This document shows positions 1 through 64,000 of a DNA stretch of 64,000 nt, one piece after another (within the stretch, counting starts at the first letter, position 1; each line of letters starts with the position of its first letter). Below the pieces are notes generated by a model, which saw nothing but the letters and a program-made list of their open reading frames with translations, was not told where the DNA came from and searched no databases. Source of the DNA: Candidatus Amesbacteria bacterium RIFCSPLOWO2_01_FULL_48_25 (GTDB lineage: Bacteria > Patescibacteriota > Microgenomatia > CAZETR01 > Amesbacteraceae); the NCBI GenBank assembly GCA_001773695.1, contig MEXN01000001.1:41903-105902 (forward strand). Reading direction: 5' to 3'. The position numbers and the translations under genes were made by a program.

Positions 1-788
1 GACAAACCGGATGCTTCCCACAATTTCGGGTACATAGAAATACTGGTAAACCCCGGCAGGGTATTAATTTCATTAATCACCAATTGTCCGTCTGGCCGCA
101 TAAACATATCCACTCTCGCCATCCCACCGCACTCCAAAACCTTAAACGCTCTTATCGCCAATTTTTGTATCTCGGACACCTGTTCCTTGGTTAATCTCGC
201 GGGTATTTTCAATTCCGCTCCATTTTCATCAATATATTTCGCTTCATAATCATAAAATTCATGCCTCTTAGCAATTACTTCTCCAGGAATCGACGCAATC
301 GGATCATCGTTTCCTAATACACTAACCTCTAACTCTCTCCCCTTCACCTCCTCCTCAATTATCGCCTTCGTATCATATTTAAAAGCCTGCTTTAAGCTAA
401 CGACTAACGACTTCTGACTAGCCGCTTTGCTTACTCCAACTGACGATCCCATATTCACCGGCTTCACAAATACAGGATACTTCAGCATTAATCTCTTAAT
501 TAACTCAATATCTTTCACTACTTCAAATTTAGCCACCGGAATTCCTGATTGCATTAGAAGTCTTTTTTGCACATCCTTATCCATCCCGACAGCCGACCCC
601 AGCACACCCGCCCCAACATACGCCACATCCATCAGCTCCAACAGTCCTTGTAAACTCCCATCCTCGCCATACGTCCCATGAATAATCGGGAACACTACAT
701 CCAACTTCTCATCTTGTGGCACCAACGACTTATCGCCAGACGGCAAACTTTTCATTTCAGATCCGCTCGGTAACCATTTCTGGTCCAT
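1..788 (-). CDS. ddl: D-alanine--D-alanine ligase (runs off window start; C-terminus missing)
   Basis: Own translation of the minus strand from the ATG at 786-788 gives MDQKWLPSGSEMK...VVFPIIHGTYGEDGSLQGLLELMDVAYVGAGVLGSAVGMDKDVQKRLL...PVFVKPVNMGSSVGVS..., an ATP-grasp Ddl pattern. Not in the ORF track because there is no stop inside the window. The listed 427..681 + ORF is its antisense shadow. Confidence 0.8.
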   Translation of the reverse strand, partial: MDQKWLPSGSEMKSLPSGDKSLVPQDEKLDVVFPIIHGTYGEDGSLQGLLELMDVAYVGAGVLGSAVGMDKDVQKRLLMQSGIPVAKFEVVKDIELIKRLMLKYPVFVKPVNMGSSVGVSKAASQKSLVVSLKQAFKYDTKAIIEEEVKGRELEVSVLGNDDPIASIPGEVIAKRHEFYDYEAKYIDENGAELKIPARLTKEQVSEIQKLAIRAFKVLECGGMARVDMFMRPDGQLVINEINTLPGFTSISMYPKLWEASGL

Positions 789-968
789 TCGATGCCACCT
801 CCCATTCTTATCCACTCCCAGCAAACTAACCTCATATTTATTCTTATCCAGCGCCCGATAAATACTCGCCGCCGACCGCACACTCACTTCATGCTCCCCA
901 CTCCTCCCCCCAAACACCACCCCCACCCTGATTTTTCCCATGCCTGGTTATTATATAATGGCCGCACA

Positions 969-1991
969 ATGCCTCTTTCTTTAATCCGCCTCTGGCTCGG
1001 GCCTTTACCTAAAGAAGAAATTTTCCCCGAGAAAAAACCAAATTTTTTCCTCCACTGGTTCGTCCATCCCATCAAACGCCGCCTGGCCAAATATTATTTA
1101 TTACTCCTCCAGAAAACCTTCGGACTGACTGTTATTGGCATCACCGGCTCAGTCGGAAAAACCACCACCAAAAGAATGCTCCAAGCCATTCTTCCCAATT
1201 CAATAGCTACAGCAGACAACATTACTCCCACCTACAACATCCCCACTACGATTTTGCATACTCCTCCTTGGACCAAATATTTAATCTTAGAAATGGGCGT
1301 CGAATATATTGGCGATATGGACTTTTACCTCTGGCTCGCCCGCCCAGATATCGCCATCATCACCCCCATCAATCTCACCCACACTGTTTATCTCAAAAAC
1401 CTAAAAACCATAACCAACGAAAAAGAAAAAATCACCAAATATGCTAAACATATAATCACCTACAAAGACGTCAAAGCCACGGGGTACGAGGTCAACAAAG
1501 CCTTAGTTACAAAGGTCGCCCACCTCCTCGGTATTACACCCAACTTCTCGTCTTACGCCCCCGCGCCTCACAGGATGAATTTCATCAATCTCAAAAACGG
1601 CAGCATCTTAATAGACGACACTTACAACGCCAACCCCCTGGCCACCCAAGAAGCCTTAAAAACCCTGGTCAGAACTGCCACAAATCACAAAAAGACCCCA
1701 GTTTTTGTTTTTGCCCAAATGAACGAGCTAGGCCAGTATGAAAAGAGTGCCCACCAAAAAATTGGTTTAGAAATTAGAAAATTAGGAATTAGAAATTTAT
1801 TTTGTCTCGGCCCGGCAACGAAACATACAATCCAGTCCGCCGGCTTCGGCGAATACTGCAAAAATCAAGAAAATTTATACAAAGCATTAATGAAAATTGG
1901 GATTTTGGATTTGGGATTTGTGACTTTGATTAAGGGTTCCCGCTCCTGGCACCTGGAAAATTTAGTCGAGAAACTCATTTTTTCTCCATAA
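969..1991 (+). CDS. murF: UDP-MurNAc-tripeptide--D-Ala-D-Ala ligase (MurF-like Mur ligase); start codon uncertain
   Basis: The Mur ligase central and C-terminal domains are readable (GITGSVGKTTTKRML P-loop; DDTYNANP). The proposed start is the ATG at 969 (MPLSLIRL). The listed ORF begins at 792 with implausible residues. The gene is divergent from ddl. Confidence 0.7.
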   Translation: MPLSLIRLWLGPLPKEEIFPEKKPNFFLHWFVHPIKRRLAKYYLLLLQKTFGLTVIGITGSVGKTTTKRMLQAILPNSIATADNITPTYNIPTTILHTPPWTKYLILEMGVEYIGDMDFYLWLARPDIAIITPINLTHTVYLKNLKTITNEKEKITKYAKHIITYKDVKATGYEVNKALVTKVAHLLGITPNFSSYAPAPHRMNFINLKNGSILIDDTYNANPLATQEALKTLVRTATNHKKTPVFVFAQMNELGQYEKSAHQKIGLEIRKLGIRNLFCLGPATKHTIQSAGFGEYCKNQENLYKALMKIGILDLGFVTLIKGSRSWHLENLVEKLIFSP

Positions 1992-2217
1992 TAATTTTCT
2001 TTTTCAAACTCAAAATCTCCCTTTTCAGTTCCAATTTACGGACAAACCACAAATTGTGCTGGTCCATAACCAGTTTAGCTCCTTCATTCTCCCGATAATC
2101 ATCCCCCATGTCCGCCAAGGTTCTTTTTATCCTGATTTCCTCCGCTCCCACAGTCTCCAGCTGATGCAGCTCCCCCCTCAACTTTTTCAACTTTTCTTCT
2201 AATTCTTGCAATTTCAT
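1975..2217 (-). CDS. GreA-like N-terminal coiled-coil domain protein (80 aa; function uncertain)
   Basis: The coiled-coil segment with MGDDYRENEGAKL resembles the GreA/GreB N-terminal domain motif (GDLSENAEY). There is no C-terminal FKBP-like domain. Confidence 0.3.
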   Translation of the reverse strand: MKLQELEEKLKKLRGELHQLETVGAEEIRIKRTLADMGDDYRENEGAKLVMDQHNLWFVRKLELKREILSLKKKIIMEKK

Positions 2218-2302
2218 GTCGCAATTTTACTATCTAAATTTGACTTGCTTCAATCCCCGTGGTTCAATATAGAATGTAAGCTGTTGAATAACAGCTTTAG
2301 AG

Positions 2303-2340
2303 GGGTCTGGAGACCCGAACCACCTGCAGGTGGTTTTTTA
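2303..2340 (+). terminator. Intrinsic terminator-like hairpins followed by a T-run
   Basis: GGGTCTGGAGACCC then ACCACCTGCAGGTGGT followed by TTTTTT. It is oriented for the plus strand although no plus-strand gene is annotated in the preceding 300 nt. Confidence 0.35.
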
Positions 2341-2527
2341 AACCAAAACAATGGAAACTTTAAAATCCGGTACACCCAAGCCCGAAGCCAAAAAAAACTT
2401 TTTTGAATCTCTCCCCATAGTTGGAATCGCAATAAACTGGATCATCACTCGATATTACAAATACAAAGCCTCTCAATTCGCAAAATACAATCCCGGATTC
2501 ATCGAATACGCAGATCACCTCTAACTA

Positions 2528-3868
2528 CTACCCTGCTTTCGTCAAGCTTTCCAAAAACTCATCATTATTTTTGGTCTTCTTCATTTTATTTATAAGAAGC
2601 TCGGTTCTCTCTTCAGCATCCAGAAGATCCAGCATTCGCCGCAGCTGATTAATTTTATCCAATCTCTTCCCCAAAAGCTTTTCTTCACCTCTAGTTCCTG
2701 ATACCAACAAATTAAACGATGGGTACACTCTCCGGTCGGCCAGCTTTCGGTCCAGATGCAACTCCATATTCCCCGTTCCTTTGAATTCCTCATATATGAG
2801 GTCATCCATCCGTGATCCCGTATCAACAAGGCATGTCCCAATAATCGTCAAGCTTCCCGCCCCGTCAATATTCCGAGCAGCGCCGAAGGCCTTCTTAGCA
2901 GGATAAATAGCCTCAGCCGAAAATCCACCCGACAGCATCCTTCCCGACTGTCCTCCAATCAGGTTATATGCCCGCGCCAGACGGGTTATGGAGTCCAAAA
3001 GCACGAACACGTCACGCCCCATCTCCACCAACCTCTTGGCCCTCTCCAAAGCCAGCTCGGCAATTCGCACCTGCTCCAGAGGTGGCTCATCAAAATGTGA
3101 TGCCGCCACTTCGCCCTTTAGGTTTCGCGTAATCTCCGTTACCTCTTCCGGTCGCTCGCCAATTAGTACCGCCATCAAATGCATTTTGGGATAATTCTTA
3201 GTGATCCCCTCGGCAATTTCGCGCATCAGCCAGGTTTTACCAGCCTTGGGTTGGGCCACAATCAAGCCCCGCTGTCCCCGACCAATCGGAGCAATCAAAT
3301 CAATAATCCGAGTAGAAAGCGGTTCTGGCCCAGTCTCCAGTATCACTTGTTCGTCCGGAAATATTGCCGTCATGGAATCAAAATCCGGCCGGCCGAGAGC
3401 CTCCTCAGGCGTCATTCCATTAATTTTTTCCACTTTTAGTAGACCCCAATACCTTTCGTTTTCTTTAGGCGCCCTGGCCTGACCTCCCACCATATCCCCA
3501 GGCCGAAGCGAAAACCGCCTCACCTGCGACGATGAAATATATACATCTTTAGACGACGGGATCATTTTGGGCCGCAAATATCCATGCCCGTCCGGCGTCA
3601 CATCCAGAAATCCCTCCACATATTCTGTCGGCAATCCCGCATCCGGAATAACCCGATCATCAACCGTGCCATCAAATTGCCCATATACCTGCCTACTCAC
3701 CGGCCTGGCAGCCCTTGGCGCTACTCTCCCAATCACTCGTACTACTCCCGGCCGCATCATCGACCTAATACCCGATCCCCCTGCCACCATTGGCCGGTCA
3801 TCCATGTTACTTTCACTGGACTCACTAGTAGCACTAGCCACGCCAGACACTTTGTCGTCGTCAGACAT
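2528..3868 (-). CDS. rho: Transcription termination factor Rho
   Basis: LIVAQPKAGKTWLMREIA...LIGERPEEVTEITR matches the Rho P-loop and core, and an OB-fold region lies upstream of it. There is an N-terminal extension. Confidence 0.9.
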   Translation of the reverse strand: MSDDDKVSGVASATSESSESNMDDRPMVAGGSGIRSMMRPGVVRVIGRVAPRAARPVSRQVYGQFDGTVDDRVIPDAGLPTEYVEGFLDVTPDGHGYLRPKMIPSSKDVYISSSQVRRFSLRPGDMVGGQARAPKENERYWGLLKVEKINGMTPEEALGRPDFDSMTAIFPDEQVILETGPEPLSTRIIDLIAPIGRGQRGLIVAQPKAGKTWLMREIAEGITKNYPKMHLMAVLIGERPEEVTEITRNLKGEVAASHFDEPPLEQVRIAELALERAKRLVEMGRDVFVLLDSITRLARAYNLIGGQSGRMLSGGFSAEAIYPAKKAFGAARNIDGAGSLTIIGTCLVDTGSRMDDLIYEEFKGTGNMELHLDRKLADRRVYPSFNLLVSGTRGEEKLLGKRLDKINQLRRMLDLLDAEERTELLINKMKKTKNNDEFLESLTKAG

Positions 3869-3949
3869 ACCAAGAAAAATTTAGAGGTTAGTCACAAAAT
3901 TTATAAGGAGAAATCAAGATATTTCCAGACAAACAGAAGAACCTAGAGC

Positions 3950-4678
3950 CTAGTATATCATTACCCGCCTGGCTGTCAATACCAGCCTTTTCCAAGCCGT
4001 CCCAGGGGGCCAGCAGGTCTGCAAAACCAAAATCTCTTCCTCATCCTGCGGCTTCAAATATCTCGTATCACTAGACGCTAGACGCTGAACGCTAGACACT
4101 TTGTATATAAACAACTTGCCCTTGTAAACCAACTGGACTTCATCACCCAGTATCAACCTATCAAGCAAATAAAACACCGCATTATATCTAGCAAAGTCAA
4201 TGGGTTGTGCCGAATGGGCAAACAAAAACGTCGTCCCCTTCTCCCCCGGATGAGCCAATCCTTTGGCCTGCGCCACCCCCAGCTTCAAAGCCGTCAAGTA
4301 CTCCTTCTCGCTCCCGGCATCTACATTCTCAATAACTTTAGATACAGCACCAATTTTGGGAATATATACCGAAAAATTCTCGTCCGGCACTTCCCATTTT
4401 GGGACTTGTGATTTAATTATTGGAATTTCACTGAGACTGGTGACTTGAGGTTTGGGATTTACGAAGTATCTAAATTCTTCTTTCGCTAATGGCCCAAATA
4501 TCACTATCATCGCTATAACCCCATATCCCACCATAACTATTCCCACAGCTTTCAACCCTCTCCCGACATTCTTCAAAACTGTCACCCTCTTCCCAATATC
4601 CACCACCCCCACCGCCCCTTTTCCATAAACTACCCCTGACTTCATTTCCAAACTCGTCTGGCCAATTTTTGAAACCAT
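3950..4678 (-). CDS. Sortase-family transpeptidase (probable true start at the Met near 4645)
   Basis: N-terminal TM segment; FLFAHS (His), LVLQTCWPPG (TLxTC Cys motif) and a C-terminal RR are sortase catalytic signatures. Confidence 0.75.
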   Translation of the reverse strand: MVSKIGQTSLEMKSGVVYGKGAVGVVDIGKRVTVLKNVGRGLKAVGIVMVGYGVIAMIVIFGPLAKEEFRYFVNPKPQVTSLSEIPIIKSQVPKWEVPDENFSVYIPKIGAVSKVIENVDAGSEKEYLTALKLGVAQAKGLAHPGEKGTTFLFAHSAQPIDFARYNAVFYLLDRLILGDEVQLVYKGKLFIYKVSSVQRLASSDTRYLKPQDEEEILVLQTCWPPGTAWKRLVLTARRVMIY

Positions 4679-5373
4679 AATCCAAAAACCACTACCCCCA
4701 CTGCCTCAGCAACCAACCACCCGCCCCCTCCAGTTTTAGGGGTCTTTTGGGCTACCGGGGAAAGTGTCGCACTGGGACTAGCAACTCCCGTTGATCTTAT
4801 GGTAACAGTCGGTCTAACCGTAAGCGTAGGCACGACTGTTGGTCGGAGTGTTGGTGTAGGGGTAGTCACGGTTGGCCGTATACTGGGCACAAGAGTGGGT
4901 ATAGTCTGTCTCGCTGTTGGAGAAACCGTCGGAACCTGCGTCAGCGTTGGAACCGCAGTTTGGATCTCACCTCCCGTACACTCCCCCGAATACCACACCA
5001 TATAATCCTTCAAATTGGCCTCATTACAAGTCCACCCCCCCACCCGGCAATTTTTATCAAAAACATTTAATGATACTGTCTTCCCGCACGGTATACCCGC
5101 TAGACTTTGGGAACTTGCCCAAGTCTCATTGTCTCCACACTCGGTCAGCTTTCCGTCACACACCCACTTGGCTACAAAAAAACTAGTAGCCTCACATTCT
5201 CCATTTACCGGATCACATTCTCCCGAACACCTGTGGACGTTGGCAGCTACTCCGCTCCCGCACAAATTAGTGTACACCCCCGCCCCGTAAGTGAGTGCCG
5301 GCCGACTTGGCCATTTCATTCCAAATACCGCCAGTATTGCGGTCAGTAGTGCCACAATTTTCGTCCTGATCAT
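4642..5373 (-). CDS. Secreted Cys-rich surface protein with Thr/Pro linker and C-terminal sorting-signal-like tail; candidate sortase substrate
   Basis: Signal peptide; about 12 Cys in the N-terminal domain; PT-rich linker. The C-terminus reads ...KTPKTGGGG-WLVAEAVGVVVFGLWF-QKLARRVWK (motif, hydrophobic span, basic tail). It overlaps the sortase gene immediately downstream on the same strand. Confidence 0.6.
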   Translation of the reverse strand: MIRTKIVALLTAILAVFGMKWPSRPALTYGAGVYTNLCGSGVAANVHRCSGECDPVNGECEATSFFVAKWVCDGKLTECGDNETWASSQSLAGIPCGKTVSLNVFDKNCRVGGWTCNEANLKDYMVWYSGECTGGEIQTAVPTLTQVPTVSPTARQTIPTLVPSIRPTVTTPTPTLRPTVVPTLTVRPTVTIRSTGVASPSATLSPVAQKTPKTGGGGWLVAEAVGVVVFGLWFQKLARRVWK

Positions 5374-5586
5374 ACCGAAATCTCGTGGGCTGGACTGGGA
5401 AGTGGTAAGCCTGCCCTACTCACCACCCCCCAGTTCAACCCGCGATCCTCACTCCACCCTCCCCGTGGCTAATTTATCCAAAATACAGCCGTGATTAGTC
5501 CTTATTTTTTCTTGACAAGCTTGTTTTATAAATGATATCACCATATCAAGTGACAATCGCCAGATCTGTCCAGGCGGTTTCATCCT

Positions 5587-5646
5587 AAAAGAGCATTGCT
5601 ACTCGTGGTCCTCATTTCCAGCGATGGCGATGCTCTTTTTTATCCA
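5587..5646. terminator. Hairpin AAAAGAGCATTGC...GCGATGCTCTTTT with flanking A- and T-runs (bidirectional terminator candidate)
   Basis: A roughly 13-bp stem with a long loop lies immediately 3' of small ORF A. A partial copy of the 3' arm (GGCGATGCTCTTTTTTT) also follows small ORF B at 5930-5948. Confidence 0.35.
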
Positions 5647-5852
5647 TTTCTTACCTTAGACAAATCGTGAGCATTTAAAGCCGCTGCGGAAACAGCTCCC
5701 AAAAGAGCGAGGAGAACCGCTGATTGCATCTTGCTTGAATATTCCGGAAAGGCAATCATCAATCCTAGTAACCCCAACTCCTCAGCCACAAATAAGACAG
5801 CCAACCCAGCTCTAAGTTTCATTCTTTTTATTATTTCAGTTTTTTCAATCAT
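5640..5852 (-). CDS. Small hydrophobic protein, paralogue A (about 71 aa from MIEKTEI)
   Basis: Two predicted TM helices. It is similar to the neighbouring ORF (KLRAGLAVLFVAEE / KMQSAVLLALLGAVSAAAL versus VRLVAGVMLALSGVE / PMQIAGVGAGVVAGPAL). A conserved 23-nt box lies about 20 nt upstream. Confidence 0.4.
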   Translation of the reverse strand: MIEKTEIIKRMKLRAGLAVLFVAEELGLLGLMIAFPEYSSKMQSAVLLALLGAVSAAALNAHDLSKVRNG

Positions 5853-5948
5853 ATTAGAAACGTCACCTCCCCACACTCATCGAAACAACTCCCTTGATGC
5901 ACTCTAACTTTGAATTCAACTTTACTCATGGCGATGCTCTTTTTTTGT

Positions 5949-6143
5949 CTAAATAAAACTTTTTAACACCCACAGGGCCCGCAAAACTAACGCTGGACCG
6001 GCAACCACACCCGCTCCCACTCCCGCAATCTGCATTGGCACATTACCCGCGTCCGCCCCCCACCTCACCATTTCCACACCCGAAAGCGCCAGCATCACCC
6101 CCGCTACCAACCTAACGCTCGGACTTCTTCTCCACCAGCCCAT
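5949..6143 (-). CDS. Small hydrophobic protein, paralogue B (about 65 aa from MGWWRR)
   Basis: Paralogous to 5640..5852; it shares the same upstream box CCRCACTCATCGAAAYAACTCCC (plus-strand reading). Confidence 0.4.
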   Translation of the reverse strand: MGWWRRSPSVRLVAGVMLALSGVEMVRWGADAGNVPMQIAGVGAGVVAGPALVLRALWVLKSFI

Positions 6144-6471
6144 ATTATCTACCCGCACTCATCGAAATAACTCCCAGGTTTCTTTTCAGCATCTTTACTA
6201 GCTGCCCACGCATCGATACTCCCGCTACTACCCTCCGCCCCCTGCGAACACCCCTTCTACCAAACAACGCGAGCAGTTTTTGCATATCTTGCTACTCTTT
6301 AGGTCCTCAATCAGTAGTTTATCACCGCTTGTCAACCCAGTCAACCTATAGTCAACTCATCACTTACCTATAGTAATATTAATATGCAAAATAATCCCGA
6401 AACAAGGGCCGATGTGTATAAACCCAACTTCAAACTTCGGACTTCAAATTTCAAATTTTGAAAGTGGATAA

Positions 6472-7767
6472 CTAGTGCAAAAGTTTCTTAATCGCCGCCG
6501 CCACACTTTTACCCGATTCCGCCGAGGCCACCCTATACCCCAGTTTTTTCGCCTCTTTCACCCTCTTTTCCAGCCCCCCCACCTTCCTCACTTCCCCCAA
6601 CAAGCCCACCTCCCCAACCGCCGCGATATTACCCGAAAGCGGTTTATTCAAAAACGCCGAGGCCACCGCCAGACATATTGCCAAGTCCACCCCCCGGTCA
6701 GCCAGTCTAATTCCGCTCGTCACATTTACATAAATGTCACTTGTCTCTAGATGTAATCCCGCCCGGCGGGTCAAAACCGCCACCAACATCTGAATTCTTG
6801 CCAGATCTACCCCAGTAGTCACCCTGCGAGGCACCACCAACTGACTCGGAACCACAAGTGATTGTATTTCCACCAAAAGCGGCCGCCTTCCCTCCAAAAC
6901 CACCGACACCACGCTCCCCGCAACCCCTATCACTCTCTCCGAAAGCAAAATTTCCGATGGGTTATTCACTCCACTCATTCCCTTCTCAGTCATATCAAAT
7001 ACTCCCACTTCATCCGTCGGTCCGAACCGATTTTTTACCGCCCGTACTACCCGCAAACGTTGCCCCCTTTCGCCCTCAAACCACAGCACGCAATCTACCA
7101 TGTGCTCAAGTACCCGCGGACCGGCAATACTCCCTTCCTTCGTCACGTGCCCAATTAAAAACAATGGCTTTCCGCGACTTTTTGCACTCGTCGCCAACCG
7201 CAAAGCACACTCCCTTACTTGCCCTACCGACCCCGCCGTTCCAGTCAAATCCGACGTTGTCAATGTCTGAATAGAATCTACAATTATCACCTCCGGACCC
7301 ACCTCCTCGATCTTTGCCACAATTGCATCCGCATCTGTACTCTCCAACAACAAAATATCCCCCTTCCCTCCCAATCTCTTCACTCTCAAAGCAACCTGCG
7401 ATGCAGACTCTTCACCACAGACATATAGTACCCGATTCAATTTCAAAGCCACTTGCGTTAGTAACGTCGATTTGCCTATCCCCGGCTCCCCAGCGACCAA
7501 AACAACCATACCTGGCACCAATCCTCCCCCCAACACGCTATCCAATTCTCTTTCCCCAGTTTTGATTCTTTCATTTTCATCAACTTTAATTTCTGATAAC
7601 TTGTAAATTTTTGAATTGTAATTTTGATTTTTGACTTTTGAGTTTTGAGCTTGCGATACAACAGTCTCGACAAGACTGTTCCATGTATCGCAGCTAGGGC
7701 ATCTCCCCGCCCACTGACTCTGTGCATATCCGCACTGCTGGCACACAAACTGAGATCGAGATTTCAT
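6472..7767 (-). CDS. radA: DNA repair protein RadA/Sms
   Basis: N-terminal C4 zinc finger (CQQCGYAQSQWAGRCPSCDTWN), Walker A GEPGIGKSTLL, the RadA-specific KNRFG motif, and a Lon-like C-terminal domain. It carries an in-frame low-complexity insert (QNSKVKNQNYNSKIYK). Confidence 0.9.
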   Translation of the reverse strand: MKSRSQFVCQQCGYAQSQWAGRCPSCDTWNSLVETVVSQAQNSKVKNQNYNSKIYKLSEIKVDENERIKTGERELDSVLGGGLVPGMVVLVAGEPGIGKSTLLTQVALKLNRVLYVCGEESASQVALRVKRLGGKGDILLLESTDADAIVAKIEEVGPEVIIVDSIQTLTTSDLTGTAGSVGQVRECALRLATSAKSRGKPLFLIGHVTKEGSIAGPRVLEHMVDCVLWFEGERGQRLRVVRAVKNRFGPTDEVGVFDMTEKGMSGVNNPSEILLSERVIGVAGSVVSVVLEGRRPLLVEIQSLVVPSQLVVPRRVTTGVDLARIQMLVAVLTRRAGLHLETSDIYVNVTSGIRLADRGVDLAICLAVASAFLNKPLSGNIAAVGEVGLLGEVRKVGGLEKRVKEAKKLGYRVASAESGKSVAAAIKKLLH

Positions 7768-7775
7768 AAGGATCT

Positions 7776-8897
7776 CTATTTATACCCTACAGGCTTCTCG
7801 GAAAGTACCACTCCCAAGCTCAGACGCCTTTTATCCAAATCCACCGACTCAACAAACGTCTCAACGGCCTGCCCTTCAGAAAAGGCCATATCAGCAGGCA
7901 TTTTAGACGCATGAATTAGTCCCTCAATCCCCTTATCCAGTTTGACCAGCACCCCATAAGGAGCAATCTTAGTCACCACTCCCTTGTGCTTACTGTCCGT
8001 CTTATACTTTTTAGCCACCACCAGCCACGGGTCATCTGACAACCGCTTCATAGACAAGGCCAATTTCCCACTCTCTTCATCCGTCCCGATTACCTGCACT
8101 TTTACTACATCGCCATCCTTTAAGGCTTTATTTACATCATCAACTTTTTCCCAAGATATCTCGGAAATATGCACCAACCCTTCCAATTTTTCCTCCCCAT
8201 CCAAGCCAATCTCCACGAACGCTCCAAACGGTACTATTCCCACTACCCGACCCTCATAACTCCCACCCATCTTCACTTTAGACAACGACGCCTTCCGTTT
8301 ACCGATCTCTTCTTCCTCGGTCACCGCCTTCTCACTCATTACCAATCGGTTTTGTCCCCGGTCCACCTCCACTACCTTCACCGCAAACGTCCGGCCCACC
8401 AGTCCCGCCACATTTCCCTCCCACTCGCGGGACAGCTGAGACGCTGGCACAAATCCGTAAATACCCTCCACATCGACAAGTAGTCCCCCCCGTGTCGCTT
8501 CCCGACCCACCACACTTACCACGTCACCCTCCTCAAACGCCTTATCCATAGCTTTCCACCGGCTGTCGGTAACTGCCCGCTTGAGAGACAAGACCACCTG
8601 CCCCGAGTCTGACTCCGGCACCACCACCACTCCCGTAACAGTATCCCCCACTTTCAAAGCCTTCAAATAATCCCGGGACAAATCGTATTCCTGGTCCGAA
8701 ACCGTCGCTTCCGCTTTGCCTCCAATATCAATCGAAATCGCCCGCCCGGCAATAGCCACCACCCGGCCAGTTACCACACTTCCTCGCCTAAAGCCCTTTA
8801 TTTTATACCCCGTCGAAGCCAGTAGCTCCTCCATCGTGGAGGGTTCTCCACTACCAGACCCGGTTTTGACTTTTGACTTTTGACTTTTGACTTTCAA
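7776..8897 (-). CDS. rpsA: S1 RNA-binding domain protein (ribosomal protein S1-like, about 4 S1 repeats)
   Basis: Repeated S1 domain pattern (G.VV.G.V..I...GAFV.I). The N-terminal MKVKSQKSKVKT is encoded by a TTTTGAC tandem repeat; the true start may be MEELL near 8834. Confidence 0.7.
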   Translation of the reverse strand: MKVKSQKSKVKTGSGSGEPSTMEELLASTGYKIKGFRRGSVVTGRVVAIAGRAISIDIGGKAEATVSDQEYDLSRDYLKALKVGDTVTGVVVVPESDSGQVVLSLKRAVTDSRWKAMDKAFEEGDVVSVVGREATRGGLLVDVEGIYGFVPASQLSREWEGNVAGLVGRTFAVKVVEVDRGQNRLVMSEKAVTEEEEIGKRKASLSKVKMGGSYEGRVVGIVPFGAFVEIGLDGEEKLEGLVHISEISWEKVDDVNKALKDGDVVKVQVIGTDEESGKLALSMKRLSDDPWLVVAKKYKTDSKHKGVVTKIAPYGVLVKLDKGIEGLIHASKMPADMAFSEGQAVETFVESVDLDKRRLSLGVVLSEKPVGYK

Positions 8898-8900
8898 GCC
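8862..8900. repeat. TTTTGAC x4 tandem repeat inside the S1-protein coding region
   Basis: ggttttgacttttgacttttgacttttgactttc encodes KVKSQKSKVK. Confidence 0.8.
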
Positions 8901-8969
8901 TCATTTCCGCCTTTCTTTAAGAATTAAGCAATTATATATCAACTTCCAATTCAAGTCTAATCCTCCTTC

Positions 8970-8998
8970 TTGACATCCCAATCCCTCGCCCTATAAAT
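8970..8998 (+). promoter_or_regulatory. Sigma70-like promoter TTGACA-16-TATAAA, 6 nt before the ATG at 9004 (leaderless mRNA)
   Basis: TTGACA at 8970-8975 and TATAAA at 8992-8997. Confidence 0.5.
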
Positions 8999-9003
8999 CT
9001 CCC

Positions 9004-9312
9004 ATGTCCCGCGTCCGCAAAGAACAGTTAACCGACATGGCCCTGACCAACCTGATTCAAGACATCCAACATCTCAGTCCGGAATCAGACCTCCAAAAAC
9101 TGAAAGCCATGAGCCCTGAAGCCCTTGTCGCTTACCTTCTTAGCCTGGAACATGAACAAGGTCTCCCTGCCATTTCCCAACCTGAACCTCTAGATCAACA
9201 CCTAATCGAAACCGCCGAAAAGGGCGGCGACGGCCTTCTCCTCCCCCACCGCGCCGGCAGCCCCGAAGACCGGCGGTTCACCCACTCTCCCCAAAAACGA
9301 AAGAGGAATTAA
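9004..9312 (+). CDS. Hypothetical protein (102 aa)
   Basis: The ORF is immediately preceded by a near-consensus promoter. No recognisable domain. Confidence 0.35.
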   Translation: MSRVRKEQLTDMALTNLIQDIQHLSPESDLQKLKAMSPEALVAYLLSLEHEQGLPAISQPEPLDQHLIETAEKGGDGLLLPHRAGSPEDRRFTHSPQKRKRN

Positions 9313-9586
9313 CCAAATCCACTTTCTCTCTCTCAAACTTCACCCCTTCCGCCACTAGTCTTTTCTTCTGCTCCTCTAGCCCCCCAAATGCATACCCTGG
9401 GGCCAAAGACCCGTCGGCAAAAACTACGCGATGACAAGGCACATTCCTGTCTTTATTCGCATGCAGCGCCTGCCCCACCCGTCTAGCGTCACGAGTCCCA
9501 ATTGCCCTCGCCACCTGCCCATACGTCATTATCTCCCCCTGAGGAATCTCTTTCACTACTCTATATACATCCTCAAAAAAACTCAT
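9278..9586 (-). CDS. ogt: Methylated-DNA--protein-cysteine methyltransferase, DNA-binding domain (MGMT/Ogt family)
   Basis: PCHRVV active-site motif in the context TYGQVARAIGTRDARRVGQALHANKDRNVPCHRVV. Confidence 0.75.
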   Translation of the reverse strand: MSFFEDVYRVVKEIPQGEIMTYGQVARAIGTRDARRVGQALHANKDRNVPCHRVVFADGSLAPGYAFGGLEEQKKRLVAEGVKFEREKVDLVNSSFVFGESG

Positions 9587-9590
9587 CGTT

Positions 9591-10424
9591 TCACCTCCAT
9601 AAATATATTAGCGCCAAACACGCTACCATCACCTGGGTCAACGGCTTGGTAAATCGAACATAACTTTGCATCGACTTCACCTGGACGTCCAGCGACGGCA
9701 TTTTCATCCACCGCCCATATTGCCACATTATATATGTTGTCAACAGTACAAAAGCCCACGACCACCAGGCCAACCTATCAATCCGCCCGACTAAAAATAA
9801 TATCCACGCCCCGACCCCCGTCATAAATCCCAAAATCAAACTTTTCCTCATTCCCAACCACACATGAGTAGGTTTCAGTCCGGCTTTCAAATCGGCTTTG
9901 ATATCTGCCATCTGATAAGGGAAAAACCCGCACCACATCACACATCCTCCAAAACCAGTCAACGTTACCAATTGCCATGGATCAACTTTTCCCCAGGTTA
10001 CGCCCAAAAACGGAATCGCCCACCATACCGCCTCCTGCGACAAAACATCCACCACTGGTCGGGCCTTAAGTCGAACCATCGGCAACGAATACATCATCGC
10101 CAATACATACATGCCCAATCCCCAAAAAAGTTTACCCGCAAAATAAGCCGTTGCCAAACCTGCTATCGATAATATCGCAAATAATAATCCAGCCAATGTC
10201 AGGCTAACTTCGTTTTTGACATGCACTTTGTTCCAGCTAAACCTATCCACATCTCCTCTGTCCACTAGTTCATTAACAATAAACGTCGGGCACGAAAGCA
10301 GCACTGTAGCCAAAAGCCACCACCACACTTCGCCACTTCCCCGCACCAGCCACCCCCCGGCCAACACCGCACCTACTTGGAAATACTGATCCCCAAGTCT
10401 CAGCAGCCTTATATATCTCAGCAT
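9591..10424 (-). CDS. UbiA-family prenyltransferase (polytopic membrane protein)
   Basis: About 8 TM helices; NELVDRGDVDR resembles the UbiA NDxxDxxxD motif, with a second D-rich motif (YQMADIKADLK). Confidence 0.55.
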   Translation of the reverse strand: MLRYIRLLRLGDQYFQVGAVLAGGWLVRGSGEVWWWLLATVLLSCPTFIVNELVDRGDVDRFSWNKVHVKNEVSLTLAGLLFAILSIAGLATAYFAGKLFWGLGMYVLAMMYSLPMVRLKARPVVDVLSQEAVWWAIPFLGVTWGKVDPWQLVTLTGFGGCVMWCGFFPYQMADIKADLKAGLKPTHVWLGMRKSLILGFMTGVGAWILFLVGRIDRLAWWSWAFVLLTTYIMWQYGRWMKMPSLDVQVKSMQSYVRFTKPLTQVMVACLALIYLWR

Positions 10425-10433
10425 TTTTCAATC

Positions 10434-12128
10434 TTACGTTAACTTCCCCGCCGCCTCAATAAATGATACAAATATTGGGTGCGGGGACAATGGCCGAGAT
10501 TTGTATTCAGGATGAAACTGCGTTCCTACAAAAAACGGATGGGTTTTTTGGGGCAACTCTATCGCCTCCACCAGCTTCCCATCCGGGCTCACTCCCGAAA
10601 CCACCAACCCCTTTTTCTCCAAAACCTCCCGATATTTATTATTTACCTCATATCTATGCCTATGCCTTTCATAAACTAAGTTTTGAATTTTGGATTTGGA
10701 ATTTGGGATTTGCTTAGAATTTAGATATTCGGATTTAGAGTTTTTATATGAATTAAAAATAATTGCTCCCTCTTTCAAAACGCACGGCCACGCCCCCAAC
10801 CGAATCGTCCCTCCATACTGGTGAGCATCTAAATATTTTTTTTGATCTGGCATGATATGAATCACTGGGAATTTTGTCTTTGCATCTACCTCCGTAGAAT
10901 TCGCACCCTTCATTCCACACATATTCCGGGCGTATTCGATAACCGCCATCTGCATTCCAAAACACAAGCCCAGATATGGCACCTTTTTCTCCCTGGCAAA
11001 TTTCACCGCTGCAATTTTCCCCTCCACCCCCCGGCTCCCCCACCCCTGCGGCACAATTACACCATCGAAGCCTTCCAACGCCTTACTCATATCGCCCACC
11101 TCATCACTGTTAAACCAATCCATAATCAGCTTTACTCCACACTTCGCCGCGGCGTGGTTAAGCGCTTCAATCACACAAATATACGAGTCTTTAAGCACAT
11201 AACTCCCAGTCGCAAAATATTTACCCACCATCGCAATCTTTACCTGTTTCTTTCCTCTCTCCAATTTCCTGACAAATGCTCCCCAGTCACCCAAATCCCG
11301 TTTTCCGGGTTTCATCGCCAACTTTTTCAATACCTTATCAGTCAACCCCTGCTCATCTAAAAACAACGGCACTTGATAAATATTGGTCAAATCCGGATTG
11401 GCAATGATATCTCCGTCATGCATATTACAAAACAACGCCAACCTTTCCCGACGTCTCGCATCTATCTCTTGTTCACTTCGAGCCACCAAAAAATCTGGCT
11501 GGATCCCCATAGAATTAAGCACATGTACCGACTGCTGAGTAGGCTTACTTTTAAGTTCTCCCACACTTCTAATCACCGGCAAATACGACACGTGCACATG
11601 CAACACATTCTCCGGCTCTCTTAACTTCATTATCCGGTTCGCTTCAAAAAACAGCCCATTTTGATATTCCCCCACCGTCCCCCCCAGTTCCACCACCACG
11701 ATCTGCGCCTGGTTCACCTCTCCCGCCCGCACAATCCGACCAATTATTTCATCGGTCACATGTGGAATAGCCTCCACATCCTCCCCGTTATATCCAAATG
11801 CCCTCTCCCGATCGATCACCGTTTTATATACTTGGCCCGTAGTCATATAGTTCTCCCGCTTCAACGACTCATTCAAAAACCGCTCGTAGTGGCCTATATC
11901 CTGATCCGTCTCAATCCCGTCGTCGGTTACAAATACTTCCCCGTGTTCCTGCGGCCTTATTGTTCCCGCATCCACATTCAAATACATATCAATCTTCACA
12001 TTCGTTACCCGAATCCCCCGGGATTTCAAAAGCATTCCAATAGACGCCGCTGTTATCCCCTTCCCCAGTCCGGAAATCACCCCCCCCGAAACAAAAATAT
12101 ACTTAGTCTTGCTCTTTACCCTAGGCAC
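10434..12128 (-). CDS. pyrG: CTP synthase
   Basis: N-terminal synthetase domain (KYIFVSGGVISGLGKGITAASIG) plus a C-terminal glutamine amidotransferase domain (GLCFGMQ; H-E pair). It contains an in-frame low-complexity insert (NSKSEYLNSKQIPNSKSKIQN). Confidence 0.92.
   Translation of the reverse strand: MPRVKSKTKYIFVSGGVISGLGKGITAASIGMLLKSRGIRVTNVKIDMYLNVDAGTIRPQEHGEVFVTDDGIETDQDIGHYERFLNESLKRENYMTTGQVYKTVIDRERAFGYNGEDVEAIPHVTDEIIGRIVRAGEVNQAQIVVVELGGTVGEYQNGLFFEANRIMKLREPENVLHVHVSYLPVIRSVGELKSKPTQQSVHVLNSMGIQPDFLVARSEQEIDARRRERLALFCNMHDGDIIANPDLTNIYQVPLFLDEQGLTDKVLKKLAMKPGKRDLGDWGAFVRKLERGKKQVKIAMVGKYFATGSYVLKDSYICVIEALNHAAAKCGVKLIMDWFNSDEVGDMSKALEGFDGVIVPQGWGSRGVEGKIAAVKFAREKKVPYLGLCFGMQMAVIEYARNMCGMKGANSTEVDAKTKFPVIHIMPDQKKYLDAHQYGGTIRLGAWPCVLKEGAIIFNSYKNSKSEYLNSKQIPNSKSKIQNLVYERHRHRYEVNNKYREVLEKKGLVVSGVSPDGKLVEAIELPQKTHPFFVGTQFHPEYKSRPLSPHPIFVSFIEAAGKLT
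10680..10750. repeat. Degenerate TTTGGRA/TTTAGA tandem repeats inside pyrG
   Basis: ttttgaattttggatttggaatttgggatttgcttagaatttagatattcggatttagag. Confidence 0.8.
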
Positions 12129-12137
12129 CTACAAGTT

Positions 12138-13145
12138 TTACCAGGATTTACGATAAAACTCAATTGCCCGATTAACCGCCTCCGTCCAACCCAGGCTCAA
12201 ATTATGATCCGCCCCGGGATACTCCACATATTCCACATTCTTCATTTTCCCAGCCAGACCCCGACTCCATCTCACTGGTACCTGGTCATCCGCAGTTCCT
12301 TGTTGCAACAAAACTGGAGCCGTAATCAGGTCTAAATAGTTCTGGAGAGAATATTGCTCCACATCATAATCCTTTTCAAATTGAGCCAATTCTTTCCTTA
12401 ATAACTTCCCGTGATCAAGAATATCATCTGTGTAGTAAAGCACGGAGTAAGGAAACGGGGCCGTCACCGGCGCCCACAAAACTGTCGGGTATTCCTTCCC
12501 CGAAATTTCCAAAACAGTCAGGGCAACTTGTCCTCCATTGCTGTGCCCCCAAATACCAATATTTTCGGTATTCTCCCATCTCTCAATTGCCGCCAGTAAA
12601 TTCAGAGCAGTTGTGTAGGTTTCAAATCTGGCCTCCCACACATTAGCCGATGGCGACGCTGATCCGCCGTACCCTAAAAAATCAGGGGCTAGGGAAATAA
12701 ACCCGGCCTCGGCAAACTTTTGCGCCGTTCGCCTCGTCCCATCCCCGGTTTTATATTTCTCTACATCCTGATACCCCCTAAACTGGGCTATCACGGGACA
12801 TTTCCGGGATATACACTGCTTGTCAGTGGATATAACCGGGCATTTATTGCAACTATTTGGTAAATGCGCTAGCCCGTTTACTCTTCTCCCATCGCTACTG
12901 AAATGAAATTTATAAACAGTAAAACCGGCTACGCCCGCCGTAGCCTTTGGCGAAGGCTGGGCTTCATCTAAAAATATCTCAGAATCATACACTCTCTTTC
13001 CCAAATTCCCAATCGTATATTTCAGAAACGGCAACTCTTTCCTAACCTCAACAATATCCGGTCTCTGCCAGCTCGCGTATCCCACCACCCCCAAAACTCC
13101 CACCAAAATTCCCAACAGAATAACCAACACTAATCTCACATCCAA
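12138..13145 (-). CDS. Alpha/beta hydrolase-fold esterase/peptidase (S9 or dienelactone-hydrolase-like)
   Basis: GHSNGG nucleophile elbow (GxSxG), N-terminal TM anchor, and D/H later in the sequence. Confidence 0.65.
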   Translation of the reverse strand: MDVRLVLVILLGILVGVLGVVGYASWQRPDIVEVRKELPFLKYTIGNLGKRVYDSEIFLDEAQPSPKATAGVAGFTVYKFHFSSDGRRVNGLAHLPNSCNKCPVISTDKQCISRKCPVIAQFRGYQDVEKYKTGDGTRRTAQKFAEAGFISLAPDFLGYGGSASPSANVWEARFETYTTALNLLAAIERWENTENIGIWGHSNGGQVALTVLEISGKEYPTVLWAPVTAPFPYSVLYYTDDILDHGKLLRKELAQFEKDYDVEQYSLQNYLDLITAPVLLQQGTADDQVPVRWSRGLAGKMKNVEYVEYPGADHNLSLGWTEAVNRAIEFYRKSW

Positions 13146-13173
13146 AAGTTTACCACCAAAAAAGCACGAATTT

Positions 13174-13288
13174 CCCGGCCACGACCTATTTTCACGGAGA
13201 GTTGCCCCTCAGCTATTGTCAGCGCTGGCGCGTTTTACGGTCCAGTTCGGAATGGGATGGAGTAGTTCCACGCCGCTCCAGTGACCGG
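13174..13288 (-). rRNA. rrf: 5S rRNA
   Basis: The minus-strand reading CCGGTCACTGGAGCGGCGTGGAACTACTCCATCCCATTCCGAACTGGACCGTAAAACGCGCCAGCG...GTCGTGGCCGGG has helix I end-pairing and the CCGAAC loop-C signature. Confidence 0.8.
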
Positions 13289-13506
13289 AAAATTCGTGCT
13301 TTCTTAAGTTTTCAACCAGGCGTTTATTCCCTGGAAAGTGAAGAGAATGTTTGTAATAGATCACGCAAATCTACTTCAATAAGACCGATTAGTACAGGTT
13401 CGCTAAACGCGTTACCGCGCTTACACGGCCTGCCTCTATTACGGGGTATTCTTCCCCGGGTCTTCTGTCCACCTTGCGGTGAACATGAGCTCCTTATCTT
13501 GGGTAG

Positions 13507-13539
<33 letters not shown>

Positions 13540-13678
13540 CGTAGGCACTTAGCTACCCGGCGATGCCGCAAGACGCGACAACCGGCACACCAGAGGTACC
13601 TCCACCCTGGTCCTCTCGTACTGAGGGCAGACCCCCTCAAGAGCTCCCCGACTCTACTGGATAGAGACCGACATTCAT

Positions 13679-14479
13679 CCCGCATATCACTATACGGATT
13701 CGACCATATCTTCACTTCATAGCTCATTCTGAGCATAGTAGTGTCTGACGTATGGCCTGTGAGGATTCTAGTCACCAAAGCTTCGGAGTATTTTTTCCCT
13801 TGAAAACTTTCGCTTACCCGTATTCATGGAATAGGCGATCTCCAAAACTTTAGCCATCCCCTTTCTATGTAAATGCTGTCTTGATTTTACTAGCTCAACG
13901 ACTCGACAAAATTTATCAAAGTCTTCAGCCTTTTTAGTCAGCAATTTATTTCGAAAAAATGGGATTACTTTATCGACAATGCTTGGCAAATCTCTTACAA
14001 CATAAGCCAAACTTTTATCGGTTTTATCAGTTAGACTATTCTGTTTAATATAGCCGCAGTCTAATTTTCGTTTAAGTTTTTCCAAAACTATCCTCCCAGA
14101 AGGGTTCTGTGAAACTTTGAAAAAATAAACCACTTGCCAATGGGTAATTGTTTCCTGGCTTCTAACTATTCCTACATAGAAACAACCTTCGCCTTCAACA
14201 AAACCCACCAAATAATCATCACTGATCATTCGACTAGTCTTTCCTGCTGATAATCTTGCCTTCGTTCTCACACAAAGTGGTTTTACATTTTTACTAGTAT
14301 ACAAATACTACACTAGTAGCAAAACATTTACAAGGTTTTCCAGCATATAGTCAAATTTTATCCACACTTGGGTTGGTGGAATCATCTAATAACAGTTTCT
14401 CGCATAATTTAAATTAACATTCAAAAACGGTGGATGATAGACAGCTCGAAATTGTCACCTATTAGAATTACTTTAGGTC
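13679..14479 (-). mobile_element. Group I intron in 23S rRNA domain V (insertion after ...GAGACAGT, before TCGGTC...)
   Basis: Exon continuity GTGAGACAGT | TCGGTCTCTATCC is broken by about 800 nt that contain a LAGLIDADG ORF. The 5' exon ends in U and the intron ends in G, as expected for group I introns. Confidence 0.75.
13768..14304 (-). CDS. LAGLIDADG homing endonuclease (intron-encoded)
   Basis: LVGFVEGEGCFYVGIV is a LAGLIDADG motif variant. The ORF lies entirely inside the 23S rRNA intron. Confidence 0.8.
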   Translation of the reverse strand: MYTSKNVKPLCVRTKARLSAGKTSRMISDDYLVGFVEGEGCFYVGIVRSQETITHWQVVYFFKVSQNPSGRIVLEKLKRKLDCGYIKQNSLTDKTDKSLAYVVRDLPSIVDKVIPFFRNKLLTKKAEDFDKFCRVVELVKSRQHLHRKGMAKVLEIAYSMNTGKRKFSREKILRSFGD

Positions 14480-14516
<37 letters not shown>

Positions 14517-15105
14517 CTTTTAACCGGCGAACAGCCGGACCTTTGGGAGGTACTGCCCCCCCTGGATAGGATGAGCCGACATCGAGGTGCCAAACCGCCG
14601 CGTCGATATGGACTCTTGGCGGCGATCAGCCTGTTATCCCTAGGGTAGCTTTTATCCGTTAAGCTCGCCGCCACCCACGTGGCATGCGAGGATCACTACG
14701 GCCTGCTTTCGCACCTGCTCGAGCTGACACTCTCACAGTCAAGCACACTTTTGCCGTTACACGACCCGTTCGATTTCCATCCGAACTTAAGTGTACCTTG
14801 GCACTCCTGCGTTACCTTTTAGCAGGATACCTCCCCAGTAAAACTGCCCCCCAGACCTTGTCCCCTCCGACGTTTCCAGTCGGAATAAGTAAGTCTTGAG
14901 ATTTTAAAACGAGAGGTGTTTCACTTTCTCCCAAAGCCTTGCGGCCAAAGGATACCTCCTACTCTAAACTATCTCAAAATCCAAAACAGGGCCTGAGTAC
15001 AGTAAAGCTCCATAGGGTCTTTTTGTCCTAGTAGAGTTAGGCCGCATCTTCACAGCCATTTCAATTTCGCCGGGTAACAGTTCAAGACAGTTGCTCTGTC
15101 GTTAA

Positions 15106-15141
<36 letters not shown>

Positions 15142-16700
15142 CTTCGCTACCATAGAACAGTTATAGTTACTGCTGCCGTTCACTCGAGCTTCATTTCAAG
15201 TCTTCGCCCTTGCGGGCTAAACCATCCACTTAACTTACGAGCACTGGGCAGGCTTCAGCCTGTATACTGCCTCTTTCGAGTTTGCACAGACCTGTGTTTT
15301 AGTTAAACAGTCGCAGAGCAATCTTTCGCTGCGGTCCGCCAAATGGCGGACAGGACATCTTGCTAACTTACGTCCAGCTTTTTTGCCGAGTTCCTTGAAC
15401 TGCCTTCTCCCGATCGCCTTGGTCTACTCGACCATCCCACCAGTGTCGGTTTGCGGTACGGCAAAGTAAACGTCTCGTCACGAACTTTTTCTCGAAAACA
15501 AAAACATTCCGGATCATCAACTCAATTTCTCAAGTCAACTCTTCATCACCACTCAATTAAACGCCATGCCGGATTTTCCAGGCACAACTGTTTCATGGCT
15601 TAAACGCGCATTCACTGCACACGCCCAGATGTTCTCGTTTTGTCTATCCCTGACTATTAACGACGTCCACTCTGTAGCCGAATATTCACGGCTCGTCCAT
15701 CAGCTACGGCCACTACGCCCTCGCCTTAGGTGCCGACTCACCCTGGGCCAAACAATGTCGCCCAGGAAACCTTGGGATTTCGGCGGTCCGAATTCTCATC
15801 GGACTTACGCTACTCATTCCGGCATTCTCACTTGAAACCGCTCCAAACCGGTTTACACCAGCCCTTCGCAGCAATTTCAACGCTCCCCTACCGATTCGTG
15901 CGCAGCACGAAAGTTACTAAGTATTCCAGTTAACCAGTTGCACAGTTGATTTAAACTGACAAACTGGAAAACTGTCGAACTGAATAACTTTTGTGCTACA
16001 CACAAATCCTGTGTCTTCGGCAAAACGCTTCAGCCTCGGTTCATTTTCCGCGCCAAACTCCAAATTCGACCAGTGAGCTGTTACGCTTTCTTTAAAGGAT
16101 GGCTGCTTCTGAGCCAACCTCCTGGCTGTCTGAGGAATTTGACTACGTTCAACACTAAGCGTTCATTTAGAGGCCTTAGACGACAGTCTGGGTTGTTTCC
16201 CTTTAGATCGGCCCGCTTAGCCGGGTCGTTCTGACTCCCTCGTAAGTTCTTACCAGCATTCGGAGTTTGATTGAATATTACAACTTGCGCTGCAACACCC
16301 ATCCAGTGCTCTACCTCTGATAAGTTTTTAACGAGAGGCTATACCTATATATATTTCGGGGAGAGCCAGCTATCTCCTGGTTCGATTGGCATATTACCCC
16401 TAATCACAAGTCGTCCCACAGGTTTGTAACCCTGACGGGTACGGGCCTCCCTCCGGTTTTCACCGGAGCTCACCCTGCTCATGATTAGCTCACCAGGTTT
16501 CGGGTCTTCCAGCTGCTGCTTTTCGCCCTATTCAGACTCGCTTTCGCTCCGCCTACTCCCGATTTAATCGGGATTAAACTCGCAACAACCGAAAACTCGC
16601 CGGATCATTCTTCAATAGGCACGCGATCATCCGCCAGATGGCGGACTCTCACTGCTTGTTAGCAGACAATTTCAGGTTCTATTTCACTCGGGTTTCGCCC

Positions 16701-16742
<42 letters not shown>

Positions 16743-17356
16743 ATGCCAAAGTATTTAGCCTTGGAGCGTGGTTGCCCCGGATTCCCACAAAGTATGTGCT
16801 TCATGGTACTTGGGAACAAGCTAGGGTGGATTTAGATTTCACCTACGCGGCTATCACGCGCTCTGGCCTGACTTTCCAGACAGTTCGGCTATCCAAAACC
16901 CAATCCCACATTACTTGCCCCGCAACACCACTCCATAGCCCTTACGGGCAACGGGTGGTTTAGGCTTTTCCGATTTCGCTCACCGCTACTCACGGAATCT
17001 CTTTGATTTATTTTCCAGTCCCTACTTAGATGTTTCAGTTCGAGACGTTCCCCCCACGTTCATTTAACTGAACGTGGTCTCCATATAGGAGGGGTTTCCC
17101 CATTCGGAAACCGCCGGATCAGCGCTTCTTGGCAGCTCCCCGACGACTATCGCGGCCCTGTACGTCCTTCTTCGGCTTTGACATCCTAGGCATCCATTGT
17201 CTGCATTACGGAAGTATAAAATGCGGCTCTACTACAAAATTCTCTTCACTTTTCAAAGAGCAAACATTCCTCAGCCGTTGATGGCTGATCTCGGCCTCCC
17301 CACGAAAGGGAAACCGGGATCAACTCTCAAAGCTTGCCCTGAGCACGGTCGAATGG

Positions 17357-17431
17357 GTGGACTCGGAGGGATTCGAACCCTCGACCTCATCATTGCAAAT
17401 GATGCGCTCTAGCCAACTAAGCTACGAGCCC
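17357..17431 (-). tRNA. tRNA-Ala (anticodon UGC)
   Basis: GGGCTCGTAGCTTAGTTGGCTAGAGCGCATCATTTGCAATGATGAGGTCGAGGGTTCGAATCCCTCCGAGTCCA has a G3:U70 pair, a UGC anticodon and a canonical T-loop. It sits immediately upstream of the 23S. Confidence 0.85.
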
Positions 17432-17442
17432 TCCGAATCTAA

Positions 17443-17471
17443 ATTGTCAAAAAAACACCTCCTTTCGGAGG
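17443..17471 (-). terminator. Intrinsic terminator (CCTCCGAAAGGAGG + U-run) upstream of tRNA-Ala
   Basis: Minus-strand hairpin followed by TGTTTTTTTG. It would separate the upstream protein genes from the tRNA-Ala-23S-5S unit. Confidence 0.45.
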
Positions 17472-17605
17472 CCACGATTACCTTGCTTTATAGGTGCTCT
17501 AGGACACGCCCGACACCAAGTTGATTAGATTTAAAAGCAAAGTCCTCATGAATTCAAACCACCCTCGAAAGGTAATCCTGATATTACCTTCCCCTTCCCT
17601 CCCTG

Positions 17606-17908
17606 TCAAGCCCGTCCACTATGGTTATGCATAAGTTTTGGCTGTGAAGCAAGTATCCTAACCAGTTCCCTCCTAGCCTTTTCGGCAACAAGTATGTTCG
17701 CATTGACCAACCTCCTATCAATATTTGCCTCCGAAACCCCTTCGGTAACCCCGGGATCCAACTCATAATAGTCACCGGATTTATCCTTTAATTCTTTCAG
17801 CCTGGCCAGCTTAACTGAATACGAAACCCCACTTAGTACATCGGCATCAAAAGATCCCAGCATCTCCTCACGTCTCATTCTTTCATCAAACTGAGCATCA
17901 GTTTCCAT
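17606..17908 (-). CDS. Hypothetical protein (100 aa), last gene of the HlyD/MacB-like cluster
   Basis: Acidic, non-repetitive composition; no motif recognised. Confidence 0.3.
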   Translation of the reverse strand: METDAQFDERMRREEMLGSFDADVLSGVSYSVKLARLKELKDKSGDYYELDPGVTEGVSEANIDRRLVNANILVAEKARRELVRILASQPKLMHNHSGRA

Positions 17909-17940
17909 GGCTATATTTTAAAATCCCTTCCAGTCAACTC

Positions 17941-19179
17941 TTATTCATACCTCAAGGCCTCAATCGGGTCTAAACGCGCGGCCCGTACCGCCGGCGCCAG
18001 TCCCGATACTATCCCCACCACGGCCGACACCCCAAAAGCCAAGAGTACCGATCCCAAGCTCACCTGAGTCTCGATAAACCTTCCCAAAATTAGAGAAAAC
18101 CCGGCCCCTATGCCTATTCCCATTCCCCCCCCCAGTACCGACAATACTATCGCCTCAATCAAAAATTGCAGCAGTATATCTCTTTTAGTCGCCCCCACCG
18201 CTTTGCGAAGTCCAATCTCCCGCGTCCTCTCCGTCACCGACACCAGCATAATATTGGCAATCCCAATTCCGCCCACAACCAGAGAAATTGCCGCAATCCC
18301 AGACAATGCCCCCGTCACCACCCCCAAAAATGAATTAATCGTCTCCAATAGTTCCTTAGGCTCAAGTATCGTAAAGTCGTCATCCGTCAAATTCTTGCGG
18401 TAAAAATAGTTTTTAATTTTCCGGGCAGCCACCGCCGTCCCCGCAGCATCCACTGTCCTCACCATTACTGCCGCCGGTTTTTTAATCCCCGTTACCCGAG
18501 ATGCCGTAGTCACCGGCATCAGCACAAAAGTATTTTCATCACTATTTCCTCCTATCCCCCCGCCTTTCTCCTTCAAAACTCCGACAATAGTCATCTGCGA
18601 TCCCACCACGTCAATCTCCTTTCCCACCGCATCGCCGACCCCGCCAAATAGTTCCTCATAAACCTTGTGTCCAATTACCACTACCATCTGGCTCCGTTCC
18701 AGCATACTTTTAGTAAAAAACCTGCCCATTTCCACCTCCACGTTGCCGTAATCCAAATACTCCTCGCTTACCCCCGCGATATTTCCGTAAAAGGTTTCAG
18801 AGCGGTATTTTAGTGTCCCCCCCCGGGAAATCATCCCCGACGCCTTCACTATCGGGTCTCCCAAATCGCCTATTTCTTTTATGTCGTTAAAATCAAACTT
18901 CGCCTCTACGTTTCTTGGCGGTCCGCCAGAAAAACTCACTTTCCCAGGCGATATCAAAAGGATATTCGACCCCAAGGACTCAAATTCACGCGTCACAAAT
19001 GCCTGCAGCCCGTTGCCAATAGACACCAAAAGAATGACCGACGCCACCCCGATAATAATCCCCAACGTAGTCAAAACCGACCGCGTTTTATTGGTTCTAA
19101 TAGCAATCCCGGCCGTCCTAAATAACTCGACTCTATCCATACTATCTGATGACGATCCTTTCGCCTTCTTTAAGCCCAA
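17941..19179 (-). CDS. ABC transporter permease, MacB/FtsX family (MacB periplasmic core domain + FtsX)
   Basis: N-terminal TM, a large periplasmic domain, then a C-terminal FtsX-type 3-TM bundle (TERTREIGLRKAVGATKRDIL). No ATPase gene is adjacent. Confidence 0.8.
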   Translation of the reverse strand: MGLKKAKGSSSDSMDRVELFRTAGIAIRTNKTRSVLTTLGIIIGVASVILLVSIGNGLQAFVTREFESLGSNILLISPGKVSFSGGPPRNVEAKFDFNDIKEIGDLGDPIVKASGMISRGGTLKYRSETFYGNIAGVSEEYLDYGNVEVEMGRFFTKSMLERSQMVVVIGHKVYEELFGGVGDAVGKEIDVVGSQMTIVGVLKEKGGGIGGNSDENTFVLMPVTTASRVTGIKKPAAVMVRTVDAAGTAVAARKIKNYFYRKNLTDDDFTILEPKELLETINSFLGVVTGALSGIAAISLVVGGIGIANIMLVSVTERTREIGLRKAVGATKRDILLQFLIEAIVLSVLGGGMGIGIGAGFSLILGRFIETQVSLGSVLLAFGVSAVVGIVSGLAPAVRAARLDPIEALRYE

Positions 19180-20137
19180 CTTTTACTTCTATCAAATCAT
19201 CCCCCTCAATCCCTATCTCCACTTTCCTCTTCCCTCCACCCTCCATCTCTGCCTCACCATCCACCACGGCTTCAATCGGCAACTTCAATACATTTTTCGC
19301 CTCCGAAACGACAAGTGTCGCATCCCCGTTCATCCCCACCCTTAATATCTCAATATCCTCTTCACTTATCTTGACTCTCACCGAAAACACTGTCGCCCCG
19401 GCATCTGAAATATGGGCCACAAACTCAATTATTTTTATTTCCCCTTCAAATTCTTTATCCGGATATGCATCCAGCTCAACCTTCACTTTCTTCCCAATAG
19501 TTACCATGGACAAATCCGCCTCATCTACCTCGGCCTCAAAATACAGCGAGTCGGGATCCACTACATCCACTCCATCGGTAACCCCCGCCGCCTGCCCTAC
19601 CACATTCACAGTCACCCTGGCCACAACCCCGTCAAATGGCGCGATCAAACTGGCATTATTCTTGGCCCGGATCGCGCTCTGCCACGTATCATAAGCTTTA
19701 TCCCTGACGGTCTGTGCCGCCACCCGCTTGTTTTTCAGAACAAATGTCTCGTCATTATCATGGCCTTTTACTTCGTCCTCCACCTGTTTGGCATTAGCAT
19801 CCGCCGCGATATAACTATAATAGGCGGCCGTTTCGGCAGCAGCCAAATCCCGCACGTCCAATCCCATCATAGCCGTCCCCTTTTTCACCTCGTCTCCCTC
19901 GCGGGCCTTCACATACCCCAGCTTACCCGGACTCAAGAATCGTAAATGCGCTTCTTTCTCCGCTTTGATTTTCCCCGATAGTGCCAGAGTCCTAACCACG
20001 TCACCCTTCTCCACGCTCACAATCCTTGTATTCTTGTTGTTGTTGCTTTTACTCCTCATCCACAACCACCACCCCGCCCCAACGACAAGTATTAAAATAG
20101 CAATCGCTATGTTGCGCCGCCTCATAGACTTACCCAT
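19142..20137 (-). CDS. Efflux/secretion periplasmic adaptor (HlyD/MacA family membrane fusion protein)
   Basis: N-terminal TM anchor, coiled-coil segment, lipoyl/beta-barrel segments. It overlaps the permease gene. Confidence 0.75.
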   Translation of the reverse strand: MGKSMRRRNIAIAILILVVGAGWWLWMRSKSNNNKNTRIVSVEKGDVVRTLALSGKIKAEKEAHLRFLSPGKLGYVKAREGDEVKKGTAMMGLDVRDLAAAETAAYYSYIAADANAKQVEDEVKGHDNDETFVLKNKRVAAQTVRDKAYDTWQSAIRAKNNASLIAPFDGVVARVTVNVVGQAAGVTDGVDVVDPDSLYFEAEVDEADLSMVTIGKKVKVELDAYPDKEFEGEIKIIEFVAHISDAGATVFSVRVKISEEDIEILRVGMNGDATLVVSEAKNVLKLPIEAVVDGEAEMEGGGKRKVEIGIEGDDLIEVKVGLKEGERIVIR

Positions 20138-20419
20138 TTTAACTCACCGTGCTAAACTTAAATAAGATTATGAAACCAACCACAGTCGTCTTTAGTCTCA
20201 TAGCCACCATCGCTGTCGTTTTTCTTGTGGCGGCCATTGGTTCCTTCCTCTACGGCATATTCATCCTCCCCAAACTCAACCGCGGCATTTTTTGTATTCA
20301 ATCCCTCTCCCGTTCCTGCTTTCTTGGTTCCACTATCTGTTACAATTTCCCCAATCCCTGCTCCGCCCCACCCCTCTGGTACCCCAGATCCCGCTAGTTA
20401 AGATATAATTCACCTGTTC

Positions 20420-20491
20420 GGGTCGCTGGTTCAGCGGTAGAACGTCGTCCTGATAAGACGAAAACGCCAGGTCCGACTCCTGGGCGACCCA
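20420..20491 (+). tRNA. tRNA-Ile (anticodon GAU)
   Basis: GGGTCGCTGGTTCAGCGGTAGAACGTCGTCCTGATAAGACGAAAACGCCAGGTCCGACTCCTGGGCGACCCA folds as a cloverleaf only on the plus strand. Anticodon loop CTGATAA; T-loop TCCGACT is non-canonical; a TATAAT box lies 10 nt upstream. Confidence 0.7.
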
Positions 20492-20504
20492 CTAAAACTA
20501 TCCA

Positions 20505-20741
20505 TCACTCTACTAGAGTAAATCCAATCATTCGCCCCTCTTTATTCACCACCTCATCAAACTTTCGGCCATTTGGTAATTGCCACCTTGTCTTTTTTTC
20601 CCCATCCTTATCTCTACACCAAACAGCCTCCCACCCCCACCGCTTCCTATCCTCAGCAATTGCAAACTCCTTTTCCAGCCGCCGCCTATTTATCAAGCCC
20701 ATAAGACGAAGATACTCCAAATCGCCTATCTCCTTCATCAA
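20505..20741 (-). CDS. Hypothetical small protein (78 aa)
   Basis: ORF between tRNA-Ile and the 16S; basic/acidic mix; no motif. Confidence 0.3.
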   Translation of the reverse strand: MMKEIGDLEYLRLMGLINRRRLEKEFAIAEDRKRWGWEAVWCRDKDGEKKTRWQLPNGRKFDEVVNKEGRMIGFTLVE

Positions 20742-20992
20742 ATATCTGTTTTTAAGCTCTTCCGTTTCTGTTCTCCAACCCGGAAATCTCCCTCTCGAGT
20801 CCCTCCACCATATCTTTATAAACCATAAATTCCGTATACCGCAGTTCGGAAAGAGAATTCTCGTGCCGCACGCCCCGGAATTTTCTCTTGGCCTCCAAAT
20901 ATTTCGGCTTATATTTCGCCAGCTGCTCCTCCAAATATTTCAGCCTCGTCTGAGTGTCCATACCCCATTTTAACCCTCCGACCAACAGTAAC

Positions 20993-21235
20993 CTACTGCC
21001 TAAAAAGCAACACACCCAAAAGGCGAGCCAACACCGACTCTCTTGGATTTACACGCATCCAATATCCCCTACGAACCCTATCTACTACTCCCCTCATGTG
21101 ACATTGGGTACAACTAAATTCTCTGCCCGCCAGCCCTTCCGCAGCTTTCTTCTTCAATATCTCAGGCAACGGACAATCGCTCTCTTGTTGACAACCCACA
21201 ATTACTAATGGCACTCCTAACCTCATTTCTATCAT
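20993..21235 (-). CDS. Hypothetical small Cys-containing protein (80 aa; C..C...C..C.H zinc-ribbon-like)
   Basis: CQQESDCPLPE...CTQCHMRG. It sits just after the bidirectional terminator that follows the 16S. Confidence 0.3.
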   Translation of the reverse strand: MIEMRLGVPLVIVGCQQESDCPLPEILKKKAAEGLAGREFSCTQCHMRGVVDRVRRGYWMRVNPRESVLARLLGVLLFRQ

Positions 21236-21261
21236 ACTCAGATTATATCAATAACAAGGCC

Positions 21262-21291
21262 AAAAAACCCGCCAAATAGGCGGGCTTTTTT
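21262..21291. terminator. Bidirectional intrinsic terminator AAAAAACCCGCCAAATAGGCGGGCTTTTTT
   Basis: Perfect 6-bp GC stem flanked by an A6 run and a T7 run, located about 180 nt past the 16S 3' end. Confidence 0.75.
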
Positions 21292-21470
21292 GCTTGTACT
21301 CTAAAAAGTGGTAGGAAATATAAGTAGCGGGAAACTGCTTTTGACGTGTGCTGCTTCCCCTACCTGCGGGTCCCGTTATTTTAATGTGGACGGTTTCCAA
21401 TGACCACAGGGTGATTTCCACTACGGCTCTGAAAAAATTAATTTTCTAAGCCTACCGTGATTAACTCCTA

Positions 21471-22965
<1,495 letters not shown>

Positions 22966-23200
22966 GAATTGCGTGTTTACGCAAATCATTAATTTCCTAT
23001 AACCAACACCCGTAAGGGTGGAGGTTATATCGAACCGAAAGGCGAATGCCATAAAGCTCTACCTAATGATTCGATACCACTTCTTAAAGTATAAGAAGTG
23101 TACCTTACTCATATAAACGCCAATTTTCAAAGAGCCACGATCCAGAAGCGAAGCCAATTCTACATCAATAATTTATAAATTACAACCGCCGCGGCCAGGC

Positions 23201-23449
23201 CTACTGATAGTGGTCATTTATATCTACCACTTCCACTTCGCCATCTCCGGTCACAATAAAAACCGCTCTGTATTTTCTATCAATTCTAAACGAATACAAC
23301 TTCAGACTTCTAGGTTCCAGTAATTCCGTGTTCAAAGACGGATAATTTTGGTCCATTTCAAACAAACCGCGCTGTTTTTCAAATTTTCTGGCCAACCCCC
23401 TCTTTTTCAAGTACTTTATCAAGTCGTCCCTCAACGGTCTAACTCGCAT
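23201..23449 (-). CDS. Type II toxin, RelE/ParE superfamily
   Basis: 82 aa with basic/hydrophobic RelE-like pattern (RKYRAVFIVTGDGEVEVVDI). It overlaps the upstream antitoxin gene by 11 nt. Confidence 0.65.
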   Translation of the reverse strand: MRVRPLRDDLIKYLKKRGLARKFEKQRGLFEMDQNYPSLNTELLEPRSLKLYSFRIDRKYRAVFIVTGDGEVEVVDINDHYQ

Positions 23450-23702
23450 AAGCGCTCGACTTCCCCAATCCTCTCACCACGCTATCTATAAACTTCTCAC
23501 TGTATCTGCCGGTCTTAGCTAGCTCCAGCTTTATCTCACCCAAAGGTCGTGCATCAAAACTCTCCAATTTCAATTGACCGGAAAAATATTTCCTTAATAA
23601 GTTCCTGAAAAACTCAGACCGTGTAGCAAATCTCCCCCGCTTAACTTCGGAGTCGATTTGCTGGGTAATCTGACTAGGTACAGAAATGGTCAATGTTGCC
23701 AT
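23439..23702 (-). CDS. Antitoxin, ribbon-helix-helix/ParD-like (start MATLTISVP)
   Basis: N-terminal beta-strand plus two helices, TISVPSQITQQIDSEVKRGRFATRSEFFRNLLRKY. Confidence 0.55.
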   Translation of the reverse strand: MATLTISVPSQITQQIDSEVKRGRFATRSEFFRNLLRKYFSGQLKLESFDARPLGEIKLELAKTGRYSEKFIDSVVRGLGKSSAYAS

Positions 23703-23708
23703 AAGAAC

Positions 23709-23737
23709 ATTTAAGAACATTTCTTATATTTTGTCAA
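23709..23737 (-). promoter_or_regulatory. Promoter TTGACA-17-TTAAAT for the toxin-antitoxin operon, with tandem AAATGTTCTT direct repeats (operator candidate); leaderless
   Basis: In minus-strand reading: cgcTTGACAaaatataagaaatgttcTTAAATgttcttATGGCAACA. The 10-nt direct repeat occurs twice, overlapping the -10 box and the start codon. Confidence 0.55.
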
Positions 23738-23799
23738 GCGTCTTATAAACCACAACCGCCGCCGCCACATACACATTCAGCGATTTACCCAAAATCAAA

Positions 23800-24009
23800 T
23801 CACCTATTTTTCCCCTGCTCAACACCCGGGCCCGACATCAAAGACAAGTCATCTCCTATTTCCACCTGCCCGTTAGCCACCATTCTCCACATCCTCCTTC
23901 TTACTTCTACCGATCTAACATTTAGCTCATCCGCCAATTCTCTAAACATTCCCACCACATCACTCACCGGGATGCGTTTAAGAATCCCCTTCTCAATCAG
24001 TAACCCCAT
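23800..24009 (-). CDS. Hypothetical small protein (69 aa)
   Basis: The ORF is bounded on both sides by duplicated spoU 3'-end remnants. Confidence 0.3.
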   Translation of the reverse strand: MGLLIEKGILKRIPVSDVVGMFRELADELNVRSVEVRRRMWRMVANGQVEIGDDLSLMSGPGVEQGKNR

Positions 24010-24018
24010 ACCAAAATA

Positions 24019-24564
24019 CTACATCCCTTCCAAAATTTTGTAAACCACCGCCGCCGCAGCCACATGCACATTCAGGCTTTTATTTATTCCATACATCGGT
24101 ATCTCTACAATCACATCCGCCATGTCCAAAACCTCCTCATAAATCCCCTCGGTCTCATGGCCAACCACGATGGCCACCGGCCATCCAGCTAATAGCTTAT
24201 GGCTAATAGCTGATAGCTGAATTGCCCTCGAATCTTGCTCTACGGCTATGATTTTAAGACTTGGGATTTGGGATTTGAGGCTTGCCAGCGCGGAAACCGC
24301 ATCCGGCTCGTACTTCCAGGGAACCCAGGTCTCGGTGCCAACCGCGGCTTTATGAATACGAGAGCTGGGTGGTCTCTCCGTCCCCCCACAAAGTATTACT
24401 TCACGAGCCGCCACCGCATCCGCCAGGCGAAACAACGACCCGATATTATATGTATCCAACACGTTATCCAAAACCAAATACATCGGTTTCCTCTCAATTT
24501 TGGCCAACTCTTCCTCCGTCGGCCTTCTCACCCTCAACTGCTTCGCATTCAACTTCATCCCCAA
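24019..24564 (-). CDS. SpoU/TrmH-family RNA 2'-O-methyltransferase
   Basis: SPOUT motifs (IVVGHETEGIYEEV...IVEIPMYGINKSLNVHVAAAAVVY). It contains an in-frame insert from GCTAATAGCT and TTGGGAT repeats. Confidence 0.8.
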   Translation of the reverse strand: MGMKLNAKQLRVRRPTEEELAKIERKPMYLVLDNVLDTYNIGSLFRLADAVAAREVILCGGTERPPSSRIHKAAVGTETWVPWKYEPDAVSALASLKSQIPSLKIIAVEQDSRAIQLSAISHKLLAGWPVAIVVGHETEGIYEEVLDMADVIVEIPMYGINKSLNVHVAAAAVVYKILEGM

Positions 24565-24614
24565 ATTCTACCACCACCTTGATTTAAAAAACCCATAGTA
24601 ATAAAATTGCATTC

Positions 24615-24926
24615 ATGAATCTTTCTAAAATCAAAGAAACCATAAATTCGGTTGATGCGGTCGAATCCCCGCTCAAACCAATTCTCAATTGTGGCTGTAT
24701 GGCAGCGGCATATCTCGGACTGTCCGCTTGTTGTGTAGTACCTGCAGCTACCGCCGTTTGGTCAGCATCCAATGAAGCTGTAAAAAGTCTGACTCCGAAT
24801 TTGCTTCCCCCAGGAACTGAGCTGCCCATGGCTACATTTATCGCTGCATTTGCCGTTATGATAGGTCTTCCCCTCGCGAAATTTACCGCTGAAGTGTTCT
24901 TTCCAACCCGAGTCAACGCCAAATAG
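24615..24926 (+). CDS. Hypothetical small Cys-containing membrane protein (strand uncertain; fully overlapped by an antisense ORF)
   Basis: The plus-frame product has a charged N-terminus and hydrophobic segments with CGC...CC. The antisense 24584..24922 ORF is Ala/Gly/Ser-rich and less gene-like. Confidence 0.25.
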   Translation: MNLSKIKETINSVDAVESPLKPILNCGCMAAAYLGLSACCVVPAATAVWSASNEAVKSLTPNLLPPGTELPMATFIAAFAVMIGLPLAKFTAEVFFPTRVNAK

Positions 24927-24947
24927 ACTCAATTCTCGCGTTCAACT

Positions 24948-25763
24948 TCACGTTTGCGGCAGGTTTGCCCACTGTGTCTGATCCTCAAACAATTTGTCAT
25001 GGAATTCCCAGAACTTTCCCTGATCCTTAGCACACTCTGCCGCTTCAGCAGACTTCTGAGCATTAGGATGAATCTGAGACAGTGGGAAGTGTTTATAAGC
25101 AAACAGGACTTTACCGCTATATTCTTTCAAAATCTGTTGCACCGTCGGAAACGCCCTGGAACAAAACGGGCATTGGAAGTCGGAATATTCTATCAAGGTG
25201 ATCGGCGCCCCCTTAGTCCCCTGCGTCGGCGCATTCCCCACACTCACCGTCGCCCGAGTCACCGACTTATCCGCTTTCCCAGTCAACTCCTCATCGATAA
25301 TCTTTTTAAACTCCTCAAACGGATACGCCCCCGCCAGAAGCCTGCCATTTATAAAAAACCCTGGCGTCCCCTGCACTCCCACCTTACCGCCTTCAGCCAA
25401 GTCCGCATCAACTATGGCCTTCTTACTCCCCGAGTTCACACAACTCATCAACTTATTTCCGTCCACGCTTGTCTGTTTAGCATAATCCTTCATCGCCTCG
25501 GCAAAACTCTTATATTTGGAATTGACATTTGGCGCAGCGACATTGCCCGCCTGTCCAGTCGTAGTCCCACTCGGAGCGGAGGAGGACTCCAGGTATTTAA
25601 GTTTGCTCCACATCGATCCCAACACAAACGCTCCAATCACGATAACCACAGCCATTACCGGCGCCATCTTTTCCAATAGACTCTTCTGCGGTATACCCCT
25701 CGAAGCTTCATCGTAGTAGGGCATCACTTCTGGTTCTACAACTTTTCTTGTTCTCACTGCCAT
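24948..25763 (-). CDS. DsbA-like thiol:disulfide oxidoreductase (membrane-anchored thioredoxin fold)
   Basis: N-terminal TM; CPFC active site (FQCPFCSRAFP). Confidence 0.75.
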   Translation of the reverse strand: MAVRTRKVVEPEVMPYYDEASRGIPQKSLLEKMAPVMAVVIVIGAFVLGSMWSKLKYLESSSAPSGTTTGQAGNVAAPNVNSKYKSFAEAMKDYAKQTSVDGNKLMSCVNSGSKKAIVDADLAEGGKVGVQGTPGFFINGRLLAGAYPFEEFKKIIDEELTGKADKSVTRATVSVGNAPTQGTKGAPITLIEYSDFQCPFCSRAFPTVQQILKEYSGKVLFAYKHFPLSQIHPNAQKSAEAAECAKDQGKFWEFHDKLFEDQTQWANLPQT

Positions 25764-25812
25764 GCCAGCCTTTATATCAAATAAATAGCCAACTATGCAA
25801 CTACCAATCTAA

Positions 25813-26721
25813 TTAACTTTTCTGCTCCTCCAACCACCTTTCCGCATCCAATGCTGCCTCACATCCATAACCGGCAGCCGTGACTGCTTGCCGGTATATA
25901 TGATCATGCACATCCCCGGACACAAATACTCCCGGCACATTACTCATCGTCCGATACTTATAGCCTTCCCTCTGGACATAACCCCTACTTCCCAAGTTAA
26001 CCTTGCCCGCAAAAATCTTCGTCGCCGGGCTATGCCCGATTGCTACAAACAATCCATCGGTCACCAATGTTTGCCCGTCAGACAATACTACTCCCTCCAC
26101 TTTATCCGCCCCCAATACATCTTTCACTTCCGCATTCCAAATTATCCGGATCTTAGGGTCAGCCATCACCCGATCCTGCATTATCTTGCTCGCCCGAAAC
26201 ATGTCTCTTCTGTGCACGATAACTATCTCTGTCGCGTGTCGAGACAAGACCAACGCCTCCTCCATCGCCGCGTCCCCCCCACCTACTACCACCACTTTTT
26301 TACCTTTAAAAAACGCCGCGTCGCATGTAGCGCAGCTGGAAACCCCCCTTCCAATCAATCTCTGCTCATTTGGTAAATTCAACCAATTAAACTCCGCCCC
26401 CGTGGCGATAATCACCGACCGCCCCAAATAGCCGTTGACCCTAAACGGCTTCACCCCAAAATCCACTTCGGTTGCGTTCTCCTCCTTCACCTCCACCCCA
26501 AATTTCTCCGCCTGTTTTCGCATAGCCGCCATCAAATCCGGCCCTTGAATCCCCTCAGAAAACCCCGGATAGTTTTCAACCAATGTAGTCAACATCAACT
26601 GTCCGCCCCATTTTTCCCCAGCCACACACAGCGTCTTCAAGTTCGCCCGGGATGTATACAACCCCGCCGTCAACCCCGCCGGCCCACTCCCAATAATAAT
26701 TACGTCATAAACCTCATTCAT
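25813..26721 (-). CDS. trxB: Thioredoxin reductase
   Basis: FAD-binding GSGPAG, redox-active CATCD, and NADPH-binding GGGDAAMEEA. Confidence 0.92.
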   Translation of the reverse strand: MNEVYDVIIIGSGPAGLTAGLYTSRANLKTLCVAGEKWGGQLMLTTLVENYPGFSEGIQGPDLMAAMRKQAEKFGVEVKEENATEVDFGVKPFRVNGYLGRSVIIATGAEFNWLNLPNEQRLIGRGVSSCATCDAAFFKGKKVVVVGGGDAAMEEALVLSRHATEIVIVHRRDMFRASKIMQDRVMADPKIRIIWNAEVKDVLGADKVEGVVLSDGQTLVTDGLFVAIGHSPATKIFAGKVNLGSRGYVQREGYKYRTMSNVPGVFVSGDVHDHIYRQAVTAAGYGCEAALDAERWLEEQKS

Positions 26722-26764
26722 ATTTAACAGTTTTTACAACTTTTTGAAGCTAATTTAACAAGTT

Positions 26765-27097
26765 TTAACCAGTTTTTACAAGCAAATTCACATACCCCTG
26801 GCGACCGGCATATCCCACTTGCCGAGCCACCTCAGCTCCATCCTTAAACAGGATCACGGTGGGAATGCTCATGGTATTAAACCTAGAAGCCAGATCGGGA
26901 TGGGCATCCACATCTACCTTAGCTACCAGAACTCGGCCCTGATATTGTGTCGCCAGTTCCTCGATTATCGGCGCCGCCATTTTGCACGGCCCGCACCACT
27001 CCGCCCAAAAGTCAACTAGAACCCACCCTGTCTTCACTTTGTCGTCAAAATCGTCCTTAGTTAGATTTACTGCCACTCCCATAACCAGACCCACCAT
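26765..27097 (-). CDS. trxA: Thioredoxin
   Basis: WAEWCGPCK active site. Confidence 0.9.
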   Translation of the reverse strand: MVGLVMGVAVNLTKDDFDDKVKTGWVLVDFWAEWCGPCKMAAPIIEELATQYQGRVLVAKVDVDAHPDLASRFNTMSIPTVILFKDGAEVARQVGYAGRQGYVNLLVKTG

Positions 27098-27107
27098 ACC
27101 ACACCTC

Positions 27108-27674
27108 CTATATTCTTATCAACGTCCACCCTTGCAGCCCGATCAGCCCCGCCCACATCCAAACCACTATCCTATTCTCAGTTGCCGTAAACTTCCGGGC
27201 AAACACCCAATACCACTTCTGGTAATCAGTTTCGTGAACCAGCCCTATCCATAGCCTTACAGACAACCCCAACACCACTCCCGCCCCCAAAAAACTCCCC
27301 GAGCTGGAAATCACCCACCAGCCCACAATTCCCACGACAAGACCAGTCAATATATTGTGAACCGGCAATTTTTCCCGCGAAGATCGCGTCACCATTACCA
27401 TCTCCCGTGCTTCCCGCCATTTGCCCGTTTTAAGCAGTCCCACCACCCGCTGGCTATCTAGTTCGTGCGGCCGGGTAATTAGCGCGTAATACCAATCATC
27501 CAAATCAGATAAAAAGTATCCGATCGCCCATCCCACAAACAACACCAGATTGTTCAAAAAAAATCCCAAACTTAGTACTTTATACTTAGCACTTAGCCCT
27601 CTCGCTATCATCAATACCAAGAGAGCGATACTCCTCATCCCAAATTTTCTCAGCTCAGGACTTACCTTCACCAT
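27108..27674 (-). CDS. Hypothetical polytopic membrane protein
   Basis: 5-6 hydrophobic helices; no motif. Confidence 0.45.
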   Translation of the reverse strand: MVKVSPELRKFGMRSIALLVLMIARGLSAKYKVLSLGFFLNNLVLFVGWAIGYFLSDLDDWYYALITRPHELDSQRVVGLLKTGKWREAREMVMVTRSSREKLPVHNILTGLVVGIVGWWVISSSGSFLGAGVVLGLSVRLWIGLVHETDYQKWYWVFARKFTATENRIVVWMWAGLIGLQGWTLIRI

Positions 27675-28399
27675 TACTTCAAGTATAACTCCTCTTCCGC
27701 CCTATCGCACAAGCTCTGTCCTCCTGCTTCCAACCATTCCTGCAATCGTCCGCTGTCTCCCGCGTAAATTCCGCTCCCCCAATAGACGTATCTTTTAGTC
27801 TCTTCCGGCCATAAAGAAGAGTCCTTGCCAATCTGGCTATGTCCCCCATTGTATCCCGCCAGTGCCAATTCTATATTTCCCCCCGCTCGTTCAAGTCCTA
27901 ATGCCAAATACGCCAACCCCTTATCCGCATTCGTATCCGGATCTAACATATCATCATCTTCATCAAAGTGAAACGGCATCACTTGGAAAATCCCTTGCGC
28001 CCCCGCCGAGGATACCGCACCAGGCAACCCGCACGATTCAATCTGCATGACAGTCGCCACCAAGTTCGGATCCAAGCCAAATTCACCCGCCCATTTTTTT
28101 ATATCCTGCCCCCAATACTGGACACTGGGCGTAAATATCAGTGAAATCGCCACCCCTTGCGCCTCCACCGCCAGTGCCGTCCCCGTCGCCGCCGCAGTTC
28201 TCTCCACTACCACCCGACCATTCCCCTCCGCCTCCTGTGCCACCAATAAAGCGGACACCGCCAAGACTGTCCAACCAAAAAGTAATGCTATTGCCTTATC
28301 ATTTCGTAGTTCTACCTCCCTCGCCATTGTGTCGCCCCCCATTTCAATAATTCGGTTCCCCCTCGCACCGTCGGTTCCACTCCTGCCATTATTCCCCAT
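27674..28399 (-). CDS. Lytic transglycosylase (SLT domain)
   Basis: GIFQVMPFHF...DPDTNADKGLAYL in an SLT catalytic-domain context, with an N-terminal TM/signal. The start is probably an internal Met (MGGDTM or MAREV). Confidence 0.72.
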   Translation of the reverse strand: MGNNGRSGTDGARGNRIIEMGGDTMAREVELRNDKAIALLFGWTVLAVSALLVAQEAEGNGRVVVERTAAATGTALAVEAQGVAISLIFTPSVQYWGQDIKKWAGEFGLDPNLVATVMQIESCGLPGAVSSAGAQGIFQVMPFHFDEDDDMLDPDTNADKGLAYLALGLERAGGNIELALAGYNGGHSQIGKDSSLWPEETKRYVYWGSGIYAGDSGRLQEWLEAGGQSLCDRAEEELYLK

Positions 28400-28983
28400 A
28401 GCCCAATTGGGATATATGCCAAAGACAGCGTCTGTAATGGATCCAGCTCCTCCAATCTTCCTGCATACTTCATCCCCTCCAACATCAACTTCCCTCCAAA
28501 CCCCACCGCTACCGGCCCCAAAATCCCGCCTTGTACCAATTCCTTACACATCATCTCGGAAGCTTTAGCTGCCGACCTCACATACAAATACACCGACCAA
28601 CCAACCATCTCTACGCCTGCCTCGGCTATTTTTCGTGCCCACCTCACCCCCGATATTTCTTTACCCTTCCCAATCGCCCCCAGTTCAGGCTGCGCCAACA
28701 CTTCCCCCTCAGAAGCTACTTCTACCTCTCCCGGGGGACTATGTCCATTGCCGTTTTTCAAGGCAGTCTTCTTCGCCCCCACTAACTAAATTATACCCCT
28801 TCCTTCAACTCCTTTCCCAACCATCTTTTTTATCCACACAATCTTGGCTCTCAATGCTGCTACACAAAGCGCCACCCATCTTTTTTCCGGATCCCGAGCC
28901 CCTTCCACCGGCTGCGTTTCTACTATACCGATATACGTCTCTAGCTCCTCAACACTCTTTCTTTTCAACTTTGCTTCTTTCAT
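28312..28983 (-). pseudogene. Single reading frame interrupted by one in-frame TAG (28786-28788): 65-aa and 156-aa ORFs in the same frame
   Basis: 28983 - 28782 = 201, so the two ORFs share a frame. The downstream part begins with GTG immediately after the stop. No homology recognised. Confidence 0.3.
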
Positions 28984-29051
28984 AGTTTATTTTAACCCTT
29001 GACTTCTCCTTCATCTAGTAGCTTAAACTGTCCCGATGCCCCAACTTTCCA

Positions 29052-31043
29052 ATGCTTGAAGCAGACACAACCACTCGCCCCATTTTTCAATTCGATCCCG
29101 GCGCTTTCACCCCCGAATCAGAAATCCACCAAGCCAGAAAAGAAAAGCTCAAAGCCGCCAGAAATTTAGCAATCCTCACCACCGGCAAGACCGAAGTTAC
29201 CGCCAGACTTTCTTCAGGCGGAGTCTGGCATATACTCAAAATTGGAGATATTCATGAAGGTGACACAGCCGTTGACCACGACGAGGTTGAAGAAATTGTC
29301 CCTTATTGTCATGAATCCCCCAAAAGACTTTTAGTCCTCCTGGGTGACGAGTACAACGGTGTCAACCCTGAACAACTGGGAACTACCATGAGACAACTTG
29401 CTCTAGCTCTCGAAGAACAAATTGCTCACTTCGAGGAAGGACTTCTTAAACCACTTGCTGGTCGCATTTTAGGCATGCCCTGGTTCTATCACGGTCATAC
29501 AGAATGGTCCAATAAAAAGGTCATGTTCGACAATTGGCGCGTTGGTACCCGAAACGGCATTCCCATTCTCATCCCTGGAGGTAATATTGTCACTCCATTT
29601 CCAACCGGCGAACAACTCCGATTCAAGGTTTTTCATAACGCCGGTCGAGCTCCCAAAGCCAATCCACTAGCCAGCGCTCTGGCCCACGGAGCCGTCTACC
29701 CACTCAATCACCCTTTCATTCCAGACGAAGTCTGCGTTGGCAACAGCCACTATAATAGCTGTGCTATCGTCACCCGCTCCGGGTCAATCCGCCAAGCTGC
29801 TTCCATGTGCGGCACCTACAAAGGCAGCACTCCCGAACTCAGAGACAGGTTCGCCATGGAAAGCCAAGCCGGCCGCATCTACGACCAACCAGGCGCCAAC
29901 ACTATTATCTGGACCAAAAACGGCCAACCCCGACTCTACCCCTGCACCGACTTAGACCGGGGAGAGCTTGTTTTTCAAGCTCTCACTTTTCGCGACAATC
30001 TCCCAGACTGGCTCGCCACAGAGCTTCAGAAAATGATCAATGCCGTTGAACCCCGGCCAGATATCTCCATTAACTCACAGTTTGGTGCCGCCTCCGATTC
30101 CCCCCACCCCGAGGCCCCGCCAGGCCAACAGACAACAGATCAGCCTTCCCAACAAGCCACTCAGTACGAAAAGGTCGTTATCGACGCTGCTTCATCTCGC
30201 CCGATTCTCTTCTTTCCATTCGGCAACACCCGTTTCGGTGCTGAAAATTCCCTCGCCTTCGAGACTCAAAATGCAGCGGAAATCGATTTTCTTCTAGCCC
30301 ATCCCCACTCCCTGGTTGCCATCCTCCGCCGCACCCTCGACCCAGACGTCCCGAGCGACGTTTCCCGCGTCTTCGTTCTGGACCACATTATTAACCTTTT
30401 CTCGTCCTTGGCCCAAAACCGGCAACTTGTAGCCATTATGCTAGACAAAGTCCTCCGCGACAAAAAATGGAAAAGGGGAGTCGGTGAAAAAGACAAGGAT
30501 GGAACCTTCGAAAGTTCACCGATCAAGCCTGGCACCTATCTTTCCGAAAGTCTCAATAATACTCCCCTCATGACAAATAATTATGGCCGAATTGAGGTAA
30601 ACATTCACCCGCCAGATTCAACCGTTAGTCAAAAGTACGTCATTATGTGCATGGATGGCACCGCCGGTTCAGGCTCCACTCACAACCCATTTCTCTCTCT
30701 CCGCCGGGCTTATGACTGGGGTGCCCAAGTCGACTTCCCTGACCTCACTATAGGCGGGCTCAACCCCAACGGCGGCTTCCAAACCTTCATGGATCGCCTC
30801 AACCTCAATACCCCCTGGCCCACCCTCATGTCTATGGGCTGGAGATCCAAAGTCGACAGTTGGGGCAAAGGCAACGTGAGAGCCGGTGCCGAAGCTGGCG
30901 TCGGCGCCATCCTCCTTCCCGACCGTCACATGCTCTTCCCAACTGCTTATTTTGAACAAACCAAAGAAATATTTGAAGCCCTCGACTTGTATCTGGGTGC
31001 CGGGCTTCTTGGCCTCGTTGAAAAAACTACAACCTCAAACTAA
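29052..31043 (+). CDS. Large hypothetical protein (663 aa) with a weak metallophosphoesterase-like N-terminal signature
   Basis: KIGDIHEGD ... LLGDEYNG ... FYHGHTEW resemble degenerate calcineurin-like phosphoesterase motifs I-III. There is a Gln/Pro-rich linker and no TM. Local GC (52-63%) is above the neighbourhood (about 45%). Confidence 0.55.
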   Translation: MLEADTTTRPIFQFDPGAFTPESEIHQARKEKLKAARNLAILTTGKTEVTARLSSGGVWHILKIGDIHEGDTAVDHDEVEEIVPYCHESPKRLLVLLGDEYNGVNPEQLGTTMRQLALALEEQIAHFEEGLLKPLAGRILGMPWFYHGHTEWSNKKVMFDNWRVGTRNGIPILIPGGNIVTPFPTGEQLRFKVFHNAGRAPKANPLASALAHGAVYPLNHPFIPDEVCVGNSHYNSCAIVTRSGSIRQAASMCGTYKGSTPELRDRFAMESQAGRIYDQPGANTIIWTKNGQPRLYPCTDLDRGELVFQALTFRDNLPDWLATELQKMINAVEPRPDISINSQFGAASDSPHPEAPPGQQTTDQPSQQATQYEKVVIDAASSRPILFFPFGNTRFGAENSLAFETQNAAEIDFLLAHPHSLVAILRRTLDPDVPSDVSRVFVLDHIINLFSSLAQNRQLVAIMLDKVLRDKKWKRGVGEKDKDGTFESSPIKPGTYLSESLNNTPLMTNNYGRIEVNIHPPDSTVSQKYVIMCMDGTAGSGSTHNPFLSLRRAYDWGAQVDFPDLTIGGLNPNGGFQTFMDRLNLNTPWPTLMSMGWRSKVDSWGKGNVRAGAEAGVGAILLPDRHMLFPTAYFEQTKEIFEALDLYLGAGLLGLVEKTTTSN

Positions 31044-31067
31044 TTTTTTCAACTCCCCATCTTTCGC

Positions 31068-31457
31068 TCACCTCTCCTTCCCCCGCCGTGATCGTCTTGT
31101 CCTCTCCTCTTCCGCAATAACCCCCGCCAGAATCTCTTCCCAATCGACATGAAGTTCCCTACTCTCCTCACCTCTTCTTCTCTTCTCTTCATCCCCATTA
31201 AATTTCTTACTCCCCCATAAAACGTCAACCCCTCCCACAGTATCACTCACCATGAAACGCTCATAGGTTCCCTTTCTATAAAAAACTGCATAGTCAAAAC
31301 AGTTAATGCGCGCATCGGGATCATACAGACTGACTCCGGATAGGCCATATTTCGTCCTGTTCTGATACCTGACCACACAATAAGCCATTCTGTCCCCCTT
31401 GTATCTCCCATTCCTTTCGACCAGCTCCTCAGCCAATTGTCTATTAATCGTTGCCAC
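31068..31457 (-). CDS. Hypothetical protein (129 aa)
   Basis: Long ORF with a charged C-terminal tail (EEKRRRGEESRE...RRSRRGKER); no motif. Confidence 0.35.
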   Translation of the reverse strand: MATINRQLAEELVERNGRYKGDRMAYCVVRYQNRTKYGLSGVSLYDPDARINCFDYAVFYRKGTYERFMVSDTVGGVDVLWGSKKFNGDEEKRRRGEESRELHVDWEEILAGVIAEEERTRRSRRGKER

Positions 31458-31478
31458 AAAAGTATTGTACCAGCCGTG

Positions 31479-31772
31479 TCAACCCAAAGATTTCCGACCT
31501 TTTTTTAACTCCCCCATCTTCCACATAAACAGCGCCCCTTTGTTATCCGCATTCGAATCTACCACAAATCTTCTCACCTGTTCCAATAGCGCCCGGTCAA
31601 CCGTCTTGGCCATCTTTATATATAAGGACTTATGCCCCTCATCCCCCAACTCCCGGGCCAGCCTATATCCATAGTCCTGAAACTCCCGCGTCACATACCT
31701 GCCTGCCGGCAGGCCAGGCTTATTCGTTTCGGGTTTAGCCCTCTCGTCGAAAATTTGTTTCAATGATTTCAT
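31479..31772 (-). CDS. Hypothetical protein (97 aa)
   Basis: Non-repetitive, gene-like composition; no motif. Confidence 0.35.
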   Translation of the reverse strand: MKSLKQIFDERAKPETNKPGLPAGRYVTREFQDYGYRLARELGDEGHKSLYIKMAKTVDRALLEQVRRFVVDSNADNKGALFMWKMGELKKGRKSLG

Positions 31773-31841
31773 AGCGAGGACAAAGTCCGAGATATATGAA
31801 AGGATCCCGAAGCGTCAGCGACAGGTAGTTCTCCCTTCATA

Positions 31842-32342
31842 TCAACTCAATCCCAAAATTATTCTTTCAAGTACTCCCTCCAACATTCCTTTCTCCTCAC
31901 TCGTAAACTTCCCCAACACATAATTTTCCCCATTCTCTCTATCTCTATCTCTATTCTCTATCCCTATCCGTATTCTCCAAAAATCCTTGGTTTTTAAAGC
32001 ATTCTCTACCGACTCCACTCCATTATGCTCCTTCGGCCCTTTACCATTTTGGATCTTATATTCCCCCAACTTTATATCCAAATCATCATGTGCCACCCAC
32101 AATTCACTTTCCGGCAGCCCCTGCAATAATCTCCCCGATTCGTTCATAAACACACCTTTCGTTTTTACTAACCACAAATCAGCAGTTTTAAATACCAAAG
32201 CATCATAATGCTTCCTCCACTCATAGTCGCTGTTCAACCTCTCCGCGAACTTCTCCACCAACATCACCCCCGCATTATGTCTTGTATTTTGATATTCCGC
32301 CCCCGGATTCCCCAGCCCAATAATCACCCTCATCGTTAGCAT
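31842..32342 (-). CDS. pth: Peptidyl-tRNA hydrolase
   Basis: GLGNPG...YQNTRHNAG N-terminal signature, plus HDDLD. Confidence 0.85.
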   Translation of the reverse strand: MLTMRVIIGLGNPGAEYQNTRHNAGVMLVEKFAERLNSDYEWRKHYDALVFKTADLWLVKTKGVFMNESGRLLQGLPESELWVAHDDLDIKLGEYKIQNGKGPKEHNGVESVENALKTKDFWRIRIGIENRDRDRENGENYVLGKFTSEEKGMLEGVLERIILGLS

Positions 32343-32369
32343 TATAGCTTAGTGTTCTCACCACCTCAG

Positions 32370-33032
32370 TCATTTCCCCACAACTTCCACTATTCCCTCA
32401 TCCCCCTCAGCCCTGACTAATACTCTCACGCCGTGAGGAATCCGTTTTGTGCCATTGCCAGTGCCCACTATCGCCACAATTCCCAGCTCTCTGGCAATAA
32501 TCGCCGGATGCGACATAATACCACCGTTGTCAGTCACCAACGCCCGCACTTGGCCAGCCAGCAAGAACTGGGTCTGATCAGGCTTGACAAACTCCGCCAC
32601 CAATACTCCCGTCCTAAAGTCCCCCAGCTCGTGCTCACCGGAAACAACATAAGATACATCTTCTACCCGTCCCGGCACTGCCACTCTTCCTTTAATCGGC
32701 CCACCGGAAGCGGCCTCTCTCCTCTTCCAATCCCTATCCTGCCAATTTTTCAGCCCCGCCTCCAAGGCCTCTTCATTTGAAACTCCCCTCGCCACGCTCA
32801 AGCTTAATGCTTGGATCAACAACTGCCCCAGGGCCAAAACCTCCTCTTGTCTCGATCCATGCGGTCGGGCCAAAGGATTTAACTTTTGGTCATGAGTAAC
32901 GTATTTAGTCGCATCTCCCAACTCAGTCAAAACGAGCAAGGCCCTGAAAAAAGCTTCCGGATGAGCCTCTTCCGCCATCAACTTCCTCACCTCGTTTTCC
33001 CACCATCCGATTGGTTTGTTCTCAAACGCCAT
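32370..33032 (-). CDS. PEP-utilizing enzyme mobile (phosphohistidine swivel) domain protein, stand-alone
   Basis: TDNGGIMSHPAIIARELGIVAIVGT matches the PEP-utilisers mobile domain. The probable start is MAFENK at 33032; the longer listed ORF has an implausible N-terminus. Confidence 0.6.
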   Translation of the reverse strand: MAFENKPIGWWENEVRKLMAEEAHPEAFFRALLVLTELGDATKYVTHDQKLNPLARPHGSRQEEVLALGQLLIQALSLSVARGVSNEEALEAGLKNWQDRDWKRREAASGGPIKGRVAVPGRVEDVSYVVSGEHELGDFRTGVLVAEFVKPDQTQFLLAGQVRALVTDNGGIMSHPAIIARELGIVAIVGTGNGTKRIPHGVRVLVRAEGDEGIVEVVGK

Positions 33033-33039
33033 TATTATT

Positions 33040-33067
33040 TGACAAAAATAAAATAAGCAATAGAATC
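33040..33067 (+). promoter_or_regulatory. Promoter TTGACA-16-TAGAAT for the 33095 gene
   Basis: tTTGACAaaaataaaataagcaaTAGAATcc. Two further TTGACA copies lie downstream at 33088 and 33109. Confidence 0.4.
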
Positions 33068-33094
33068 CATATACTCGCTTTATAAGACCGTTTC

Positions 33095-34156
33095 TTGACA
33101 AAAAGTTCCCTTGTTTTTGACATGTCTTTGACATCCACCAGTTTCGCCCAAAATCTTCCGCAGGATTTTTATTATCCCCAACTGGCAAAGGAAGTCCTGG
33201 ACAAGCTCTCCCTGTACGAAAATGTCCTCGTCGGTGGCATTTATGGTTGCGGCATTCACACTTTTCTTGATTGCTTCACCGCCCTCGCCCAACAGTCCCC
33301 GGCATTCAACTCCATCTCCATTCTCGAATCGACCAAGCCAATAAGCTCAATCAAAAAAACCACCGGTATATCAGGGAAAAAGCTTGTCGTTATCCACACC
33401 TTCGAGCAGATAGCTCATCCAAACAATTATCTCGAAAAACTTCACCGTCTCCGTCTGCCAGATCCGTCACTGCTCACATATCTAGTCATTTCCGATCACA
33501 CCGTAGTAACCCGACCATCACAATACTTCGCCACTACCACCGCTTTTTTCAACTATCGATTCCTCGTCACCCCTTTCGATCCTGCCCTCACCCACCGGAT
33601 GATCGAAATCGACACGCAATTCTTTGGCTGGAAAGTCCCCAAAGACCTCATCGATCAAATCTACACTCTCAGCGGTGGAGTCCAAAGGCTTACTAAGCAC
33701 ATCTGCAAGCTCACCCACAAAAACCAATCATCTATTCCCAGTACTGAAAAAATACTCGCCGACCCCTCAATCGGCTTCCAGCTCAAGATGCTTACCAACA
33801 TCCTCTGTCAGTCACCTTCACCCGCTCTCCACACACTGGGAATCACCGATCACAAAGGCCAAATCAAGTCAAAGCTCCTCCAGACATACATCCAGGATCA
33901 CTTCCGAACCGACGTCGCCAATTACTTCCCCACTCTTTCCGCCCTAGAGGGGAACCTCTTTGCGCTCCTTTATCAAAATCTGGATTCTCTCATCACCCTC
34001 GATCGAATCGGCGACGTAATGGAACTTCTGGGTCACGATTTCTCCCCCTGGGCCATTTACAAACTCATCTCTCGCCTCAAACTCAAAATAGCACCCCAAT
34101 TTACTATCAAATCATTCAAGAGTCGCGGCTATTTACTCTCCAAAGCGCTACACTAG
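33095..34156 (+). CDS. Hypothetical protein (353 aa)
   Basis: Long plus-strand ORF with its own promoter; no motif recognised. Confidence 0.5.
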   Translation: MTKSSLVFDMSLTSTSFAQNLPQDFYYPQLAKEVLDKLSLYENVLVGGIYGCGIHTFLDCFTALAQQSPAFNSISILESTKPISSIKKTTGISGKKLVVIHTFEQIAHPNNYLEKLHRLRLPDPSLLTYLVISDHTVVTRPSQYFATTTAFFNYRFLVTPFDPALTHRMIEIDTQFFGWKVPKDLIDQIYTLSGGVQRLTKHICKLTHKNQSSIPSTEKILADPSIGFQLKMLTNILCQSPSPALHTLGITDHKGQIKSKLLQTYIQDHFRTDVANYFPTLSALEGNLFALLYQNLDSLITLDRIGDVMELLGHDFSPWAIYKLISRLKLKIAPQFTIKSFKSRGYLLSKALH

Positions 34157-34753
34157 CGGCACGAAGCTAAAACTGCCCAGCTTCTCCCATATTATTTTCC
34201 CATCTCTTTTCTCCCCTCTCATCATCTCTCCCTTAACCGGAATTACTATTCTCCCCCCGCTGATTAACTGATTAACCAATTCACTTGGTACTTCATCTGC
34301 CATTGCCGCCACGATTATCCCGTCATACGGCGCGTATCTCGGCCATCCTTCCTTCCCATCCCCGACTTTTATTTTTACATTTTCAAATTTCAAATTTCTA
34401 ATTTCAAATTCCGCCCTTCGGGCTAGCTCTGGAACCACTTCCACGGAATAAACTTTATCAAACAATTTAGCTAGTAAGGCAGTTTGGTACCCGCTCCCCG
34501 TCCCAATTTCTAATACCCTTCCATATTTTTGACTTTTGCCTTTTGACTTTTGAATTAGTAATTCGCACATCCGTGCGACTGTATACGGCTGGCTTATCGT
34601 CTGCCCGTATCCAATCGGCAGTGGCCTATCCTCATATGCCAAGTGGCCGTATTCTTCCGGCACAAACGATCTTCTATCTACCTCCGCCATCGCCGCCAAC
34701 ACCCGCTCATCCCTCACTCCATATTCTCGAACCGTGTCCAACATCCTCTTCAT
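34148..34753 (-). CDS. pcm: Protein-L-isoaspartate O-methyltransferase
   Basis: VLEIGTGSGYQTALLA SAM-binding motif in PCMT architecture. It contains an in-frame insert (KSKGKSQKYG) from a TTTTGAC repeat. Confidence 0.88.
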   Translation of the reverse strand: MKRMLDTVREYGVRDERVLAAMAEVDRRSFVPEEYGHLAYEDRPLPIGYGQTISQPYTVARMCELLIQKSKGKSQKYGRVLEIGTGSGYQTALLAKLFDKVYSVEVVPELARRAEFEIRNLKFENVKIKVGDGKEGWPRYAPYDGIIVAAMADEVPSELVNQLISGGRIVIPVKGEMMRGEKRDGKIIWEKLGSFSFVPLV

Positions 34754-35160
34754 TTCACTATCTTATCCGCCCACGCCCCCAGTATCGGCAACCTTACTTT
34801 TTTTCCTTGATTCGTTTCCATTGCCATCCATAGCCACAACCCCAAAAATCCTACTCCCGACAGACCAGACACCAAAGCCGCCACAGGCACCAACACAATT
34901 GTCGCTCTCAGCATCGGCGCCACCGCCTGAGTAAGAGCCAAAAACACGCTATACGTCAAAAGCGACTGCACCCCGTGCCACCGCAACTCCCGATCTTTTT
35001 CCAGCGCCAACGCCACCACAGCCGCCATCCACCCCACAAACGGCACGTAAACCAAGGCAGACATAACTTTTACCGGCACCCCCAGAACCCCTTTTGCCCC
35101 ATCCTCACCTGGCATACTGCAAAGTATACAACCTTTTAAGTTCTTCCACACTAGTCGCAT
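34750..35160 (-). CDS. Hypothetical membrane protein (DUF4870-like, 3 TM)
   Basis: Hydrophobic helices of the MSALVYVPFVGWMAAVVAL type; the N-terminus may be over-extended. Confidence 0.4.
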   Translation of the reverse strand: MRLVWKNLKGCILCSMPGEDGAKGVLGVPVKVMSALVYVPFVGWMAAVVALALEKDRELRWHGVQSLLTYSVFLALTQAVAPMLRATIVLVPVAALVSGLSGVGFLGLWLWMAMETNQGKKVRLPILGAWADKIVK

Positions 35161-36793
35161 CCTCAGGCTTTTTCTTTCTAAAGCTCACTAGCCTTGGAAA
35201 CCTCAAGGCGTATCCCGCTGTATGCATAGGCGAGCTGGTTATCTCGTCCGCCTTAATCTCCACGACCAGTTTCGGCTCCACCCAAAAGTCACAATTCATC
35301 TGCTTGCCCACTTCATAATTTTCCGGCTTTACTGTCAACTGATAATTGTCAACTGTCAACTTAATTTTCCGCCACTCCTCATCAGTGAGTCCCGTCCCGA
35401 TCTTGGCTACAGTCAAATACTTGTCAGCCTCTGGCTGATACACTCCCGCCAAAAAATCCCCAATTCCAAACCCTGCTCTTTTCCCCTGACCCACGTCGTA
35501 CCCCAAGACCACCAGGTCCAACGTGTCCGAAAGTGCCGATTTATCATAACTTTTCTTGTACTTTATCCAGTTAAAATCCCGTGCCCCCGCCGCATATACC
35601 CCGTCCAGTTTCTTGGCAATTACCCCCTCGCACCCGTCAGCGAGTGCTTTTCTAAAAAACCTCTCTATCTCCGTCTCATTCTCTACTTTCTCCATCGGCA
35701 TCAGTTTCACGATATTTCCCGCATTCACCAGCTTTTCCAGTTCACCCCTTCTCTCCATATACGTCTTATTTGTCATATTTGTCCTATCCGTCATAAGTAC
35801 ATCAAATAAATATATTGTCAGGGGAACTTTTTCAGCCATTTCCGCAATACCATATTTCCGCTTTCTTTGCACTGTCTCCTGAAACGGCAAAAACTTTCCG
35901 TTTTTACCCAGGGCGATCATCTCCCCCTCCACAATGCAATCTTTTTTAATTTGTTTTTTCAGCCCCTCCACCACATCCGGGTACATGCTCGTCACATTCT
36001 CCAACCCCCGTGAAAACAAGCTCACTGAGCGCTGAATATGCGCTTGAATTCTCAATCCATCCAACTTGTATTCCACAGCGCACTCCCCATTCCTTTTCCA
36101 AATCTCCGCTGCATCTTTCGCCCTTTCACATCTGGCCATCAGTACCGGCGTCCCGATCTCCGGTTCAATTTTCCTTGGCTTCTTGTGCCTAACTATTTCT
36201 TCTGCTATTTCGCCCAAATCCGCCCTGACATTATACATATTCTCTATTGCGGGACGCAATTTTTTATCTCCTCCAATCATCCACGACAACGCATCCAGTA
36301 CCGTCATATCCGAAAACCCCGTTCGCAATTTCCCCAACACCATCTTCACCGCGTACTTGGCCTCTTTCCCACTTAACCGATTAACTAATTCACCGATCAA
36401 CTTTACTTTAAGTTCCTGGCTCCCCTCCCCCCCCGCAAGTGCAATTTCCATCAATTGCTTGTAAACTTGTGAAATTGTTAAGTTGTGATTTGTTTGGGAT
36501 TTGTGGCTTGAGTCTTGAGACTTAATTGTTTCTACAGTTCTCCCCAAATCCCCAGTCTTCTTAAAATTTTCTCCCGCTCCTTCCCCCAACGCCCGAATCA
36601 TCATCTTGTCTGCAACCCCAAAGTCAGGACTACGATATGCCGGCCCCAACCTCCCTTGCGTCATATACGCTACCAGTCTGGCATCCTCGGGACTCGTCTC
36701 CCTGAAAAGCTGCGCCAAAATCCGCGTCATTTCCAGTCTGCTCGCCGTCCCCTCCAACTTCTCCAAATACCCCGCCAGTTCCGAAAACAACAT
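35105..36793 (-). CDS. ATP-dependent DNA ligase
   Basis: KxDG adenylation motif (EYKLDGLRIQAH), followed by OB-fold region motifs. In-frame low-complexity insert (SQDSSHKSQTNHNLTISQ). Confidence 0.88.
   Translation of the reverse strand: MLFSELAGYLEKLEGTASRLEMTRILAQLFRETSPEDARLVAYMTQGRLGPAYRSPDFGVADKMMIRALGEGAGENFKKTGDLGRTVETIKSQDSSHKSQTNHNLTISQVYKQLMEIALAGGEGSQELKVKLIGELVNRLSGKEAKYAVKMVLGKLRTGFSDMTVLDALSWMIGGDKKLRPAIENMYNVRADLGEIAEEIVRHKKPRKIEPEIGTPVLMARCERAKDAAEIWKRNGECAVEYKLDGLRIQAHIQRSVSLFSRGLENVTSMYPDVVEGLKKQIKKDCIVEGEMIALGKNGKFLPFQETVQRKRKYGIAEMAEKVPLTIYLFDVLMTDRTNMTNKTYMERRGELEKLVNAGNIVKLMPMEKVENETEIERFFRKALADGCEGVIAKKLDGVYAAGARDFNWIKYKKSYDKSALSDTLDLVVLGYDVGQGKRAGFGIGDFLAGVYQPEADKYLTVAKIGTGLTDEEWRKIKLTVDNYQLTVKPENYEVGKQMNCDFWVEPKLVVEIKADEITSSPMHTAGYALRFPRLVSFRKKKPEDATSVEELKRLYTLQYAR
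36463..36525. repeat. Degenerate TTGTGR/TTGRGA repeats inside the DNA ligase gene
   Basis: aaacttgtgaaattgttaagttgtgatttgtttgggatttgtggcttgagtcttgagactt. Confidence 0.8.
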
Positions 36794-37026
36794 GAGCCAA
36801 TAATAACTTATACTCTTACACTCTTCTACTCTCCCGCTCTACTTCACATACCCCACTAGGTAAAAATACCCAAACGCCACGCCGGCTAAAAATATCACTC
36901 CCAACACCACGTTTATCCACCCCTCTTGGTAATGCGATATTTTATATACCCCTTCACCCATCAGGGTCAACCCAAAAAGAGTAGGCAAAACGAGCATTAC
37001 ATACAAAAATTCGGCGTTAATCATAA

Positions 37027-38112
37027 TTATTTTTTCAGAAAATATTTTGCCGCCTTAGTCGACCCTCTCTTAACTATCACTCCTTTTTGCAGCAGATATT
37101 TAAACTCCCGCAAAATCGTGTCTTCGGATACCATAGACAACATTTTCCTCGCCTCGGCCATTGTAATTTGCCCGTTGCTGTTTAAATACTCGACCAGCTT
37201 CATCTGCCGCGGCGACAGCGCCACCTGCTGCCCCACCCTCTCTTTAATTTTTATGTCGACAGATAACTCCTTCACTTTCAGCTTTATCCGTGTCAATTCA
37301 TCAGCCAGTGCCTTGGTAAAAACAGTCAGCCAAGCCGTCAAATCCCGGTCTTCCAGCCTAGGGGCCAGGTTAGACACCTCCATCAAAGCCCCGAAGTAAT
37401 CATCCGCATGCTGGTCAAAGTATTCCTCCAGGGCAAAAAATCTCCTGATGTCGTACCCTTCCCGATGCAGCATCAGCGTTGCAAACGCCCTAGCTGTCCG
37501 TCCGTTACCCTCCGTAAACGGGTGTACCGCCGCCACCACATAATGAGCCACCCCAGCCCGCAAAATCGGGTGTTCCCGCCCCCCCAGTTCGCTATTTATA
37601 TACCGGAAAAAATCATCCATCAGATACGGCACTTCCATAGCCAGGGGAGGCCGGAAACCCACCTCCCCCGTCACCGAGTTTCTCAAAACCACTTGCACCT
37701 GCCGGTACTTGCCCACCTGCTCAGCCGGCACAATTTTATCGACAACCAGCCTGTGGATCTCCCACAACTCCTCGCGCGTATACGCATTCACCCCACTCTT
37801 TTCCAAATACTCCAACACTTTCCTATAATTAATTACTTCCTGCACGTCCCGTTCTCGGGCAGCCACTCCCTCGGCAGCCGCTTCAGCCGGCGTCTCCACT
37901 TCCCGCTCCAAAATAATCTTCGCCTCTCCCAAGCTTAAATCATTGCCTTCCAAAGCAGTCCCATAATGCACCGCCCGCAGTCTGGCATCATCCCGGAACT
38001 TTGCCTCCCACATAGGCACCAGCGGCGCATTTTCAATTACTTCCCTGGCCGCCTCAATCTGCCCAATGTTCTTCAAAATATCGGTGATAATGATATATTT
38101 AGGTGTATACAT
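37027..38112 (-). CDS. Fic-family protein (AMPylator/Doc family) with C-terminal winged-helix
   Basis: HPFTEGNGRTARAF matches the Fic core motif HPFx[DE]GNGR. The probable start is MYTPKY at 38112; the listed N-terminal extension is translation of the leader element. Confidence 0.8.
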   Translation of the reverse strand: MYTPKYIIITDILKNIGQIEAAREVIENAPLVPMWEAKFRDDARLRAVHYGTALEGNDLSLGEAKIILEREVETPAEAAAEGVAARERDVQEVINYRKVLEYLEKSGVNAYTREELWEIHRLVVDKIVPAEQVGKYRQVQVVLRNSVTGEVGFRPPLAMEVPYLMDDFFRYINSELGGREHPILRAGVAHYVVAAVHPFTEGNGRTARAFATLMLHREGYDIRRFFALEEYFDQHADDYFGALMEVSNLAPRLEDRDLTAWLTVFTKALADELTRIKLKVKELSVDIKIKERVGQQVALSPRQMKLVEYLNSNGQITMAEARKMLSMVSEDTILREFKYLLQKGVIVKRGSTKAAKYFLKK

Positions 38113-38130
38113 TCCTAAAAATTCGGTGCA

Positions 38131-38205
38131 GGCGAGATGCAAAATGCGCCCGCAGCCGGACGCCGGCAAACGCCAGGCAGTCGAGGACGTAATTTTGCGC
38201 TCGCC
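38131..38205 (-). promoter_or_regulatory. Conserved GC-rich leader element copy 1 (structured RNA or operator candidate), about 25 nt upstream of fic
   Basis: It shares the core GCAGCCGGACRCCGGCAAACGMCCAGGCAGTCGAGSACG with 58421..58493. Outer arms GGCGAG/CTCGCC and GCAAAAT/ATTTTGC bracket the core. Confidence 0.45.
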
Positions 38206-38252
38206 GAACCGACCCTGCGTTAATTCTACGGTTAATATGCGGGAAATACAAT

Positions 38253-38507
38253 ATGGCTAGTAAAAAACTCCACCTGGAAATCATCACCCAGATGCTGTCC
38301 CTTTCCTCCTCCGCCTTCGGTTTAGTCGCCGCCCTAGCCTGGAACACCGTCATCCAAACTTTCATAAACGACTTTATAAAGCCCTTTTTACCAGCCGGCG
38401 GCTCACTTATTATTTCCCAACTCATCTATGCCACCGTCATTACCATGCTAGTCGTCACCATCACTCTCAAGCTCTCCCAAATCAAAGACCGCCTAGAATC
38501 TAATTGA
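38253..38507 (+). CDS. Small membrane protein (84 aa, 2 TM)
   Basis: Two clear hydrophobic helices. The ATG is 25 nt downstream of the conserved element, so that element could alternatively be its leader. Confidence 0.4.
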   Translation: MASKKLHLEIITQMLSLSSSAFGLVAALAWNTVIQTFINDFIKPFLPAGGSLIISQLIYATVITMLVVTITLKLSQIKDRLESN

Positions 38508-39035
38508 CTTTTTAAACTTTAGAAGTGCCCGGGATCGCATTGAAAATTTGTTCTTTTCTTGCAAATCCATCTCCCCAAAAGTCTTTTTAGAACCTCTTGG
38601 CATAAAGATCGGGTCCCAGCCAAAACCCCCACCTCGCAGCTCCCAGGCAATATCACCCATGGTTTTACCCACAAATAAGTGCTCACCGCCTTTCTCATCC
38701 ACGTAAACAATCGTCGTTTGTGCGGTCGCAGTTCTCAATTTATAGCCTTTGAGCATTTCCAAAATTCCTTCATTACCCAGCGCCTTCATAAACGCGTCTA
38801 TGTATGTCCCCGGCAATCCATTAATTGAGTCAATAAAAAGTGCCACATCTTCAACAAATAATGGTTTTTTAAGGGCGGACCAGTAACTTCGGGCCTTTTT
38901 TACCGCCACTTCAATCGGGTCCAACGATTGTATTTCATCTATTTCTAGTGGTATCCCCACCACATCAACGTCCAGGATTGCCCCAGCTTCTTTTAACTTT
39001 CCTTTATTCGTGGTTGCAAAATATATCGTCTCCAT
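38493..39035 (-). CDS. rdgB: Non-canonical purine NTP pyrophosphatase (Ham1/RdgB family)
   Basis: IYFATTNKGKLKE N-terminal motif and FGWDPIF signature. Start at METIYF. Confidence 0.8.
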   Translation of the reverse strand: METIYFATTNKGKLKEAGAILDVDVVGIPLEIDEIQSLDPIEVAVKKARSYWSALKKPLFVEDVALFIDSINGLPGTYIDAFMKALGNEGILEMLKGYKLRTATAQTTIVYVDEKGGEHLFVGKTMGDIAWELRGGGFGWDPIFMPRGSKKTFGEMDLQEKNKFSMRSRALLKFKKSIRF

Positions 39036-40578
39036 TAATATTACTGATGATATCATCGTGACCACCAAATCCGAAACTAACCACCTAGAAAATCTTAGAG
39101 CAGATTTTTTTAAACTTCTCGACCCAGAATATGGCACCAGCCATATTACAAAACTCCTGAGGAAACAAGAAAACGATGGTTCGTATCTCCAAAGATGGTA
39201 CAGCTTCAGCCGGAAGGCCCAGGACGTTTATCCCAGCCAGGGACTTCTCCAAACTCCGTACGACTACCTCGACTATCAAATGAGCCAGGTCCTCCCACAG
39301 GATATTTTGATCGAAACCTTAAGGATCAGAAGGTATTTTCTTGAAATTTCCAATCACCCCTACCGACTCCATTTTTTAAAAAAAGTCAACGATTCAAAAT
39401 TCATCGCCCCCCCAAAAATCAGCTGTCTTCCTATCGAATCCGCCATAAAAAACGGTTTGTCGCTAGCCATCGGCGATCTGGGAGCTACCCCGGCCGGCTC
39501 CCAAAATCCCAGAATAAGCCGTAGAGAAAGATACGCCCAAGGGCCTTTCGTCAAGCTCGGTAAACAAGCCAGAGCCCTATTTATAGGCTCCTCATCTCCG
39601 GACGTCTGGAACAGTTCAGCCGCCATTGCCACTATGGCCGCCTGCCACTGTCTCACCGCGATCCCCAGAAACGGTCTCCTTTCTGATATCAAAAGACAGT
39701 CGGATTTAGCCAAAGATGTTTTTAAATGGCTTGAAAATATGGCAGACGAACTACTTGCCGGCAGGCAAGACAGGCAAGAAATAAGTAAATATTGGGAAAA
39801 CAACGTCATGGGCACGCTGGAAGCGTCCGAAGAAAAAGCTCTAAAAAGAGCCGAATCGCTAATAAAAGCCGGAGTGAGGGTCTTTAGAATTTATTCCCCC
39901 GAACCAGGCACCGGAACGGTTGACACTGTAAAAAAGCTGCGCCAACATTTCGGCCGCAAAATTGAGATCTTCACCAGTCTTATTGTCAGCACAACACAAG
40001 CAAAAAGCGCCCAAGAAGCCGGTGCAGATGGAATATTTGTAGGCATTGGCGGCGGTGGGAGATGCACGACGGGTGTCAGAAGCGGAAGTGCAATTGACTG
40101 GCCGGAACTTGTATACAAACTGCGAGGTGAAATAGAGATCCCCATAATTGTCGAGGGGGGAGCAACCGATCACGTCGCCGTGTCCCTCCTTTTAGGCGCC
40201 AGCGGCATAAGCGTATCCCGGGCTGTCGCGGGCGGAACCATCGAATCGCCCGGAGGCGCCATGTTTCTGTCCGACGATAAGGGCCAACTATTCAAGCCAT
40301 ACGGGGGCGAAGCCTCAGCCAGAGCCAAATTCATTGAAGGAAAACTCTTAGCTTTCAACATTCCCTCATTCATAGAGGGCGAAACCGGTAAGGCCTATTT
40401 AAACTTTAGTAAGCACTCATTTCCCACACTCACGCTAAATCTACATACTCTTGCTGAAGATGCGACCCTGGCCATGGTATTCAAAGGTGTAGCTAATATC
40501 CACGAATTACATGCCATCAATCCTTCCCCTTTAAGGCAAATCACTACCTTCGGCGACTTTCAAAGAAACTCACACTAA
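39010..40578 (+). CDS. IMP dehydrogenase/GMP reductase-family protein with a divergent N-terminal half (start uncertain; an alternative Met lies at 39280)
   Basis: C-terminal half: AGADGIFVGIGGGGRCTTGVRSG...IIVEGGATDHV...ESPGG matches the IMPDH catalytic loop GIGxGSICTT and the flap. The N-terminal 260 aa do not resemble the IMPDH N-terminus or CBS domains. Confidence 0.55.
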   Translation: MVAKYIVSINITDDIIVTTKSETNHLENLRADFFKLLDPEYGTSHITKLLRKQENDGSYLQRWYSFSRKAQDVYPSQGLLQTPYDYLDYQMSQVLPQDILIETLRIRRYFLEISNHPYRLHFLKKVNDSKFIAPPKISCLPIESAIKNGLSLAIGDLGATPAGSQNPRISRRERYAQGPFVKLGKQARALFIGSSSPDVWNSSAAIATMAACHCLTAIPRNGLLSDIKRQSDLAKDVFKWLENMADELLAGRQDRQEISKYWENNVMGTLEASEEKALKRAESLIKAGVRVFRIYSPEPGTGTVDTVKKLRQHFGRKIEIFTSLIVSTTQAKSAQEAGADGIFVGIGGGGRCTTGVRSGSAIDWPELVYKLRGEIEIPIIVEGGATDHVAVSLLLGASGISVSRAVAGGTIESPGGAMFLSDDKGQLFKPYGGEASARAKFIEGKLLAFNIPSFIEGETGKAYLNFSKHSFPTLTLNLHTLAEDATLAMVFKGVANIHELHAINPSPLRQITTFGDFQRNSH

Positions 40579-41385
40579 AAATACTTCTTCTGCCAGGTCA
40601 TCGGCGTTGAAGTTATATCCCACTTTCTTGTACAGCTTTTCAGCTGTTTTTTTAACCAGATATGTTCCGGCCGCCGCGGCCAAAAGTGGCGGATTTTTAG
40701 CCGCCAAGCCCACTATCACCCCCGCCAACACATCTCCCGTCCCGCCTTTGGTCAACCCCGCATTTCCCCCAGTTACCTCATAAGTCGTCTCCCCATCACT
40801 CACATACGCCACCGGCCCCTTATACACAATTATGCATTTATATTTTTGGGAAATTGATTTCAAATTTCGCTCGCGAAGCGCTGGCTCCGCCAGCAATTCA
40901 AATTTCAAATTAAAGAGCATTTCGTACTCCTTGCTGTTGGGGGTAATAATTGCCCCCTTCGGTATCCACCCCGCTTCCATTACCTGCAAACTTCCCCCAT
41001 CTATTACCCATTTTTTCTCCGGAAATTTTCTCAATAAGTTTTCTGTCACCTTTTTTGTCTCATCTCCCCCTCCATCTCCGATCTCCATCCGATATCTCAT
41101 CATCCCCGGTCCAATTAATACCGCGTCTGATTTAGCCACATAATCTTCAACTTCCCCCCACGGCACCCACACAAACGAATTCAACTTAGCGATCTTTTCC
41201 AAATCCCGCTCGGTAGATCCAAAAAAAACCATATCCACCAATCTGGATGCTGCCTTTACCGCCAACATCGGTGCGCCATGAAACAAAGCTGATCCCCCAA
41301 TTATCGTTACCTGCCCATTATCCTCGCCACTGGAATCCTCCCTCGGCCTCCACAATTTTTTCAAGTCGTCAGGTCCAAAAATCAT
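40570..41385 (-). CDS. nnrD: ADP-dependent NAD(P)H-hydrate dehydratase (YjeF C-terminal/Nnr family)
   Basis: GGTGDVLAGVIVGLAA motif in a carbohydrate-kinase fold. Confidence 0.75.
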   Translation of the reverse strand: MIFGPDDLKKLWRPREDSSGEDNGQVTIIGGSALFHGAPMLAVKAASRLVDMVFFGSTERDLEKIAKLNSFVWVPWGEVEDYVAKSDAVLIGPGMMRYRMEIGDGGGDETKKVTENLLRKFPEKKWVIDGGSLQVMEAGWIPKGAIITPNSKEYEMLFNLKFELLAEPALRERNLKSISQKYKCIIVYKGPVAYVSDGETTYEVTGGNAGLTKGGTGDVLAGVIVGLAAKNPPLLAAAAGTYLVKKTAEKLYKKVGYNFNADDLAEEVFLV

Positions 41386-42353
41386 AGCTTAATCACTTTA
41401 AAATCTTTCTCCCCAGGAATCAAATGTTCATCGGCACTAGTAATAACCGCCTGTCCCCCATAATTCTCCGCTAACTTCATCACTTCCTCCCGATGTTTAT
41501 GGTCCAACTCCGAAAATATATCGTCAAGAAGTAATATTGGGCTTCCCCCCAAGTATTCTATTTCCCTCCGCTTCAACCCCAACACCGTCATCCTCTGCTC
41601 TCCCCGACTCCCGTATTTAGATACGTCACGCCCACCAGCCATCAAAACAAAGTCATCCCTATGGGGTCCCACCAAAGTACTCCCCGCCAGCACTTCTTGT
41701 TGTTCATACTGCTTTAATCTTGCCTCCGAGATAACACTTTTGTCATAGAGAAACTCCATCGCCGCCAAAAACTCGGCCCTTTTTTGCGTCAAATACTCGC
41801 CATTTTTAATCAGAAGTTTATCCCAAAAAAATAGTTGGCTCCTACCCGCCCTACCGTCTCTAATCAAATCTAGAAGCCTATTCCTCTGGCGCAATCCCTT
41901 TTCGTAGCTCACCGCCGCTCTTCTATATTCCCGGTCCACCTGGGCTATCACAAAATCCAAATACCTGCGCCTTACAGAAGGACTTCCGGTAACCAACTCC
42001 ATATCCCCAGGCCCGAAACAAACTGCTCGCAAATTCCCCACAAAATCCATCATTCTCCGTGGAACCCCATTCACTTCAAACTTTTTTCTATCAGTGATTG
42101 TGACTTGTAAACTTATAATTTGGTCATCCATTGAGACTTGTGACTTGAGAATTGTAAATTGTTCCCCATATCTCACCATCTCGAAATCCCTCTCCGCCCT
42201 AAAACTCTTCCCCGTAGCCAACAGATAAACAGCCTCAACCAAATTACTCTTCCCACTCCCATTCTCTCCCAACACCAAAGTCCTCCTACCCAGCTCAAAC
42301 TCCCCCCTCCCATAGCTCCTGAAGTTAACCAGTCTGACACTTCGGACATACAT
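41382..42353 (-). CDS. recF: DNA replication and repair protein RecF
   Basis: N-terminal Walker A LVLGENGSGKSNL, SMC-like signature, and the C-terminal D-loop LLLDDIFSELD. In-frame low-complexity insert. Confidence 0.9.
   Translation of the reverse strand: MYVRSVRLVNFRSYGRGEFELGRRTLVLGENGSGKSNLVEAVYLLATGKSFRAERDFEMVRYGEQFTILKSQVSMDDQIISLQVTITDRKKFEVNGVPRRMMDFVGNLRAVCFGPGDMELVTGSPSVRRRYLDFVIAQVDREYRRAAVSYEKGLRQRNRLLDLIRDGRAGRSQLFFWDKLLIKNGEYLTQKRAEFLAAMEFLYDKSVISEARLKQYEQQEVLAGSTLVGPHRDDFVLMAGGRDVSKYGSRGEQRMTVLGLKRREIEYLGGSPILLLDDIFSELDHKHREEVMKLAENYGGQAVITSADEHLIPGEKDFKVIKL
42094..42163. repeat. Degenerate TTGTGAC/TTGAGA repeats inside recF
   Basis: gtgattgtgacttgtaaacttataatttggtcatccattgagacttgtgacttgagaattgtaaattg. 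Confidence 0.8.
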
Positions 42354-43155
42354 ACGTCCCCCTGCCTCCTAACTCAAATTTCTTAATTACACCCTTACAC
42401 CGTCTACACTCTTGCCCCTCCCGGTCGTACACCCGAAAGTGCTCCTGGTAATGCCCACCCAACCCGTGCAAGTCGATGTATTTAGCGTCGGCCGCAGTCG
42501 CCCCCCCGTATTTAATTCCTTCGCTCAATACGAGTTTTATTTTCTCCAGCAAAACTGTCAACTGTTCCCCTTGGAGCTTGTGGCTTGGGGTTTGTGGATT
42601 GGTTTTGGCTTCCCAAAGCGCGTCATTTGCATAAATATTCCCCACCCCAGATATTACTTCCTGGTCCATAATCGCAACCTTAATAGGTTTTCTTAATCTA
42701 CCTAATCTCTTAATAAACTCAGTCTCGTTTATCTCAAACGGTTCCGGCCCCAGCTTTTCCACAAATTTCGGATTCACCTCCACCCACCCGAACAATCTCT
42801 GGTCATTGAAATAAAGTGTCCCCTTACTGAAATAAAATATCGCCCTTGTGTGTCCGCTTGGCATCCTGGCCACAAAATCCTCCGTCGGATGCCCGCCTAC
42901 CACTCTCTTGCCTTTTTCTTCATATATTAATTGGCCAGTCATTTTGAAATGAAAACCTAGTTTTAATCCCGGACCAAAATTTATCAATAACACCTTCCCC
43001 CTTCTCTCGACACCTTTTACACCTTTATGCTTTATGCTATCGAGATTCCCCTTAATCACTTTATGATTTAATATCTTAATATCTTTGCAAACCTGTCCCA
43101 TCAGCACCCTCCCCAACTGCACCCTCACCGTCTCAATCTCAGGCAATTCCGGCAT
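42325..43155 (-). CDS. mutM: Formamidopyrimidine-DNA glycosylase
   Basis: MPELPEIETV N-terminus (Pro2/Glu3 catalytic), H2TH, and a C-terminal zinc finger CRRCKG...CPKCQ. Confidence 0.9.
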   Translation of the reverse strand: MPELPEIETVRVQLGRVLMGQVCKDIKILNHKVIKGNLDSIKHKGVKGVERRGKVLLINFGPGLKLGFHFKMTGQLIYEEKGKRVVGGHPTEDFVARMPSGHTRAIFYFSKGTLYFNDQRLFGWVEVNPKFVEKLGPEPFEINETEFIKRLGRLRKPIKVAIMDQEVISGVGNIYANDALWEAKTNPQTPSHKLQGEQLTVLLEKIKLVLSEGIKYGGATAADAKYIDLHGLGGHYQEHFRVYDREGQECRRCKGVIKKFELGGRGTYVCPKCQTG

Positions 43156-43167
43156 GAACCAATCTTA

Positions 43168-43668
43168 TCACTGCTCCCCCATTATCCTGCCTATCACTCC
43201 CAAAGCTTCTTTATCTTTCTCTCTCAACCCCCTAAACCCGATATATCTACTCCGAGCTGAACTCTCTTCAGAGTCTGGTGGCCTGCCCAACCTATCCAAC
43301 AACCCCCCAACCCGAAAACTAAATGGCACTCCTTTAAATTCGTCTCTAATCCTATCGCCATACTCCCCCTGAATAAACACATCGTTGGCACTTATCAAGC
43401 ACTCGATCCCTTTCTCCCCCTGATACAAATGACCGCTCAGTTTCACTCCTCCCTCATGTCTTTTTTTGTCAATGACACTAAAACCCCCGTGACCCATCGT
43501 TATCCTCTTCCAATAACACCACCCACCTACCCCCAACATCACTAACATCATGTTCAGACTTTTTTTTAACTCTACGCGACTCTCGATCAGGTGCATATCC
43601 ATATCGATCCAATATCCCCCCAATCTTCTCCCACAATTCCACCGTCGCCTCTTCAGGCAATGGCTCAC
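43168..43668 (-). CDS. Hypothetical membrane-anchored protein
   Basis: Probable start at MDMH or MMLVML; one TM; no motif. Confidence 0.35.
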   Translation of the reverse strand: MSHCLKRRRWNCGRRLGGYWIDMDMHLIESRVELKKSLNMMLVMLGVGGWCYWKRITMGHGGFSVIDKKRHEGGVKLSGHLYQGEKGIECLISANDVFIQGEYGDRIRDEFKGVPFSFRVGGLLDRLGRPPDSEESSARSRYIGFRGLREKDKEALGVIGRIMGEQ

Positions 43669-43813
43669 CCCACTTCTTTGTCAATATATCCTCCTTTATT
43701 TTATTTCTCCTCGCCATCAAACCCCGCAGCTCTTCTTCCCTATTTATCCCCCTTAAACGGTCAGCAACCTGACCCAATTTCTGATCGATTTCCCCACCAA
43801 TATACCTAAACAT
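43478..43813 (-). CDS. Hypothetical protein (111 aa); overlaps the downstream ORF in another frame
   Basis: Charged helical composition. The overlap suggests a mis-called start or a frameshift. Confidence 0.3.
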   Translation of the reverse strand: MFRYIGGEIDQKLGQVADRLRGINREEELRGLMARRNKIKEDILTKKWGEPLPEEATVELWEKIGGILDRYGYAPDRESRRVKKKSEHDVSDVGGRWVVLLEEDNDGSRGF

Positions 43814-44939
43814 ATCCCTTCACCAATTCTACCATATCGTTCTTAAATCTCTCTTTCGAAAATTTTCCCGCCCATTTTCTAATCTCTGTTTTGTCCCACT
43901 CCACCCCCCTTGCCTCTTTTATCGCCTTCCACAATCCCTCCGGTGTCAACTCGTCAAAAAATATTCCGGTTGCCCGCCCTGAGCCCGTCGAAGGGTCTAC
44001 CACCGTCTCCAAATATCCTCCATTCCTAAAAGCAATCGCCGGGGTTCCATACATCATCGGCTCGACCGTAGTCATCCCAAAGTCAGATTCAGACTCCAAT
44101 GCCAAAAATCCCTTCGCGCCAGCCAATAATTCCTGTTTCTGTTCCTCCGTTACTTCTCCTAAATACTCGACAGTCGGCCCCTTTATTTCAGAAGCAATTT
44201 TTTCACCCGCCGACCCAATCGGTCTCCCCGCCACTTTAAGTTTAAATTTATATTTATTAGCAGCCATCACCGCCAGCTCAATATTCTTACTCCCCACAAT
44301 TCTTGAGACAATTAGATAATAATCCCCATAATCATTCTCACCTCTTAGATTAAGAGGGGGGGAGGGGGGCGTTATGGGTGGATATACAACTCTTGCTTCC
44401 CTCCTATAAAACTTTCTTATCCTATTTGCCACGTTCTTAGAATTTGCCACAAACACGCCAGGCCTCTGGGCCCATTTAAAATCCACCATCCGCAACACAT
44501 GATCTACAATCAGGGAAATCGGCCGGAAATACCATTTATTTCTTTCCTGCCGCGCAGTCGGGTACCCGTACAAAAATCGCGGTGGCGTATGACAGTAAGT
44601 AATAATTTTAGTCCCACTCCCCACCTTAATACCGTTGGGAAAATACCCACCCGTCGCCGAAATTATCACCACGTCGTAACTAGACAAATCTAAGTATTTA
44701 AAAAATAACGGCGAAATTATCGTGTAATAGCTCAATAGTTTATCGGCCCATGGTAAATATCCTCCCCAACTCTCTCTAATATCCCAACTCTCCAATATCG
44801 CTCGGTATTCTCCCCAATACTTCGGGAATTTATAAGCCGTAAAAACCGGTGCCTCAGGCCAAATTTCCTTTAACGCCATCAGCACCTTCTCCGCCCCTCC
44901 AACTTCCTTCAAATAATCATGGACCAATGCCACCTTCAT
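43806..44939 (-). CDS. Glycosyltransferase family 4 (GT-B, group 1)
   Basis: C-terminal EX7E-type motif ESDFGMTTVEPMMYGTPAIAFRNGGYLE. Confidence 0.8.
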   Translation of the reverse strand: MKVALVHDYLKEVGGAEKVLMALKEIWPEAPVFTAYKFPKYWGEYRAILESWDIRESWGGYLPWADKLLSYYTIISPLFFKYLDLSSYDVVIISATGGYFPNGIKVGSGTKIITYCHTPPRFLYGYPTARQERNKWYFRPISLIVDHVLRMVDFKWAQRPGVFVANSKNVANRIRKFYRREARVVYPPITPPSPPLNLRGENDYGDYYLIVSRIVGSKNIELAVMAANKYKFKLKVAGRPIGSAGEKIASEIKGPTVEYLGEVTEEQKQELLAGAKGFLALESESDFGMTTVEPMMYGTPAIAFRNGGYLETVVDPSTGSGRATGIFFDELTPEGLWKAIKEARGVEWDKTEIRKWAGKFSKERFKNDMVELVKGYV

Positions 44940-45820
44940 GTCCCAACCCTTTCAAACAAACTTCCCTGAGTATCTACTTTTATTTCTTCACCCGTCATCC
45001 TTTTAACTAACGATTTATATCCCAGCTCTTTAAAAACTTCTGTAATTTTATCCACGCTTGGCACTTCGCACTTAGTCCTATCAAGCCTCACCGGTGCATC
45101 GGTCCTAATCTCCGCTAGTCTTTTAGATAGTTCTCCCCCCTCATACCCATCGATCACTTTCTGGTTTCCCGATTTTTTCACCACATTTTCAAACGTTTTG
45201 AAATTTTCCAGCAGCTTTACTGCCGTCTTAGGGCCTATTCCAACTACTCCGGGATAATTATCGCTTGAATCCCCAACTAACGCTTTATAATCAACCACCT
45301 GCTCGGGCCACACCCCAAGTCGTTCCTTTACTTTATCCCTATCAACAATTATCCCATCGGATAGTCCCTTCTGCGGCATATACAGACTGACATTATCATC
45401 AACAAGCTGCATAAGGTCTCTATCACCGGTAATAATAATTACCCCTTGTTTACTTTTCTTTGCAATCGTCCCAATGACATCGTCGGCCTCAAAACTGGGT
45501 ATAGCATATACGGGCACTCCCATTTTTTCAAAAACGGTCTTTAGCTTCTCCACTTGTCCCCAGATATCCTCACTTATCTGCCTATCTTTTTCTCTATTCG
45601 TCTGGTACCCCACATACATGTTGTGCCGAAAAGTCGGCTCCGGACAATCAAACACTACCGCCAAATGCGTCGGTTTCAGTTCTTCAATCGCCTTCAAAAG
45701 CATAGACAAAAATCCATAAACTCCCGCCGTCGCCTCACCTGAGCGGTTCCGCCAATCCGGCAGGGCATAATACGCCCTATGCAACACCGAATTCCCATCC
45801 AATATCAGCAACTTACTCAT
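44936..45820 (-). CDS. 5'-3' exonuclease (stand-alone Pol I N-terminal/FEN-like domain)
   Basis: LLILDGNSVLHRAYYAL N-terminus, metal-binding acidic clusters, H3TH region. Confidence 0.85.
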   Translation of the reverse strand: MSKLLILDGNSVLHRAYYALPDWRNRSGEATAGVYGFLSMLLKAIEELKPTHLAVVFDCPEPTFRHNMYVGYQTNREKDRQISEDIWGQVEKLKTVFEKMGVPVYAIPSFEADDVIGTIAKKSKQGVIIITGDRDLMQLVDDNVSLYMPQKGLSDGIIVDRDKVKERLGVWPEQVVDYKALVGDSSDNYPGVVGIGPKTAVKLLENFKTFENVVKKSGNQKVIDGYEGGELSKRLAEIRTDAPVRLDRTKCEVPSVDKITEVFKELGYKSLVKRMTGEEIKVDTQGSLFERVGT

Positions 45821-46061
45821 TACTCAATTCTACTCCCGACGGAACAAAATCTCCCCCACCACGGCCTATCCACATTTCAGGATGGTTAATGTCGGTTCTC
45901 ATTCTACAAACGGCCATAGCAGCTCCACATCCTGTACCACCTCCACACCGCTTCAACATCTTGATTGCAGCCGCATACTCAAGCAAGTCTGGGTCAACCC
46001 CCAATAATCTATCTAACCAGCTTCCTTCTCCACTCAGGCCACAGGTTTCACATTTAATCAT
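45813..46061 (-). CDS. Small Cys-containing protein, DUF1858/redox-disulfide-like (tentative)
   Basis: CETCG...CGGGTGCGAAMAVC pattern; it overlaps the exonuclease gene by 8 nt. Confidence 0.35.
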   Translation of the reverse strand: MIKCETCGLSGEGSWLDRLLGVDPDLLEYAAAIKMLKRCGGGTGCGAAMAVCRMRTDINHPEMWIGRGGGDFVPSGVELSNE

Positions 46062-46065
46062 TAAA

Positions 46066-46105
46066 AATTGTTTAGAAATTAGAAATTAAGATTTAGAAAT
46101 TTTAT
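46066..46105. repeat. TAGAAAT-type tandem repeats in the intergenic region downstream of ftsH
   Basis: tttagaaattagaaattaagatttagaaatttta. Confidence 0.7.
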
Positions 46106-48003
46106 TAAGCCTTCATCATTTTCTCAAACTCATCTCCATCCATATTCTCAATCTCCAAAAGCCGCATCGATACCTCATCCAACTTCTTCCGGTATTTCTT
46201 TAGCAACTTCACCGCCGTATCGTACCCAGCATCCACAAATCTCTTAACTTCCATATCGATTTTGCCTTGCATATCCTGAGATACCTGCGCCGGCTCATAA
46301 AACGCTTTCCCCCACTCCACTACGTCCTGTCGCGACCCGTAATTAATCGGCCCTAAATCACTCATCCCATACTCCATTACCATGTTCCTGGCTACTTCTG
46401 TCGCCTTATCAATGTCATTAGCCGCCCCCGTAGTCGTCTCCGAAAACACCAGTTCCTCAGCCGCCCGCCCCCCCAGCATCATGGCAATCTGGGCAATCAA
46501 TCGCTTTTTCGTCTCATGCACCCGGTCCGTCGCCGGCGGAATCAACGTGTGACCCAAAGTCATCCCCCGCGACACAATAGAAATCCGATGCACCGGATCC
46601 ATTCCCGGCTGCGCCCAAGACACAACGGCGTGCCCTACTTCATGATACGCCGTCATCTTCCGGTCTTCCTCGCTTTGCAATCTCTTTTTTTGCGGCCCCA
46701 GCTTCACTTTAGTCGCCGCTTCCTCAATATCTTTCATTTCAATCAGCTTCTTGTTCTCGCGAGCGGCAGTAATCGCCGCCTCATTAAGCATGTTTTCCAA
46801 ATCTGCCCCAGAAAATCCTACCGTCCGCTTGGCCACCGCCTCCCAATTTACTTCACCGGCAAACGGCTTGTTTTTAGCGTATATCCCCAAAATAGCTTTT
46901 CTACCTTCAATATCAGGCATATCCACAACCACCCGCCTATCAAACCTCCCTGGCCTAAGAAGTGCCGGGTCCAAAAGATCACCGCGATTCGTGGCTGCCA
47001 AAACTACCACATTATCATTTGGCGTAAACCCGTCCATCTCCACCAATATCTGATTCAAAGTTTGCTCCCGTTCGTCATGTCCACCCATAATCCCATATCC
47101 CCTCTGCCGTCCGATGGCATCAATTTCATCAATAAAAATTATGGCCGGTGCCGTTTTTTTAGCCGTAGCAAACAAATCCCTTACCCGAGCCGATCCCACC
47201 CCGACCAACATCTCCATAAATTCAGATCCGGCCATAGAGTAAAACGGCACATTGGCCTCACCCGCCACGGCTTTTGCCAACAGCGTTTTCCCCACTCCGG
47301 ACGGACCCACCAACAATGCTCCCTTGGGCGTCCTCGCCCCCACTGCTTTATATTTAGCCGGGTTTTTCAAAAAGTCCACCACCTCTTCCAGCTCTTTTTT
47401 TGCCTCATCCACTCCGGCCACATCAACAAATTTTACCGATGGTTTCCCCTTATCAAATAACTTCGCCCGCGATTGGCCAAACGAAAACAGGCTATCCTGC
47501 GCTCCTCTGGCTTGCCGGAACATATACAACAGTACGACCAAAACTATTCCAGTCCCAATAATTGATGGCAAAACCGCCAGCATCAATTGCCCCAGAGTCT
47601 GATCGCGAATCTCGTAAGAAACCGTAGTCGGGTCGATCTTCGCCCGGTCCAATATCTCCGTAAAACTTTCATTACCCTCTTTGCGGGAGAAAAATATCTG
47701 GTCGTCTCCGCCTTTATACTTAAGCATCAACCGGTCGGCATAGACCTCGATTTTTTCCACCTTCCCATCCTTAATGTCCAAAAGAGCCTGGGACAATTGC
47801 ACTTCCTGGTTCGCCTGTTTACCCGTATTCCACAGTTCAAAAAGCGACAACATCATTAATATCACCACTCCCAGCCAAAGAAGCTTCTGCAAATCAAAAT
47901 GCATCTGGATAAACAGCCCCTTCACCGGCAATTTCTTCTTGCCGTTCACGCCTCCGTTCTTCTTCGGCAACTCCGGTAACTTCAACTTTTGCTCACTCGC
48001 CAT
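46105..48003 (-). CDS. ftsH: ATP-dependent zinc metalloprotease FtsH
   Basis: Two N-terminal TM helices, AAA+ Walker [22 protein letters not shown], and HEVGHAVV zinc motif. Confidence 0.95.
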
Positions 48004-48015
48004 AACCCGTCAATT

Positions 48016-48345
48016 TTACCTTACTTTGCTTCCAACTACCACCTCCTCCGCAGGAATCACAAAGATGGGTTTCTCTTCCCCCACCGCCAAAATCATCCCC
48101 CGGCTCTCTTCACCCGTGATCTTCTTGTACTCCAAATTCGTCACGAAAATAAACTTTTTGTTCAAAAAATATTCCGGCGTATACCCAAACAGCCTCACCG
48201 CCGTAAAAATAACTCGCTTATCATCCAAGCCAAAATCAACAATTAACTTAATCAACTTAGTACTCTTCTCTACTTCACTTGCCTCCACCACCAGCCCCAC
48301 CCGCATTTCTACCTGTTTAAATTGGTCTATTGAGATTTGGGCCAT
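48016..48345 (-). CDS. tRNA-binding protein (CsaA/Trbp111/EMAP-like OB-fold)
   Basis: Myf-domain pattern VGLVVEA...KLIKLIVDFG...IFVTNL. Confidence 0.72.
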   Translation of the reverse strand: MAQISIDQFKQVEMRVGLVVEASEVEKSTKLIKLIVDFGLDDKRVIFTAVRLFGYTPEYFLNKKFIFVTNLEYKKITGEESRGMILAVGEEKPIFVIPAEEVVVGSKVR

Positions 48346-48351
48346 TGAAAA

Positions 48352-49362
<1,011 letters not shown>

Positions 49363-49495
49363 TTACCAAACTATTTATTTTCGTGATCATTTCTTGAATC
49401 TCATGCTCATCGGGGTGTTTTCTATCTCTGAGAATCTGTTCGATCAAATACATAGTTCTAATTTTATCTCCTATGCAAAAATCACCTGTACCATC

Positions 49496-49876
49496 TCAAT
49501 ACGGCACAATCAAGTCCAAACGCGGAATACCCCTAAAATGCCTGCTGTTTTTCGTAACTAACTCCTCCCCTCTCACCATCGCCGTCGCCCCAATAAATGA
49601 ATCTATTATCCCCAAACTCTGAGAAAACCAATATTGGGAAAAAATTTCCCCCGCCACAACTGATATCTCCCCGTCCACCTCCACTACCTCTACCGGTCCC
49701 AACGCTTTCAATTGGCGCATCAACTTATTTAACTCCACCATTGATTTAGCTCCTTTTATCAATTCCATCACCGTCAACCTGCTAACCCTGATGGATCCCT
49801 GCACACCCAAAATATAATCAGCGGCTCTTGACTCTCCCCTAATCACATCCACCAACACTCCCGTGTCAACCACCAT
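49496..49876 (-). CDS. PIN-domain ribonuclease toxin (VapC-like); start MVVDTG
   Basis: An N-terminal acidic Asp (VVDTGVLV) and later conserved D/E residues in a PIN fold of about 125 aa. Confidence 0.65.
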   Translation of the reverse strand: MVVDTGVLVDVIRGESRAADYILGVQGSIRVSRLTVMELIKGAKSMVELNKLMRQLKALGPVEVVEVDGEISVVAGEIFSQYWFSQSLGIIDSFIGATAMVRGEELVTKNSRHFRGIPRLDLIVPY

Positions 49877-50132
49877 AGCTTCGCATCTCTTCCTTTCGTC
49901 TCCACTCATCCACAATGTCCACCGAGGACTTACTTGCCGGCCACCTGTCTTTCCACATCCCAAAAACCTCAGGCAAGATCCTTCTTTTCACTATCTTTTT
50001 CTCCTTTCTTACGGGGGATATCCGGGCCATCACTATCCTGTTTTTAGTCACCAGAAACTCTTCCCCAGCGTATGCTCGGTTCAAAATTTGTAAGAAATCC
50101 TGCCTAGCCTGGGAAGCGTTAATCTGTGTCAT
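49866..50132 (-). CDS. Antitoxin, Phd/YefM-like
   Basis: SQARQDFLQILNRAYAGEEFLVTKNRIVMARI matches the Phd/YefM N-terminal fold. It lies upstream of and overlapping the PIN gene. Confidence 0.55.
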   Translation of the reverse strand: MTQINASQARQDFLQILNRAYAGEEFLVTKNRIVMARISPVRKEKKIVKRRILPEVFGMWKDRWPASKSSVDIVDEWRRKEEMRSYGG

Positions 50133-50156
50133 GCCTCAATTGTACACTTTTGTACA

Positions 50157-50732
50157 CTACTTGTCAAGCAGTCTCTTCTCATACTTCAACTCTCCCCTGT
50201 CTTTATATACTTCGACCCCAGCCAACCCTGTCCTGACCATCTCCTCTTGCACCAGTTTCCCCTTTTTGCACCCCTCGGGGTTTTCTTTTAACCCCTCCCG
50301 CGAACGGTTATAAGTCAAATGCATATAATCTGCAGGTAAAAACTTAGGATTTTGACACCCTACCCATACCCAGGCCAAAATTCGTCCAAACTTATCATCC
50401 AGATACCTGTCGTACTCCAACCAAACTTTTTTATTTTTTATTAGATCACCTAATTTATTTTTGCTTTCTTCGTCATTCGTGGGAGCGTTGATCCCAACCA
50501 TTCTTACTCTCACCCCGTTTTGCAGCTCAAACGTATCCCCGTCAGTTATTACTCTTACTACCCCGCTATCCGGAAAGGCCTGTTTATTTTTATAAATATC
50601 AGGCCCCAAATCCCGCCAGTTTTTCACTCCCAACACTGCCACCGTGACTATAATCCCCGGTATCAGCACCTCTTTCACTCCAATCTTTCGTAGCCAGTCA
50701 GCCGTCAATCTCTTGGGCGTTATTTTTTTCAT
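50157..50732 (-). CDS. Thermonuclease (staphylococcal nuclease, SNase-like), membrane-anchored
   Basis: VVRVITDGDTFELQNGVRVRMVGINAP matches the SNase core (DGDT...R..GIDAPE), with an N-terminal TM. Confidence 0.75.
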   Translation of the reverse strand: MKKITPKRLTADWLRKIGVKEVLIPGIIVTVAVLGVKNWRDLGPDIYKNKQAFPDSGVVRVITDGDTFELQNGVRVRMVGINAPTNDEESKNKLGDLIKNKKVWLEYDRYLDDKFGRILAWVWVGCQNPKFLPADYMHLTYNRSREGLKENPEGCKKGKLVQEEMVRTGLAGVEVYKDRGELKYEKRLLDK

Positions 50733-51360
50733 CCGGAATCACCACCTCCCCCACCATTCCCACCATCAATCCCTCCCAACTATCCAAACTCGCATCAACT
50801 ACCAATTTTTTCCCATCCGGCCTTGGCAAACCCGTCTTCCCGGCTAACTCTTTACCATTGATTTTTACCATCACCTCCCCTGGTTCCATAAACCCGTCCA
50901 GTTCTGTCTCAAATCTCAAAGCGTCCAAATCCAATATTTTAAAGGCGTTCGAGGCTGGACTCACATTCAGTCCGACTCTATTTCCCCCATCGTCCACCAC
51001 CGTCCCATTTACCGGCGATATCAACGTCGCCTGATCCATTTTGGCTTTAGCGATTTCTACTTCTTTGACGCTGGCATTCAATTGCGCCTGCTCAATCTGC
51101 TTAGCATACTTGGTCAGATCATCACCCGGATTAGGATTTCTCTTGGCAAATATCTCAAACTCAGCTCTTTTCCTTTCGTAATCGGCCAGCTGTAAATCCA
51201 GCTCCATCTGTAACATCTTGGTATCCAAAGCCGCCAGCACTTCACCTTTCTTAACCGTATCCCCCCTCTTCTTCTTCACCACCGCCACCTTTCCCGAAAA
51301 CGCATACCGCACCTCAATCTCATCAGCGGTCACCATCCCCAACCTTCCCTTCCCAACCAT
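50698..51360 (-). CDS. HlyD-like periplasmic adaptor fragment/short paralogue
   Basis: Lipoyl-like and coiled-coil segments similar to membrane-fusion proteins; no N-terminal TM. Confidence 0.5.
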   Translation of the reverse strand: MVGKGRLGMVTADEIEVRYAFSGKVAVVKKKRGDTVKKGEVLAALDTKMLQMELDLQLADYERKRAEFEIFAKRNPNPGDDLTKYAKQIEQAQLNASVKEVEIAKAKMDQATLISPVNGTVVDDGGNRVGLNVSPASNAFKILDLDALRFETELDGFMEPGEVMVKINGKELAGKTGLPRPDGKKLVVDASLDSWEGLMVGMVGEVVIPDEKNNAQEIDG

Positions 51361-51440
51361 CTACTAAATATTACCACTCCCGCGAGGACTTCATGAAATC
51401 AATTTTTGGAATCCGCAAAGCCAGCTTCGAATGGTATAAT

Positions 51441-51446
51441 AAGAAT
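51441..51446 (+). promoter_or_regulatory. -10 box TATAAT about 10 nt upstream of the GC-rich ORF-free region
   Basis: cttcgaatggTATAATaagaattg. Confidence 0.35.
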
Positions 51447-51454
51447 TGTTCTTT

Positions 51455-51745
51455 CAAAAAGACGTGCGGGGTAGTGTAGAGTTGCACGGAAGGCTAGTAG
51501 TATGGGCCCCGCCGACAGTAATGTCGGTGTGCAAACTTGGCTATATCGGTGGACACCCCGGTGTAATACCGGGACAATACCGAGGCAATCCCGAAAGGGC
51601 GAGTCCGTAGAGACTAAACGCCAAGTCCCCCCGAAGCTTCATGCGAAGGGGGAATGATATAGTCCGACACTCAAAGTAATTTGAGATTACAGATCAGCAT
51701 AATCTTCCAGGCCGGGCGCGACTCCCGGCCCCGCAACAAGTAAAA
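51455..51745 (+). ncRNA. Unidentified structured RNA candidate (about 290 nt, GC-rich, ORF-free)
   Basis: No ORF in any frame across about 350 nt, and GC markedly above the flanks. Many local hairpins with GNRA-type loops: GCGGGG...CCCCGC, CCGACA-GTAA-TGTCGG, CCGGT-GTAAT-ACCGG, CCC-GAAA-GGG, CTCAAA-GTAAT-TTGAG, GCCGGG...CCCGGC. Confidence 0.35.
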
Positions 51746-51806
51746 TTTAGCTTCAAAAACCGAGAGATGGGAGTGATAGGATCACGCCTGGTGTATAATT
51801 TAACAG

Positions 51807-52178
51807 GTGAAGCTTAAGAAAATTCTGGATAAATTACTCGAAATATACTTTTTGGGAATGGGAGTGTTCTTTGTGTTCGGGTCTGTGGTATCTTTCTTTG
51901 TATTTCTTTCCCAAAAGGTCGAAGTAGGCCTTATAACACCCGTTAAAACCCTAGTATTTGGACTCCTTTTTCTTTATTCAGGTGTTAGTTTAATGAGAAA
52001 GAAAGCCCACGGATACCAATATTGTCTTCTGGCATTGGCGATAGTTTTCCTTGTATCAACCCTGCATAGATTGTTTTTTGTAACAAGTTTCAGATTAGAG
52101 CGGGTGGATTTTAATAACTTACTTTTGTTTGGAATCCCGTTCCTGGTCACCCTCCTCTCGAATAAATTAGAAATATGA
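51807..52178 (+). CDS. Hypothetical membrane protein (123 aa, 4 TM), GTG start
   Basis: Hydrophobic helices; GTGTATAAT lies about 10 nt upstream. Confidence 0.4.
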   Translation: MKLKKILDKLLEIYFLGMGVFFVFGSVVSFFVFLSQKVEVGLITPVKTLVFGLLFLYSGVSLMRKKAHGYQYCLLALAIVFLVSTLHRLFFVTSFRLERVDFNNLLLFGIPFLVTLLSNKLEI

Positions 52179-52195
52179 TCGTATCGGTTTTGATA

Positions 52196-52225
52196 AAAAC
52201 CAGGTTCTGATTTCATCCAACCCCC
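52196..52225. repeat. Direct repeat copy 1 (AAAACCAGGTTCTGATTTCATCCAACCCCC)
   Basis: About 30 nt with 27/30 identity to 53236..53267; it lies immediately 3' of the fic gene. Confidence 0.7.
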
Positions 52226-52228
52226 AAA

Positions 52229-53188
52229 TTAGGTTGACAATTTTCGCTGCCTTTGCCGCCCTTTAACATATCTTTCTATAGCTTCTTGAGTGGCAACCCA
52301 AATGCGCTTTTCCTTGTGTGCTTCGATTTTTCCGAAACGGGCCAAAAGATTGAGATATTTCTTTGAGTAAGGAGTTAAATTTACCAACGAAGACAGTGGT
52401 TGATATTTTTTCCCGGCATCTACTTCGGGAGACAGGGTTTTTAGGTAAATATTCAACGATCGTTCTATCGCTTGGGCCACAAAGCGAATCAACGGAGCAA
52501 GCTTCCCTTTGTCCGCATCTGCCAAAACCCGATAATATTTTTGCCTGTCGTTTTTTAGAATAACCACCAGAGGATAGCCTCTGTTTAGTAAGACAAGGTT
52601 CATAACCAAACGGGCAGTTCGTCCGTTACCATCCACAAAGGGGTGGATGTAAACCAGTTTGTGATGCAGAATAGCCGCGAATTCAACAGGATGGAGCTTT
52701 TGAATATTCTCCCCGGCCCAGGATATCAAATCGCTCATCTCAAACGAAACTTCACTCGAATCCGGTGGTAAATGGTCGGAACCGGTAATCATGACATTGG
52801 TTTGTCTATAACTTCCGGCTTGGTCCGCTTCCGTTTCCCGAACTACCAGCTTGTGCAGGTTTCTGATTAAAACTTCCGAAATTGTTTGTTGGGAGTTTTT
52901 TTCAACTAACTCATAGAGGTAATCCAACGCGTCGTAATGATCACGTGCTTCCAGATGGTCTTTAAGCGGTTTACCCTTGATAGTCAGGCCGTCTTTAATA
53001 ACCCAAGCCGTTTCTTTGAGAGTTAAGGAATTGCCCTCAATCGCGTTGGAATTGTAAGTCATTTCTATGGCAAACTGTTCCCGCAGCTTAGCCACAGCAG
53101 ATGTAGACAACGGTCTTTGAGGGTTAAGTTTGGCCAGTTTTTCATCAATTCTAGCCTGAATTCGAGAGTCTAATATGGTATAGACCAT
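52229..53188 (-). CDS. Fic-family protein
   Basis: HPFVDGNGRTARLV core motif; C-terminal helical domain. Confidence 0.8.
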   Translation of the reverse strand: MVYTILDSRIQARIDEKLAKLNPQRPLSTSAVAKLREQFAIEMTYNSNAIEGNSLTLKETAWVIKDGLTIKGKPLKDHLEARDHYDALDYLYELVEKNSQQTISEVLIRNLHKLVVRETEADQAGSYRQTNVMITGSDHLPPDSSEVSFEMSDLISWAGENIQKLHPVEFAAILHHKLVYIHPFVDGNGRTARLVMNLVLLNRGYPLVVILKNDRQKYYRVLADADKGKLAPLIRFVAQAIERSLNIYLKTLSPEVDAGKKYQPLSSLVNLTPYSKKYLNLLARFGKIEAHKEKRIWVATQEAIERYVKGRQRQRKLST

Positions 53189-53235
53189 ATTTCTTCTTAT
53201 ACCATGTTAAGAACTGGATTGCAAGCAGGTAGTGA

Positions 53236-53267
53236 GAGAAAATAGGTTCTGATTTCATCCAATCCCC
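53236..53267. repeat. Direct repeat copy 2 (AAAATAGGTTCTGATTTCATCCAATCCCCG)
   Basis: Matches 52196..52225; it lies immediately 5' of the fic gene. Confidence 0.7.
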
Positions 53268-53276
53268 GCAACCAAG

Positions 53277-53304
53277 TCAAAACCCGCTTCACGGCGGGTT
53301 TTTT
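53277..53304. terminator. Bidirectional intrinsic terminator AAAACCCGCTTCACGGCGGGTTTTTT
   Basis: GC stem CCCGC/GCGGG flanked by an A-run and a T-run. Confidence 0.6.
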
Positions 53305-53322
53305 AGTCCCTCATCCTAAGGT

Positions 53323-53328
53323 ATAATC
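53323..53328 (+). promoter_or_regulatory. -10 box TATAAT, 11 nt upstream of the tRNA 5' fragment
   Basis: cctaaggTATAATcaaggctaaatcGGCTACG. Confidence 0.4.
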
Positions 53329-53339
53329 AAGGCTAAATC

Positions 53340-53358
53340 GGCTACGTAGCTCAATGGT
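53340..53358 (+). repeat. Duplicated tRNA-Met 5' segment (acceptor and D-arm, 19 nt: GGCTACGTAGCTCAATGGT)
   Basis: 17/19 identical to positions 1-19 of the intact tRNA at 54095; tRNA-like sequence does not continue beyond it. Confidence 0.7.
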
Positions 53359-53426
53359 GTATTTTAAAAACGTTGGTTGTAAGAAATGCGAACCGATGAT
53401 ACAATAAACCATAGATATCGTTTTCT

Positions 53427-54104
53427 ATGGCAAAATCGTACCTTAAAAACAGGGCCATCGAGCTTCGTAAATCCGGCCTGAGTGTCAAGAATATCGCTGA
53501 ATCCCTAGGAGTCTCCAAAAGCACCGCAAGTTTGTGGGTCAGAGACATAGTCCTTTCTCTTGAACAAGAGGAGTCTCTAAAACAAAGATCCTTAAAAGGA
53601 GCGGAAAAGGGTCGCACAATCGGATCGCTAGTTCAAAAACAAAGACGGCTCAAACTGCTAGAAACAGAGAAAAAAATCGGGATAAAAGAGGTGGGGCAAC
53701 TCACCAAAAATGAGCTTAAAGTCGGCGGCTTAGCTCTGTACTGGGCCGAAGGATCCAAAAAGAACCGCAGAGTCGAACTTTGCAACTCGGATCCCTTCGT
53801 TATCAAGTTCTTCATCAACTGGCTCATTAATACTTTCGACATACCCATAAAGGAACTCTCTTGCTATGTCGGTATTAATGAGGCTCACAGGGCTAGAGAA
53901 GTCAAAGTGAAAAAATACTGGTCGCTCTTAACGAAAATTCCCCTCACCAGCTTCACTAAAACTAGCTTCAAAAAGTATCCCCTCAAAAAAGAATATCCAA
54001 ACTTTGACGAACACTATGGCACACTTTCAGTTCGTGTGCGGAAACCGGCACGAATTTACTATAAAATCCTAGGTGGAATCCACGGACTGTCCATGGCTAC
54101 GTAG
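53427..54104 (+). CDS. HTH + LAGLIDADG-like putative homing endonuclease (225 aa)
   Basis: N-terminal HTH (LRKSGLSVKNIAESLGVSKSTASLWV) and a LAGLIDADG-like motif GGLALYWAEGSK. The stop codon TAG lies within nucleotides 8-10 of the downstream tRNA (GGCTACGTAG). Confidence 0.45.
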   Translation: MAKSYLKNRAIELRKSGLSVKNIAESLGVSKSTASLWVRDIVLSLEQEESLKQRSLKGAEKGRTIGSLVQKQRRLKLLETEKKIGIKEVGQLTKNELKVGGLALYWAEGSKKNRRVELCNSDPFVIKFFINWLINTFDIPIKELSCYVGINEAHRAREVKVKKYWSLLTKIPLTSFTKTSFKKYPLKKEYPNFDEHYGTLSVRVRKPARIYYKILGGIHGLSMAT

Positions 54105-54167
54105 CTCAGCGGTTAGAGCGCACGCTTCATAAGCGTGATGTCGCTGGTCCGATCCCAGCCGTAGCCA
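54095..54167 (+). tRNA. tRNA-Met (anticodon CAU; elongator type or tRNA-Ile-lysidine, not initiator-like)
   Basis: GGCTACGTAGCTCAGCGGTTAGAGCGCACGCTTCATAAGCGTGATGTCGCTGGTCCGATCCCAGCCGTAGCCA is a complete cloverleaf. G1-C72 and the absence of three G-C pairs in the anticodon stem argue against an initiator. T-loop TCCGATC. Confidence 0.85.
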
Positions 54168-54431
54168 CATGTCCAAAGATATTCTGTTCCGGATCCGCCA
54201 ACCCCAAAAACCAGGGCCAACAACTTTTCTCAATGGTATCCCATACTCACGAATAAGACACGCATACAATCTAAGCAATCAAGCCCCTGTTGAAGAATCA
54301 CCCTCCTCAATAACCCTTTTCGAGAGAGTTGTTACTAGTAAAACCAGTTGGATAAGGCCATGTCGCGTAATTACGCCACGCGAATGGCTGGTATCTCAAT
54401 TAATCAAACTCTTTCCCAACGAAAAAGTGGT

Positions 54432-54776
54432 CTAAATCCCCACATACAACTCCCACCATTTGCGCCAATTTGCCTCGGTATTGGAATTTGTGGCTTGAGA
54501 TTTAAGATTTGGAGGACTTGGTACAATCACAACAACCTCTCCTAGCTTTCCCAAGCCTAGTTTCTCCCTCGCCTCCCGCTCCACAAAATCATCCGATTTT
54601 ACCTCCTCTAACTTCTGCTGCAGCTGCTTGTTTTCAACCTCAGCCGCCGCCACTTCAGACTGGGCTCGTTTCACCCTCTCCCCCGCCCGGATTAGTCTCC
54701 ACACATTCCCCCCCAGCCTCACCGTGACACCAATACTCAATATCAATACCAGCCATCTAACCCATCTCTTTCCCAT
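54432..54776 (-). CDS. Septum formation initiator (FtsB/DivIC-like)
   Basis: Single TM plus a coiled coil (RAQSEVAAAEVENKQLQQKLEEVKSDDFVEREAREKLGL). Start at MGKRW. The C-terminus contains a repeat-derived insert. Confidence 0.5.
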   Translation of the reverse strand: MGKRWVRWLVLILSIGVTVRLGGNVWRLIRAGERVKRAQSEVAAAEVENKQLQQKLEEVKSDDFVEREAREKLGLGKLGEVVVIVPSPPNLKSQATNSNTEANWRKWWELYVGI

Positions 54777-54803
54777 ATTTCCATTGTACCAGGCACGACT
54801 CTC

Positions 54804-55742
54804 TTGCAATCTCCACCCCAACCAGGTACAATTCATCAATTAACCTGTCCCATAGTCAATTTACAAATGGCCTCACTTCCCGACCCAATTAGCTTTGATA
54901 CTGCCCTGGAGAAATTTACCAGCCACCTTAAAAGTCAACACCGCTCTTCCTCCACCTCAATAGCCTATATCGGCGACCTGGCCCAACTCCGCTCCTACCT
55001 GGAAACTCACCGCATTACCCAAGCTACTACCGTCCAAACCCAGCACTTAGAGGAGTTTGTCACCCAGCTGGGAGAAAAAAACTACACTCCCAAGTCTATA
55101 AGCCGCAAGATCAACTCACTCAAGACTTTTTTCAAATTCCTCCATCAAACCGGCCTCCACAACTCCAACCCCGCCTCTCCCCTCACCCACCCCAAATACA
55201 CCACTCCCCCACCCCGCATATTAACCCAAGAAGAATACTCCAAGCTGCGCGACGCCTGCCGACTGGATATTAGGGTTTGCGCCATCGTCGAGATCCTTCT
55301 CCAAACCGGCATGCGCATTTCCGAGCTGGCCAACCTCAGGCTGGAAGACATCAAGAAAAACGAGCTTTTCATCCGCCCTCTAGAAAACAATCCGGAGCGT
55401 TCCATCCCCTTAAACCGCCAGGCTACCATCGCCATTCAGAACTACCTGAGCCTGCGTCCCACCACTGCCGATACCCATCTTTTCGTCACCAAAACCGGCC
55501 GGCCGCTACTGATTAGAAATATCAGAACCAGTATCGATCGCTATTTCAAAAAGGCCGGCCTGAGCAACATCAAAGTCAACGATCTTCGGCACACCTTTAT
55601 AGCCCACCAGCTAAGTAACGGCGTCCTGCCCGAAGTCATCCACAAACACGTCGGTCACCGCCGGATCAGTTCCACCGAAAAATACCTCGAATTTATAAAG
55701 ATCACCGCCACTACCACCTCCTCCAAACTCCTGGAATTGTAA
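54804..55742 (+). CDS. Tyrosine site-specific recombinase (XerC/XerD/integrase family); likely start MASLPD near 54870
   Basis: N-terminal SAM-like core-binding domain; catalytic R...HxxR...Y (LRHTFIAHQL, HVGHRRISSTEKYLEF). Confidence 0.8.
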   Translation: MQSPPQPGTIHQLTCPIVNLQMASLPDPISFDTALEKFTSHLKSQHRSSSTSIAYIGDLAQLRSYLETHRITQATTVQTQHLEEFVTQLGEKNYTPKSISRKINSLKTFFKFLHQTGLHNSNPASPLTHPKYTTPPPRILTQEEYSKLRDACRLDIRVCAIVEILLQTGMRISELANLRLEDIKKNELFIRPLENNPERSIPLNRQATIAIQNYLSLRPTTADTHLFVTKTGRPLLIRNIRTSIDRYFKKAGLSNIKVNDLRHTFIAHQLSNGVLPEVIHKHVGHRRISSTEKYLEFIKITATTTSSKLLEL

Positions 55743-55751
55743 ATTAACTAA

Positions 55752-55889
55752 TTAACCAATCACCTTTCTAATCTTCTTCCGTTCTTTGCTCCTAAACGCC
55801 CAGATCCCAACTAGCAGTATCAGTATCACCACAATCGTCCATCCCCCCGCCTTAAATAATTTAAACGCCAGCTTCCAAAAACCCAACAT
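55752..55889 (-). CDS. Small membrane protein (about 45 aa from MLGFWK)
   Basis: One TM plus a basic tail; the longer listed ORF abuts the tRNA. Confidence 0.25.
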   Translation of the reverse strand: MLGFWKLAFKLFKAGGWTIVVILILLVGIWAFRSKERKKIRKVIG

Positions 55890-55949
55890 CTTATAGTCCA
55901 AAGACAAATCTGTCAGCGATTGGGTTATGAAATGAGCCAAACGTATCAT

Positions 55950-56024
55950 TGGTGACTCGACGGGGAATCGGACCCCGATTACGGGGATGAAAGCCCCGTG
56001 TCCTAGCCGTTAGACGATCGAGCC
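55950..56024 (-). tRNA. tRNA-Glu (anticodon UUC), CCA encoded
   Basis: The minus-strand read GGCTCGATCGTCTAACGGCTAGGACACGGGGCTTTCATCCCCGTAATCGGGGTCCGATTCCCCGTCGAGTCACCA has anticodon loop CTTTCAT and T-loop TCCGATT. Confidence 0.8.
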
Positions 56025-56043
56025 GTAGAAGCTAATTTTACCA

Positions 56044-58389
56044 TTACAGCTTCGCTCTCGCCGCAATCTCACTCTCGACCAGGCGCACATCCCGACCATA
56101 TTTCAGTCTCGACAGCTGCTTTATAGCTTCGGCCAGCTTCTCATTGCGCATCCCCCGCTCAGCCGTTATATCCTTAGTCACGTCCATAGTAAACGGCGTC
56201 ACCGGCTCGTTTCTCACAATAGTTTTGATAAACACGTTAAACCTCTCAATATTCAGTAAGTCCGCCTCGTTAAAAGTAGGCGTATACTCATGCTGCAAAT
56301 AGTTAGCGTCCCCCACTCCCACCCGGAAGGAAACCAAAGTTCCCACATTCCCAAACACCGCGTTTTTCACCTCGTCCTCCATCTGAGAAGTAAACTGGTT
56401 GGCTACGATCAAATTCAGCTTGTATTTCCTAGCTTCCGACAAAATAGTAGCAAAATCCGGCGTGGCAAAATTCTGAAACTCGTCCACGTACAAGTAAAAC
56501 GGCCGTCTGTCTTTTTCTAAAATATCAGCTCTACTCATAGCCGCAGACAAAAGTCTGGGTACCAATACCAACCCCAGAAAATTACTATTTTCCTCTCCCA
56601 ATTTTCCCTTGGACAAATTGACAATCAAAATTTTCCCCTCGTCCATCACCGCCCGGAAATCAAATGCCGATTGAGGCTGGCCGATAATATTTCTTATCGT
56701 CCGGTTAGTCACGAACCGGCCAAACTTGGACACAATATAATCCAGCACTTCGGATTTATGAAAGTCGGAGGTTTGGGCAATCTGGTCGGTCCAATACCGC
56801 CTCACAATTGGGTCTTTCACCCGCGGCAACATCTCCTGGACAAACTCAGGTCGCTGCAGCGCCTGCACCACCTCGATAAACGTTCCCCCCGGCACTGCGT
56901 CCATGACGGTCAACATTGCATTCCTGATCGCGTGTTCAAACCTCGGCCCAATAATCCCGGTTTTATGTGGATCGTACAGCTTGTACATCATCCCAATCAC
57001 GGCATTAGTAGCCATATGCCGCTCCTGGTCGGACCTGGCCTCGATCAAGTTCAACCCCATCGGCCGCTCCGTATCCGACGGATCAAAAAAGACCACATCC
57101 TCCGCCCGCTCGGGCGGGATATAACCAAGCAAGTCCTCTGCTAGATCATGCGGGTCGATGACACAAACTCCCTTCCCCGCCCGGATATCCTGGAGAATCA
57201 TCGTCTTCAAAAATTCCGTCTTTCCCGTCCCCGTCCGCCCGATAATATATATGTGCCGTTCCCGGTCCATATCTGAGGTATAAACCGGCCGTGTCACTCC
57301 TCTAAAAACTGACTTGCCTAAATACAGCCCTTCCGTAGGTATCCCCTGCGGCGCCGGCGCCCGCTTGGCATTCAGCCAAAAAATATGCGGCGTCTCCACG
57401 GATTTATTCGGGAAGTGGTAAATAGTAGCCAGCTCCTCGGAATTTAATACCGTCCAATTTCCCCACCAGACCATCGGCTGATACCTGTAGATAAAGTCCA
57501 CCATAAAGCTGGTTTTCAGTCGGATTTTCTTGCCCTTAAATCCATTCAAATCCCCATTAAACTGCTCAAACGCCGCCTTAATATTGGCCAAGTGCGCACG
57601 GGCCGAGTCACGGTTAACCGAAGACACCACAATCCGTATTGTCGTGGCAAATCCGTTTTTAGACACTTTGTTATCCACTGCCTCCAGAACTTTAGGGTCC
57701 ACTTTATAACTGGCCTTCTCCGGATCGGACTCGCTCTTTTTAGTCTTTCCAATCCACGTCCTACCTTTTTTCTTCCATCCCGCCTCGGCCGGTGCCAACA
57801 CTATCTGCACGTGCGCTCCCTCCCCATCTCCCATTTTAGCCAGCGCCGAGGTCACAGCCGCCATGGGATCCGTCGTCAAATTTTTAAATATCTGGATAGG
57901 ATAATACGACGCGTTTCGTAGTATCAGCCAAGCAAACTCCACACGGCCGTCAACTGTAAATATATTCGGCTCCTCCACCACCTTAATTTCAGCCCCCGAA
58001 TACCCGCCATGGATTTGCTTCTCTACCAAGTCCCGCAATTTCTCAGGCAGCATGATATAAAACCGGATGTCTTCCTTTCGGGCCAATATTTCAAAAGAGA
58101 TATGTGGCTGCACCTGCAAAAATGAAAACCACCCAAACGGCCCCAATCCCCCCCTCTTGATCGAATACAGGCTGCTAATTATCTGTTCCATGGCATCAAT
58201 TTTTATTTCGTTATCCCGCGGCACCGCCACCTGCAGGCACACCATCTCCAGACTCTTATCTTCCCTGTCCCGGTGCCGGTACCACACCACCAGCAAATAC
58301 CCCACCAATGTCATCAGCACCACAAACACACCCAAAATAACGACCAGTAATACTATCGGCCCAATCAAACTCGCCACATACGGATTCAT
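56044..58389 (-). CDS. VirB4/TraG-like (AAA_10/DUF87-type) membrane-anchored P-loop ATPase, type IV secretion/conjugation-like
   Basis: N-terminal TM; Walker A IIGRTGTGKTEF followed by VIDPHDLAEDL (the hDP+GE-like signature of VirB4/TraC/TraG ATPases); Walker B LYVDEFQNF. Confidence 0.65.
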   Translation of the reverse strand: MNPYVASLIGPIVLLVVILGVFVVLMTLVGYLLVVWYRHRDREDKSLEMVCLQVAVPRDNEIKIDAMEQIISSLYSIKRGGLGPFGWFSFLQVQPHISFEILARKEDIRFYIMLPEKLRDLVEKQIHGGYSGAEIKVVEEPNIFTVDGRVEFAWLILRNASYYPIQIFKNLTTDPMAAVTSALAKMGDGEGAHVQIVLAPAEAGWKKKGRTWIGKTKKSESDPEKASYKVDPKVLEAVDNKVSKNGFATTIRIVVSSVNRDSARAHLANIKAAFEQFNGDLNGFKGKKIRLKTSFMVDFIYRYQPMVWWGNWTVLNSEELATIYHFPNKSVETPHIFWLNAKRAPAPQGIPTEGLYLGKSVFRGVTRPVYTSDMDRERHIYIIGRTGTGKTEFLKTMILQDIRAGKGVCVIDPHDLAEDLLGYIPPERAEDVVFFDPSDTERPMGLNLIEARSDQERHMATNAVIGMMYKLYDPHKTGIIGPRFEHAIRNAMLTVMDAVPGGTFIEVVQALQRPEFVQEMLPRVKDPIVRRYWTDQIAQTSDFHKSEVLDYIVSKFGRFVTNRTIRNIIGQPQSAFDFRAVMDEGKILIVNLSKGKLGEENSNFLGLVLVPRLLSAAMSRADILEKDRRPFYLYVDEFQNFATPDFATILSEARKYKLNLIVANQFTSQMEDEVKNAVFGNVGTLVSFRVGVGDANYLQHEYTPTFNEADLLNIERFNVFIKTIVRNEPVTPFTMDVTKDITAERGMRNEKLAEAIKQLSRLKYGRDVRLVESEIAARAKL

Positions 58390-58420
58390 ATATTCATGAT
58401 ATCAAAATAACAAAGGCACA

Positions 58421-58493
58421 GGCATGCTAGCAAAGTCGCGCGCAGCCGGACACCGGCAACGACCAGGCAGTCGAGCACGACCTTTGCGCATGC
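58421..58493 (-). promoter_or_regulatory. Conserved GC-rich leader element copy 2, about 32 nt upstream of the ATPase gene
   Basis: Same core as 38131..38205, with compensatory outer arms GGCATGC/GCATGCC and GCAAAG/CTTTGC. Confidence 0.45.
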
Positions 58494-58507
58494 CGAGCCT
58501 GATAACT

Positions 58508-59029
58508 CTACTTCTTAGTTTTTACAGGTATCGGCATTCCCAATTTTTTCATCTGCCGGATGCACCACACTGCCAACCACCTGATCGCCTCCCACACTTT
58601 GTGATGTAACCCCTGGGTAATCTGGTCATCGGTCAGGGGTATGGTAACTTTAGGGTTTTGGGGGTTGGCCGATCCCATCAGTACCTGCCCCACATAGTCG
58701 TCCGTCCCAGCTTGTCCCAGCTCTGCCTCCTTCTCCACTTTTTCTATCCACCCCTCCCGCTCAAGTTTCGGCTCCACCTCCGGCTCTGCCGGTACTTCCT
58801 CCACCTCTTCAATAACTCTCTCCTTTCTTATTCTCCCAGCAGCGACCTCCAGCTGCTCTTTAAAATGCCCTCCCGCGTTGTACATCGCCTGCGGATCCCA
58901 TTGTTTCTCCTCGTACTCCTCCACATCATCTGCCATACTTGGCACCGGATTGGCAGTCAGCTCATCCAGATCCTGCGCGGCTTGTGGTTTACTTGGAACT
59001 TGTGGCTTGGGATTTGGGATTTGATTCAT
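58508..59029 (-). CDS. Hypothetical acidic protein (173 aa)
   Basis: Glu-rich central region; the N-terminus is encoded by a TTGGGAT/CTTGTGG repeat; no motif. Confidence 0.4.
   Translation of the reverse strand: MNQIPNPKPQVPSKPQAAQDLDELTANPVPSMADDVEEYEEKQWDPQAMYNAGGHFKEQLEVAAGRIRKERVIEEVEEVPAEPEVEPKLEREGWIEKVEKEAELGQAGTDDYVGQVLMGSANPQNPKVTIPLTDDQITQGLHHKVWEAIRWLAVWCIRQMKKLGMPIPVKTKK
58981..59026. repeat. CTTGTGG/TTTGGGA repeats at the 5' end of the acidic-protein ORF
   Basis: cttgtggtttacttggaacttgtggcttgggatttgggatttgattc. Confidence 0.8.
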
Positions 59030-59245
59030 CCCCCCATCTTACCAACTTGACACCCCCAAGAACAAGAAATAACATCTCCTTATGCCTCCCAGCCTTGATG
59101 CACCACAGACTCAAACATCTTTTCCTGACCAACTGGCAAACCCGAGGCTCAGGTCAAAAGCAAGATATGGCCCCATCGGCCACTTGCTAGACCAAGAAAA
59201 TCAGAAAAAGAACCTCGCCCAAGATTCAACTCCACTCTGAAAGAT

Positions 59246-59623
59246 ATGGCCGACCGGATCGCCAACACCAAGCCCTCTGGACTGGACACAACCACAAATC
59301 CCAGCTGGAGTAATAATCCGGAATCTACAATCCAAGAATACGGTGGGTATTACGATTGTTACTATCATGGAGCTACTGAAGAACAAATTTTCCGCGTTTT
59401 CAAAAATAGCTCCTTGGCAGAGGTTTGGAGAAGACCAAAAGAGAACAACCTGGAAAAAAGGCCGGAATGGACTAGAGATCTTCAAACTAAAGGAGCACCC
59501 AACAACAAAATCAAAGTTTGGAGTGAGACCCCCCTCCCCACCCAAATCGCTTTAAACATTGTACACGACCTTGTCACTCAAATCACCCACAAGCCTCCAA
59601 TCCCTCAGAAGGTTAGTCTTTAA
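59246..59623 (+). CDS. Hypothetical protein (125 aa); the antisense 59201..59545 ORF is rejected
   Basis: The plus frame has gene-like composition; the minus frame is Phe/Ser-rich and repetitive. Confidence 0.3.
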   Translation: MADRIANTKPSGLDTTTNPSWSNNPESTIQEYGGYYDCYYHGATEEQIFRVFKNSSLAEVWRRPKENNLEKRPEWTRDLQTKGAPNNKIKVWSETPLPTQIALNIVHDLVTQITHKPPIPQKVSL

Positions 59624-59697
59624 AGGAGTATCCCTTTAAATCCACCGCATTCAAGCCGGCAATTGACAACACGTACCATTAGATGTACGATATCCAC

Positions 59698-59967
59698 ATG
59701 ACCCAATTAAGTACCACCCTCACCGCCAGTAATGCTCGCTCAAATTTCTACCAAATCCTTGCCAACGCAGTCGACAATTTAAATCGATTCACAATAAAAA
59801 TACGCGGCAAGGGCGATGCAATCATCATGTCAAAAGAAGAGCTCGAAAGCTGGGAAGAGACACTGGATATCTTATCCAACAAAAAACTTGCAAACAGTTT
59901 ACGAAAGGCCCTGAGATCCAAAAAAACCTATACCCAAGAAGAAGTTTACAAAAAACTGGGGTGGTAA
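59698..59967 (+). CDS. Antitoxin Phd/YefM family
   Basis: LTASNARSNFYQILANAVDNLNRFTIKIRGKGDAIIMSKEELESWEETLDIL matches the Phd/YefM fold. Confidence 0.7.
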   Translation: MTQLSTTLTASNARSNFYQILANAVDNLNRFTIKIRGKGDAIIMSKEELESWEETLDILSNKKLANSLRKALRSKKTYTQEEVYKKLGW

Positions 59968-59976
59968 TACAAACCC

Positions 59977-60225
59977 GTGAAACTAATTTTCAAGTCTGAG
60001 GCTGAAAAGAAGATGGCCAAGATTGGAGCCAGGGATATACCCAAAATCAAACGAAAACTCGCCTCGCTATTAGATGATCCTCTCTCCGGCAAATTGCTAT
60101 CGGGAGAATTTTCAGGCATTCGCAGTATACGAGCCTGGCCACTGCGTATACTTTATTCTTTTAATCCAAAATCCCAGACAATCACCATCGAAGCCGTCGA
60201 CTACCGCGGCCAGGTCTATAAATAA
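59977..60225 (+). CDS. Toxin, RelE/ParE (YoeB/Txe-like) family; GTG start
   Basis: 82 aa; ...RAWPLRILYSFNPKSQTITIEAVDYRGQVYK has the RelE-like C-terminal pattern. It is immediately downstream of the Phd-like gene. Confidence 0.65.
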   Translation: MKLIFKSEAEKKMAKIGARDIPKIKRKLASLLDDPLSGKLLSGEFSGIRSIRAWPLRILYSFNPKSQTITIEAVDYRGQVYK

Positions 60226-60732
60226 TCATCCTCTCCATACCTCCTCCGGAATTTTGAGCTTGTGGTTTATCCACCTCCCCATCACAAACAGCGCGTCGGA
60301 CAACCTGTTTAAATATTTCAACGTGTTTTTTTCTTTTATCCCCAATGCCACCACCCTACGCTCCGCTCTTCTGCACACACTTCTGGCTACTTGTAGCTCC
60401 CCCACCGGATAAACAAAATTGGCCAATTTCGGTAAATCCCGGGTCCACTTATCAATCTTATTCTCTAAATTCTTAATTTCCTGATATCTTAACTTCAATC
60501 CGCTCCCCGCCAATCCCGACCCAATAGTCAGTAAATTTGTTTGAATTCTTTTTAATTCTTTTTCAATGACTGAATCTTGAATTTTGAATCTTGAATTTTC
60601 CCTGCATGTTCCCACCCATGAATTTAATTCATCAATTGCTCCCAGCGCCTCCGCCAATTGGTCGCCCTTACCCATCCGCCCATAAAACGTCCCCGTCCTC
60701 CCTCGATCCCCAGTTTTAGTGTAAATTTTCAT
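60226..60732 (-). CDS. PduO-type ATP:cob(I)alamin adenosyltransferase family protein
   Basis: MKIYTKTGDRGRTGTFYG N-terminal signature. A repeat-derived insert is present. Confidence 0.72.
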   Translation of the reverse strand: MKIYTKTGDRGRTGTFYGRMGKGDQLAEALGAIDELNSWVGTCRENSRFKIQDSVIEKELKRIQTNLLTIGSGLAGSGLKLRYQEIKNLENKIDKWTRDLPKLANFVYPVGELQVARSVCRRAERRVVALGIKEKNTLKYLNRLSDALFVMGRWINHKLKIPEEVWRG

Positions 60733-61369
60733 TCTTCTTCAATATCTTCAGCGCTTCTACCAAATAGTGATGAATTTCACTGTGTACTCCCTCCACATAT
60801 CCATAATGATCAACCGGTACCAAAACTGGCACGTCCACTATTTTCAGCATTTTTCCCCCGGAAAATCCCAACAATCCCGCCGTCGTCGCCCCAACCTCGT
60901 TGGCATATTCGATCGCCTTCACCACATTCATACTATTTCCACTCCCGGAAATTCCCACTACCACGTCTCCCTTTTTTACAAAATTTTTCAACTGTTCCAC
61001 AAAAATATCTTCATAAGACAGATCATTTCCCAACGCCGTCATCCATGCCACGTTGTCAGTCAGCGCCACCGTCTTAAATCTCCTTTTACTATTACTATTT
61101 ACTATTACTGTGTTCTTACCTATATCAGCGGCCAAATGGGTAGCGGTACTCGCACTCCCCCCATTACCCATAAAAAATATCGTCTTGTCAGATTTGTATG
61201 CTTTCCAAATCACATTCACCATCTTCTCCATTTGCTTATAATCCAGCTTGTCCAACACTCCCCTCAGCTCTCTAAAATACTCTTCAGAAAATCCCAACTT
61301 TTGATTTTTGAGTAGTGTTTTTGCTCGCATGCGAAGATGTTTTTGACTTTTAATTCTTGACTTGGTCAT
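60716..61369 (-). CDS. gmhA: Phosphoheptose isomerase (SIS domain, GmhA-like)
   Basis: IFFMGNGGSASTATHLAADI SIS motif. In-frame insert (NSNSKRRFKT) from a TACTATT repeat. Confidence 0.78.
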   Translation of the reverse strand: MTKSRIKSQKHLRMRAKTLLKNQKLGFSEEYFRELRGVLDKLDYKQMEKMVNVIWKAYKSDKTIFFMGNGGSASTATHLAADIGKNTVIVNSNSKRRFKTVALTDNVAWMTALGNDLSYEDIFVEQLKNFVKKGDVVVGISGSGNSMNVVKAIEYANEVGATTAGLLGFSGGKMLKIVDVPVLVPVDHYGYVEGVHSEIHHYLVEALKILKKNENLH

Positions 61370-62343
61370 CGGTTAATGTTGAATATAACCTTACTTCCGT
61401 CTTTTGCCAAGCCCACCGGCATTTCCCGAAGGCCATTCATAGCCCTTCGGACCGAGTCCCGCTTACTAGTGGGGACAAATAAAGTCATAAATCCCCCACC
61501 CCCCGCTCCAGAAATCTTCCCCCCAAACGCCCCGGCCTTTTTAGCCGCCGCATACATCTTATCAATCTCACTATCAGTAATTTTACTAGCCAACGTCTTT
61601 TTCAGTTTCCATCCCTCATCAAGTAGCTTACCCAGCTGGGCAATTTTTCCATTCTGTAAAAGCCTCCTCCCGGCTCTAGCCTGCTGGGCCATCTCGGACA
61701 AAACCTCATTCTTTTTATCGATGTTTTCCTTCTGTTCTTTCAAAACTACGTCGGCCTTCCTAGTCTTGCCGGTAAAAAATATCATCATGGACGATTCCAG
61801 GTCGGCCCTCAACTCTTCCGGTAGGCCCAACGGTTCTACCGATACGACGCCGTCTTTGCGAAACTCTATAAAATCCACTCCCCCATACGCCGCAATATAT
61901 TGATCCTGCACCCCTATCGGCTTACCCAAAATCTCAATCTCAATTTCACACGCCTCCCGGGCTAACCTCTCCGCTTCTATCGCCCGCCCGGTATATTGAT
62001 ACAGCGCGTTCAGAACCCCCACCGTCACGCTCGAAGACGACCCCAATCCCGTCCCGGCCGCCGGCACGTCAGACAAAAACGTTATCTCCACCCCCCGGTC
62101 TACCCCCGTCCTCTTCATCGCCTCCCGCACCAGTTCGTGTTCCAGCATATCTACTTTCTCCACCCACTCTTTTTTGGAATACCCGACAACAATCATCTCA
62201 TCAAATCTTTTCTGGACTATGCAATACACATACTTATCAATTGCCGTCGTCAACACGCACCCGCCATGCTCCCGATAAAACTGGAGAAAGTCCGTCCCCC
62301 CTCCCAAAAAACTTATCCGCAGCGGCGTCTGCGTAATAATCAT
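61366..62343 (-). CDS. hddA: GHMP kinase, D-glycero-D-manno-heptose 7-phosphate kinase-like (HddA)
   Basis: PLRISFLGGGTDF N-terminus and PAAGTGLGSSSS GHMP motif. It is adjacent to gmhA. Confidence 0.72.
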   Translation of the reverse strand: MIITQTPLRISFLGGGTDFLQFYREHGGCVLTTAIDKYVYCIVQKRFDEMIVVGYSKKEWVEKVDMLEHELVREAMKRTGVDRGVEITFLSDVPAAGTGLGSSSSVTVGVLNALYQYTGRAIEAERLAREACEIEIEILGKPIGVQDQYIAAYGGVDFIEFRKDGVVSVEPLGLPEELRADLESSMMIFFTGKTRKADVVLKEQKENIDKKNEVLSEMAQQARAGRRLLQNGKIAQLGKLLDEGWKLKKTLASKITDSEIDKMYAAAKKAGAFGGKISGAGGGGFMTLFVPTSKRDSVRRAMNGLREMPVGLAKDGSKVIFNINR

Positions 62344-62678
62344 AAAAATTTCAAAATTTTAAATCTTATTATTTTCACCAGAGTATCTCGTTCCACTTTT
62401 CTCCCATAATAATCGCTGTAAGCTCTATACATATCAGGATATTGTTCATGTCCCATAAAATCGTTGTCATTCTCACGAATTTGCCCAAACAATTTTTCCT
62501 TCACATTTACTAATTCAGCTTCAGCGAATGGCAGCATTTCCGGCTTTTTAATAAATATCACCACGTCGCCCACCTGAAAATCTTTATCGTCCCACAATCT
62601 CCACGTTGCGGTTTTTTCTCCGGAAATAATCAGAGGTACTAATTGGGAACTAAATTTGATGGTTTTCCCACCGTTCAT
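62340..62678 (-). CDS. ASCH-domain protein
   Basis: LIISGEKTATWRL matches the ASCH beta-barrel N-terminal motif. Confidence 0.55.
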   Translation of the reverse strand: MNGGKTIKFSSQLVPLIISGEKTATWRLWDDKDFQVGDVVIFIKKPEMLPFAEAELVNVKEKLFGQIRENDNDFMGHEQYPDMYRAYSDYYGRKVERDTLVKIIRFKILKFL

Positions 62679-62685
62679 GCGCCGA

Positions 62686-63105
62686 TTATACCCCAGTCAC
62701 CAGATCAAACCCCCGTTTTCTATAAAAACTGTCAAAGCTAAAAATCTCCTTTGTGTCGTGTCTATCCGCGACTGCTGCTACTATGCAATCGAAGACGGTA
62801 TTTTTTTTGGTTCCTAAAGAGTTAAAGTAATTTCTGACCGCTCGTTCCAAATCGCGGCGTTCAATCTCATATACTAAAACGTGTGGATAAAAAAATGAAC
62901 TCATCACCGCTTGCGATAATCTCCCATTACCCAGTACTCTCTGAATAAACGCTCCAGCTTCGACGATCGCCGTGATTGGATATACCAACTTTGCTTCTCT
63001 TAAACTCAGCTTTTTAGCAATCTCAACAGCCTTAATGTGATTGGGGTCATCGACACACGTCTGAGCCACAATCGCATCCGCATCCACAACTACCACATTC
63101 TTCAT
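62686..63105 (-). CDS. vapC: PIN-domain toxin (VapC)
   Basis: VVVDADAIVA with N-terminal Asp, plus FDCIVAAVA and FSFD acidic residues. Confidence 0.7.
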   Translation of the reverse strand: MKNVVVVDADAIVAQTCVDDPNHIKAVEIAKKLSLREAKLVYPITAIVEAGAFIQRVLGNGRLSQAVMSSFFYPHVLVYEIERRDLERAVRNYFNSLGTKKNTVFDCIVAAVADRHDTKEIFSFDSFYRKRGFDLVTGV

Positions 63106-63106
63106 C

Positions 63107-63367
63107 TTATATTTCCCATTTATCCCACAAATATTTATCCATGTTCCCAGATCCGTCTCTAGGACCTTTCAACCTATACTTCTTGCCCAACTCAGTCAAT
63201 TTAAATAACACATCGATGGAAGCTTTCCTGCCAATGTCGTCAGTTTCTACGATACCCCTCTCTATCGCATCACGAATCACTTTCGCCTTGCTCGTTTTTC
63301 TAGCCGCAACTGCCCTATCGATCTTCTCCTCCAACTCCTCCGGCAAATACACATAAGTTCTCAGCAT
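63107..63367 (-). CDS. vapB: Antitoxin, ribbon-helix-helix (VapB/CopG-like)
   Basis: TYVYLPEELEEKIDRAVAARKTSKAKVIRDAIERGI is an RHH pattern, immediately upstream of the PIN gene. Confidence 0.6.
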   Translation of the reverse strand: MLRTYVYLPEELEEKIDRAVAARKTSKAKVIRDAIERGIVETDDIGRKASIDVLFKLTELGKKYRLKGPRDGSGNMDKYLWDKWEI

Positions 63368-63398
63368 AAAACTATCCTATCATGTGATATCACATGTG

Positions 63399-63626
63399 TC
63401 AATACCTAAATTCAATCTCTCCTATTTCTTGCCCATTCTTAATCAACTTTGCCAACTGATAAACAATTCCCCCGCGCTTTACCGGGGTTAATAACTCTCC
63501 GACAGTAATCCCCTGAACCGCATAATGTTTATATATTTCCCTTGGATTATCTGGAGCAACTGCAACTACGTGAACATTTGGGGACTTGTCAAAAGTAGTT
63601 GTCACTATTCTCGGCCTTTCAGCCAT
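63399..63626 (-). CDS. Hypothetical protein (75 aa)
   Basis: Gene-like composition; no motif. Confidence 0.3.
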   Translation of the reverse strand: MAERPRIVTTTFDKSPNVHVVAVAPDNPREIYKHYAVQGITVGELLTPVKRGGIVYQLAKLIKNGQEIGEIEFRY

Positions 63627-63761
63627 GTCCTCATCTTAGCGCGTATAATTTCCTCATGTCAAAAACAACCACCCACCTAAAACAAATCCTCCAATTCACC
63701 CACCTGCTATACCAAACCAATCTTCTCGAATCCGAAGGACTAAAAATGATTAGGCCAAATC

Positions 63762-63965
63762 CTAAACCACCTGAAACCTCTTGACGCTTTTCCCATCAAT
63801 TTCTACCCCTTCCAAAAAATTCTCCAGTGTTCTCACCCACAAAATCCCCTTGCCATACAACGCTCTATATCCCACGCACACTTCTTCCGAATTTTCCAAT
63901 ACCCCCACGAACTCCACCACATAATACTTTTCCGGATGTTTGTAGTGGTAATACATCCCTCCCAC
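63762..63965 (-). CDS. DUF1653-like small protein
   Basis: YYHYKHPEKYYVVEFVGVLENSEE...ALYGKGILWVRTLENF matches the DUF1653 pattern. Confidence 0.5.
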   Translation of the reverse strand: MGGMYYHYKHPEKYYVVEFVGVLENSEEVCVGYRALYGKGILWVRTLENFLEGVEIDGKSVKRFQVV

Positions 63966-64000
63966 TTTTACCTCCCCCAGGGCTACCTCAACCCCTTTTT

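What the first reader, a model, noticed from the sequence alone, without database searches (positions are those of the whole stretch)
1766..61110. Degenerate 7-8-nt tandem repeats inserted in frame into many conserved genes, producing K/S/Q/N-rich or L/G/F-rich loops
More than 15 loci carry 25-70-nt tracts of tandem heptamers (TTTTGAC, TTTGGGA, CTTGTGR, TTGAGAC, AATTAGA, TTGAATC, TACTATT). Affected genes include murF (twice), radA, the S1-domain gene, pyrG, spoU, pcm, the DNA ligase, recF, mutM, the ftsB-like gene, the PduO-like gene, gmhA and the acidic protein.

All preserve the reading frame and lie in what should be surface loops or termini. A few are intergenic (46066-46105; 34379-34410).

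Such recurrent simple-sequence insertions in core genes are unusual. They might reflect a slippage-prone replication or repair background, or a family of tiny insertion elements; both are speculative.
Basis: seen in the sequence. Interest (0 to 1): 0.55.

Follow-up and report, generated by a model that had tools for sequence, protein, structure and literature searches.

The report
Heptamer repeat arrays inside bacterial genes
In this ultra-small groundwater bacterium (Candidatus Amesbacteria), short runs of a repeated 7-base unit sit inside many housekeeping genes and are translated. Repeats of this kind normally stay between genes, so here they appear to act as a slow, lineage-specific rewriter of protein segments.

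Summary
The repeats are real. TRF finds 23 period-7/14 arrays in 64 kb, against 2.1 expected from shuffles, and nine independent assemblies give the same sequence. The window is from Candidatus Amesbacteria (CPR).

Because 7 is not a multiple of 3, each array is read in all three frames in turn, which gives a 7-residue peptide period. A-rich coding strands yield K/S/Q/N; the opposite orientation (murF) yields L/G/I/F.

"Inserted into loops" is only half right.
- pyrG (+17 aa), the first pcm array (+21/24 nt) and the spoU, gmhA and PduO arrays add residues.
- The radA, murF, ligase and mutM arrays and the second pcm array occupy aligned positions with no length change. The second pcm array lies partly in a confidently predicted helix.

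Related Amesbacteria and Gottesmanbacteria carry 146 such arrays against 17 expected, often at the same protein positions but with different units. At the pcm hot spot, array and array-free forms differ by exactly three units (21 nt).

Each genome favours its own units (10-fold sharing within versus between genomes). Units that would create stop codons are depleted in coding sequence. No copy-number polymorphism was seen.

Best reading: heptanucleotide simple-sequence arrays, a known class, that here tolerate coding sequence and evolve in concert. This is a new variant, and the mechanism is unresolved.

The parts
1767..1799 (.). TTAGAAA array (units of 7 and 8 nt alternate, so the period is 15) in murF, a + strand gene. 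Encodes residues 326-336, LEIRKLGIRNL. No length change against S. pneumoniae MurF.
   Evidence: The 7+8 spacing keeps TAG out of frame.
1897..1920 (.). TTGGGAT x3.4 in murF, residues 369-377, IGILDLGFV. No insertion.
4071..4097 (.). CTAGACG x3.9 in the sortase-domain gene, residues 194-203.
4437..4471 (.). Degenerate YTTGKRR array in the sortase-domain gene, residues 70-81, RYFVNPKPQVTS.
6426..6458 (.). Intergenic array AACTTCA / TTCAAAT, just downstream of radA.
7609..7648 (.). TTTTGAN x5.9 in radA, residues 40-53, AQNSKVKNQNYNSK. Lies in the linker after the zinc finger. No length change against S. pneumoniae RadA.
8864..8894 (.). Perfect TTTTGAC x4.4 at the 5' end of the S1-domain gene, or just upstream of it. 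The start codon is ambiguous: TTG at 8897 or the ATG at residue 22.
10681..10760 (.). About 9 degenerate units (TTTTGAA to TTTGGGA) in pyrG, residues 457-483. Includes a 17-aa insertion against Thermus CTP synthase.
15953..15989 (.). Period-8 repeats (CAGUUNNN) forming one arm of a roughly 95-nt hairpin inserted at a helix tip of 23S rRNA. The other arm carries the complementary AACUGNNN repeats.
24187..24218 (.). AGCTAAT x4.6 in the SpoU/TrmH gene, residues 116-126. About +6 aa against T. thermophilus TrmH.
24261..24277 (.). TTGGGAT x2.4 in the SpoU/TrmH gene, residues 96-102, LKSQIPS. No insertion.
34381..34410 (.). TTTCAAA x4.3 in pcm, residues 115-125, EFEIRNLKFEN. Residues 115-120 lie within predicted helix 108-120. 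No length change. The single variant unit removes an in-frame TGA.
34527..34553 (.). TTTTGAC x3.9 in pcm, residues 67-76, IQKSKGKSQK. Lies in the loop between helix 56-67 and strand 77-84. This is an insertion hot spot: 39 nt in this window, 36 nt in array-bearing relatives and 15 nt in array-free relatives.
35331..35361 (.). ACTGTCA x4.4 in the ATP-dependent DNA ligase, residues 478-488, KLTVDNYQLTV. Nearly all of the 33 + 12 orthologues have the same length here (a few differ by 1-2 residues, and one has a 7-aa insert). The 80%-identical relative has a different 7-periodic sequence in the same register.
36459..36527 (.). Mixed 7/8-nt units (TTGTGAAA, TTTGGGA, CTTGAGA) in the ligase, residues 89-112. 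Lies in a variable-length loop.
40897..40911 (.). TTCAAAT x2.1 in nnrD, residues 159-163, NLKFE.
42131..42154 (.). TTGAGAC x3.4 in recF, residues 67-75. Many Amesbacteria orthologues carry a different short repeat at this position.
42570..42602 (.). CTTGKRG units in mutM, residues 185-196. No length change. 83% identical over 35 nt to the array at 58992-59026.
43023..43038 (.). CTTTATG x2.3 in mutM, residues 40-45.
46072..46101 (.). Intergenic TTAGAAA x4.3, with stop codons in every frame. 75% identical over 44 nt, flanks included, to the murF array at 1758-1801.
54480..54514 (.). Degenerate array in the ftsB-like gene, residues 109-120, PPNLKSQATNSN.
58992..59026 (.). CTTGTGG / TTGGGAT units at the N-terminus of the acidic protein (MNQIPNPKPQVPSK).
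60571..60599 (.). TGAATCT x3.7 in the PduO-type adenosyltransferase gene, residues 45-54, ENSRFKIQDS. About +2 aa.
61085..61109 (.). TTTACTA x3.3 in the gmhA-like SIS gene, residues 87-95, TVIVNSNSK. About +4 aa.
61299..61369 (.). Two further TTTTGAN tracts at the gmhA-like N-terminus, residues 1-24 (MTKSRIKSQK ... KNQK).

Best explanation
**What it is.** These are heptanucleotide simple-sequence arrays. Repeats with 7-nt units are the size class already known to dominate long prokaryotic simple repeats. In this CPR lineage they live inside coding sequence as readily as outside it.

**Proposed working (inferred).**
1. An array starts and changes by misaligned DNA synthesis in a 7-nt register, during replication or repair.
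2. Inside a gene, only two kinds of event survive. One adds or removes three units (21 nt, 7 codons). The other overwrites neighbouring sequence with no net length change.
3. Because 7 and 3 share no factor, the array is translated in all three frames in turn and gives a 7-residue peptide period.
4. Selection removes units that would create a stop codon in any frame, or patches the offending copy. It also keeps only arrays whose peptide is tolerated at that position: loops, linkers, termini, and occasionally a helix whose hydrophobic pattern still fits.
5. Repeated gain, loss or conversion of units keeps the copies within an array alike while arrays in different species drift apart. This is concerted evolution.
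6. Some copying between arrays at different loci keeps a genome's arrays on the same few units.

**Shown versus inferred.**
- Shown:
  - the period-7 excess;
  - the frame cycling;
  - the depletion of stop-containing units;
  - the 21-nt difference between array-bearing and array-free forms at one hot spot;
  - hot spots shared between species but with different units;
  - the units specific to each genome;
  - the stability of the arrays within the population.
- Inferred:
  - slippage as the generator;
  - the way arrays communicate between loci;
  - near-neutrality of the arrays.
For: - **Excess of period 7.** 23 arrays against 2.1 expected in the window, and 146 against 17.4 in 34 related loci.
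- **Confined to discrete arrays.** No residual 7-nt signal remains after masking.
- **Not excluded from coding sequence.** 18 of 23 arrays lie in CDS, which makes up 72% of the window. Arrays are spread along gene bodies.
- **Stop-codon filter.**
  - 32% of CDS arrays have a unit that contains a stop on the coding strand. The figure is 58% on the antisense strand, 53% for random heptamers of the same composition, and 10 of 13 for intergenic arrays.
  - In pcm 34381-34410, the only variant unit sits where TGA would be in frame.
  - In murF, the TTAGAAA array alternates 7- and 8-nt units, so TAG is never in frame.
- **Steps of three units.**
  - The pcm hot spot is 36 nt in L041, L021, L024 and L019, and 15 nt in L011 and L039.
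  - Ligase homologues show 13 and 14 inserts of 6 and 7 aa, then only 3 of 8 aa.
- **Concerted evolution.** Four-unit arrays in the same register use ATTTTCA, ATTTCNA, AGTCAAA or GTGCAAA in different genomes. KLTVDNYQLTV in the window corresponds to KLSVDSYQLSV in P0002.
- **Genome-specific units.** 7.1% of within-locus array pairs have identical units, against 0.69% between loci (0 of 300 permutations). AATGGAC accounts for 8 of 16 arrays in L010.
- **Orientation follows the encoded peptide, not the replication strand**.
- **Literature.** Heptanucleotides are the most abundant long simple repeats in prokaryotes, and polymerase slippage over about 7 nt has been proposed as the cause (Mrazek et al. 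2007, as summarised in PMC4679880).
Against: - **No copy-number variation was seen.** It is absent from nine assemblies and from the >=90%-identity protein clusters, even for the perfect 4.4-copy array. Active slippage should leave some polymorphism.
- **Local slippage alone does not explain sharing between loci.** It does not predict that unlinked genes in one genome share a unit, or that arrays at different loci share the order of their variant units (7 pairs at >=23/28 identity against 2.0 expected).
- **Array composition is not that of local sequence.** Arrays are 13% G against a 27% background, so they are not random local sequence that was duplicated.
- **Half of the arrays change no length**. 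A single 7-nt slip would be a frameshift, so these need a compound or conversion-type event that has not been shown directly.
- **Nothing here explains why the register is 7.**
Confidence: 0.55

Rival explanations
1. **Dispersal by copying.** Arrays are spread as multi-unit blocks from a source elsewhere in the genome. The route could be a very small insertion element, ectopic gene conversion or template switching between arrays, or synthesis from a short template (for example an RNA copied by a reverse transcriptase). Local slippage plays only a minor part.
For: - Units are shared 10-fold more often within a genome than between genomes.
- L010 has 10 arrays of ACAATGG/ACAATTG in at least 6 genes.
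- The order of variant units is shared between loci beyond a shuffle null.
- The mutM and acidic-protein arrays are 83% identical over 35 nt. The murF and intergenic TTAGAAA arrays are 75% identical over 44 nt, flanks included.
- Favourite units are not over-represented as single copies outside arrays, so the array is the unit that propagates.
- Array composition differs from the local background.
- The same units occur in unrelated viral contigs, including in frame in genes of a Mu-like phage.
Against: - No terminal repeats, target-site duplications or conserved flanks were seen.
- Each genome has several unit families rather than one.
- Many arrays replace sequence without adding length.
- No reverse transcriptase or transposase gene was found in the window.
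- At orthologous sites the units differ by 1-2 nt in a graded way, which looks like descent in place.
Confidence: 0.2
2. **Selected cis-elements.** The arrays are binding sites on mRNA or DNA for a protein that reads one heptamer per domain, such as a cold-shock or S1-type OB-fold protein. The protein's specificity co-evolves with the genome's favourite unit.
For: - Units are genome-specific.
- A perfect array sits at the 5' end of the S1-domain gene.
- B. subtilis CspB binds heptamer direct repeats, one protein per heptamer. S1, Csp and Csr proteins have been proposed as binders of TAACTGA repeats (PMC4679880).
Against: - Arrays show no positional preference relative to gene starts or ends.
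- Several unrelated unit families coexist in one genome.
- Close relatives have no arrays at all (L040, L016, L022 and L026 are at the chance level).
- Arrays turn over completely by about 80% protein identity.
Confidence: 0.1
3. **Selection on the protein.** Hydrophilic low-complexity surface segments are favoured, and the DNA periodicity is a by-product.
For: - Arrays in genes on the G-rich strand are A-rich on the coding strand (109 against 23), which gives K/S/Q/N.
- Hot spots coincide with loops and linkers.
Against: - The period is 7 nt, not a multiple of 3, and a 7-residue peptide repeat rarely completes two copies.
- Hydrophobic products are also tolerated: IFNFQFSIF in L021, and IGILDLGFV in murF.
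- The same kind of array occurs in intergenic DNA and in 23S rRNA.
Confidence: 0.05
4. **Chance or assembly artefact.** The tracts come from low-complexity composition or from errors in metagenome assembly.
For: The source is a metagenome-assembled genome. The arrays are AT-rich and short.
Against: - The excess over dinucleotide-preserving shuffles is about 11-fold.
- Independent assemblies from different samples are identical.
- Reading frames are intact, and homologues align end to end across the arrays.
- Stop-codon avoidance shows that selection has acted on these sequences.
Confidence: 0.01

Closest known systems
Heptanucleotide long simple sequence repeats of prokaryotic genomes (Mrazek, Guo and Shah 2007, as summarised in PMC4679880 and PMC4692102)
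   Same: - Head-to-tail arrays of a 7-nt unit, a few copies long.
- Far more frequent than chance, with 7 as the dominant period.
- Patchy phylogenetic distribution.
- Polymerase slippage over about 7 nt is the proposed cause.
   Different: - In that survey, repeats inside genes were mostly those with units that are multiples of three.
- Here 78% of arrays are in coding sequence, in proportion to its share of the window, and in housekeeping genes.
Dispersed single-unit heptamer repeats: GGGNATC in Xanthomonas and Nostoc (PMC4692102), TAACTGA in Beggiatoaceae, cyanobacteria and Bacteroidetes (PMC4679880), and cyanobacterial STRR (own knowledge)
   Same: - A genome-specific favourite heptamer recurs at many unlinked loci.
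- Typically 2-6 copies per array.
- The number of single-copy occurrences does not predict the number of arrays (compare).
- Stop codons in the unit constrain where arrays can sit.
   Different: - Those repeats are intergenic, close to gene starts or ends, and under-represented in coding regions.
- In those genomes one unit dominates. Here several unit families coexist.
- Here the arrays are translated.
- G-quadruplex potential is absent for most units here.
Heptanucleotide repeats building the P6b stem-loop of the Nostoc tRNA-Leu(UAA) group I intron
   Same: - Degenerate heptamer repeats on both arms of a hairpin, with length variation by unit number.
- The 23S rRNA insertion here has this architecture.
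- So do the inverted array pairs in viral contigs.
   Different: - The 23S repeats here have period 8.
- The protein-coding arrays are single direct arrays with no complementary partner.
Phase-variable contingency loci (simple repeats that switch genes on and off by frameshift)
   Same: Non-triplet tandem repeats inside open reading frames.
   Different: - No copy-number polymorphism.
- No enrichment near the 5' end.
- The host genes are core metabolism and DNA repair, not surface or virulence genes.
- A frameshift would inactivate core genes that are presumably indispensable.
Codon-level low-complexity regions produced by triplet slippage
   Same: Lineage-specific low-complexity peptide segments in otherwise conserved proteins, concentrated in permissive loops.
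   Different: The repeat unit is 7 nt and is read in three frames in turn. The peptide is therefore a 7-residue mixed pattern, not a homopolymer or short amino-acid repeat.

Membership tests
Heptanucleotide long simple sequence repeats (LSSR) | Head-to-tail copies of a 5-11-nt unit, longer or more numerous than expected by chance | tested here: met
   23 arrays against 2.1 +/- 1.3 in shuffles. Across all 160 arrays from the window and relatives, the median is 4 copies, the maximum is 9.7, and 56 are perfect.
Heptanucleotide long simple sequence repeats (LSSR) | Seven is the dominant unit length | tested here: met
   Period 7: 18 non-redundant arrays against 1.5 expected. Period 8: 8 against 1.9. 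Period 9: 9 against 1.7.
Heptanucleotide long simple sequence repeats (LSSR) | Copy number varies between strains, the signature of slippage | tested here: not met
   No array length change in nine assemblies or in members of the >=90%-identity clusters. Only one clonal population was available, so the test is weak.
Heptanucleotide long simple sequence repeats (LSSR) | Non-triplet units are largely excluded from coding sequence | tested here: not met
   18 of 23 arrays are in CDS, which is 72% of the window (binomial p = 0.79 for the intergenic share).
Dispersed single-heptamer repeat systems (TAACTGA, GGGNATC, STRR) | One heptamer dominates a genome's arrays | tested here: inconclusive
   Sharing within a genome is 10-fold above sharing between genomes, and 8 of 16 L010 arrays use AATGGAC. 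But the window has at least 5 unit families.
Dispersed single-heptamer repeat systems (TAACTGA, GGGNATC, STRR) | Intergenic location within about 50 nt of a start or stop codon | tested here: not met
   Most arrays are inside genes and spread along them.
Dispersed single-heptamer repeat systems (TAACTGA, GGGNATC, STRR) | Four or more G-runs able to form a G-quadruplex (GGGNATC type only) | tested here: not met
   Only the TTGGGAT arrays have GGG runs, and none of them reaches four consecutive GGG-containing units.
Phase-variable contingency loci | Frameshifting copy-number changes, 5' bias, and surface or virulence genes as hosts | tested here: not met
   No polymorphism, no 5' bias, and the host genes are housekeeping genes.
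Miniature mobile elements (MITE or REP type) | Defined ends, terminal inverted repeats or target-site duplications, and conserved length | tested here: not met
   Array flanks are not conserved and array lengths vary. Only two pairs of loci share some flanking similarity.
Triplet-slippage low-complexity regions | Repeat period is a multiple of three | tested here: not met
   The period is 7 or 14.

The most novel reading that the evidence does not exclude
Some Microgenomates lineages, and phages that carry the same units, may have an active and so far undescribed process. It would copy or write multi-unit heptamer blocks into unlinked loci, coding sequence included. A genome's arrays would then co-evolve as a family and continually rewrite short segments of essential proteins by cycling through the three reading frames. 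The patchy presence or absence among sister lineages would then reflect gain or loss of a specific enzyme.
Probability: 0.2. Interest if true: 0.8.

Novelty: new variant of a known kind. Interest (0 to 1): 0.55.

Why it matters
Non-triplet simple repeats are normally kept out of genes, because each slip is a frameshift. Here they are as dense inside housekeeping genes as outside them, and two further patterns stand out.
- They persist at the same protein positions for long periods while their sequence turns over in concert.
- They are shared among unlinked genes of one genome.

If this holds genome-wide, several things follow.
- It is a distinct route of protein sequence change in CPR bacteria, with 7-residue segments written by DNA repeat dynamics rather than by point mutation.
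- It is a natural system for asking why 7 nt is the preferred slippage register in prokaryotes.
- It is a source of error for alignments, phylogenies and structure prediction of CPR proteins.
- Array-rich and array-free sister lineages make the responsible replication or repair factor findable by comparative genomics.

Tried and rejected
- **Orientation set by the replication strand: rejected.** Arrays in opposite-strand genes and intergenic DNA show no bias (10 A-rich against 13 T-rich), while arrays in same-strand genes are A-rich on the coding strand. Both orientations of one unit family occur in the window (murF against pcm, pyrG).
- **A weak 7-nt periodicity throughout the genome: rejected.** Nothing remains after the arrays are masked.
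- **Favourite units as over-represented single-copy motifs (uptake or polarity signals): rejected**.
- **Enrichment near the 5' end or phase variation: rejected**.
- **Length polymorphism: not found.** Nine assemblies and the 90%-identity protein clusters showed none.
- **Metagenome scan with both flanks of the perfect array and a variable gap.** It found nothing, not even the source sequence, so that collection does not hold this population.
- **An intermediate relative.** The nearest ligase outside the 90% cluster is 80% identical, so short-term array dynamics could not be seen.
- **Mismatch-repair gene content.** Not testable from one window, and a literature search gave nothing usable.
- **Literature on repeats in CPR, Amesbacteria or Patescibacteria.** No relevant paper turned up.
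- **Tracts set aside.** pth 31936-31977, nnrD 41061-41089 and ligase 35763-35795 have periods of 6, 9 or 13 and are conserved in relatives.
- **ORF calls in high-GC viral contigs.** These are unreliable, so the coding status of arrays there was used only for the Mu-like phage, whose genes were confirmed with Pfam.

Full report
**Source and setting**

The window matches contig MEXG01000011 of GCA_001773615.1 exactly. Its proteins are annotated as Candidatus Amesbacteria bacterium RIFCSPHIGHO2_01_FULL_48_32 / RIFCSPLOWO2_01_FULL_48_25, a member of the Microgenomates within the Candidate Phyla Radiation. Relatives retrieved with the DNA ligase are other Amesbacteria (56-69% identity) and Gottesmanbacteria (41-51%). 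Most genes lie on the - strand. The + strand has a GC skew of -0.2 to -0.49 in almost every 2-kb bin.

Yes.
- Tandem Repeats Finder lists 72 rows, and period 7 dominates them.
- After merging overlaps there are 23 clusters with period 7 or 14. Thirty dinucleotide-preserving shuffles gave 2.1 +/- 1.3, with a maximum of 6.
- By non-redundant period: 18 arrays of period 7 against 1.5 expected, 8 of period 8 against 1.9, and 9 of period 9 against 1.7.
- Exact 6-mers recur at 7, 14 and 21 nt 114, 93 and 76 times, against mostly about 20-60 at other distances. Once the arrays are masked the excess at 7 disappears, so the signal comes from discrete arrays and not from a diffuse periodicity.
- Seven assemblies from different samples are 99.99-100% identical to the window over up to 20.6 kb. 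Two more are 99.98% and 99.94% identical, with no change in any array. Assembly artefact is therefore excluded.
- Three listed or nearby tracts have periods of 6, 9 or 13 and are conserved in relatives, so I set them aside: pth 31936-31977, nnrD 41061-41089 and ligase 35763-35795.

**Anatomy**

- Arrays have a median of four copies. Across all 160 arrays from the window and relatives, 56 are perfect.
- They are 70% A+T against 56% for the background. G is halved (13% against 27%) and A is raised (45% against 30%) on the G-rich strand.
- Because 7 is not a multiple of 3, an array is translated in the three frames in turn. For example, (GTCAAAA)n reads V-K-S-Q-K-S-K.
  - In - strand genes the coding strand of the arrays is A/C-rich and yields K/S/Q/N/P.
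  - In murF, on the + strand, the same chromosomal orientation is read as L/G/I/F.

Selection on reading-frame integrity is visible in several ways.
- The unit contains a stop codon in some frame of the coding strand in 32% of CDS arrays. The figure is 58% on their antisense strand, 53% for random heptamers of the same composition, and 10 of 13 for intergenic arrays.
- In pcm 34381-34410, the coding strand is (AATTTGA)n. The single variant copy, AATTAGA, is exactly the copy in which TGA would have been in frame.
- In murF the TTAGAAA array alternates 7- and 8-nt units (period 15), so TAG never falls in frame.
- The pure TTAGAAA x4.3 array at 46072 is intergenic.

**Inserted, and in loops?**

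Only partly. Alignment to solved homologues and to 33 + 12 orthologues gives the following.

| Tract | Length change | Evidence |
|---|---|---|
| pyrG | +17 aa | |
| pcm 67-76 | +6 aa against E. coli PCMT; +7/8 against array-free Amesbacteria | |
| spoU 116-126 | +6 aa | |
| gmhA | +4 aa | |
| PduO | +2 aa | |
| radA linker | none | |
| murF, both arrays | none | |
| ligase 478-488 | none | |
| mutM 185-196 | none | |
| spoU 96-102 | none | |
| pcm 115-125 | none | |

An AlphaFold model of pcm (mean pLDDT 94) gives the structural context.
- Residues 68-76 form a lower-confidence loop between helix 56-67 and strand 77-84.
- Residues 115-120 lie inside helix 108-120, with pLDDT about 97.

In that helix the array-encoded residues keep the hydrophobic pattern of homologues: EIRNLKFENV against xxLxxLGxxNV. 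About half of the arrays therefore overwrite aligned positions rather than add to them.

**Comparison with relatives**

- The 34 related loci (546 kb) hold 146 period-7/14 arrays against 17.4 expected.
- The distribution is patchy. L010 has 18 against 0.2 and L021 has 13 against 0.6, while L040, L016, L022 and L026 are at the chance level.
- Arrays recur at the same protein positions with different units:
  - At recF 67-75, many Amesbacteria carry a different short repeat, for example GEIGEIGEIG, GQIGQIGQI and ILNFQFLIN.
  - At pcm 67-76, most of about 45 homologues have an extra segment of constant length and very variable sequence, for example IQKSKGKSQK, IFNFQFSIFNS, IRDSRFKIQDL and ISNSEFLISK. 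A few have about +15 or +20 residues and some have none.
- At the DNA level the pcm segment is 36 nt in L041, L021, L024 and L019 and 15 nt in L011 and L039. The difference is exactly three heptamers.
- The four-unit arrays stand in the same register. They use ATTTTCA, ATTTCNA or GTGCAAA (AGTCAAA in the window), and each is homogeneous within its genome.
- In 119 ligase homologues, distinct inserts of 6 and 7 aa number 13 and 14, then 3 of 8 aa and 1 of 9 aa, with a second cluster at 13-17 aa.
- The ligase 478-488 array reads KLTVDNYQLTV here and KLSVDSYQLSV in a 75%-identical homologue, with the same change in both copies.
- In the closest relative (L041, 80% identity), the same positions hold an unrelated 7-periodic sequence of equal length.

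Together these results indicate three things.
- Change happens in steps of three units.
- Units evolve in concert within an array.
- Arrays turn over completely by about 80% protein identity, yet are stable within the sampled population.

**Communication between loci**

- Identical units (any rotation, same strand) occur in 7.1% of array pairs within a locus, against 0.69% between loci (0 of 300 label permutations).
- L010 has ten ACAATGG/ACAATTG arrays in at least six genes, four or five of them in the ligase. L021 reuses AATTTTC and the window reuses AAATCCC, AAAAGTC and AATTTSA.
- The favourite units are not over-represented as single copies outside arrays.
- Arrays at different loci also share the order of their variant units. 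Seven pairs reach >=23/28 identity, against 2.0 when heptamers are shuffled within arrays (0 of 200).
- The mutM and acidic-protein arrays are 83% identical over 35 nt and share an exact 13-mer.
- The shuffle null is imperfect for arrays with 8-nt units, so I treat this as moderate evidence for block-level copying between loci.

**Orientation and position**

- In genes on the G-rich strand, arrays are A-rich on the coding strand (109 against 23). In opposite-strand genes and intergenic DNA there is no bias (10 against 13). Orientation therefore reflects which peptides and stop codons are tolerated, not the replication strand.
- Arrays are spread along gene bodies with no 5' bias.
- In the window, 18 of 23 arrays lie in CDS, which is 72% of the sequence. 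Coding sequence is not avoided.

**Beyond protein genes**

- The period-8 tract at 15953-15989 lies in a roughly 95-nt insertion at a helix tip of 23S rRNA. One arm is (CAGUUNNN)n and the other is the complementary (AACUGNNN)n, so the insertion is a hairpin built from repeats.
- Scanning IMG/VR for three exact copies of two units (TTTTGAC and AATGGAC) gave 19 and 17 stretches, where essentially none is expected by chance. They come from contigs of 29-64% G+C.
- Several of those contigs are dense in heptamer arrays. Many of the arrays are adjacent inverted pairs, often outside long ORFs.
- One contig is a Mu-like phage, with Mu portal and Mu F domains, a MuB-like ATPase and tail proteins. It has a GC skew of -0.35 and carries in-frame arrays in its genes.

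**Mechanism**

The best-supported account is that these are heptanucleotide simple-sequence arrays. Heptamers are the most abundant long simple repeats in prokaryotes. Slippage over a roughly 7-nt polymerase contact has been proposed as the cause (Mrazek et al. 2007, as summarised in PMC4679880; PMC4692102).

In this lineage the arrays persist in coding sequence under two filters: net length must be a multiple of three, and no stop codon may arise in any frame. Gain, loss or conversion of units homogenises each array.

Four observations remain unexplained by local slippage alone.
- Units are shared between loci.
- Array composition is G-poor.
- Half the arrays change no length.
- No polymorphism was seen.

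I therefore keep a copying or templated-dispersal model as a serious rival (0.2). A cis-element model comes next (0.1), then protein-level selection (0.05) and artefact (0.01).

**Relation to known systems**

- The arrays meet the defining features of heptanucleotide LSSRs: tandem structure, excess over chance, and dominance of period 7.
- They fail two usual properties of that class, exclusion from coding sequence and variability between strains. The variability test is weak, because only one clonal population was available.
- They resemble the dispersed TAACTGA, GGGNATC and STRR systems in reusing a genome-specific unit. They differ in location, in being translated, and in having several unit families.
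- They are not contingency loci, miniature mobile elements or triplet low-complexity regions.
- Searches of the held literature found no description of such arrays in CPR bacteria. That is not proof of absence.

**Verdict**

- The phenomenon is a new variant of a known kind.
- It is of moderate to good interest. Its main value is as a comparative system, because array-rich and array-free sister lineages could identify what drives heptamer arrays and how they move between loci.

Noticed in passing
window 1-64000: The + strand has an extreme GC skew, -0.20 to -0.49 in every 2-kb bin except 52-54 kb (-0.03). Genes on the + strand (murF, the 663-aa ORF at 29052-31043, the xerC-like gene) have C-rich coding strands and P/T/H/L/S/Q-rich products. 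The skew therefore belongs to the strand and is not a by-product of coding. Most Amesbacteria relatives show 0.25-0.37 (a few low-GC ones 0.13-0.18) and Gottesmanbacteria 0.04-0.24.
   Followed up: partly
window 13173-22965: The ribosomal RNA genes are dispersed. 16S (21472-22965) and 23S (14406-17220) are separated by three protein genes (17606-20137), a tRNA-Ile on the opposite strand and a tRNA-Ala. A LAGLIDADG endonuclease ORF (13768-14304) lies between 23S and 5S (13173-13289).
   Followed up: partly
window about 15900-16000 (- strand): 23S rRNA carries a roughly 95-nt insertion at a helix tip (Rfam model position about 1218). It is built from 8-nt repeats that are complementary between the two arms.
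   Followed up: yes
window 51428-51686 (+): A match to the group I intron model (62 bits, full length). ARAGORN found no host tRNA and the flanks show no obvious host gene. TRF also reports an 11-nt repeat inside it (51565-51594).
   Followed up: partly
window 52186-53267: 40-nt direct repeats (83% identical) bracket a Fic-domain gene (52229-53188). They lie in the only bin without GC skew, next to an HTH gene, tRNA-Met (54095) and a xerC-like integrase gene (54867-55742). This may be a small integrated element.
   Followed up: no
window 38129-38189 and 58419-58479: A 61-nt repeat (77% identical). One copy lies at the 5' end of, or just upstream of, the other Fic-domain gene. The other lies just upstream of a gene for a type IV secretion coupling-protein-like ATPase (56044-58389).
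   Followed up: no
L066 and L076 (IMGVR_UViG_3300028638_000037): A Mu-like phage contig with 52% G+C and a GC skew of -0.35. It carries in-frame heptamer arrays (ATTCGCT, ATTGTCC/AATGGAC, AATTATC) in its portal, tail and other genes. Some units are the same as in the Amesbacteria locus L010. The host is unknown.
   Followed up: partly
L044, L056, L068, L063, L073, L078 (IMG/VR contigs): Very dense heptamer arrays, up to 14 per 10 kb and up to about 22 copies. Many are adjacent inverted pairs that would form hairpins. The units include AATTGAC, AATGGAC, AAAAGTC, AATTACG and AATTTTC, which are also seen in the CPR loci.
   Followed up: partly
window and loci L008-L041, all arrays: Units are not random AT-rich heptamers. 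On the G-rich strand, TCAA occurs in 28% of units (6% expected), AATT in 27% (9% expected) and CAA in 51% (21% expected). This suggests a loose superfamily around AATT[TC][CA]A. It could reflect shared ancestry of the arrays or a filter on tolerated peptides.
   Followed up: partly
window 42737-42751 and 34679-34699: The few differences between near-identical assemblies are clustered: 4 substitutions within 15 nt, and 5 changes (including a compensating +1/-1 indel pair) within 21 nt. Both clusters lie outside the arrays.
   Followed up: no

Follow-up and report, generated by a model that had tools for sequence, protein, structure and literature searches.

A sortase and a neighbouring Cys-rich surface protein with a candidate TPKTG sorting signal in Candidatus Amesbacteria

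We analysed a 64-kb stretch of DNA (hereafter 'the window') from an uncultivated groundwater bacterium, a Candidatus Amesbacteria member of the candidate phyla radiation. The ORF list of the window contains, on the minus strand, an upstream ORF at 4642..5373 (243 aa) and a downstream ORF at 3950..4678, so that both members of the neighbouring pair described in an initial annotation were recovered. The upstream gene (4642..5373, stop codon included; assigned from the ORF, its homologues and their alignment) encodes a secreted surface protein, here termed the substrate, for which an identical 243-aa protein is present in public data (P0001) and 65 homologues were found. The downstream gene encodes a sortase. 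The two genes overlap, as the initial annotation had it, but the 37-nt overlap that follows from the ORF coordinates rests on the longest-ORF start of the sortase at 4678. An inner ATG, at 4645, shares an ATGA with the stop codon of the substrate gene; the window sortase is 100% identical to a public 231-aa protein (P0066; A2634_03470, from Candidatus Amesbacteria bacterium RIFCSPHIGHO2_01_FULL_48_32); and the related locus L003 also has an ATGA junction, with an inner-start product, MRGVVYQKGA, that matches MKSGVVYGKGA in the window. From the 231-aa annotation, and from the junction and N-terminus shared with the relative, we conclude that the sortase gene most likely spans 3950..4645 (231 aa plus stop), starting at 4645 rather than 4678, and that the real overlap is most likely 4 nt.

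The substrate was originally described as a secreted protein with a Cys-rich domain and a Thr/Pro linker, and it contains a hydrophobic leader, the domain and the linker, with 10 Cys rather than the approximately 12 first counted. The N-terminal leader (residues 1-26; 5296..5373, minus strand) comprises MIRTK followed by the hydrophobic stretch IVALLTAILAVFG and is presumed to be a Sec signal peptide; an AF2 model places a helix at residues 2-17, and in the substrates of relatives canonical AxA-type sites end just ahead of the conserved start of the domain, YGxGxYTNLCGSG. The ectodomain (residues 27-132; 4978..5295, minus strand) is predicted to adopt an Ig-like beta-sandwich fold; 8 of its 10 Cys are invariant, and 2 nearly invariant, in an alignment of 58 homologues. 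The linker (residues 133-207; 4753..4977, minus strand) contains 20 Thr, 13 Pro and 11 Val in 75 aa and is predicted to be disordered (AF2 pLDDT about 44-57), and it would likely form a stalk spanning the cell wall.

The substrate C-terminus reads PVAQK-TPKTG-GGG-WLVAEAVGVVVFGLWFQ-KLARRVWK. The pentapeptide TPKTG (residues 211-215; 4729..4743, minus strand) comes directly after the conserved PVAQK and leaves 28 residues to the C-terminus: GGG, a 17-residue hydrophobic span (WLVAEAVGVVVFGLWFQ, residues 219-235; 4669..4719, minus strand) that includes one Glu and lies within an AF2 helix at residues 218-241, and a basic tail (KLARRVWK, residues 236-243; 4645..4668, minus strand). A terminal K/R-x-[IVF]-W recurs in substrates of the Amesbacteria group. 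By analogy with other sortases, including C. difficile SrtB, the predicted cut would fall between Thr214 and Gly215. In the published definition (PMC4155245), a sortase substrate has a signal peptide and, 17-45 residues before its C-terminus, a pentapeptide to which a hydrophobic span and then a basic tail are appended; the position and surroundings of TPKTG agree with this.

The same architecture, xPx[TS][GA] plus hydrophobic span plus basic tail, is present in 55 of the 65 substrate homologues. Position 1 of the pentapeptide, Thr in the window, is Q in 20 family members, T in 16, S in 8, A in 4, L in 3, N in 3 and V in 1, and in 58 sequences P212, T214 and G215 each reach at least 90% conservation, next to a linker of low complexity that is poorly conserved. 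Conservation of P, T and G amid a variable, low-complexity tail argues that the sorting-signal architecture is more than chance. The results uphold the initial identification of a full sorting signal with a non-canonical motif, and, as judged from the aligned sequences, xPxTG is the conserved core of that signal across the substrate family. In NCBIfam, no sorting-signal (LPXTG-anchor) model matched the substrate at E up to 1, a weak negative because speed filters readily discard models this short. Ahead of PxTG, by 4-8 residues, is a conserved VLGA/PVAxK element. Giant proteins encoded beside sortases in other lineages (Shapirobacteria- and Moranbacteria-type loci) have this element too but no PxTG at all, which suggests that recognition may depend on more than PxTG.

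The assignment of the downstream gene as a sortase, made in the initial annotation, is borne out by profile, catalytic residues and fold. Its product matches the Pfam sortase family PF04203 (peptidase family C60) with 72.6 bits against a cutoff of 26.6, over profile positions 1-125 of 125, and the generic NCBIfam model sortase_fam with 44.3 against 39.35. The catalytic role of a His-Cys-Arg triad is established sortase enzymology, and the segment carrying the triad lies at 3986..4216 on the minus strand, with His144 (4214..4216) in FAHS, Cys211 (4013..4015) in LQTCWPPGT, and Arg220 (3986..3988). H144, C211 (in VLQTC, a TLxTC-like motif) and R220 are invariant in a 40-sequence sortase alignment and in a further sortase alignment, and align to class C motifs. 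An N-terminal membrane anchor (residues 33-56; 4478..4549, minus strand) lies inside a predicted helix (residues 17-62) ahead of the barrel. The AF2 model (pLDDT 86) has the sortase beta-barrel fold, and the best 50 matches in a Foldseek search with this model were all sortases, with E down to 2.6e-11.

With respect to class, the window sortase reached none of the curated cutoffs of the NCBIfam sortase class models: scores were 40.4 against a cutoff of 165 for class D, 36.3 against 160 for class C, 24.5 against 160 for class E, 21.7 against 158 for class GN and 21 against 166 for class F, and the class A and class B models gave no match at E up to 1. The structures nearest to the model belong to classes C, D and E, those of classes D, E and A matching almost as well as those of class C. 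No C-terminal membrane helix comes after the catalytic domain, the protein ending in LTARRVMIY, 11 residues past R220. Ahead of the barrel lies a conserved P-x-W-x-V-P-D segment; the lid motifs of class C are DPW, DPF and DPY. Sortase relatives number 3962 at E < 1e-5, with 251 among species-representative genomes, from which 80 species-level loci were kept, among them loci of Amesbacteria, Woesebacteria, Roizmanbacteria, Curtissbacteria and other Patescibacteria groups, with some records bearing other names in their titles.

The order substrate-then-sortase is found in four of the five contigs that carry substrate homologues, including a PKD-domain variant in another neighbourhood; it is seen in loci L001, L003 and L006 and also in L005, where the flanking genes are different, and, with the sortase as query, in many of the 80 species-level loci. 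Among the 79 species-level loci analysed, 65 have a same-strand ORF directly upstream of the sortase, and in 26 of these that ORF carries xPx[TS][GA] plus hydrophobic span plus basic tail. A second, unrelated protein family lies in tandem beside the same sortase in L010, L011 and L016 and shares only the C-terminal signal (...AVAATTPKTG...). The expectation that further proteins would carry the motif thus holds for relatives through this second family, but not for the window, where a search of the full 64 kb for other xPxTG proteins found none. The recurrent gene order, the xPxTG core and the second family bearing the signal support the original proposal of a sortase-substrate module with a divergent, non-Leu motif; the enzyme may equally be a general housekeeping sortase as a dedicated one. 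Sortases whose partners carry non-Leu motifs differ consistently from those whose partners carry LPxTG at residues 130, 132, 150 and 174, and also over the stretch corresponding to residues 193-200 of the window enzyme, which sits between the last two long predicted strands preceding the Cys strand (DT[RK]YLxPQ vs. DTSWL), a co-variation of enzyme and motif that is confounded with phylogeny.

Upstream of the two genes lies a conserved element, not noted in the initial annotation, that is a long, covarying RNA hairpin matching no Rfam family (about 5376..5451, minus strand; covariance-model hit 5385..5441). The hairpin ends 12 nt before the substrate ATG, has an invariant 9-nt loop (UAGGGCAGG, 5418..5410), and has a free energy of -49.7 kcal/mol (z -6.1). 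Across 26 sequences, compensatory changes are present in 15 of 15 pairs, and 84.8% of hairpin positions are paired vs. 42-54% in slid controls, with none of 500 shuffles as good. A covariance-model search yielded one match per locus in 30 related loci and in the window, on the operon strand every time. A metagenome scan with an 18-nt pattern having 14 specified bases gave 120 matches, of which 110 were chance matches with no stem and 10 were real hairpins. Rfam gave no match over the window at gathering score, only chance-level matches at E up to 10 (nearly all to miRNA-precursor hairpin models), and no match at the hairpin of eight related loci. SRP RNA has conserved internal loops; a divergent SRP RNA was considered and rejected, there being no Rfam match and the apical 15 bp being a plain helix without such loops. 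No complement to the UAGGGCAGG loop was found in the operon mRNA, and the single 8-nt complement in the window falls in 23S rRNA, approximately one such match being expected by chance in 64 kb. The hairpin may have a role in expression.

Starting from what is observed directly (the gene order and its conservation, the sortase fold and triad, the conservation of P, T and G, and the tripartite signal), we consider it probable that the locus is a two-gene, translationally coupled surface-display unit in which the sortase anchors the substrate through TPKTG, that [Q/T/S/A/N]-P-x-T-G rather than L-P-x-T-G constitutes a lineage-wide variant of sortase anchoring, and that the enzyme belongs to a large candidate-phyla-radiation sortase clade outside classes A-F. 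According to this explanation, the Sec system would export the 243-aa substrate, the disulfide-rich Ig-like domain would fold outside the membrane (a DsbA-like thioredoxin gene is present in the window at 24948..25763), and the C-terminal hydrophobic span and basic tail would keep the protein in the membrane. The membrane-anchored sortase encoded downstream would then attack TPKTG with Cys211 and cut between Thr214 and Gly215, yielding a thioester intermediate, and the substrate would be passed to an amine, presumably of a cell-wall precursor, so that the Thr/Pro-rich stalk would project the domain from the wall.

A broader reading, which we regard as tentative, is that the locus represents a three-part Microgenomates module comprising a new structured RNA, one or more [QTSAN]PxTG surface proteins with VLGA/PVAxK before the motif, and a sortase clade that is unclassified and restricted to the candidate phyla radiation. 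In this module the RNA would be free-standing in Woesebacteria-type genomes, with its own promoter and U-tract, and would be fused as a 5' leader in Amesbacteria. If this reading is correct, surface-protein display would be governed by the RNA, either as a regulator of a new class or as an RNA that binds protein, and the sortase clade, whose recognition of position 1 would be relaxed or altered, would deserve to be ranked as a separate class.

It is improbable, in our estimate, that the locus is instead a minimal pilus system, in which a class C-like sortase would polymerise the substrate head-to-tail through a Lys isopeptide, in place of or before wall anchoring. Class C pilus sortases (for example S. 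agalactiae SrtC1 and Actinomyces oris SrtC) indeed match the enzyme best in structure and profile, the TCxPxG around the catalytic Cys is shared with them, their genes likewise adjoin substrate genes, and an Ig-like domain on a stalk is pilin-like. However, identity to these enzymes is 20-25%, the class C cutoff is missed widely, classes D, E and A match almost equally in structure, and the enzyme has no C-terminal membrane helix, a typical class C feature. Moreover, the 58-sequence substrate alignment contains no invariant or nearly invariant Lys, which argues that the substrate lacks a pilin-motif nucleophile.

Comparably slight is the probability that the substrate C-terminus is a mere membrane anchor, or is cut elsewhere, for example at PVAQK/VLGA, with xPxTG not scissile and the gene adjacency reflecting synteny. 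Because these lineages share a syntenic radA ... rho block, adjacency by itself is weak evidence, and the VLGA-like element ahead of PxTG is the sole feature shared with the Shapirobacteria- and Moranbacteria-type giant proteins. Against this, the pair is kept together outside the radA-rho context (L005), the signal is common to two unrelated ectodomains, P, T and G are conserved within a low-complexity tail, and the motif, 28 residues from the C-terminus, lies within the 17-45-residue window for sortase substrates. Anchoring of the substrate through TPKTG by the neighbouring sortase is the explanation that we prefer.

Variation at positions 1 and 2 of the pentapeptide with sortase class has precedent, as has a sortase encoded beside its cognate substrate: class B sortase-isd loci use NPQTN in S. 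aureus and NPKTG in B. anthracis, and class E sortases use LAXTG. Class B-like NPKTG (P0060) and NPQTG (P0057) occur in the Amesbacteria substrate family, but the class B sortase-isd and class E systems involve another enzyme clade and another substrate family. Closer in motif is C. difficile SrtB, for which cleavage of (S/P)PXT|G at the T|G bond has been demonstrated and for which some sortase substrates are preceded by c-di-GMP riboswitches (PMC4155245; PMC4591827). In both systems the motif is a non-Leu xPxTG with a hydrophobic span and a basic tail behind it, and in both a structured RNA can precede the substrate. The two differ in that position 1 is S or P in C. difficile and mostly Q, T, S, A or N in the Amesbacteria family, and in that the RNA here is a plain hairpin matching no known riboswitch. 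SrtB is a class B enzyme, whereas the nearest classes here are C, D and E, so that any shared specificity would be convergent. The Amesbacteria sortase is very probably a member of fam000526, a sortase family reported from nearly all Microgenomates and from over half of CPR genomes, in passages that mention no substrates, sorting motifs or associated RNA (Meheust et al., 2019; PMC6744442). A literature search for work on CPR sortase substrates found none.

Bacteria of the candidate phyla radiation are ultrasmall and are believed to spend their lives attached to other cells, probably hosts; to our knowledge, their surface proteins are almost unknown, and hardly any regulatory RNAs are known in them. 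The motif [Q/T/S/A/N]PxTG plus hydrophobic span plus basic tail provides a testable rule for predicting wall-anchored Microgenomates proteins, and a conserved, disulfide-rich, Ig-like surface protein would be a leading candidate for a role in cell-cell contact. Sortase anchoring as a concept stays as it is, though it would now reach a large lineage that is uncultivated. The specificity of a sortase clade that falls outside the six textbook classes could be of use in protein ligation, and the conserved RNA hairpin offers a handle on gene regulation in these organisms.

Farther upstream, a terminator-like hairpin (5587..5639, minus strand; 13-nt arms followed by UUUU; free energy -20.1, z -2.9) lies directly after the stop of a small ORF (5640..5876), which points to a promoter of the substrate-sortase unit's own within 5452..5586; consensus scans for an operon promoter, including this interval, called none. 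The inverted repeat TGATATCACCATATCA (TGATAT-CACC-ATATCA), which the initial annotation placed at 5541-5556 and which is located at 5533..5548 (no strand assigned), is very improbably an operator controlling the operon: it sits in the presumed promoter region between TTGTCA and TATAAA hexamers, and in a post hoc test few copies of its exact pattern would be expected in the window (0.11, allowing up to one mismatch), but its arms are just 6 nt, the hexamers are 20 nt apart with no promoter called there by consensus scan, and we judge it to be chance-level because the 277-nt spacer around it contains six perfect inverted repeats of 6 nt, and none of 87 related loci shows the pattern. A TTGTCAAG box (5511..5518, minus strand), seen by eye, lies upstream of the conserved hairpin, and, also by eye, the TTGTCAAG box precedes the hairpin in several Woesebacteria-type loci.

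The results establish that the two minus-strand ORFs of the initial annotation, at 4642..5373 (243 aa; the substrate) and 3950..4678 (242 aa in its longest form), are both present, and that the downstream ORF encodes a sortase, as called there (Pfam PF04203, 72.6 bits vs. a cutoff of 26.6). Window translations and Pfam domains of syntenic relatives place rho (2528..3868) on one flank of the pair and radA with an S1-domain gene (6472..8897) on the other. The two ORFs do overlap, but the overlap of 37 nt arises because the longest ORF was taken as the gene; with the ATG at 4645, it shrinks to an ATGA that includes the substrate TGA. One relative, 57% identical, has the same ATGA junction, its inner-ATG product starting MRGVVYQKGA vs. 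MKSGVVYGKGA in the window, and the identical sortase in public data has 231 aa (A2634_03470, Candidatus Amesbacteria bacterium RIFCSPHIGHO2_01_FULL_48_32), an identity that also places the source organism in Microgenomates, part of the candidate phyla radiation (CPR; Patescibacteria). The inner ATG, which fits both the public record and the junction in the relative, is thus most likely the sortase start.

The substrate comprises a hydrophobic N-terminal leader, a Cys-rich domain, a 75-residue Thr/Pro/Val-rich linker, and a C-terminal tail, PVAQK-TPKTG-GGG-WLVAEAVGVVVFGLWFQ-KLARRVWK; the architecture is that first described, except that the domain has 10 Cys residues rather than about 12. We find 65 homologues, all hypothetical or unannotated and from Microgenomates-type sources, in three variants: the domain plus a stalk, or this arrangement extended either by a second small Cys-rich module (CRNPSC...CFC) or by two PKD domains. 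In a 58-sequence alignment, eight Cys residues of the N-terminal domain (YGxGxYTNLCGSG ... YMVWYSGxC) are invariant and two more nearly so, and Pro, Thr, and Gly of the sorting motif are at least 90% conserved within a low-complexity, variable tail. The divergent TPKTG signal proposed for this protein is supported: xPx[TS][GA] followed by a hydrophobic span and basic residues is present in 55 of the 65 homologues, those without a complete signal being mostly truncated or frameshifted. The first motif position in signal-bearing homologues is Q (20), T (16), S (8), A (4), N (3), L (3), or V (1). In the window protein 28 residues follow TPKTG, within the 17-45 residue window used to define C. difficile sortase substrates (PMC4155245).

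A VLGA / PVAxK element lies 4-8 residues N-terminal to PxTG and may extend the recognition motif or form a second one. Giant proteins (~1500 aa) adjoining the sortase in Shapirobacteria- and Moranbacteria-type loci have VLG[AET], then a membrane-spanning segment and a basic tail, but lack PxTG, so the recognition determinant may exceed five residues. Large or giant proteins (about 400 to 1700 aa) lie just upstream of the sortase in L032, L034, L038, L041, L052, L057-L059, L066, L067, L069, L070, L072-L074, L076, L079, L080, and L082 (L numbers denote related loci), which are Shapirobacteria-type, Moranbacteria-type, or similar; most close with a VLG[AET]-like element followed, after 10-25 residues, by a membrane span and a tail rich in Lys/Arg, and PxTG is absent.

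The proposed sortase-substrate pairing recurs in related contigs. Four of five long contigs that carry homologues have the order substrate, sortase, one of the four with a PKD-type homologue in another neighbourhood, downstream of a tRNA-modification gene. Among 79 species-level loci retrieved by the sortase and analysed, 65 have a same-strand ORF directly upstream, and 26 of these 65 ORFs carry a sorting signal, counts that are not independent events because the sample is phylogenetically clustered. Members of the Amesbacteria group have xPxTG signals that start with T, S, N, or V, and Woesebacteria-type genomes have LPxTG. Three loci (L010, L011, L016) have two tandem substrates ahead of the sortase, the second from an unrelated family that resembles the window protein only across ...SAVAATTPKTG.... 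The check for the motif in other proteins thus succeeds in relatives, the 64 kb scanned from this genome holding no further such protein, and, since two unrelated families beside the same sortase carry it, the motif is a portable signal rather than one family's quirk. The second substrate (L010:4270-5004, L011:4309-5004, L016:4250-4990) is secreted, has a TPKTG / NPEAG-type signal, and lies between the Cys-rich substrate and the sortase; upstream of each copy is a canonical TTGAC-N17-TATAAT promoter ending only ~7 nt from the ATG, so that the mRNA may be leaderless or have a very short leader.

Sortases paired with non-Leu signals differ consistently from those paired with LPxTG at residues 130 (L vs. 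T), 132 (H vs. F), 150 (D vs. N), and 174 (Y vs. F). They differ also in the segment that aligns with window residues 193-200 (DT[RK]YLxPQ vs. DTSWL), which falls between the two final long predicted strands ahead of the Cys strand. These differences are suggestive but confounded with phylogeny.

The window sortase passes the threshold of the generic NCBIfam sortase model; all NCBIfam class models listed are far below cutoff (21-41 bits vs. 140-166), and neither the class A nor the class B model is listed in that scan. His144, Cys211 (in VLQTCWPPGT), and Arg220 are unchanged in an alignment of 40 homologues. An AlphaFold model (pLDDT 86) has a long N-terminal helix, residues 17-62, followed by a beta-barrel. 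Its Foldseek matches are all sortases, class C pilus enzymes being best (E 2.6e-11) with classes D, E, and A just behind, and identity is 17-26% throughout; profile-to-PDB matches are consistent with this. A role as a pilus polymerase is less likely, because the sortase has no C-terminal helix and misses the class C cutoff, and because the substrate has no conserved Lys in the 58-sequence alignment. Relatives number 3962 proteins at E < 1e-5, and a search of species-representative genomes gives 251; the 80 loci kept include, besides records with less informative titles, Amesbacteria, Woesebacteria, Roizmanbacteria, Gottesmanbacteria, Levybacteria, Curtissbacteria, Shapirobacteria, Daviesbacteria, WWE3, and Moranbacteria, a breadth that fits the near ubiquity reported for a sortase family in Microgenomates (PMC6744442). 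Residues 1-12 (of 3950..4645, minus strand) form a cytoplasmic motif before the membrane anchor, kept across lineages: Amesbacteria have GVVYxKG, and Woesebacteria-type sortases have P[KH]G[TI][IV]Y.

By analogy with established sortase enzymology, the substrate would be exported via Sec, its domain would fold oxidatively outside the membrane, and the hydrophobic span and basic tail would retain the protein in the membrane until Cys211 attacked the Thr214-Gly215 bond, the acyl-enzyme intermediate being resolved by the amine of a cell-wall precursor. A DsbA-like thioredoxin-fold gene detected by Pfam (24948..25763, minus strand) could supply disulfide formation outside the membrane. It belongs to a redox cluster (24948..27674, minus strand) of relevance to the disulfides of the 10-Cys substrate, with neighbours whose translations look like thioredoxin reductase (25813..26721) and thioredoxin (26765..27097); a putative 188-aa membrane protein beside the latter (27108..27674, minus strand) has no Pfam match.

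Between radA and the operon lies a long conserved hairpin (about 5376..5451, minus strand; -49.7 kcal/mol, z -6.1) that ends 12 nt 5' of the substrate ATG. Across 26 distinct Amesbacteria and Woesebacteria sequences, the GGGCAGG core of its 9-nt loop, UAGGGCAGG (5418..5410, minus strand), is invariant and the first U nearly so, position 2 alone varying, in a few sequences. Compensatory changes occur in 15 of 15 stem pairs, 84.8% of positions pair vs. 42-54% with slid partners, and the covariation score is 0.665 vs. 0.27 in shuffles, reached by none of 500. G-U pairs are frequent on the operon strand, which indicates an RNA read in the operon sense. Run on 83 related loci, a covariance model gives a single strong match in 30 of them, as it does in the window, and every match is on the operon strand; the loci with the hairpin are L006-L024, L026-L028, L031, L035, L045, L051, L054, L060, L062, and L064. 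A metagenome scan yields ten more copies (L114, L123, L138, L139, L142, L161, L180, L184, L195, and L207), all with radA or a contig end upstream.

In ~25 of 30 distinct hairpin loci the ORF that follows encodes a sorting-signal protein, and in three it encodes the sortase itself. The link to the sortase locus is strong but not absolute, because L007 has the hairpin ahead of a substrate homologue without an adjacent sortase, L184 (reverse-complemented) has radA, hairpin (about 1120), and rho together with no sortase or substrate gene between, showing that the hairpin can persist without the operon, and L138, L161, and L195 have a different sortase-like gene after it. In these last three (reverse-complemented) a 225-240-aa sortase-like protein ending LILYTCE.LNS.VRIF lies ~20-250 nt past the hairpin, which follows radA, and in L161 and L195 an 85-89-aa secreted protein that has ...TDLGD..., a membrane-spanning segment, and a basic tail lies further downstream; the two may represent a further kind of sortase and a mini-substrate of its own.

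The hairpin looks like a free-standing small RNA in Woesebacteria-type loci, where it comes with its own TTGACA-17-TAGACT promoter and with a U-tract, beyond which the substrate gene has a new promoter. In Amesbacteria it looks like a 5' leader, since the window hairpin has no U-tract and abuts the start codon. No Rfam family matches the hairpin in the window and related loci searched, and the literature searched ties no RNA motif to Microgenomates. Candidate roles are regulator of surface-protein expression, protein-binding RNA, and mRNA-stabilising 5' stem; c-di-GMP riboswitches upstream of C. difficile sortase substrates provide a precedent (PMC4591827). A conserved TTGTCAAG box (5511..5518, minus strand), also upstream of the hairpin in L023, L024, L026, L027, L031, L035, and L060, forms in several loci the loop of a short GC-clamped hairpin that lies 5' of the long one; the box may belong to the RNA or act as a -35-like element.

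The inverted repeat upstream, suggested as an operator, lies at 5533..5548, 8 bases from its reported site, and we judge it a chance occurrence, because there are six perfect 6-nt inverted repeats in the same 277-nt spacer, its pattern is found in 0 of 87 related loci, and the scan called no consensus promoter around it. The long hairpin and a terminator-like hairpin (5587..5639, minus strand; 13-nt arms and a U-run), directly after a small ORF (5640..5876), are both real structures, the latter implying a separate promoter for the operon.

Class B sorting motifs include NPQTN/NPKTG, and class E sortases recognize LAXTG. C. difficile has the non-Leu motif (S/P)PXTG (PMC4155245). With these motifs established, the concept of a non-Leu signal is not new. 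As far as the literature searched shows, the new elements are the substrate family itself, the [QTSAN]PxTG signal shared across the lineage, the fact that this signal is paired with an unclassified CPR sortase clade, and the hairpin RNA associated with the pair.

Elsewhere in the window, the rRNA genes are dispersed over 13173..22965 on the minus strand (16S, 21472..22965; 23S, 14406..17220; 5S, 13173..13289), with ~4.2 kb of ORFs, tRNA-Ala, and a tRNA-Ile on the opposite strand between 16S and 23S, and a LAGLIDADG homing-endonuclease ORF (13768..14304) between 23S and 5S. At 51428..51686 on the plus strand the group I intron model RF00028 is matched over its full length with 62 bits, and no host exon, whether tRNA, rRNA, or protein-coding, is evident around the match. 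A 781-aa protein with type IV secretion coupling-like domains (TrwB/TraG/VirD4) is encoded at 56044..58389 on the minus strand, adjoining tRNA-Glu.

Follow-up and report, generated by a model that had tools for sequence, protein, structure and literature searches.

[quoted passage not shown]

Introduction

How chromosomal toxin-antitoxin and restriction-modification modules move outside recognisable mobile elements is an old open question. [quoted passage not shown] 2000, Gene 259:99; Furuta, Abe and Kobayashi 2010, PMC2853133). In these cases, the direct target repeats are long, variable in length, unique in the genome, and often placed over a gene 3' end. The inserts are found without transposase or integrase, mostly in naturally competent bacteria (PMC2853133). 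Its description draws on a few dozen cases, and no explanation of it has been given.

The elements e14 and phage 21 integrate in the 3' end of icd with diverged substitute last codons. The native end is displaced as a relic, and the differences are largely synonymous. Xer-dependent modules, i.e., pdif modules and IMEX elements, are small, recombinase-free, often of toxin-antitoxin type, and moved by a host enzyme. In staphylococci, SCC/SCCmec arrays are found at the 3' end of rlmH (orfX). Direct repeats partition the successive elements, the genes are variable, and some segments have no recombinase genes (PMC4723332).

Here, the region between spoU and the 16S rRNA gene was analyzed in the window, i.e., the whole 64,000-nucleotide stretch of DNA under study, and in related genomes. 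The observations best fit insertion with long target duplication as known from restriction-modification systems. In the literature search, no paper reporting such insertion for toxin-antitoxin cassettes was found.

Results

Three copies of the spoU end

The following features were assigned in the window.

21472..22965, minus strand: 16S rRNA gene (Rfam RF00177, 1339 bits)
23160..23200, minus strand: relic C, in-frame spoU C-terminus, GLAAAVVIYKLLM and stop (repeat search and translation)
23724..23786, minus strand: relic B, in-frame spoU C-terminus, KSLNVYVAAAVVVYKTLDKI and stop (repeat search and translation)
24019..24081, minus strand: copy A, functional spoU 3' end, KSLNVHVAAAAVVYKILEGM and stop (repeat search and translation)
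24019..24564, minus strand: spoU, intact SpoU/TrmH-family RNA 2'-O-methyltransferase gene (PF00588)

The spoU product matched PF00588 (SpoU_methylase) with 104 bits over residues 28-175, including the C-terminal motif. In NCBIfam it was RlmB/TrmH-like, under the equivalog cut-offs. The initial annotation had placed three copies of the spoU end here, and the window repeat search returned them as one family, i.e., 24038-24082, 23743-23787, and 23173-23217. The first two were 82% identical over 45 nt, and the A/B duplicated segment was 45-63 nt long. Similarity of the third to the other members was limited to its first ~25 nt. A 24-mer of copy B was found in copy C with 3 mismatches, where 0.00 matches were expected (100 shuffles). 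The toxin-antitoxin cassette was flanked by a direct repeat of 25 nt, left 23743-23767 (B) and right 23173-23197 (C), with 22/25 positions matching and a score of 16 vs a null maximum of 11.

The copies had been described as out-of-frame remnants, which has to be corrected, i.e., each has its own intact minus-strand frame and stop and reads as a SpoU C-terminus. The native part of relic B spans 23742-23786 (KSLNV...YK). Its last 18 nt, 23724-23741 (TLDKI and stop), are part of the promoter of the toxin-antitoxin cassette, inside which the relic B frame now stops; relic C retains the native tail. Copies A and B differ in serine codons, AGC vs TCG, which indicates diverged coding sequences and neither a GCC-run coincidence nor a recent copy. 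The same arrangement was found in the independent assemblies L081 (100% identical), L161, and L162, four counting the window.

The two cassettes

The ORFs between the copies were confirmed as first described.

23800..24009, minus strand: cassette 1, 69-aa ORF (no Pfam or NCBIfam match)
23703..23737, minus strand: left end of the toxin-antitoxin cassette (from sequence)
23439..23702, minus strand: ribbon-helix-helix antitoxin, 87 aa (PF01402)
23201..23449, minus strand: RelE/YoeB-superfamily toxin, 82 aa (weak YoeB/ParE matches)

The 69-aa ORF starts 10 nt past the spoU stop, and its occurrence was limited to close relatives. L108 has a homolog with 33% identity, likewise placed directly upstream of a spoU relic. 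The AlphaFold model of the protein was unusable (pLDDT 56), and a helix-turn-helix fold can only be guessed at.

The antitoxin was recognized by PF01402 (RHH_1) with 23.7 bits vs a cut-off of 20.5, and its N-terminus is ParD-like. In Pfam and NCBIfam, the toxin had weak matches under the cut-offs, i.e., YoeB 17.8 vs 27, ParE 17.3 vs 23, and TIGR02116 19.3 vs 51.8. It had 271 homologs, some of which are called Txe/YoeB or RelE/StbE by their sources. The two genes overlap by 11 nt with the antitoxin upstream. A candidate cassette promoter was predicted as TTGACA (23737..23732)-N17-TTAAAT (23714..23709), and the antitoxin ATG lies 6 nt past its -10 box. The tandem 10-nt repeat AATGTTCTTA, placed past the -35 box and before the ATG, may be the operator. 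The small upstream ribbon-helix-helix antitoxin, the gene overlap, and the candidate operator agree with a type II layout.

The spoU end as candidate rRNA promoter

An overlap of the repeated segment with an rRNA promoter, a point missing from the initial annotation, appears from two further features.

23157..23185, minus strand: candidate rRNA-operon promoter in relic C, TTGTAA-N17-TAGAAT (sequence and register)
23122..23137, minus strand: boxA-like leader element TGGCTCTTTGAAAATT (conserved in most loci ahead of the 16S gene)

In relatives without insertions, the single spoU end lies 60-77 nt before the 16S gene (L003, L007, L009) and abuts the rRNA leader. A perfect TTTACA-N17-TAGAAT or TAAAAT was found in the insertion-free loci L002, L003, L007, L009, L012, L014, L022, and L034. 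In most of these loci, the L-Y-K codons contain the -35 box and the stop codon coincides with the -10 box; L012 and L022 have the promoter-like element a few nt downstream of the spoU stop. In the insertion-free contigs that reach far enough, the boxA-like element then follows; we take it to be a boxA by the rrn boxA consensus. From the position of the promoter on the L-Y-K and stop codons in these relatives, the spoU end and the rRNA promoter seem to overlap. These promoter calls rest on the E. coli-type consensus and on conservation.

In insert-bearing loci, the promoter register was kept in the relic nearest to the 16S gene. In the window, the TAG of TAGAAT is the stop codon of relic C, and the register of this candidate promoter to boxA is the same as in the insertion-free relatives. 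Judged from motif and register, relic C probably still serves as the rRNA promoter. Copy A also carries a promoter-like TTTACA (24044..24039)-N17-TAGTAT (24021..24016).

Survey of spoU-16S junctions

The initial annotation proposed to compare the regions downstream of spoU in related genomes. Between spoU and the 16S gene, a gap of 60 to 5141 nt was found in the 69 non-redundant Microgenomates loci compared, and the cassette content varied at the same site. Relics were counted with an HMM of the SpoU C-terminus at a threshold of at least 8 bits. In total, 21 relics were found in 16 non-redundant loci, i.e., the window and 15 others. All 21 were on the spoU strand and 0 on the opposite strand, and upstream controls reached at most 3.3 and 4.8 bits. 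A frame-independent DNA search gave essentially the same main relics and one short extra (L088). All 19 loci whose gap was at most 250 nt were free of relics, from which the repeated sequence is single-copy in uninserted genomes. Microgenomates have an insertion hot spot where spoU meets the single rRNA operon, with insertions stacked two to four deep.

The sister lineage L005 has the 69-aa ORF and relic B in common with the window, and the relic is orthologous. At the position of the toxin-antitoxin pair of the window, L005 has a cassette for a CxxCxxCC protein. This nearest relative holds another cassette, and no exact empty site for the toxin-antitoxin insertion of the window was found. Cargo at the junction was often a toxin-antitoxin pair, and five toxin-antitoxin families were found. 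In 24 selected cargo ORFs of 11 loci, a sample that covered only some of the relic-bearing loci, the Pfam scan recognized no recombinase family, and 13/24 matched nothing. In L111, the same toxin-antitoxin family adjoins spoU in inverted orientation, and no repeat was found.

Relic repeats were about 25 to 100 nt long across events. Relics often began at the same codon in independent events, e.g., KSLNV in the window, L005, L108, and L150. In 22 relics compared with the functional spoU end, pS was 0.67 and pN was 0.16. The resulting pN/pS of 0.24 is an observed, uncorrected value with synonymous sites near saturation, and about 0.5 is expected for a local duplicate. This speaks for copies that had diverged as alleles beforehand, although the estimate carries a bias, as relics enter it only if they are still recognisable. 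The ends of all ORFs in the fetched loci were also scanned for downstream duplicates; spoU was dominant, and other matches were mostly tandem paralogs.

The same cassette family at other genes

The promoter end of the RHH/RelE-like cassette, CTTGACAAAA..., is common to L166, L169, and L163. In L166, the cassette lies between 50-nt repeats of an M48 gene end, with 48/50 matching. The left copy reads ...GRQG-RLDKIS and stop, and the right copy has the native ...GKV and stop. The same cassette family lies in L173 between 18-nt repeats of the end of a LigT-like gene. Other cargo was found behind the same M48 end in L177 (51/55 matching), and LKALHEMEG is the relic start in both L166 and L177. Other cargo behind M48 was also observed in L178 and L179, with no relic. 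The cassette ends are exactly the repeat ends. No sequence shared among the spoU, M48, and LigT-like repeats was seen, and 4/8 contexts of the toxin-antitoxin family of the window had no flanking repeat.

Discussion

Probable stepwise insertion with duplication of the gene end

The locus is probably explained by insertion with long target duplication at the spoU-rRNA hot spot, in which cassettes arrived stepwise and each duplicated the gene end. In the ancestral state, the last spoU codons would have overlapped the rRNA promoter, with boxA and the 16S gene within about 60-80 nt. The comparison with relatives shows that at least two compact cassettes inserted, each duplicating the 3'-terminal coding sequence of its target. 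The 69-aa ORF came first, with a duplicated segment of about 63 nt (A/B), and its junction with relic B is common to the L005 lineage. The RHH/RelE-like pair followed in this lineage alone, probably entering the relic B tail, with about 25 nt duplicated (B/C). The copies differ mostly at synonymous positions, which suggests that the cassette brought one of them along from another functional allele of the gene end. Recombination of DNA acquired from related bacteria, with homology in the gene end as its anchor, would fit this. The promoter-like hexamers in copies A and B could drive the downstream cassettes.

Several points stand against this explanation. The B/C repeat of 25 nt is under the 30 bp used in PMC2853133; A/B with 45-63 nt and the L166 repeat with 50 nt are longer. 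At species level, no relative supplied an exact empty site for the toxin-antitoxin insertion, and 4/8 contexts of this family were without a flanking repeat. Homology-driven recombination over 25-60 nt with 80-85% identity would be inefficient. The recurring relic start codons would suit a defined site or a cassette exchange.

Alternatives

An unlikely alternative is that a trans-acting recombinase, Xer-type or SCC-like serine, works on an att site in the spoU 3' end. The cassettes would be decayed or non-autonomous, and each att copy would record one integration. The locus acts as a hot spot, the left boundaries of the relics lie at the same codon across events, and SCC elements integrate in such a way at rlmH, also a SPOUT methyltransferase gene, in its 3' end, some without recombinase genes (PMC4723332). 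An Xer-like tyrosine recombinase is also encoded at 54804-55742. However, the repeats are variable in length, and one cassette family has wholly different repeats at spoU, M48, and LigT-like genes. No shared core or dyad was seen, and the inverted-repeat list held no dyad in A or B. The sole inverted-repeat arm in a copy (I12), in relic C, pairs with the toxin gene 3' end. The scan of 24 cargo ORFs gave no recombinase family, and the copies diverged at synonymous sites, i.e., they were not kept as DNA.

The initial annotation proposed a search for integron-like or Xer-like sites in the repeats; no sequence common to the spoU, M48, and LigT-like repeats was seen. An integron was rejected, as no IntI was found among the 26 window ORFs screened and no attC-like sites in the window inverted-repeat list; the attC verdict rests on this list and on the reading of the repeats as SpoU C-termini. 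Xer/dif is regarded as unlikely, with a single Xer-like gene 31 kb away and no site common to the repeats seen. That gene product scored 67.8 vs a cut-off of 265 in the integron integrase model and was the only recombinase among the 26 ORFs, none of which within about 30 kb encodes one. Of the repeated site-specific insertion that had been suggested, successive target-duplicating insertions agree with the synteny of relatives, with L005, and with the 15 other loci. The site-specific, integron-like or Xer-like mechanism does not agree with variable repeats and unrelated targets.

Ordinary homologous recombination is less probable still as the whole explanation. A rare repeat-cargo-repeat unit would be swapped among relatives via spoU, 16S or the repeats, and the copies would reflect inheritance or exchange. 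The window and L005 have A, the 69-aa ORF and B alike, yet differ from B to the rRNA leader. L166 and L177 have the same repeat boundary with different cargo, and the toxin of L162 is only 88% identical within flanks of about 100% identity. However, exchange explains neither the first origin of the duplications nor why three unrelated genes are duplicated around the same cassette. As a second layer it agrees with insertion with long target duplication, but it does not replace it.

It is improbable to a high degree that spoU was locally duplicated in tandem, or left paralogous remnants, followed by deletion, with the ORFs between as unrelated later arrivals or spurious. Relics do lie straight after the stop without cargo in L150, L036/L121, L078, and L130. 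However, synonymous sites are near saturation while amino acids are conserved, the cargo consists of real families with their own promoter, and the cassette ends coincide with the repeat ends. Chance GC-rich alanine/glycine codon runs, or an assembly artefact beside the 16S gene, can practically be dismissed: the core is rich in GCC/GCG and 16S genes are frequent break points of contigs, but 0 matches were expected in shuffles, the frames are intact and stop-ended, the relics recur in 16 loci on one strand, and four independent assemblies show the identical arrangement.

Meaning of the locus

[quoted passage not shown] It offers sharp cassette ends, known uninserted targets, and events of differing age, and a second and third target gene are available for one cassette family. 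The locus also suggests an rRNA promoter inside the preceding gene in these reduced genomes. If so, a promoter inside the spoU end would limit the possible inserts and explain the persistence of the fossil copies.

More tentatively, Patescibacteria might gain small cassettes, above all toxin-antitoxin, without a recombinase, from DNA of relatives anchored in the last codons, with the gene end duplicated. At spoU, each copy would become a promoter for the next cassette, making an integron-like expression array without integrase. We regard this extension as possible and still doubtful.

Comparison with known systems

The locus resembles integron arrays in that small cassettes, mostly poor in promoters and often of toxin-antitoxin type, are lined up with repeated sites downstream of a fixed point. 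Unlike integrons, no IntI was found among the 26 window ORFs screened and no attI was found, and the repeats are coding-sequence fossils, not attC palindromes. Elements of the e14 and phage 21 type encode an integrase and span tens of kilobases, unlike the cassettes here. Xer-dependent modules need 28-bp XerC/XerD sites, and no such conserved site was seen in common among the repeats here.

As in SCC, insertion is into the final codons of a gene for a SPOUT-superfamily RNA methyltransferase, and the gene is left intact. However, SCC has a fixed 15-bp site, Ccr serine recombinases, and kilobase elements, whereas here the repeats vary over 25-100 nt, no recombinase was recognized in the cargo scanned, and one cassette family occurs at further target genes.

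The restriction-modification cases share with this locus a compact addiction-type module and direct target repeats, with no mobility gene recognized here in the 24 cargo ORFs. In contrast to them, the cargo here consists of type II toxin-antitoxin pairs and small ORFs, the hosts are Patescibacteria, one repeat is 25 nt long, the events are stacked, and the repeat carries an apparent promoter.

The spoU-16S junction

The window derives from an Amesbacteria-like genome of the Microgenomates, within the candidate phyla radiation. Around the junction of spoU and the 16S rRNA gene, the following features were recognized.

24564-24019, minus strand: spoU, ending in copy A, the functional gene end
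24009-23800, minus strand: 69-aa ORF, downstream of spoU
Between the 69-aa ORF and the antitoxin gene, minus strand: second copy of the spoU end (copy B)
23702-23439, minus strand: RHH antitoxin
23449-23201, minus strand: RelE/YoeB-like toxin
Between the toxin gene and the leader, minus strand: third copy of the spoU end (copy C)
Between copy C and the 16S rRNA gene, minus strand: leader of about 190 nt
22965-21472, minus strand: 16S rRNA gene

By repeat search of the window, copies A, B, and C were assigned to a single repeat family, and every repeat at issue is short. Copies A and B showed 82% identity across 45 nt, and a 24-mer of B matched C with three mismatches, whereas shuffled sequences gave no match. 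The initial annotation located these copies correctly but described B and C as out-of-frame remnants. Instead, the minus-strand translations, i.e., KSLNVHVAAAAVVYKILEGM for A, KSLNVYVAAAVVVYKTLDKI for B, and GLAAAVVIYKLLM for C, are each an intact SpoU C-terminus followed by a stop codon. Because the frames are intact with stops, and the same serine is encoded by AGC in A and TCG in B, the copies are coding fossils. The 69-aa ORF had no Pfam or NCBIfam match, and the window toxin scored under the family cut-offs.

The neighboring rRNA operon is interrupted in an unusual manner, the 16S and 23S genes being 4.2 kb apart (17356-21472). The interval holds three small ORFs in a row, each of about 77 aa, tRNA-Ile (20420-20492) on the opposite strand, and two genes labeled from the Pfam matches of L162, a locus of the same species, as membrane-fusion-like and as a MacB-like ABC transporter; tRNA-Ala lies immediately ahead of the 23S gene. 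Elsewhere in the window, a group I intron was matched in Rfam (51428-51686, plus strand, 62 bits) outside any predicted rRNA or tRNA gene. It adjoins one of two Fic/DOC-domain genes (37027-38169 and 52229-53188, the latter adjoining) found in this 64-kb window of a small genome. A Xer-type tyrosine recombinase (54804-55742, plus strand), the sole recombinase among 26 window ORFs screened, sits between tRNA-Met (54095-54168) and tRNA-Glu (55950-56024).

Survey of related loci

A SpoU relative was present in each of the 160 loci compared, of which 80 were genomic and 80 metagenomic. Many Microgenomates have the 16S gene behind spoU in the same orientation, the gap from spoU stop to 16S start being 60 to 5141 nt. 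Three loci of the same species as the window (L081, L161, and L162) reproduced its arrangement in independent assemblies.

Relics, i.e., extra copies of the C-terminal coding end, were searched with an HMM of the last 32 SpoU residues against six-frame translations of downstream DNA, at a cut-off of 8 bits. This recovered 21 relics, which are spread over 16 non-redundant loci and without exception share the strand of spoU; the opposite strand downstream of spoU had none. With the same HMM, control DNA from upstream (384 kb and 205 kb) reached no more than 3.3 and 4.8 bits. A frame-independent DNA search returned essentially the same main relics and one short extra in L088. Relics were present in none of 19 non-redundant loci with a gap of 250 nt or less, in 2 of 19 with 251-1000 nt, and in 8 of 31 with over 1000 nt.

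A closer comparison was made with L005, whose SpoU is 73% identical to that of the window. Over spoU, the 69-aa ORF, and relic B, which both loci possess, they are 80% identical at the nucleotide level. Past the stop of B, L005 has a CxxCxxCC-domain gene in place of the toxin-antitoxin pair, and similarity picks up again in the rRNA leader. Therefore, what lies between the copies varies while the site stays fixed, as the initial annotation had anticipated.

The spoU end as a candidate rRNA promoter

In eight insertion-free relatives (L002, L003, L007, L009, L012, L014, L022, and L034), the spoU end reads TTTACA-N17-TAGAAT or TAAAAT. The first hexamer falls on the L-Y-K codons, and the second includes the stop codon in most of these loci or lies a few nt past it (L012 and L022). 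A conserved GCTCTTTGACA-like element, which we take to resemble the rrn boxA, follows 25-55 nt further on and precedes the 16S gene, the L014 contig ending too soon past the stop to show it. The 60-77 nt between the spoU stop and the mature 16S end leave no space for a promoter elsewhere. In most insertion-free loci, the tail past L-Y-K has a constant length (five residues) and a varying sequence, which fits a spacing constraint. In the window and six other loci that have insertions (L005, L001, L004, L008, L010, and L015), the 16S-proximal relic retains the hexamers in the same register to boxA. An automated promoter scan flagged copy A (24044-24016) and copy C (23185-23157) as promoter-like. 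Judging from sequence and conservation, we infer an overlap between the spoU end and the rRNA promoter, a role that relic C probably fills now.

Cargo and the same cassette at other loci

Relic-bounded inserts carry toxin-antitoxin pairs from five families: RHH with the RelE/YoeB-like toxin in the window, PIN with an AbrB/MazE-like antitoxin in L001 (by Pfam) and L108 (by sequence similarity), DUF4258 with DUF2283 in L077, BrnT with a CopG antitoxin in L141, and a Phd/YefM antitoxin in L068. The remaining cargo consists of small ORFs without known domains. Pfam scans of 24 selected cargo ORFs recognized no integrase or transposase family.

The window toxin belongs to a large Patescibacteria family whose proteins are 82 aa long. 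Its operon was found at unrelated loci, always with the same putative promoter at its start (CTTGACAAAA...); in the window, a tandem 10-nt repeat between the -35 box and the ATG is a candidate operator. In L166 (Daviesbacteria), the operon lies behind an M48 peptidase gene and is flanked by 50-nt copies of the end of that gene, which match at 48 of 50 positions, both mismatches being synonymous. On the left is the working gene end, which runs into the cassette promoter (...GRQG, then RLDKIS and stop), and the right copy keeps the native tail (...GRQGKV and stop) 3 nt past the toxin stop. The window cassette shows this layout too: B runs into the same promoter (...VVVYK, then TLDKI and stop), and C has a native-like tail 4 nt past the toxin stop. 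Its B/C repeat matches at 22 of 25 nt (score 16, shuffled maximum 11). In L173, NTIPWQK-stop and a relic, PTLLWQKLN-stop, of a LigT-like gene border the same cassette; this repeat of 18 nt is, alone, not above the shuffled control. The corresponding repeat in L169 measures 14 nt, and four other contexts of the cassette showed no flanking repeat. Behind the same M48 end, L177 carries different cargo (62 aa and an aspartic-protease-like 136 aa) and then a relic matching at 51 of 55 positions, with 4 of 5 differences synonymous. Thus, the gene-end duplication is neither specific to spoU nor limited to one cassette.

Several further loci were noted. In some Daviesbacteria, the M48/HtpX gene end (L166:3639-3688 and L177:2704-2758) holds a GC-rich palindrome, CCTGCCTGCCGGCAGGCAGG, or a hairpin variant, contributing 10 extra residues ahead of the native ...GKV tail and stop; three of four such loci examined have a cassette and relic behind the gene. 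In L111 (3256-3751), the same RHH/RelE-like cassette family adjoins spoU in inverted orientation; there is an overlap between its final toxin codons and the spoU stop, and flanking repeats were not detected. A thioredoxin-reductase-like C-terminus (AAMDVEKYLGINPATR) is duplicated just downstream of its gene at L045:3640, and an identical 12-residue end (KPRNLAKSVTVK) is repeated 40 nt after its gene at L118:525 and L119:4888. These duplicated ends hint at a phenomenon wider than spoU.

Divergence and order of events

Comparison of 22 relics with the functional end of the same genome gave a synonymous proportion of 0.67, i.e., near saturation, and a non-synonymous proportion of 0.16, with an ascertainment bias that favors conserved relics. 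A freely drifting local duplicate is expected to have a ratio near 0.5 and to be unrecognizable at that synonymous distance. By this codon comparison, a relic both recognizable and synonymously saturated must presumably have spent most of its divergence time inside a working gene, and thus one copy would derive from the allele of another lineage. Young pairs (L029, 95%; L108, 96%; L166, 96%) and decayed relics, e.g., the frameshifted middle relic of L108, were also found.

The window and L005 have in common the junction between the 69-aa ORF and relic B, which therefore predates their split. The tail of B is native-like in L005 (LLEGI and stop) and cassette DNA in the window, so the toxin-antitoxin pair entered B later, in the window lineage only. 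No exact empty site of this insertion was found among the relatives.

Probable mechanism and alternatives

The loci show compact, sharp-ended cassettes, long direct target repeats of variable length, several target genes, and a hot spot at spoU. Probably, a cassette comes in on DNA of a related bacterium, accompanied by the donor's version of the gene end, and is joined by recombination anchored in the short gene-end homology. At spoU, the displaced copy would persist owing to the rRNA promoter within it. This model does not explain well L150:5531-5816, where three tandem spoU-end relics follow the stop codon at about 105-nt spacing with no cargo between. They encode an identical peptide by different synonymous codons, and two share spacer and junction sequence.

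Cassette exchange through ordinary homologous recombination is probably layered on this main process, as seen between the window and L005, between L166 and L177, and in the 88%-identical toxin allele of strain L162. That strain (L162:55-303 against window 23201-23449) is 99.4% identical over 5.3 kb, and the toxin protein just 88%; the differences are visibly clustered in the toxin gene, with relic C and the leader identical, which points to a replaced allele or to fast evolution of the toxin.

The cassettes may instead be integrated site-specifically by a trans-acting enzyme. Independent events share the codon on which the relic boundary falls, and the gene of a Xer-like recombinase lies 31 kb from the locus. 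However, repeat lengths vary, one cassette family has unrelated targets, and no shared core was seen among the repeats. Local duplication, chance, and assembly error were disfavored or refuted by the synonymous divergence, the shuffles, and the independent assemblies, respectively.

[quoted passage not shown] In the restriction-modification class, repeats of, e.g., 46 bp overlap gene 3' ends, no other mobile genes are involved, the hosts are mostly naturally competent, and the mechanism is not known (PMC2853133). The pattern described here appears to match that class.
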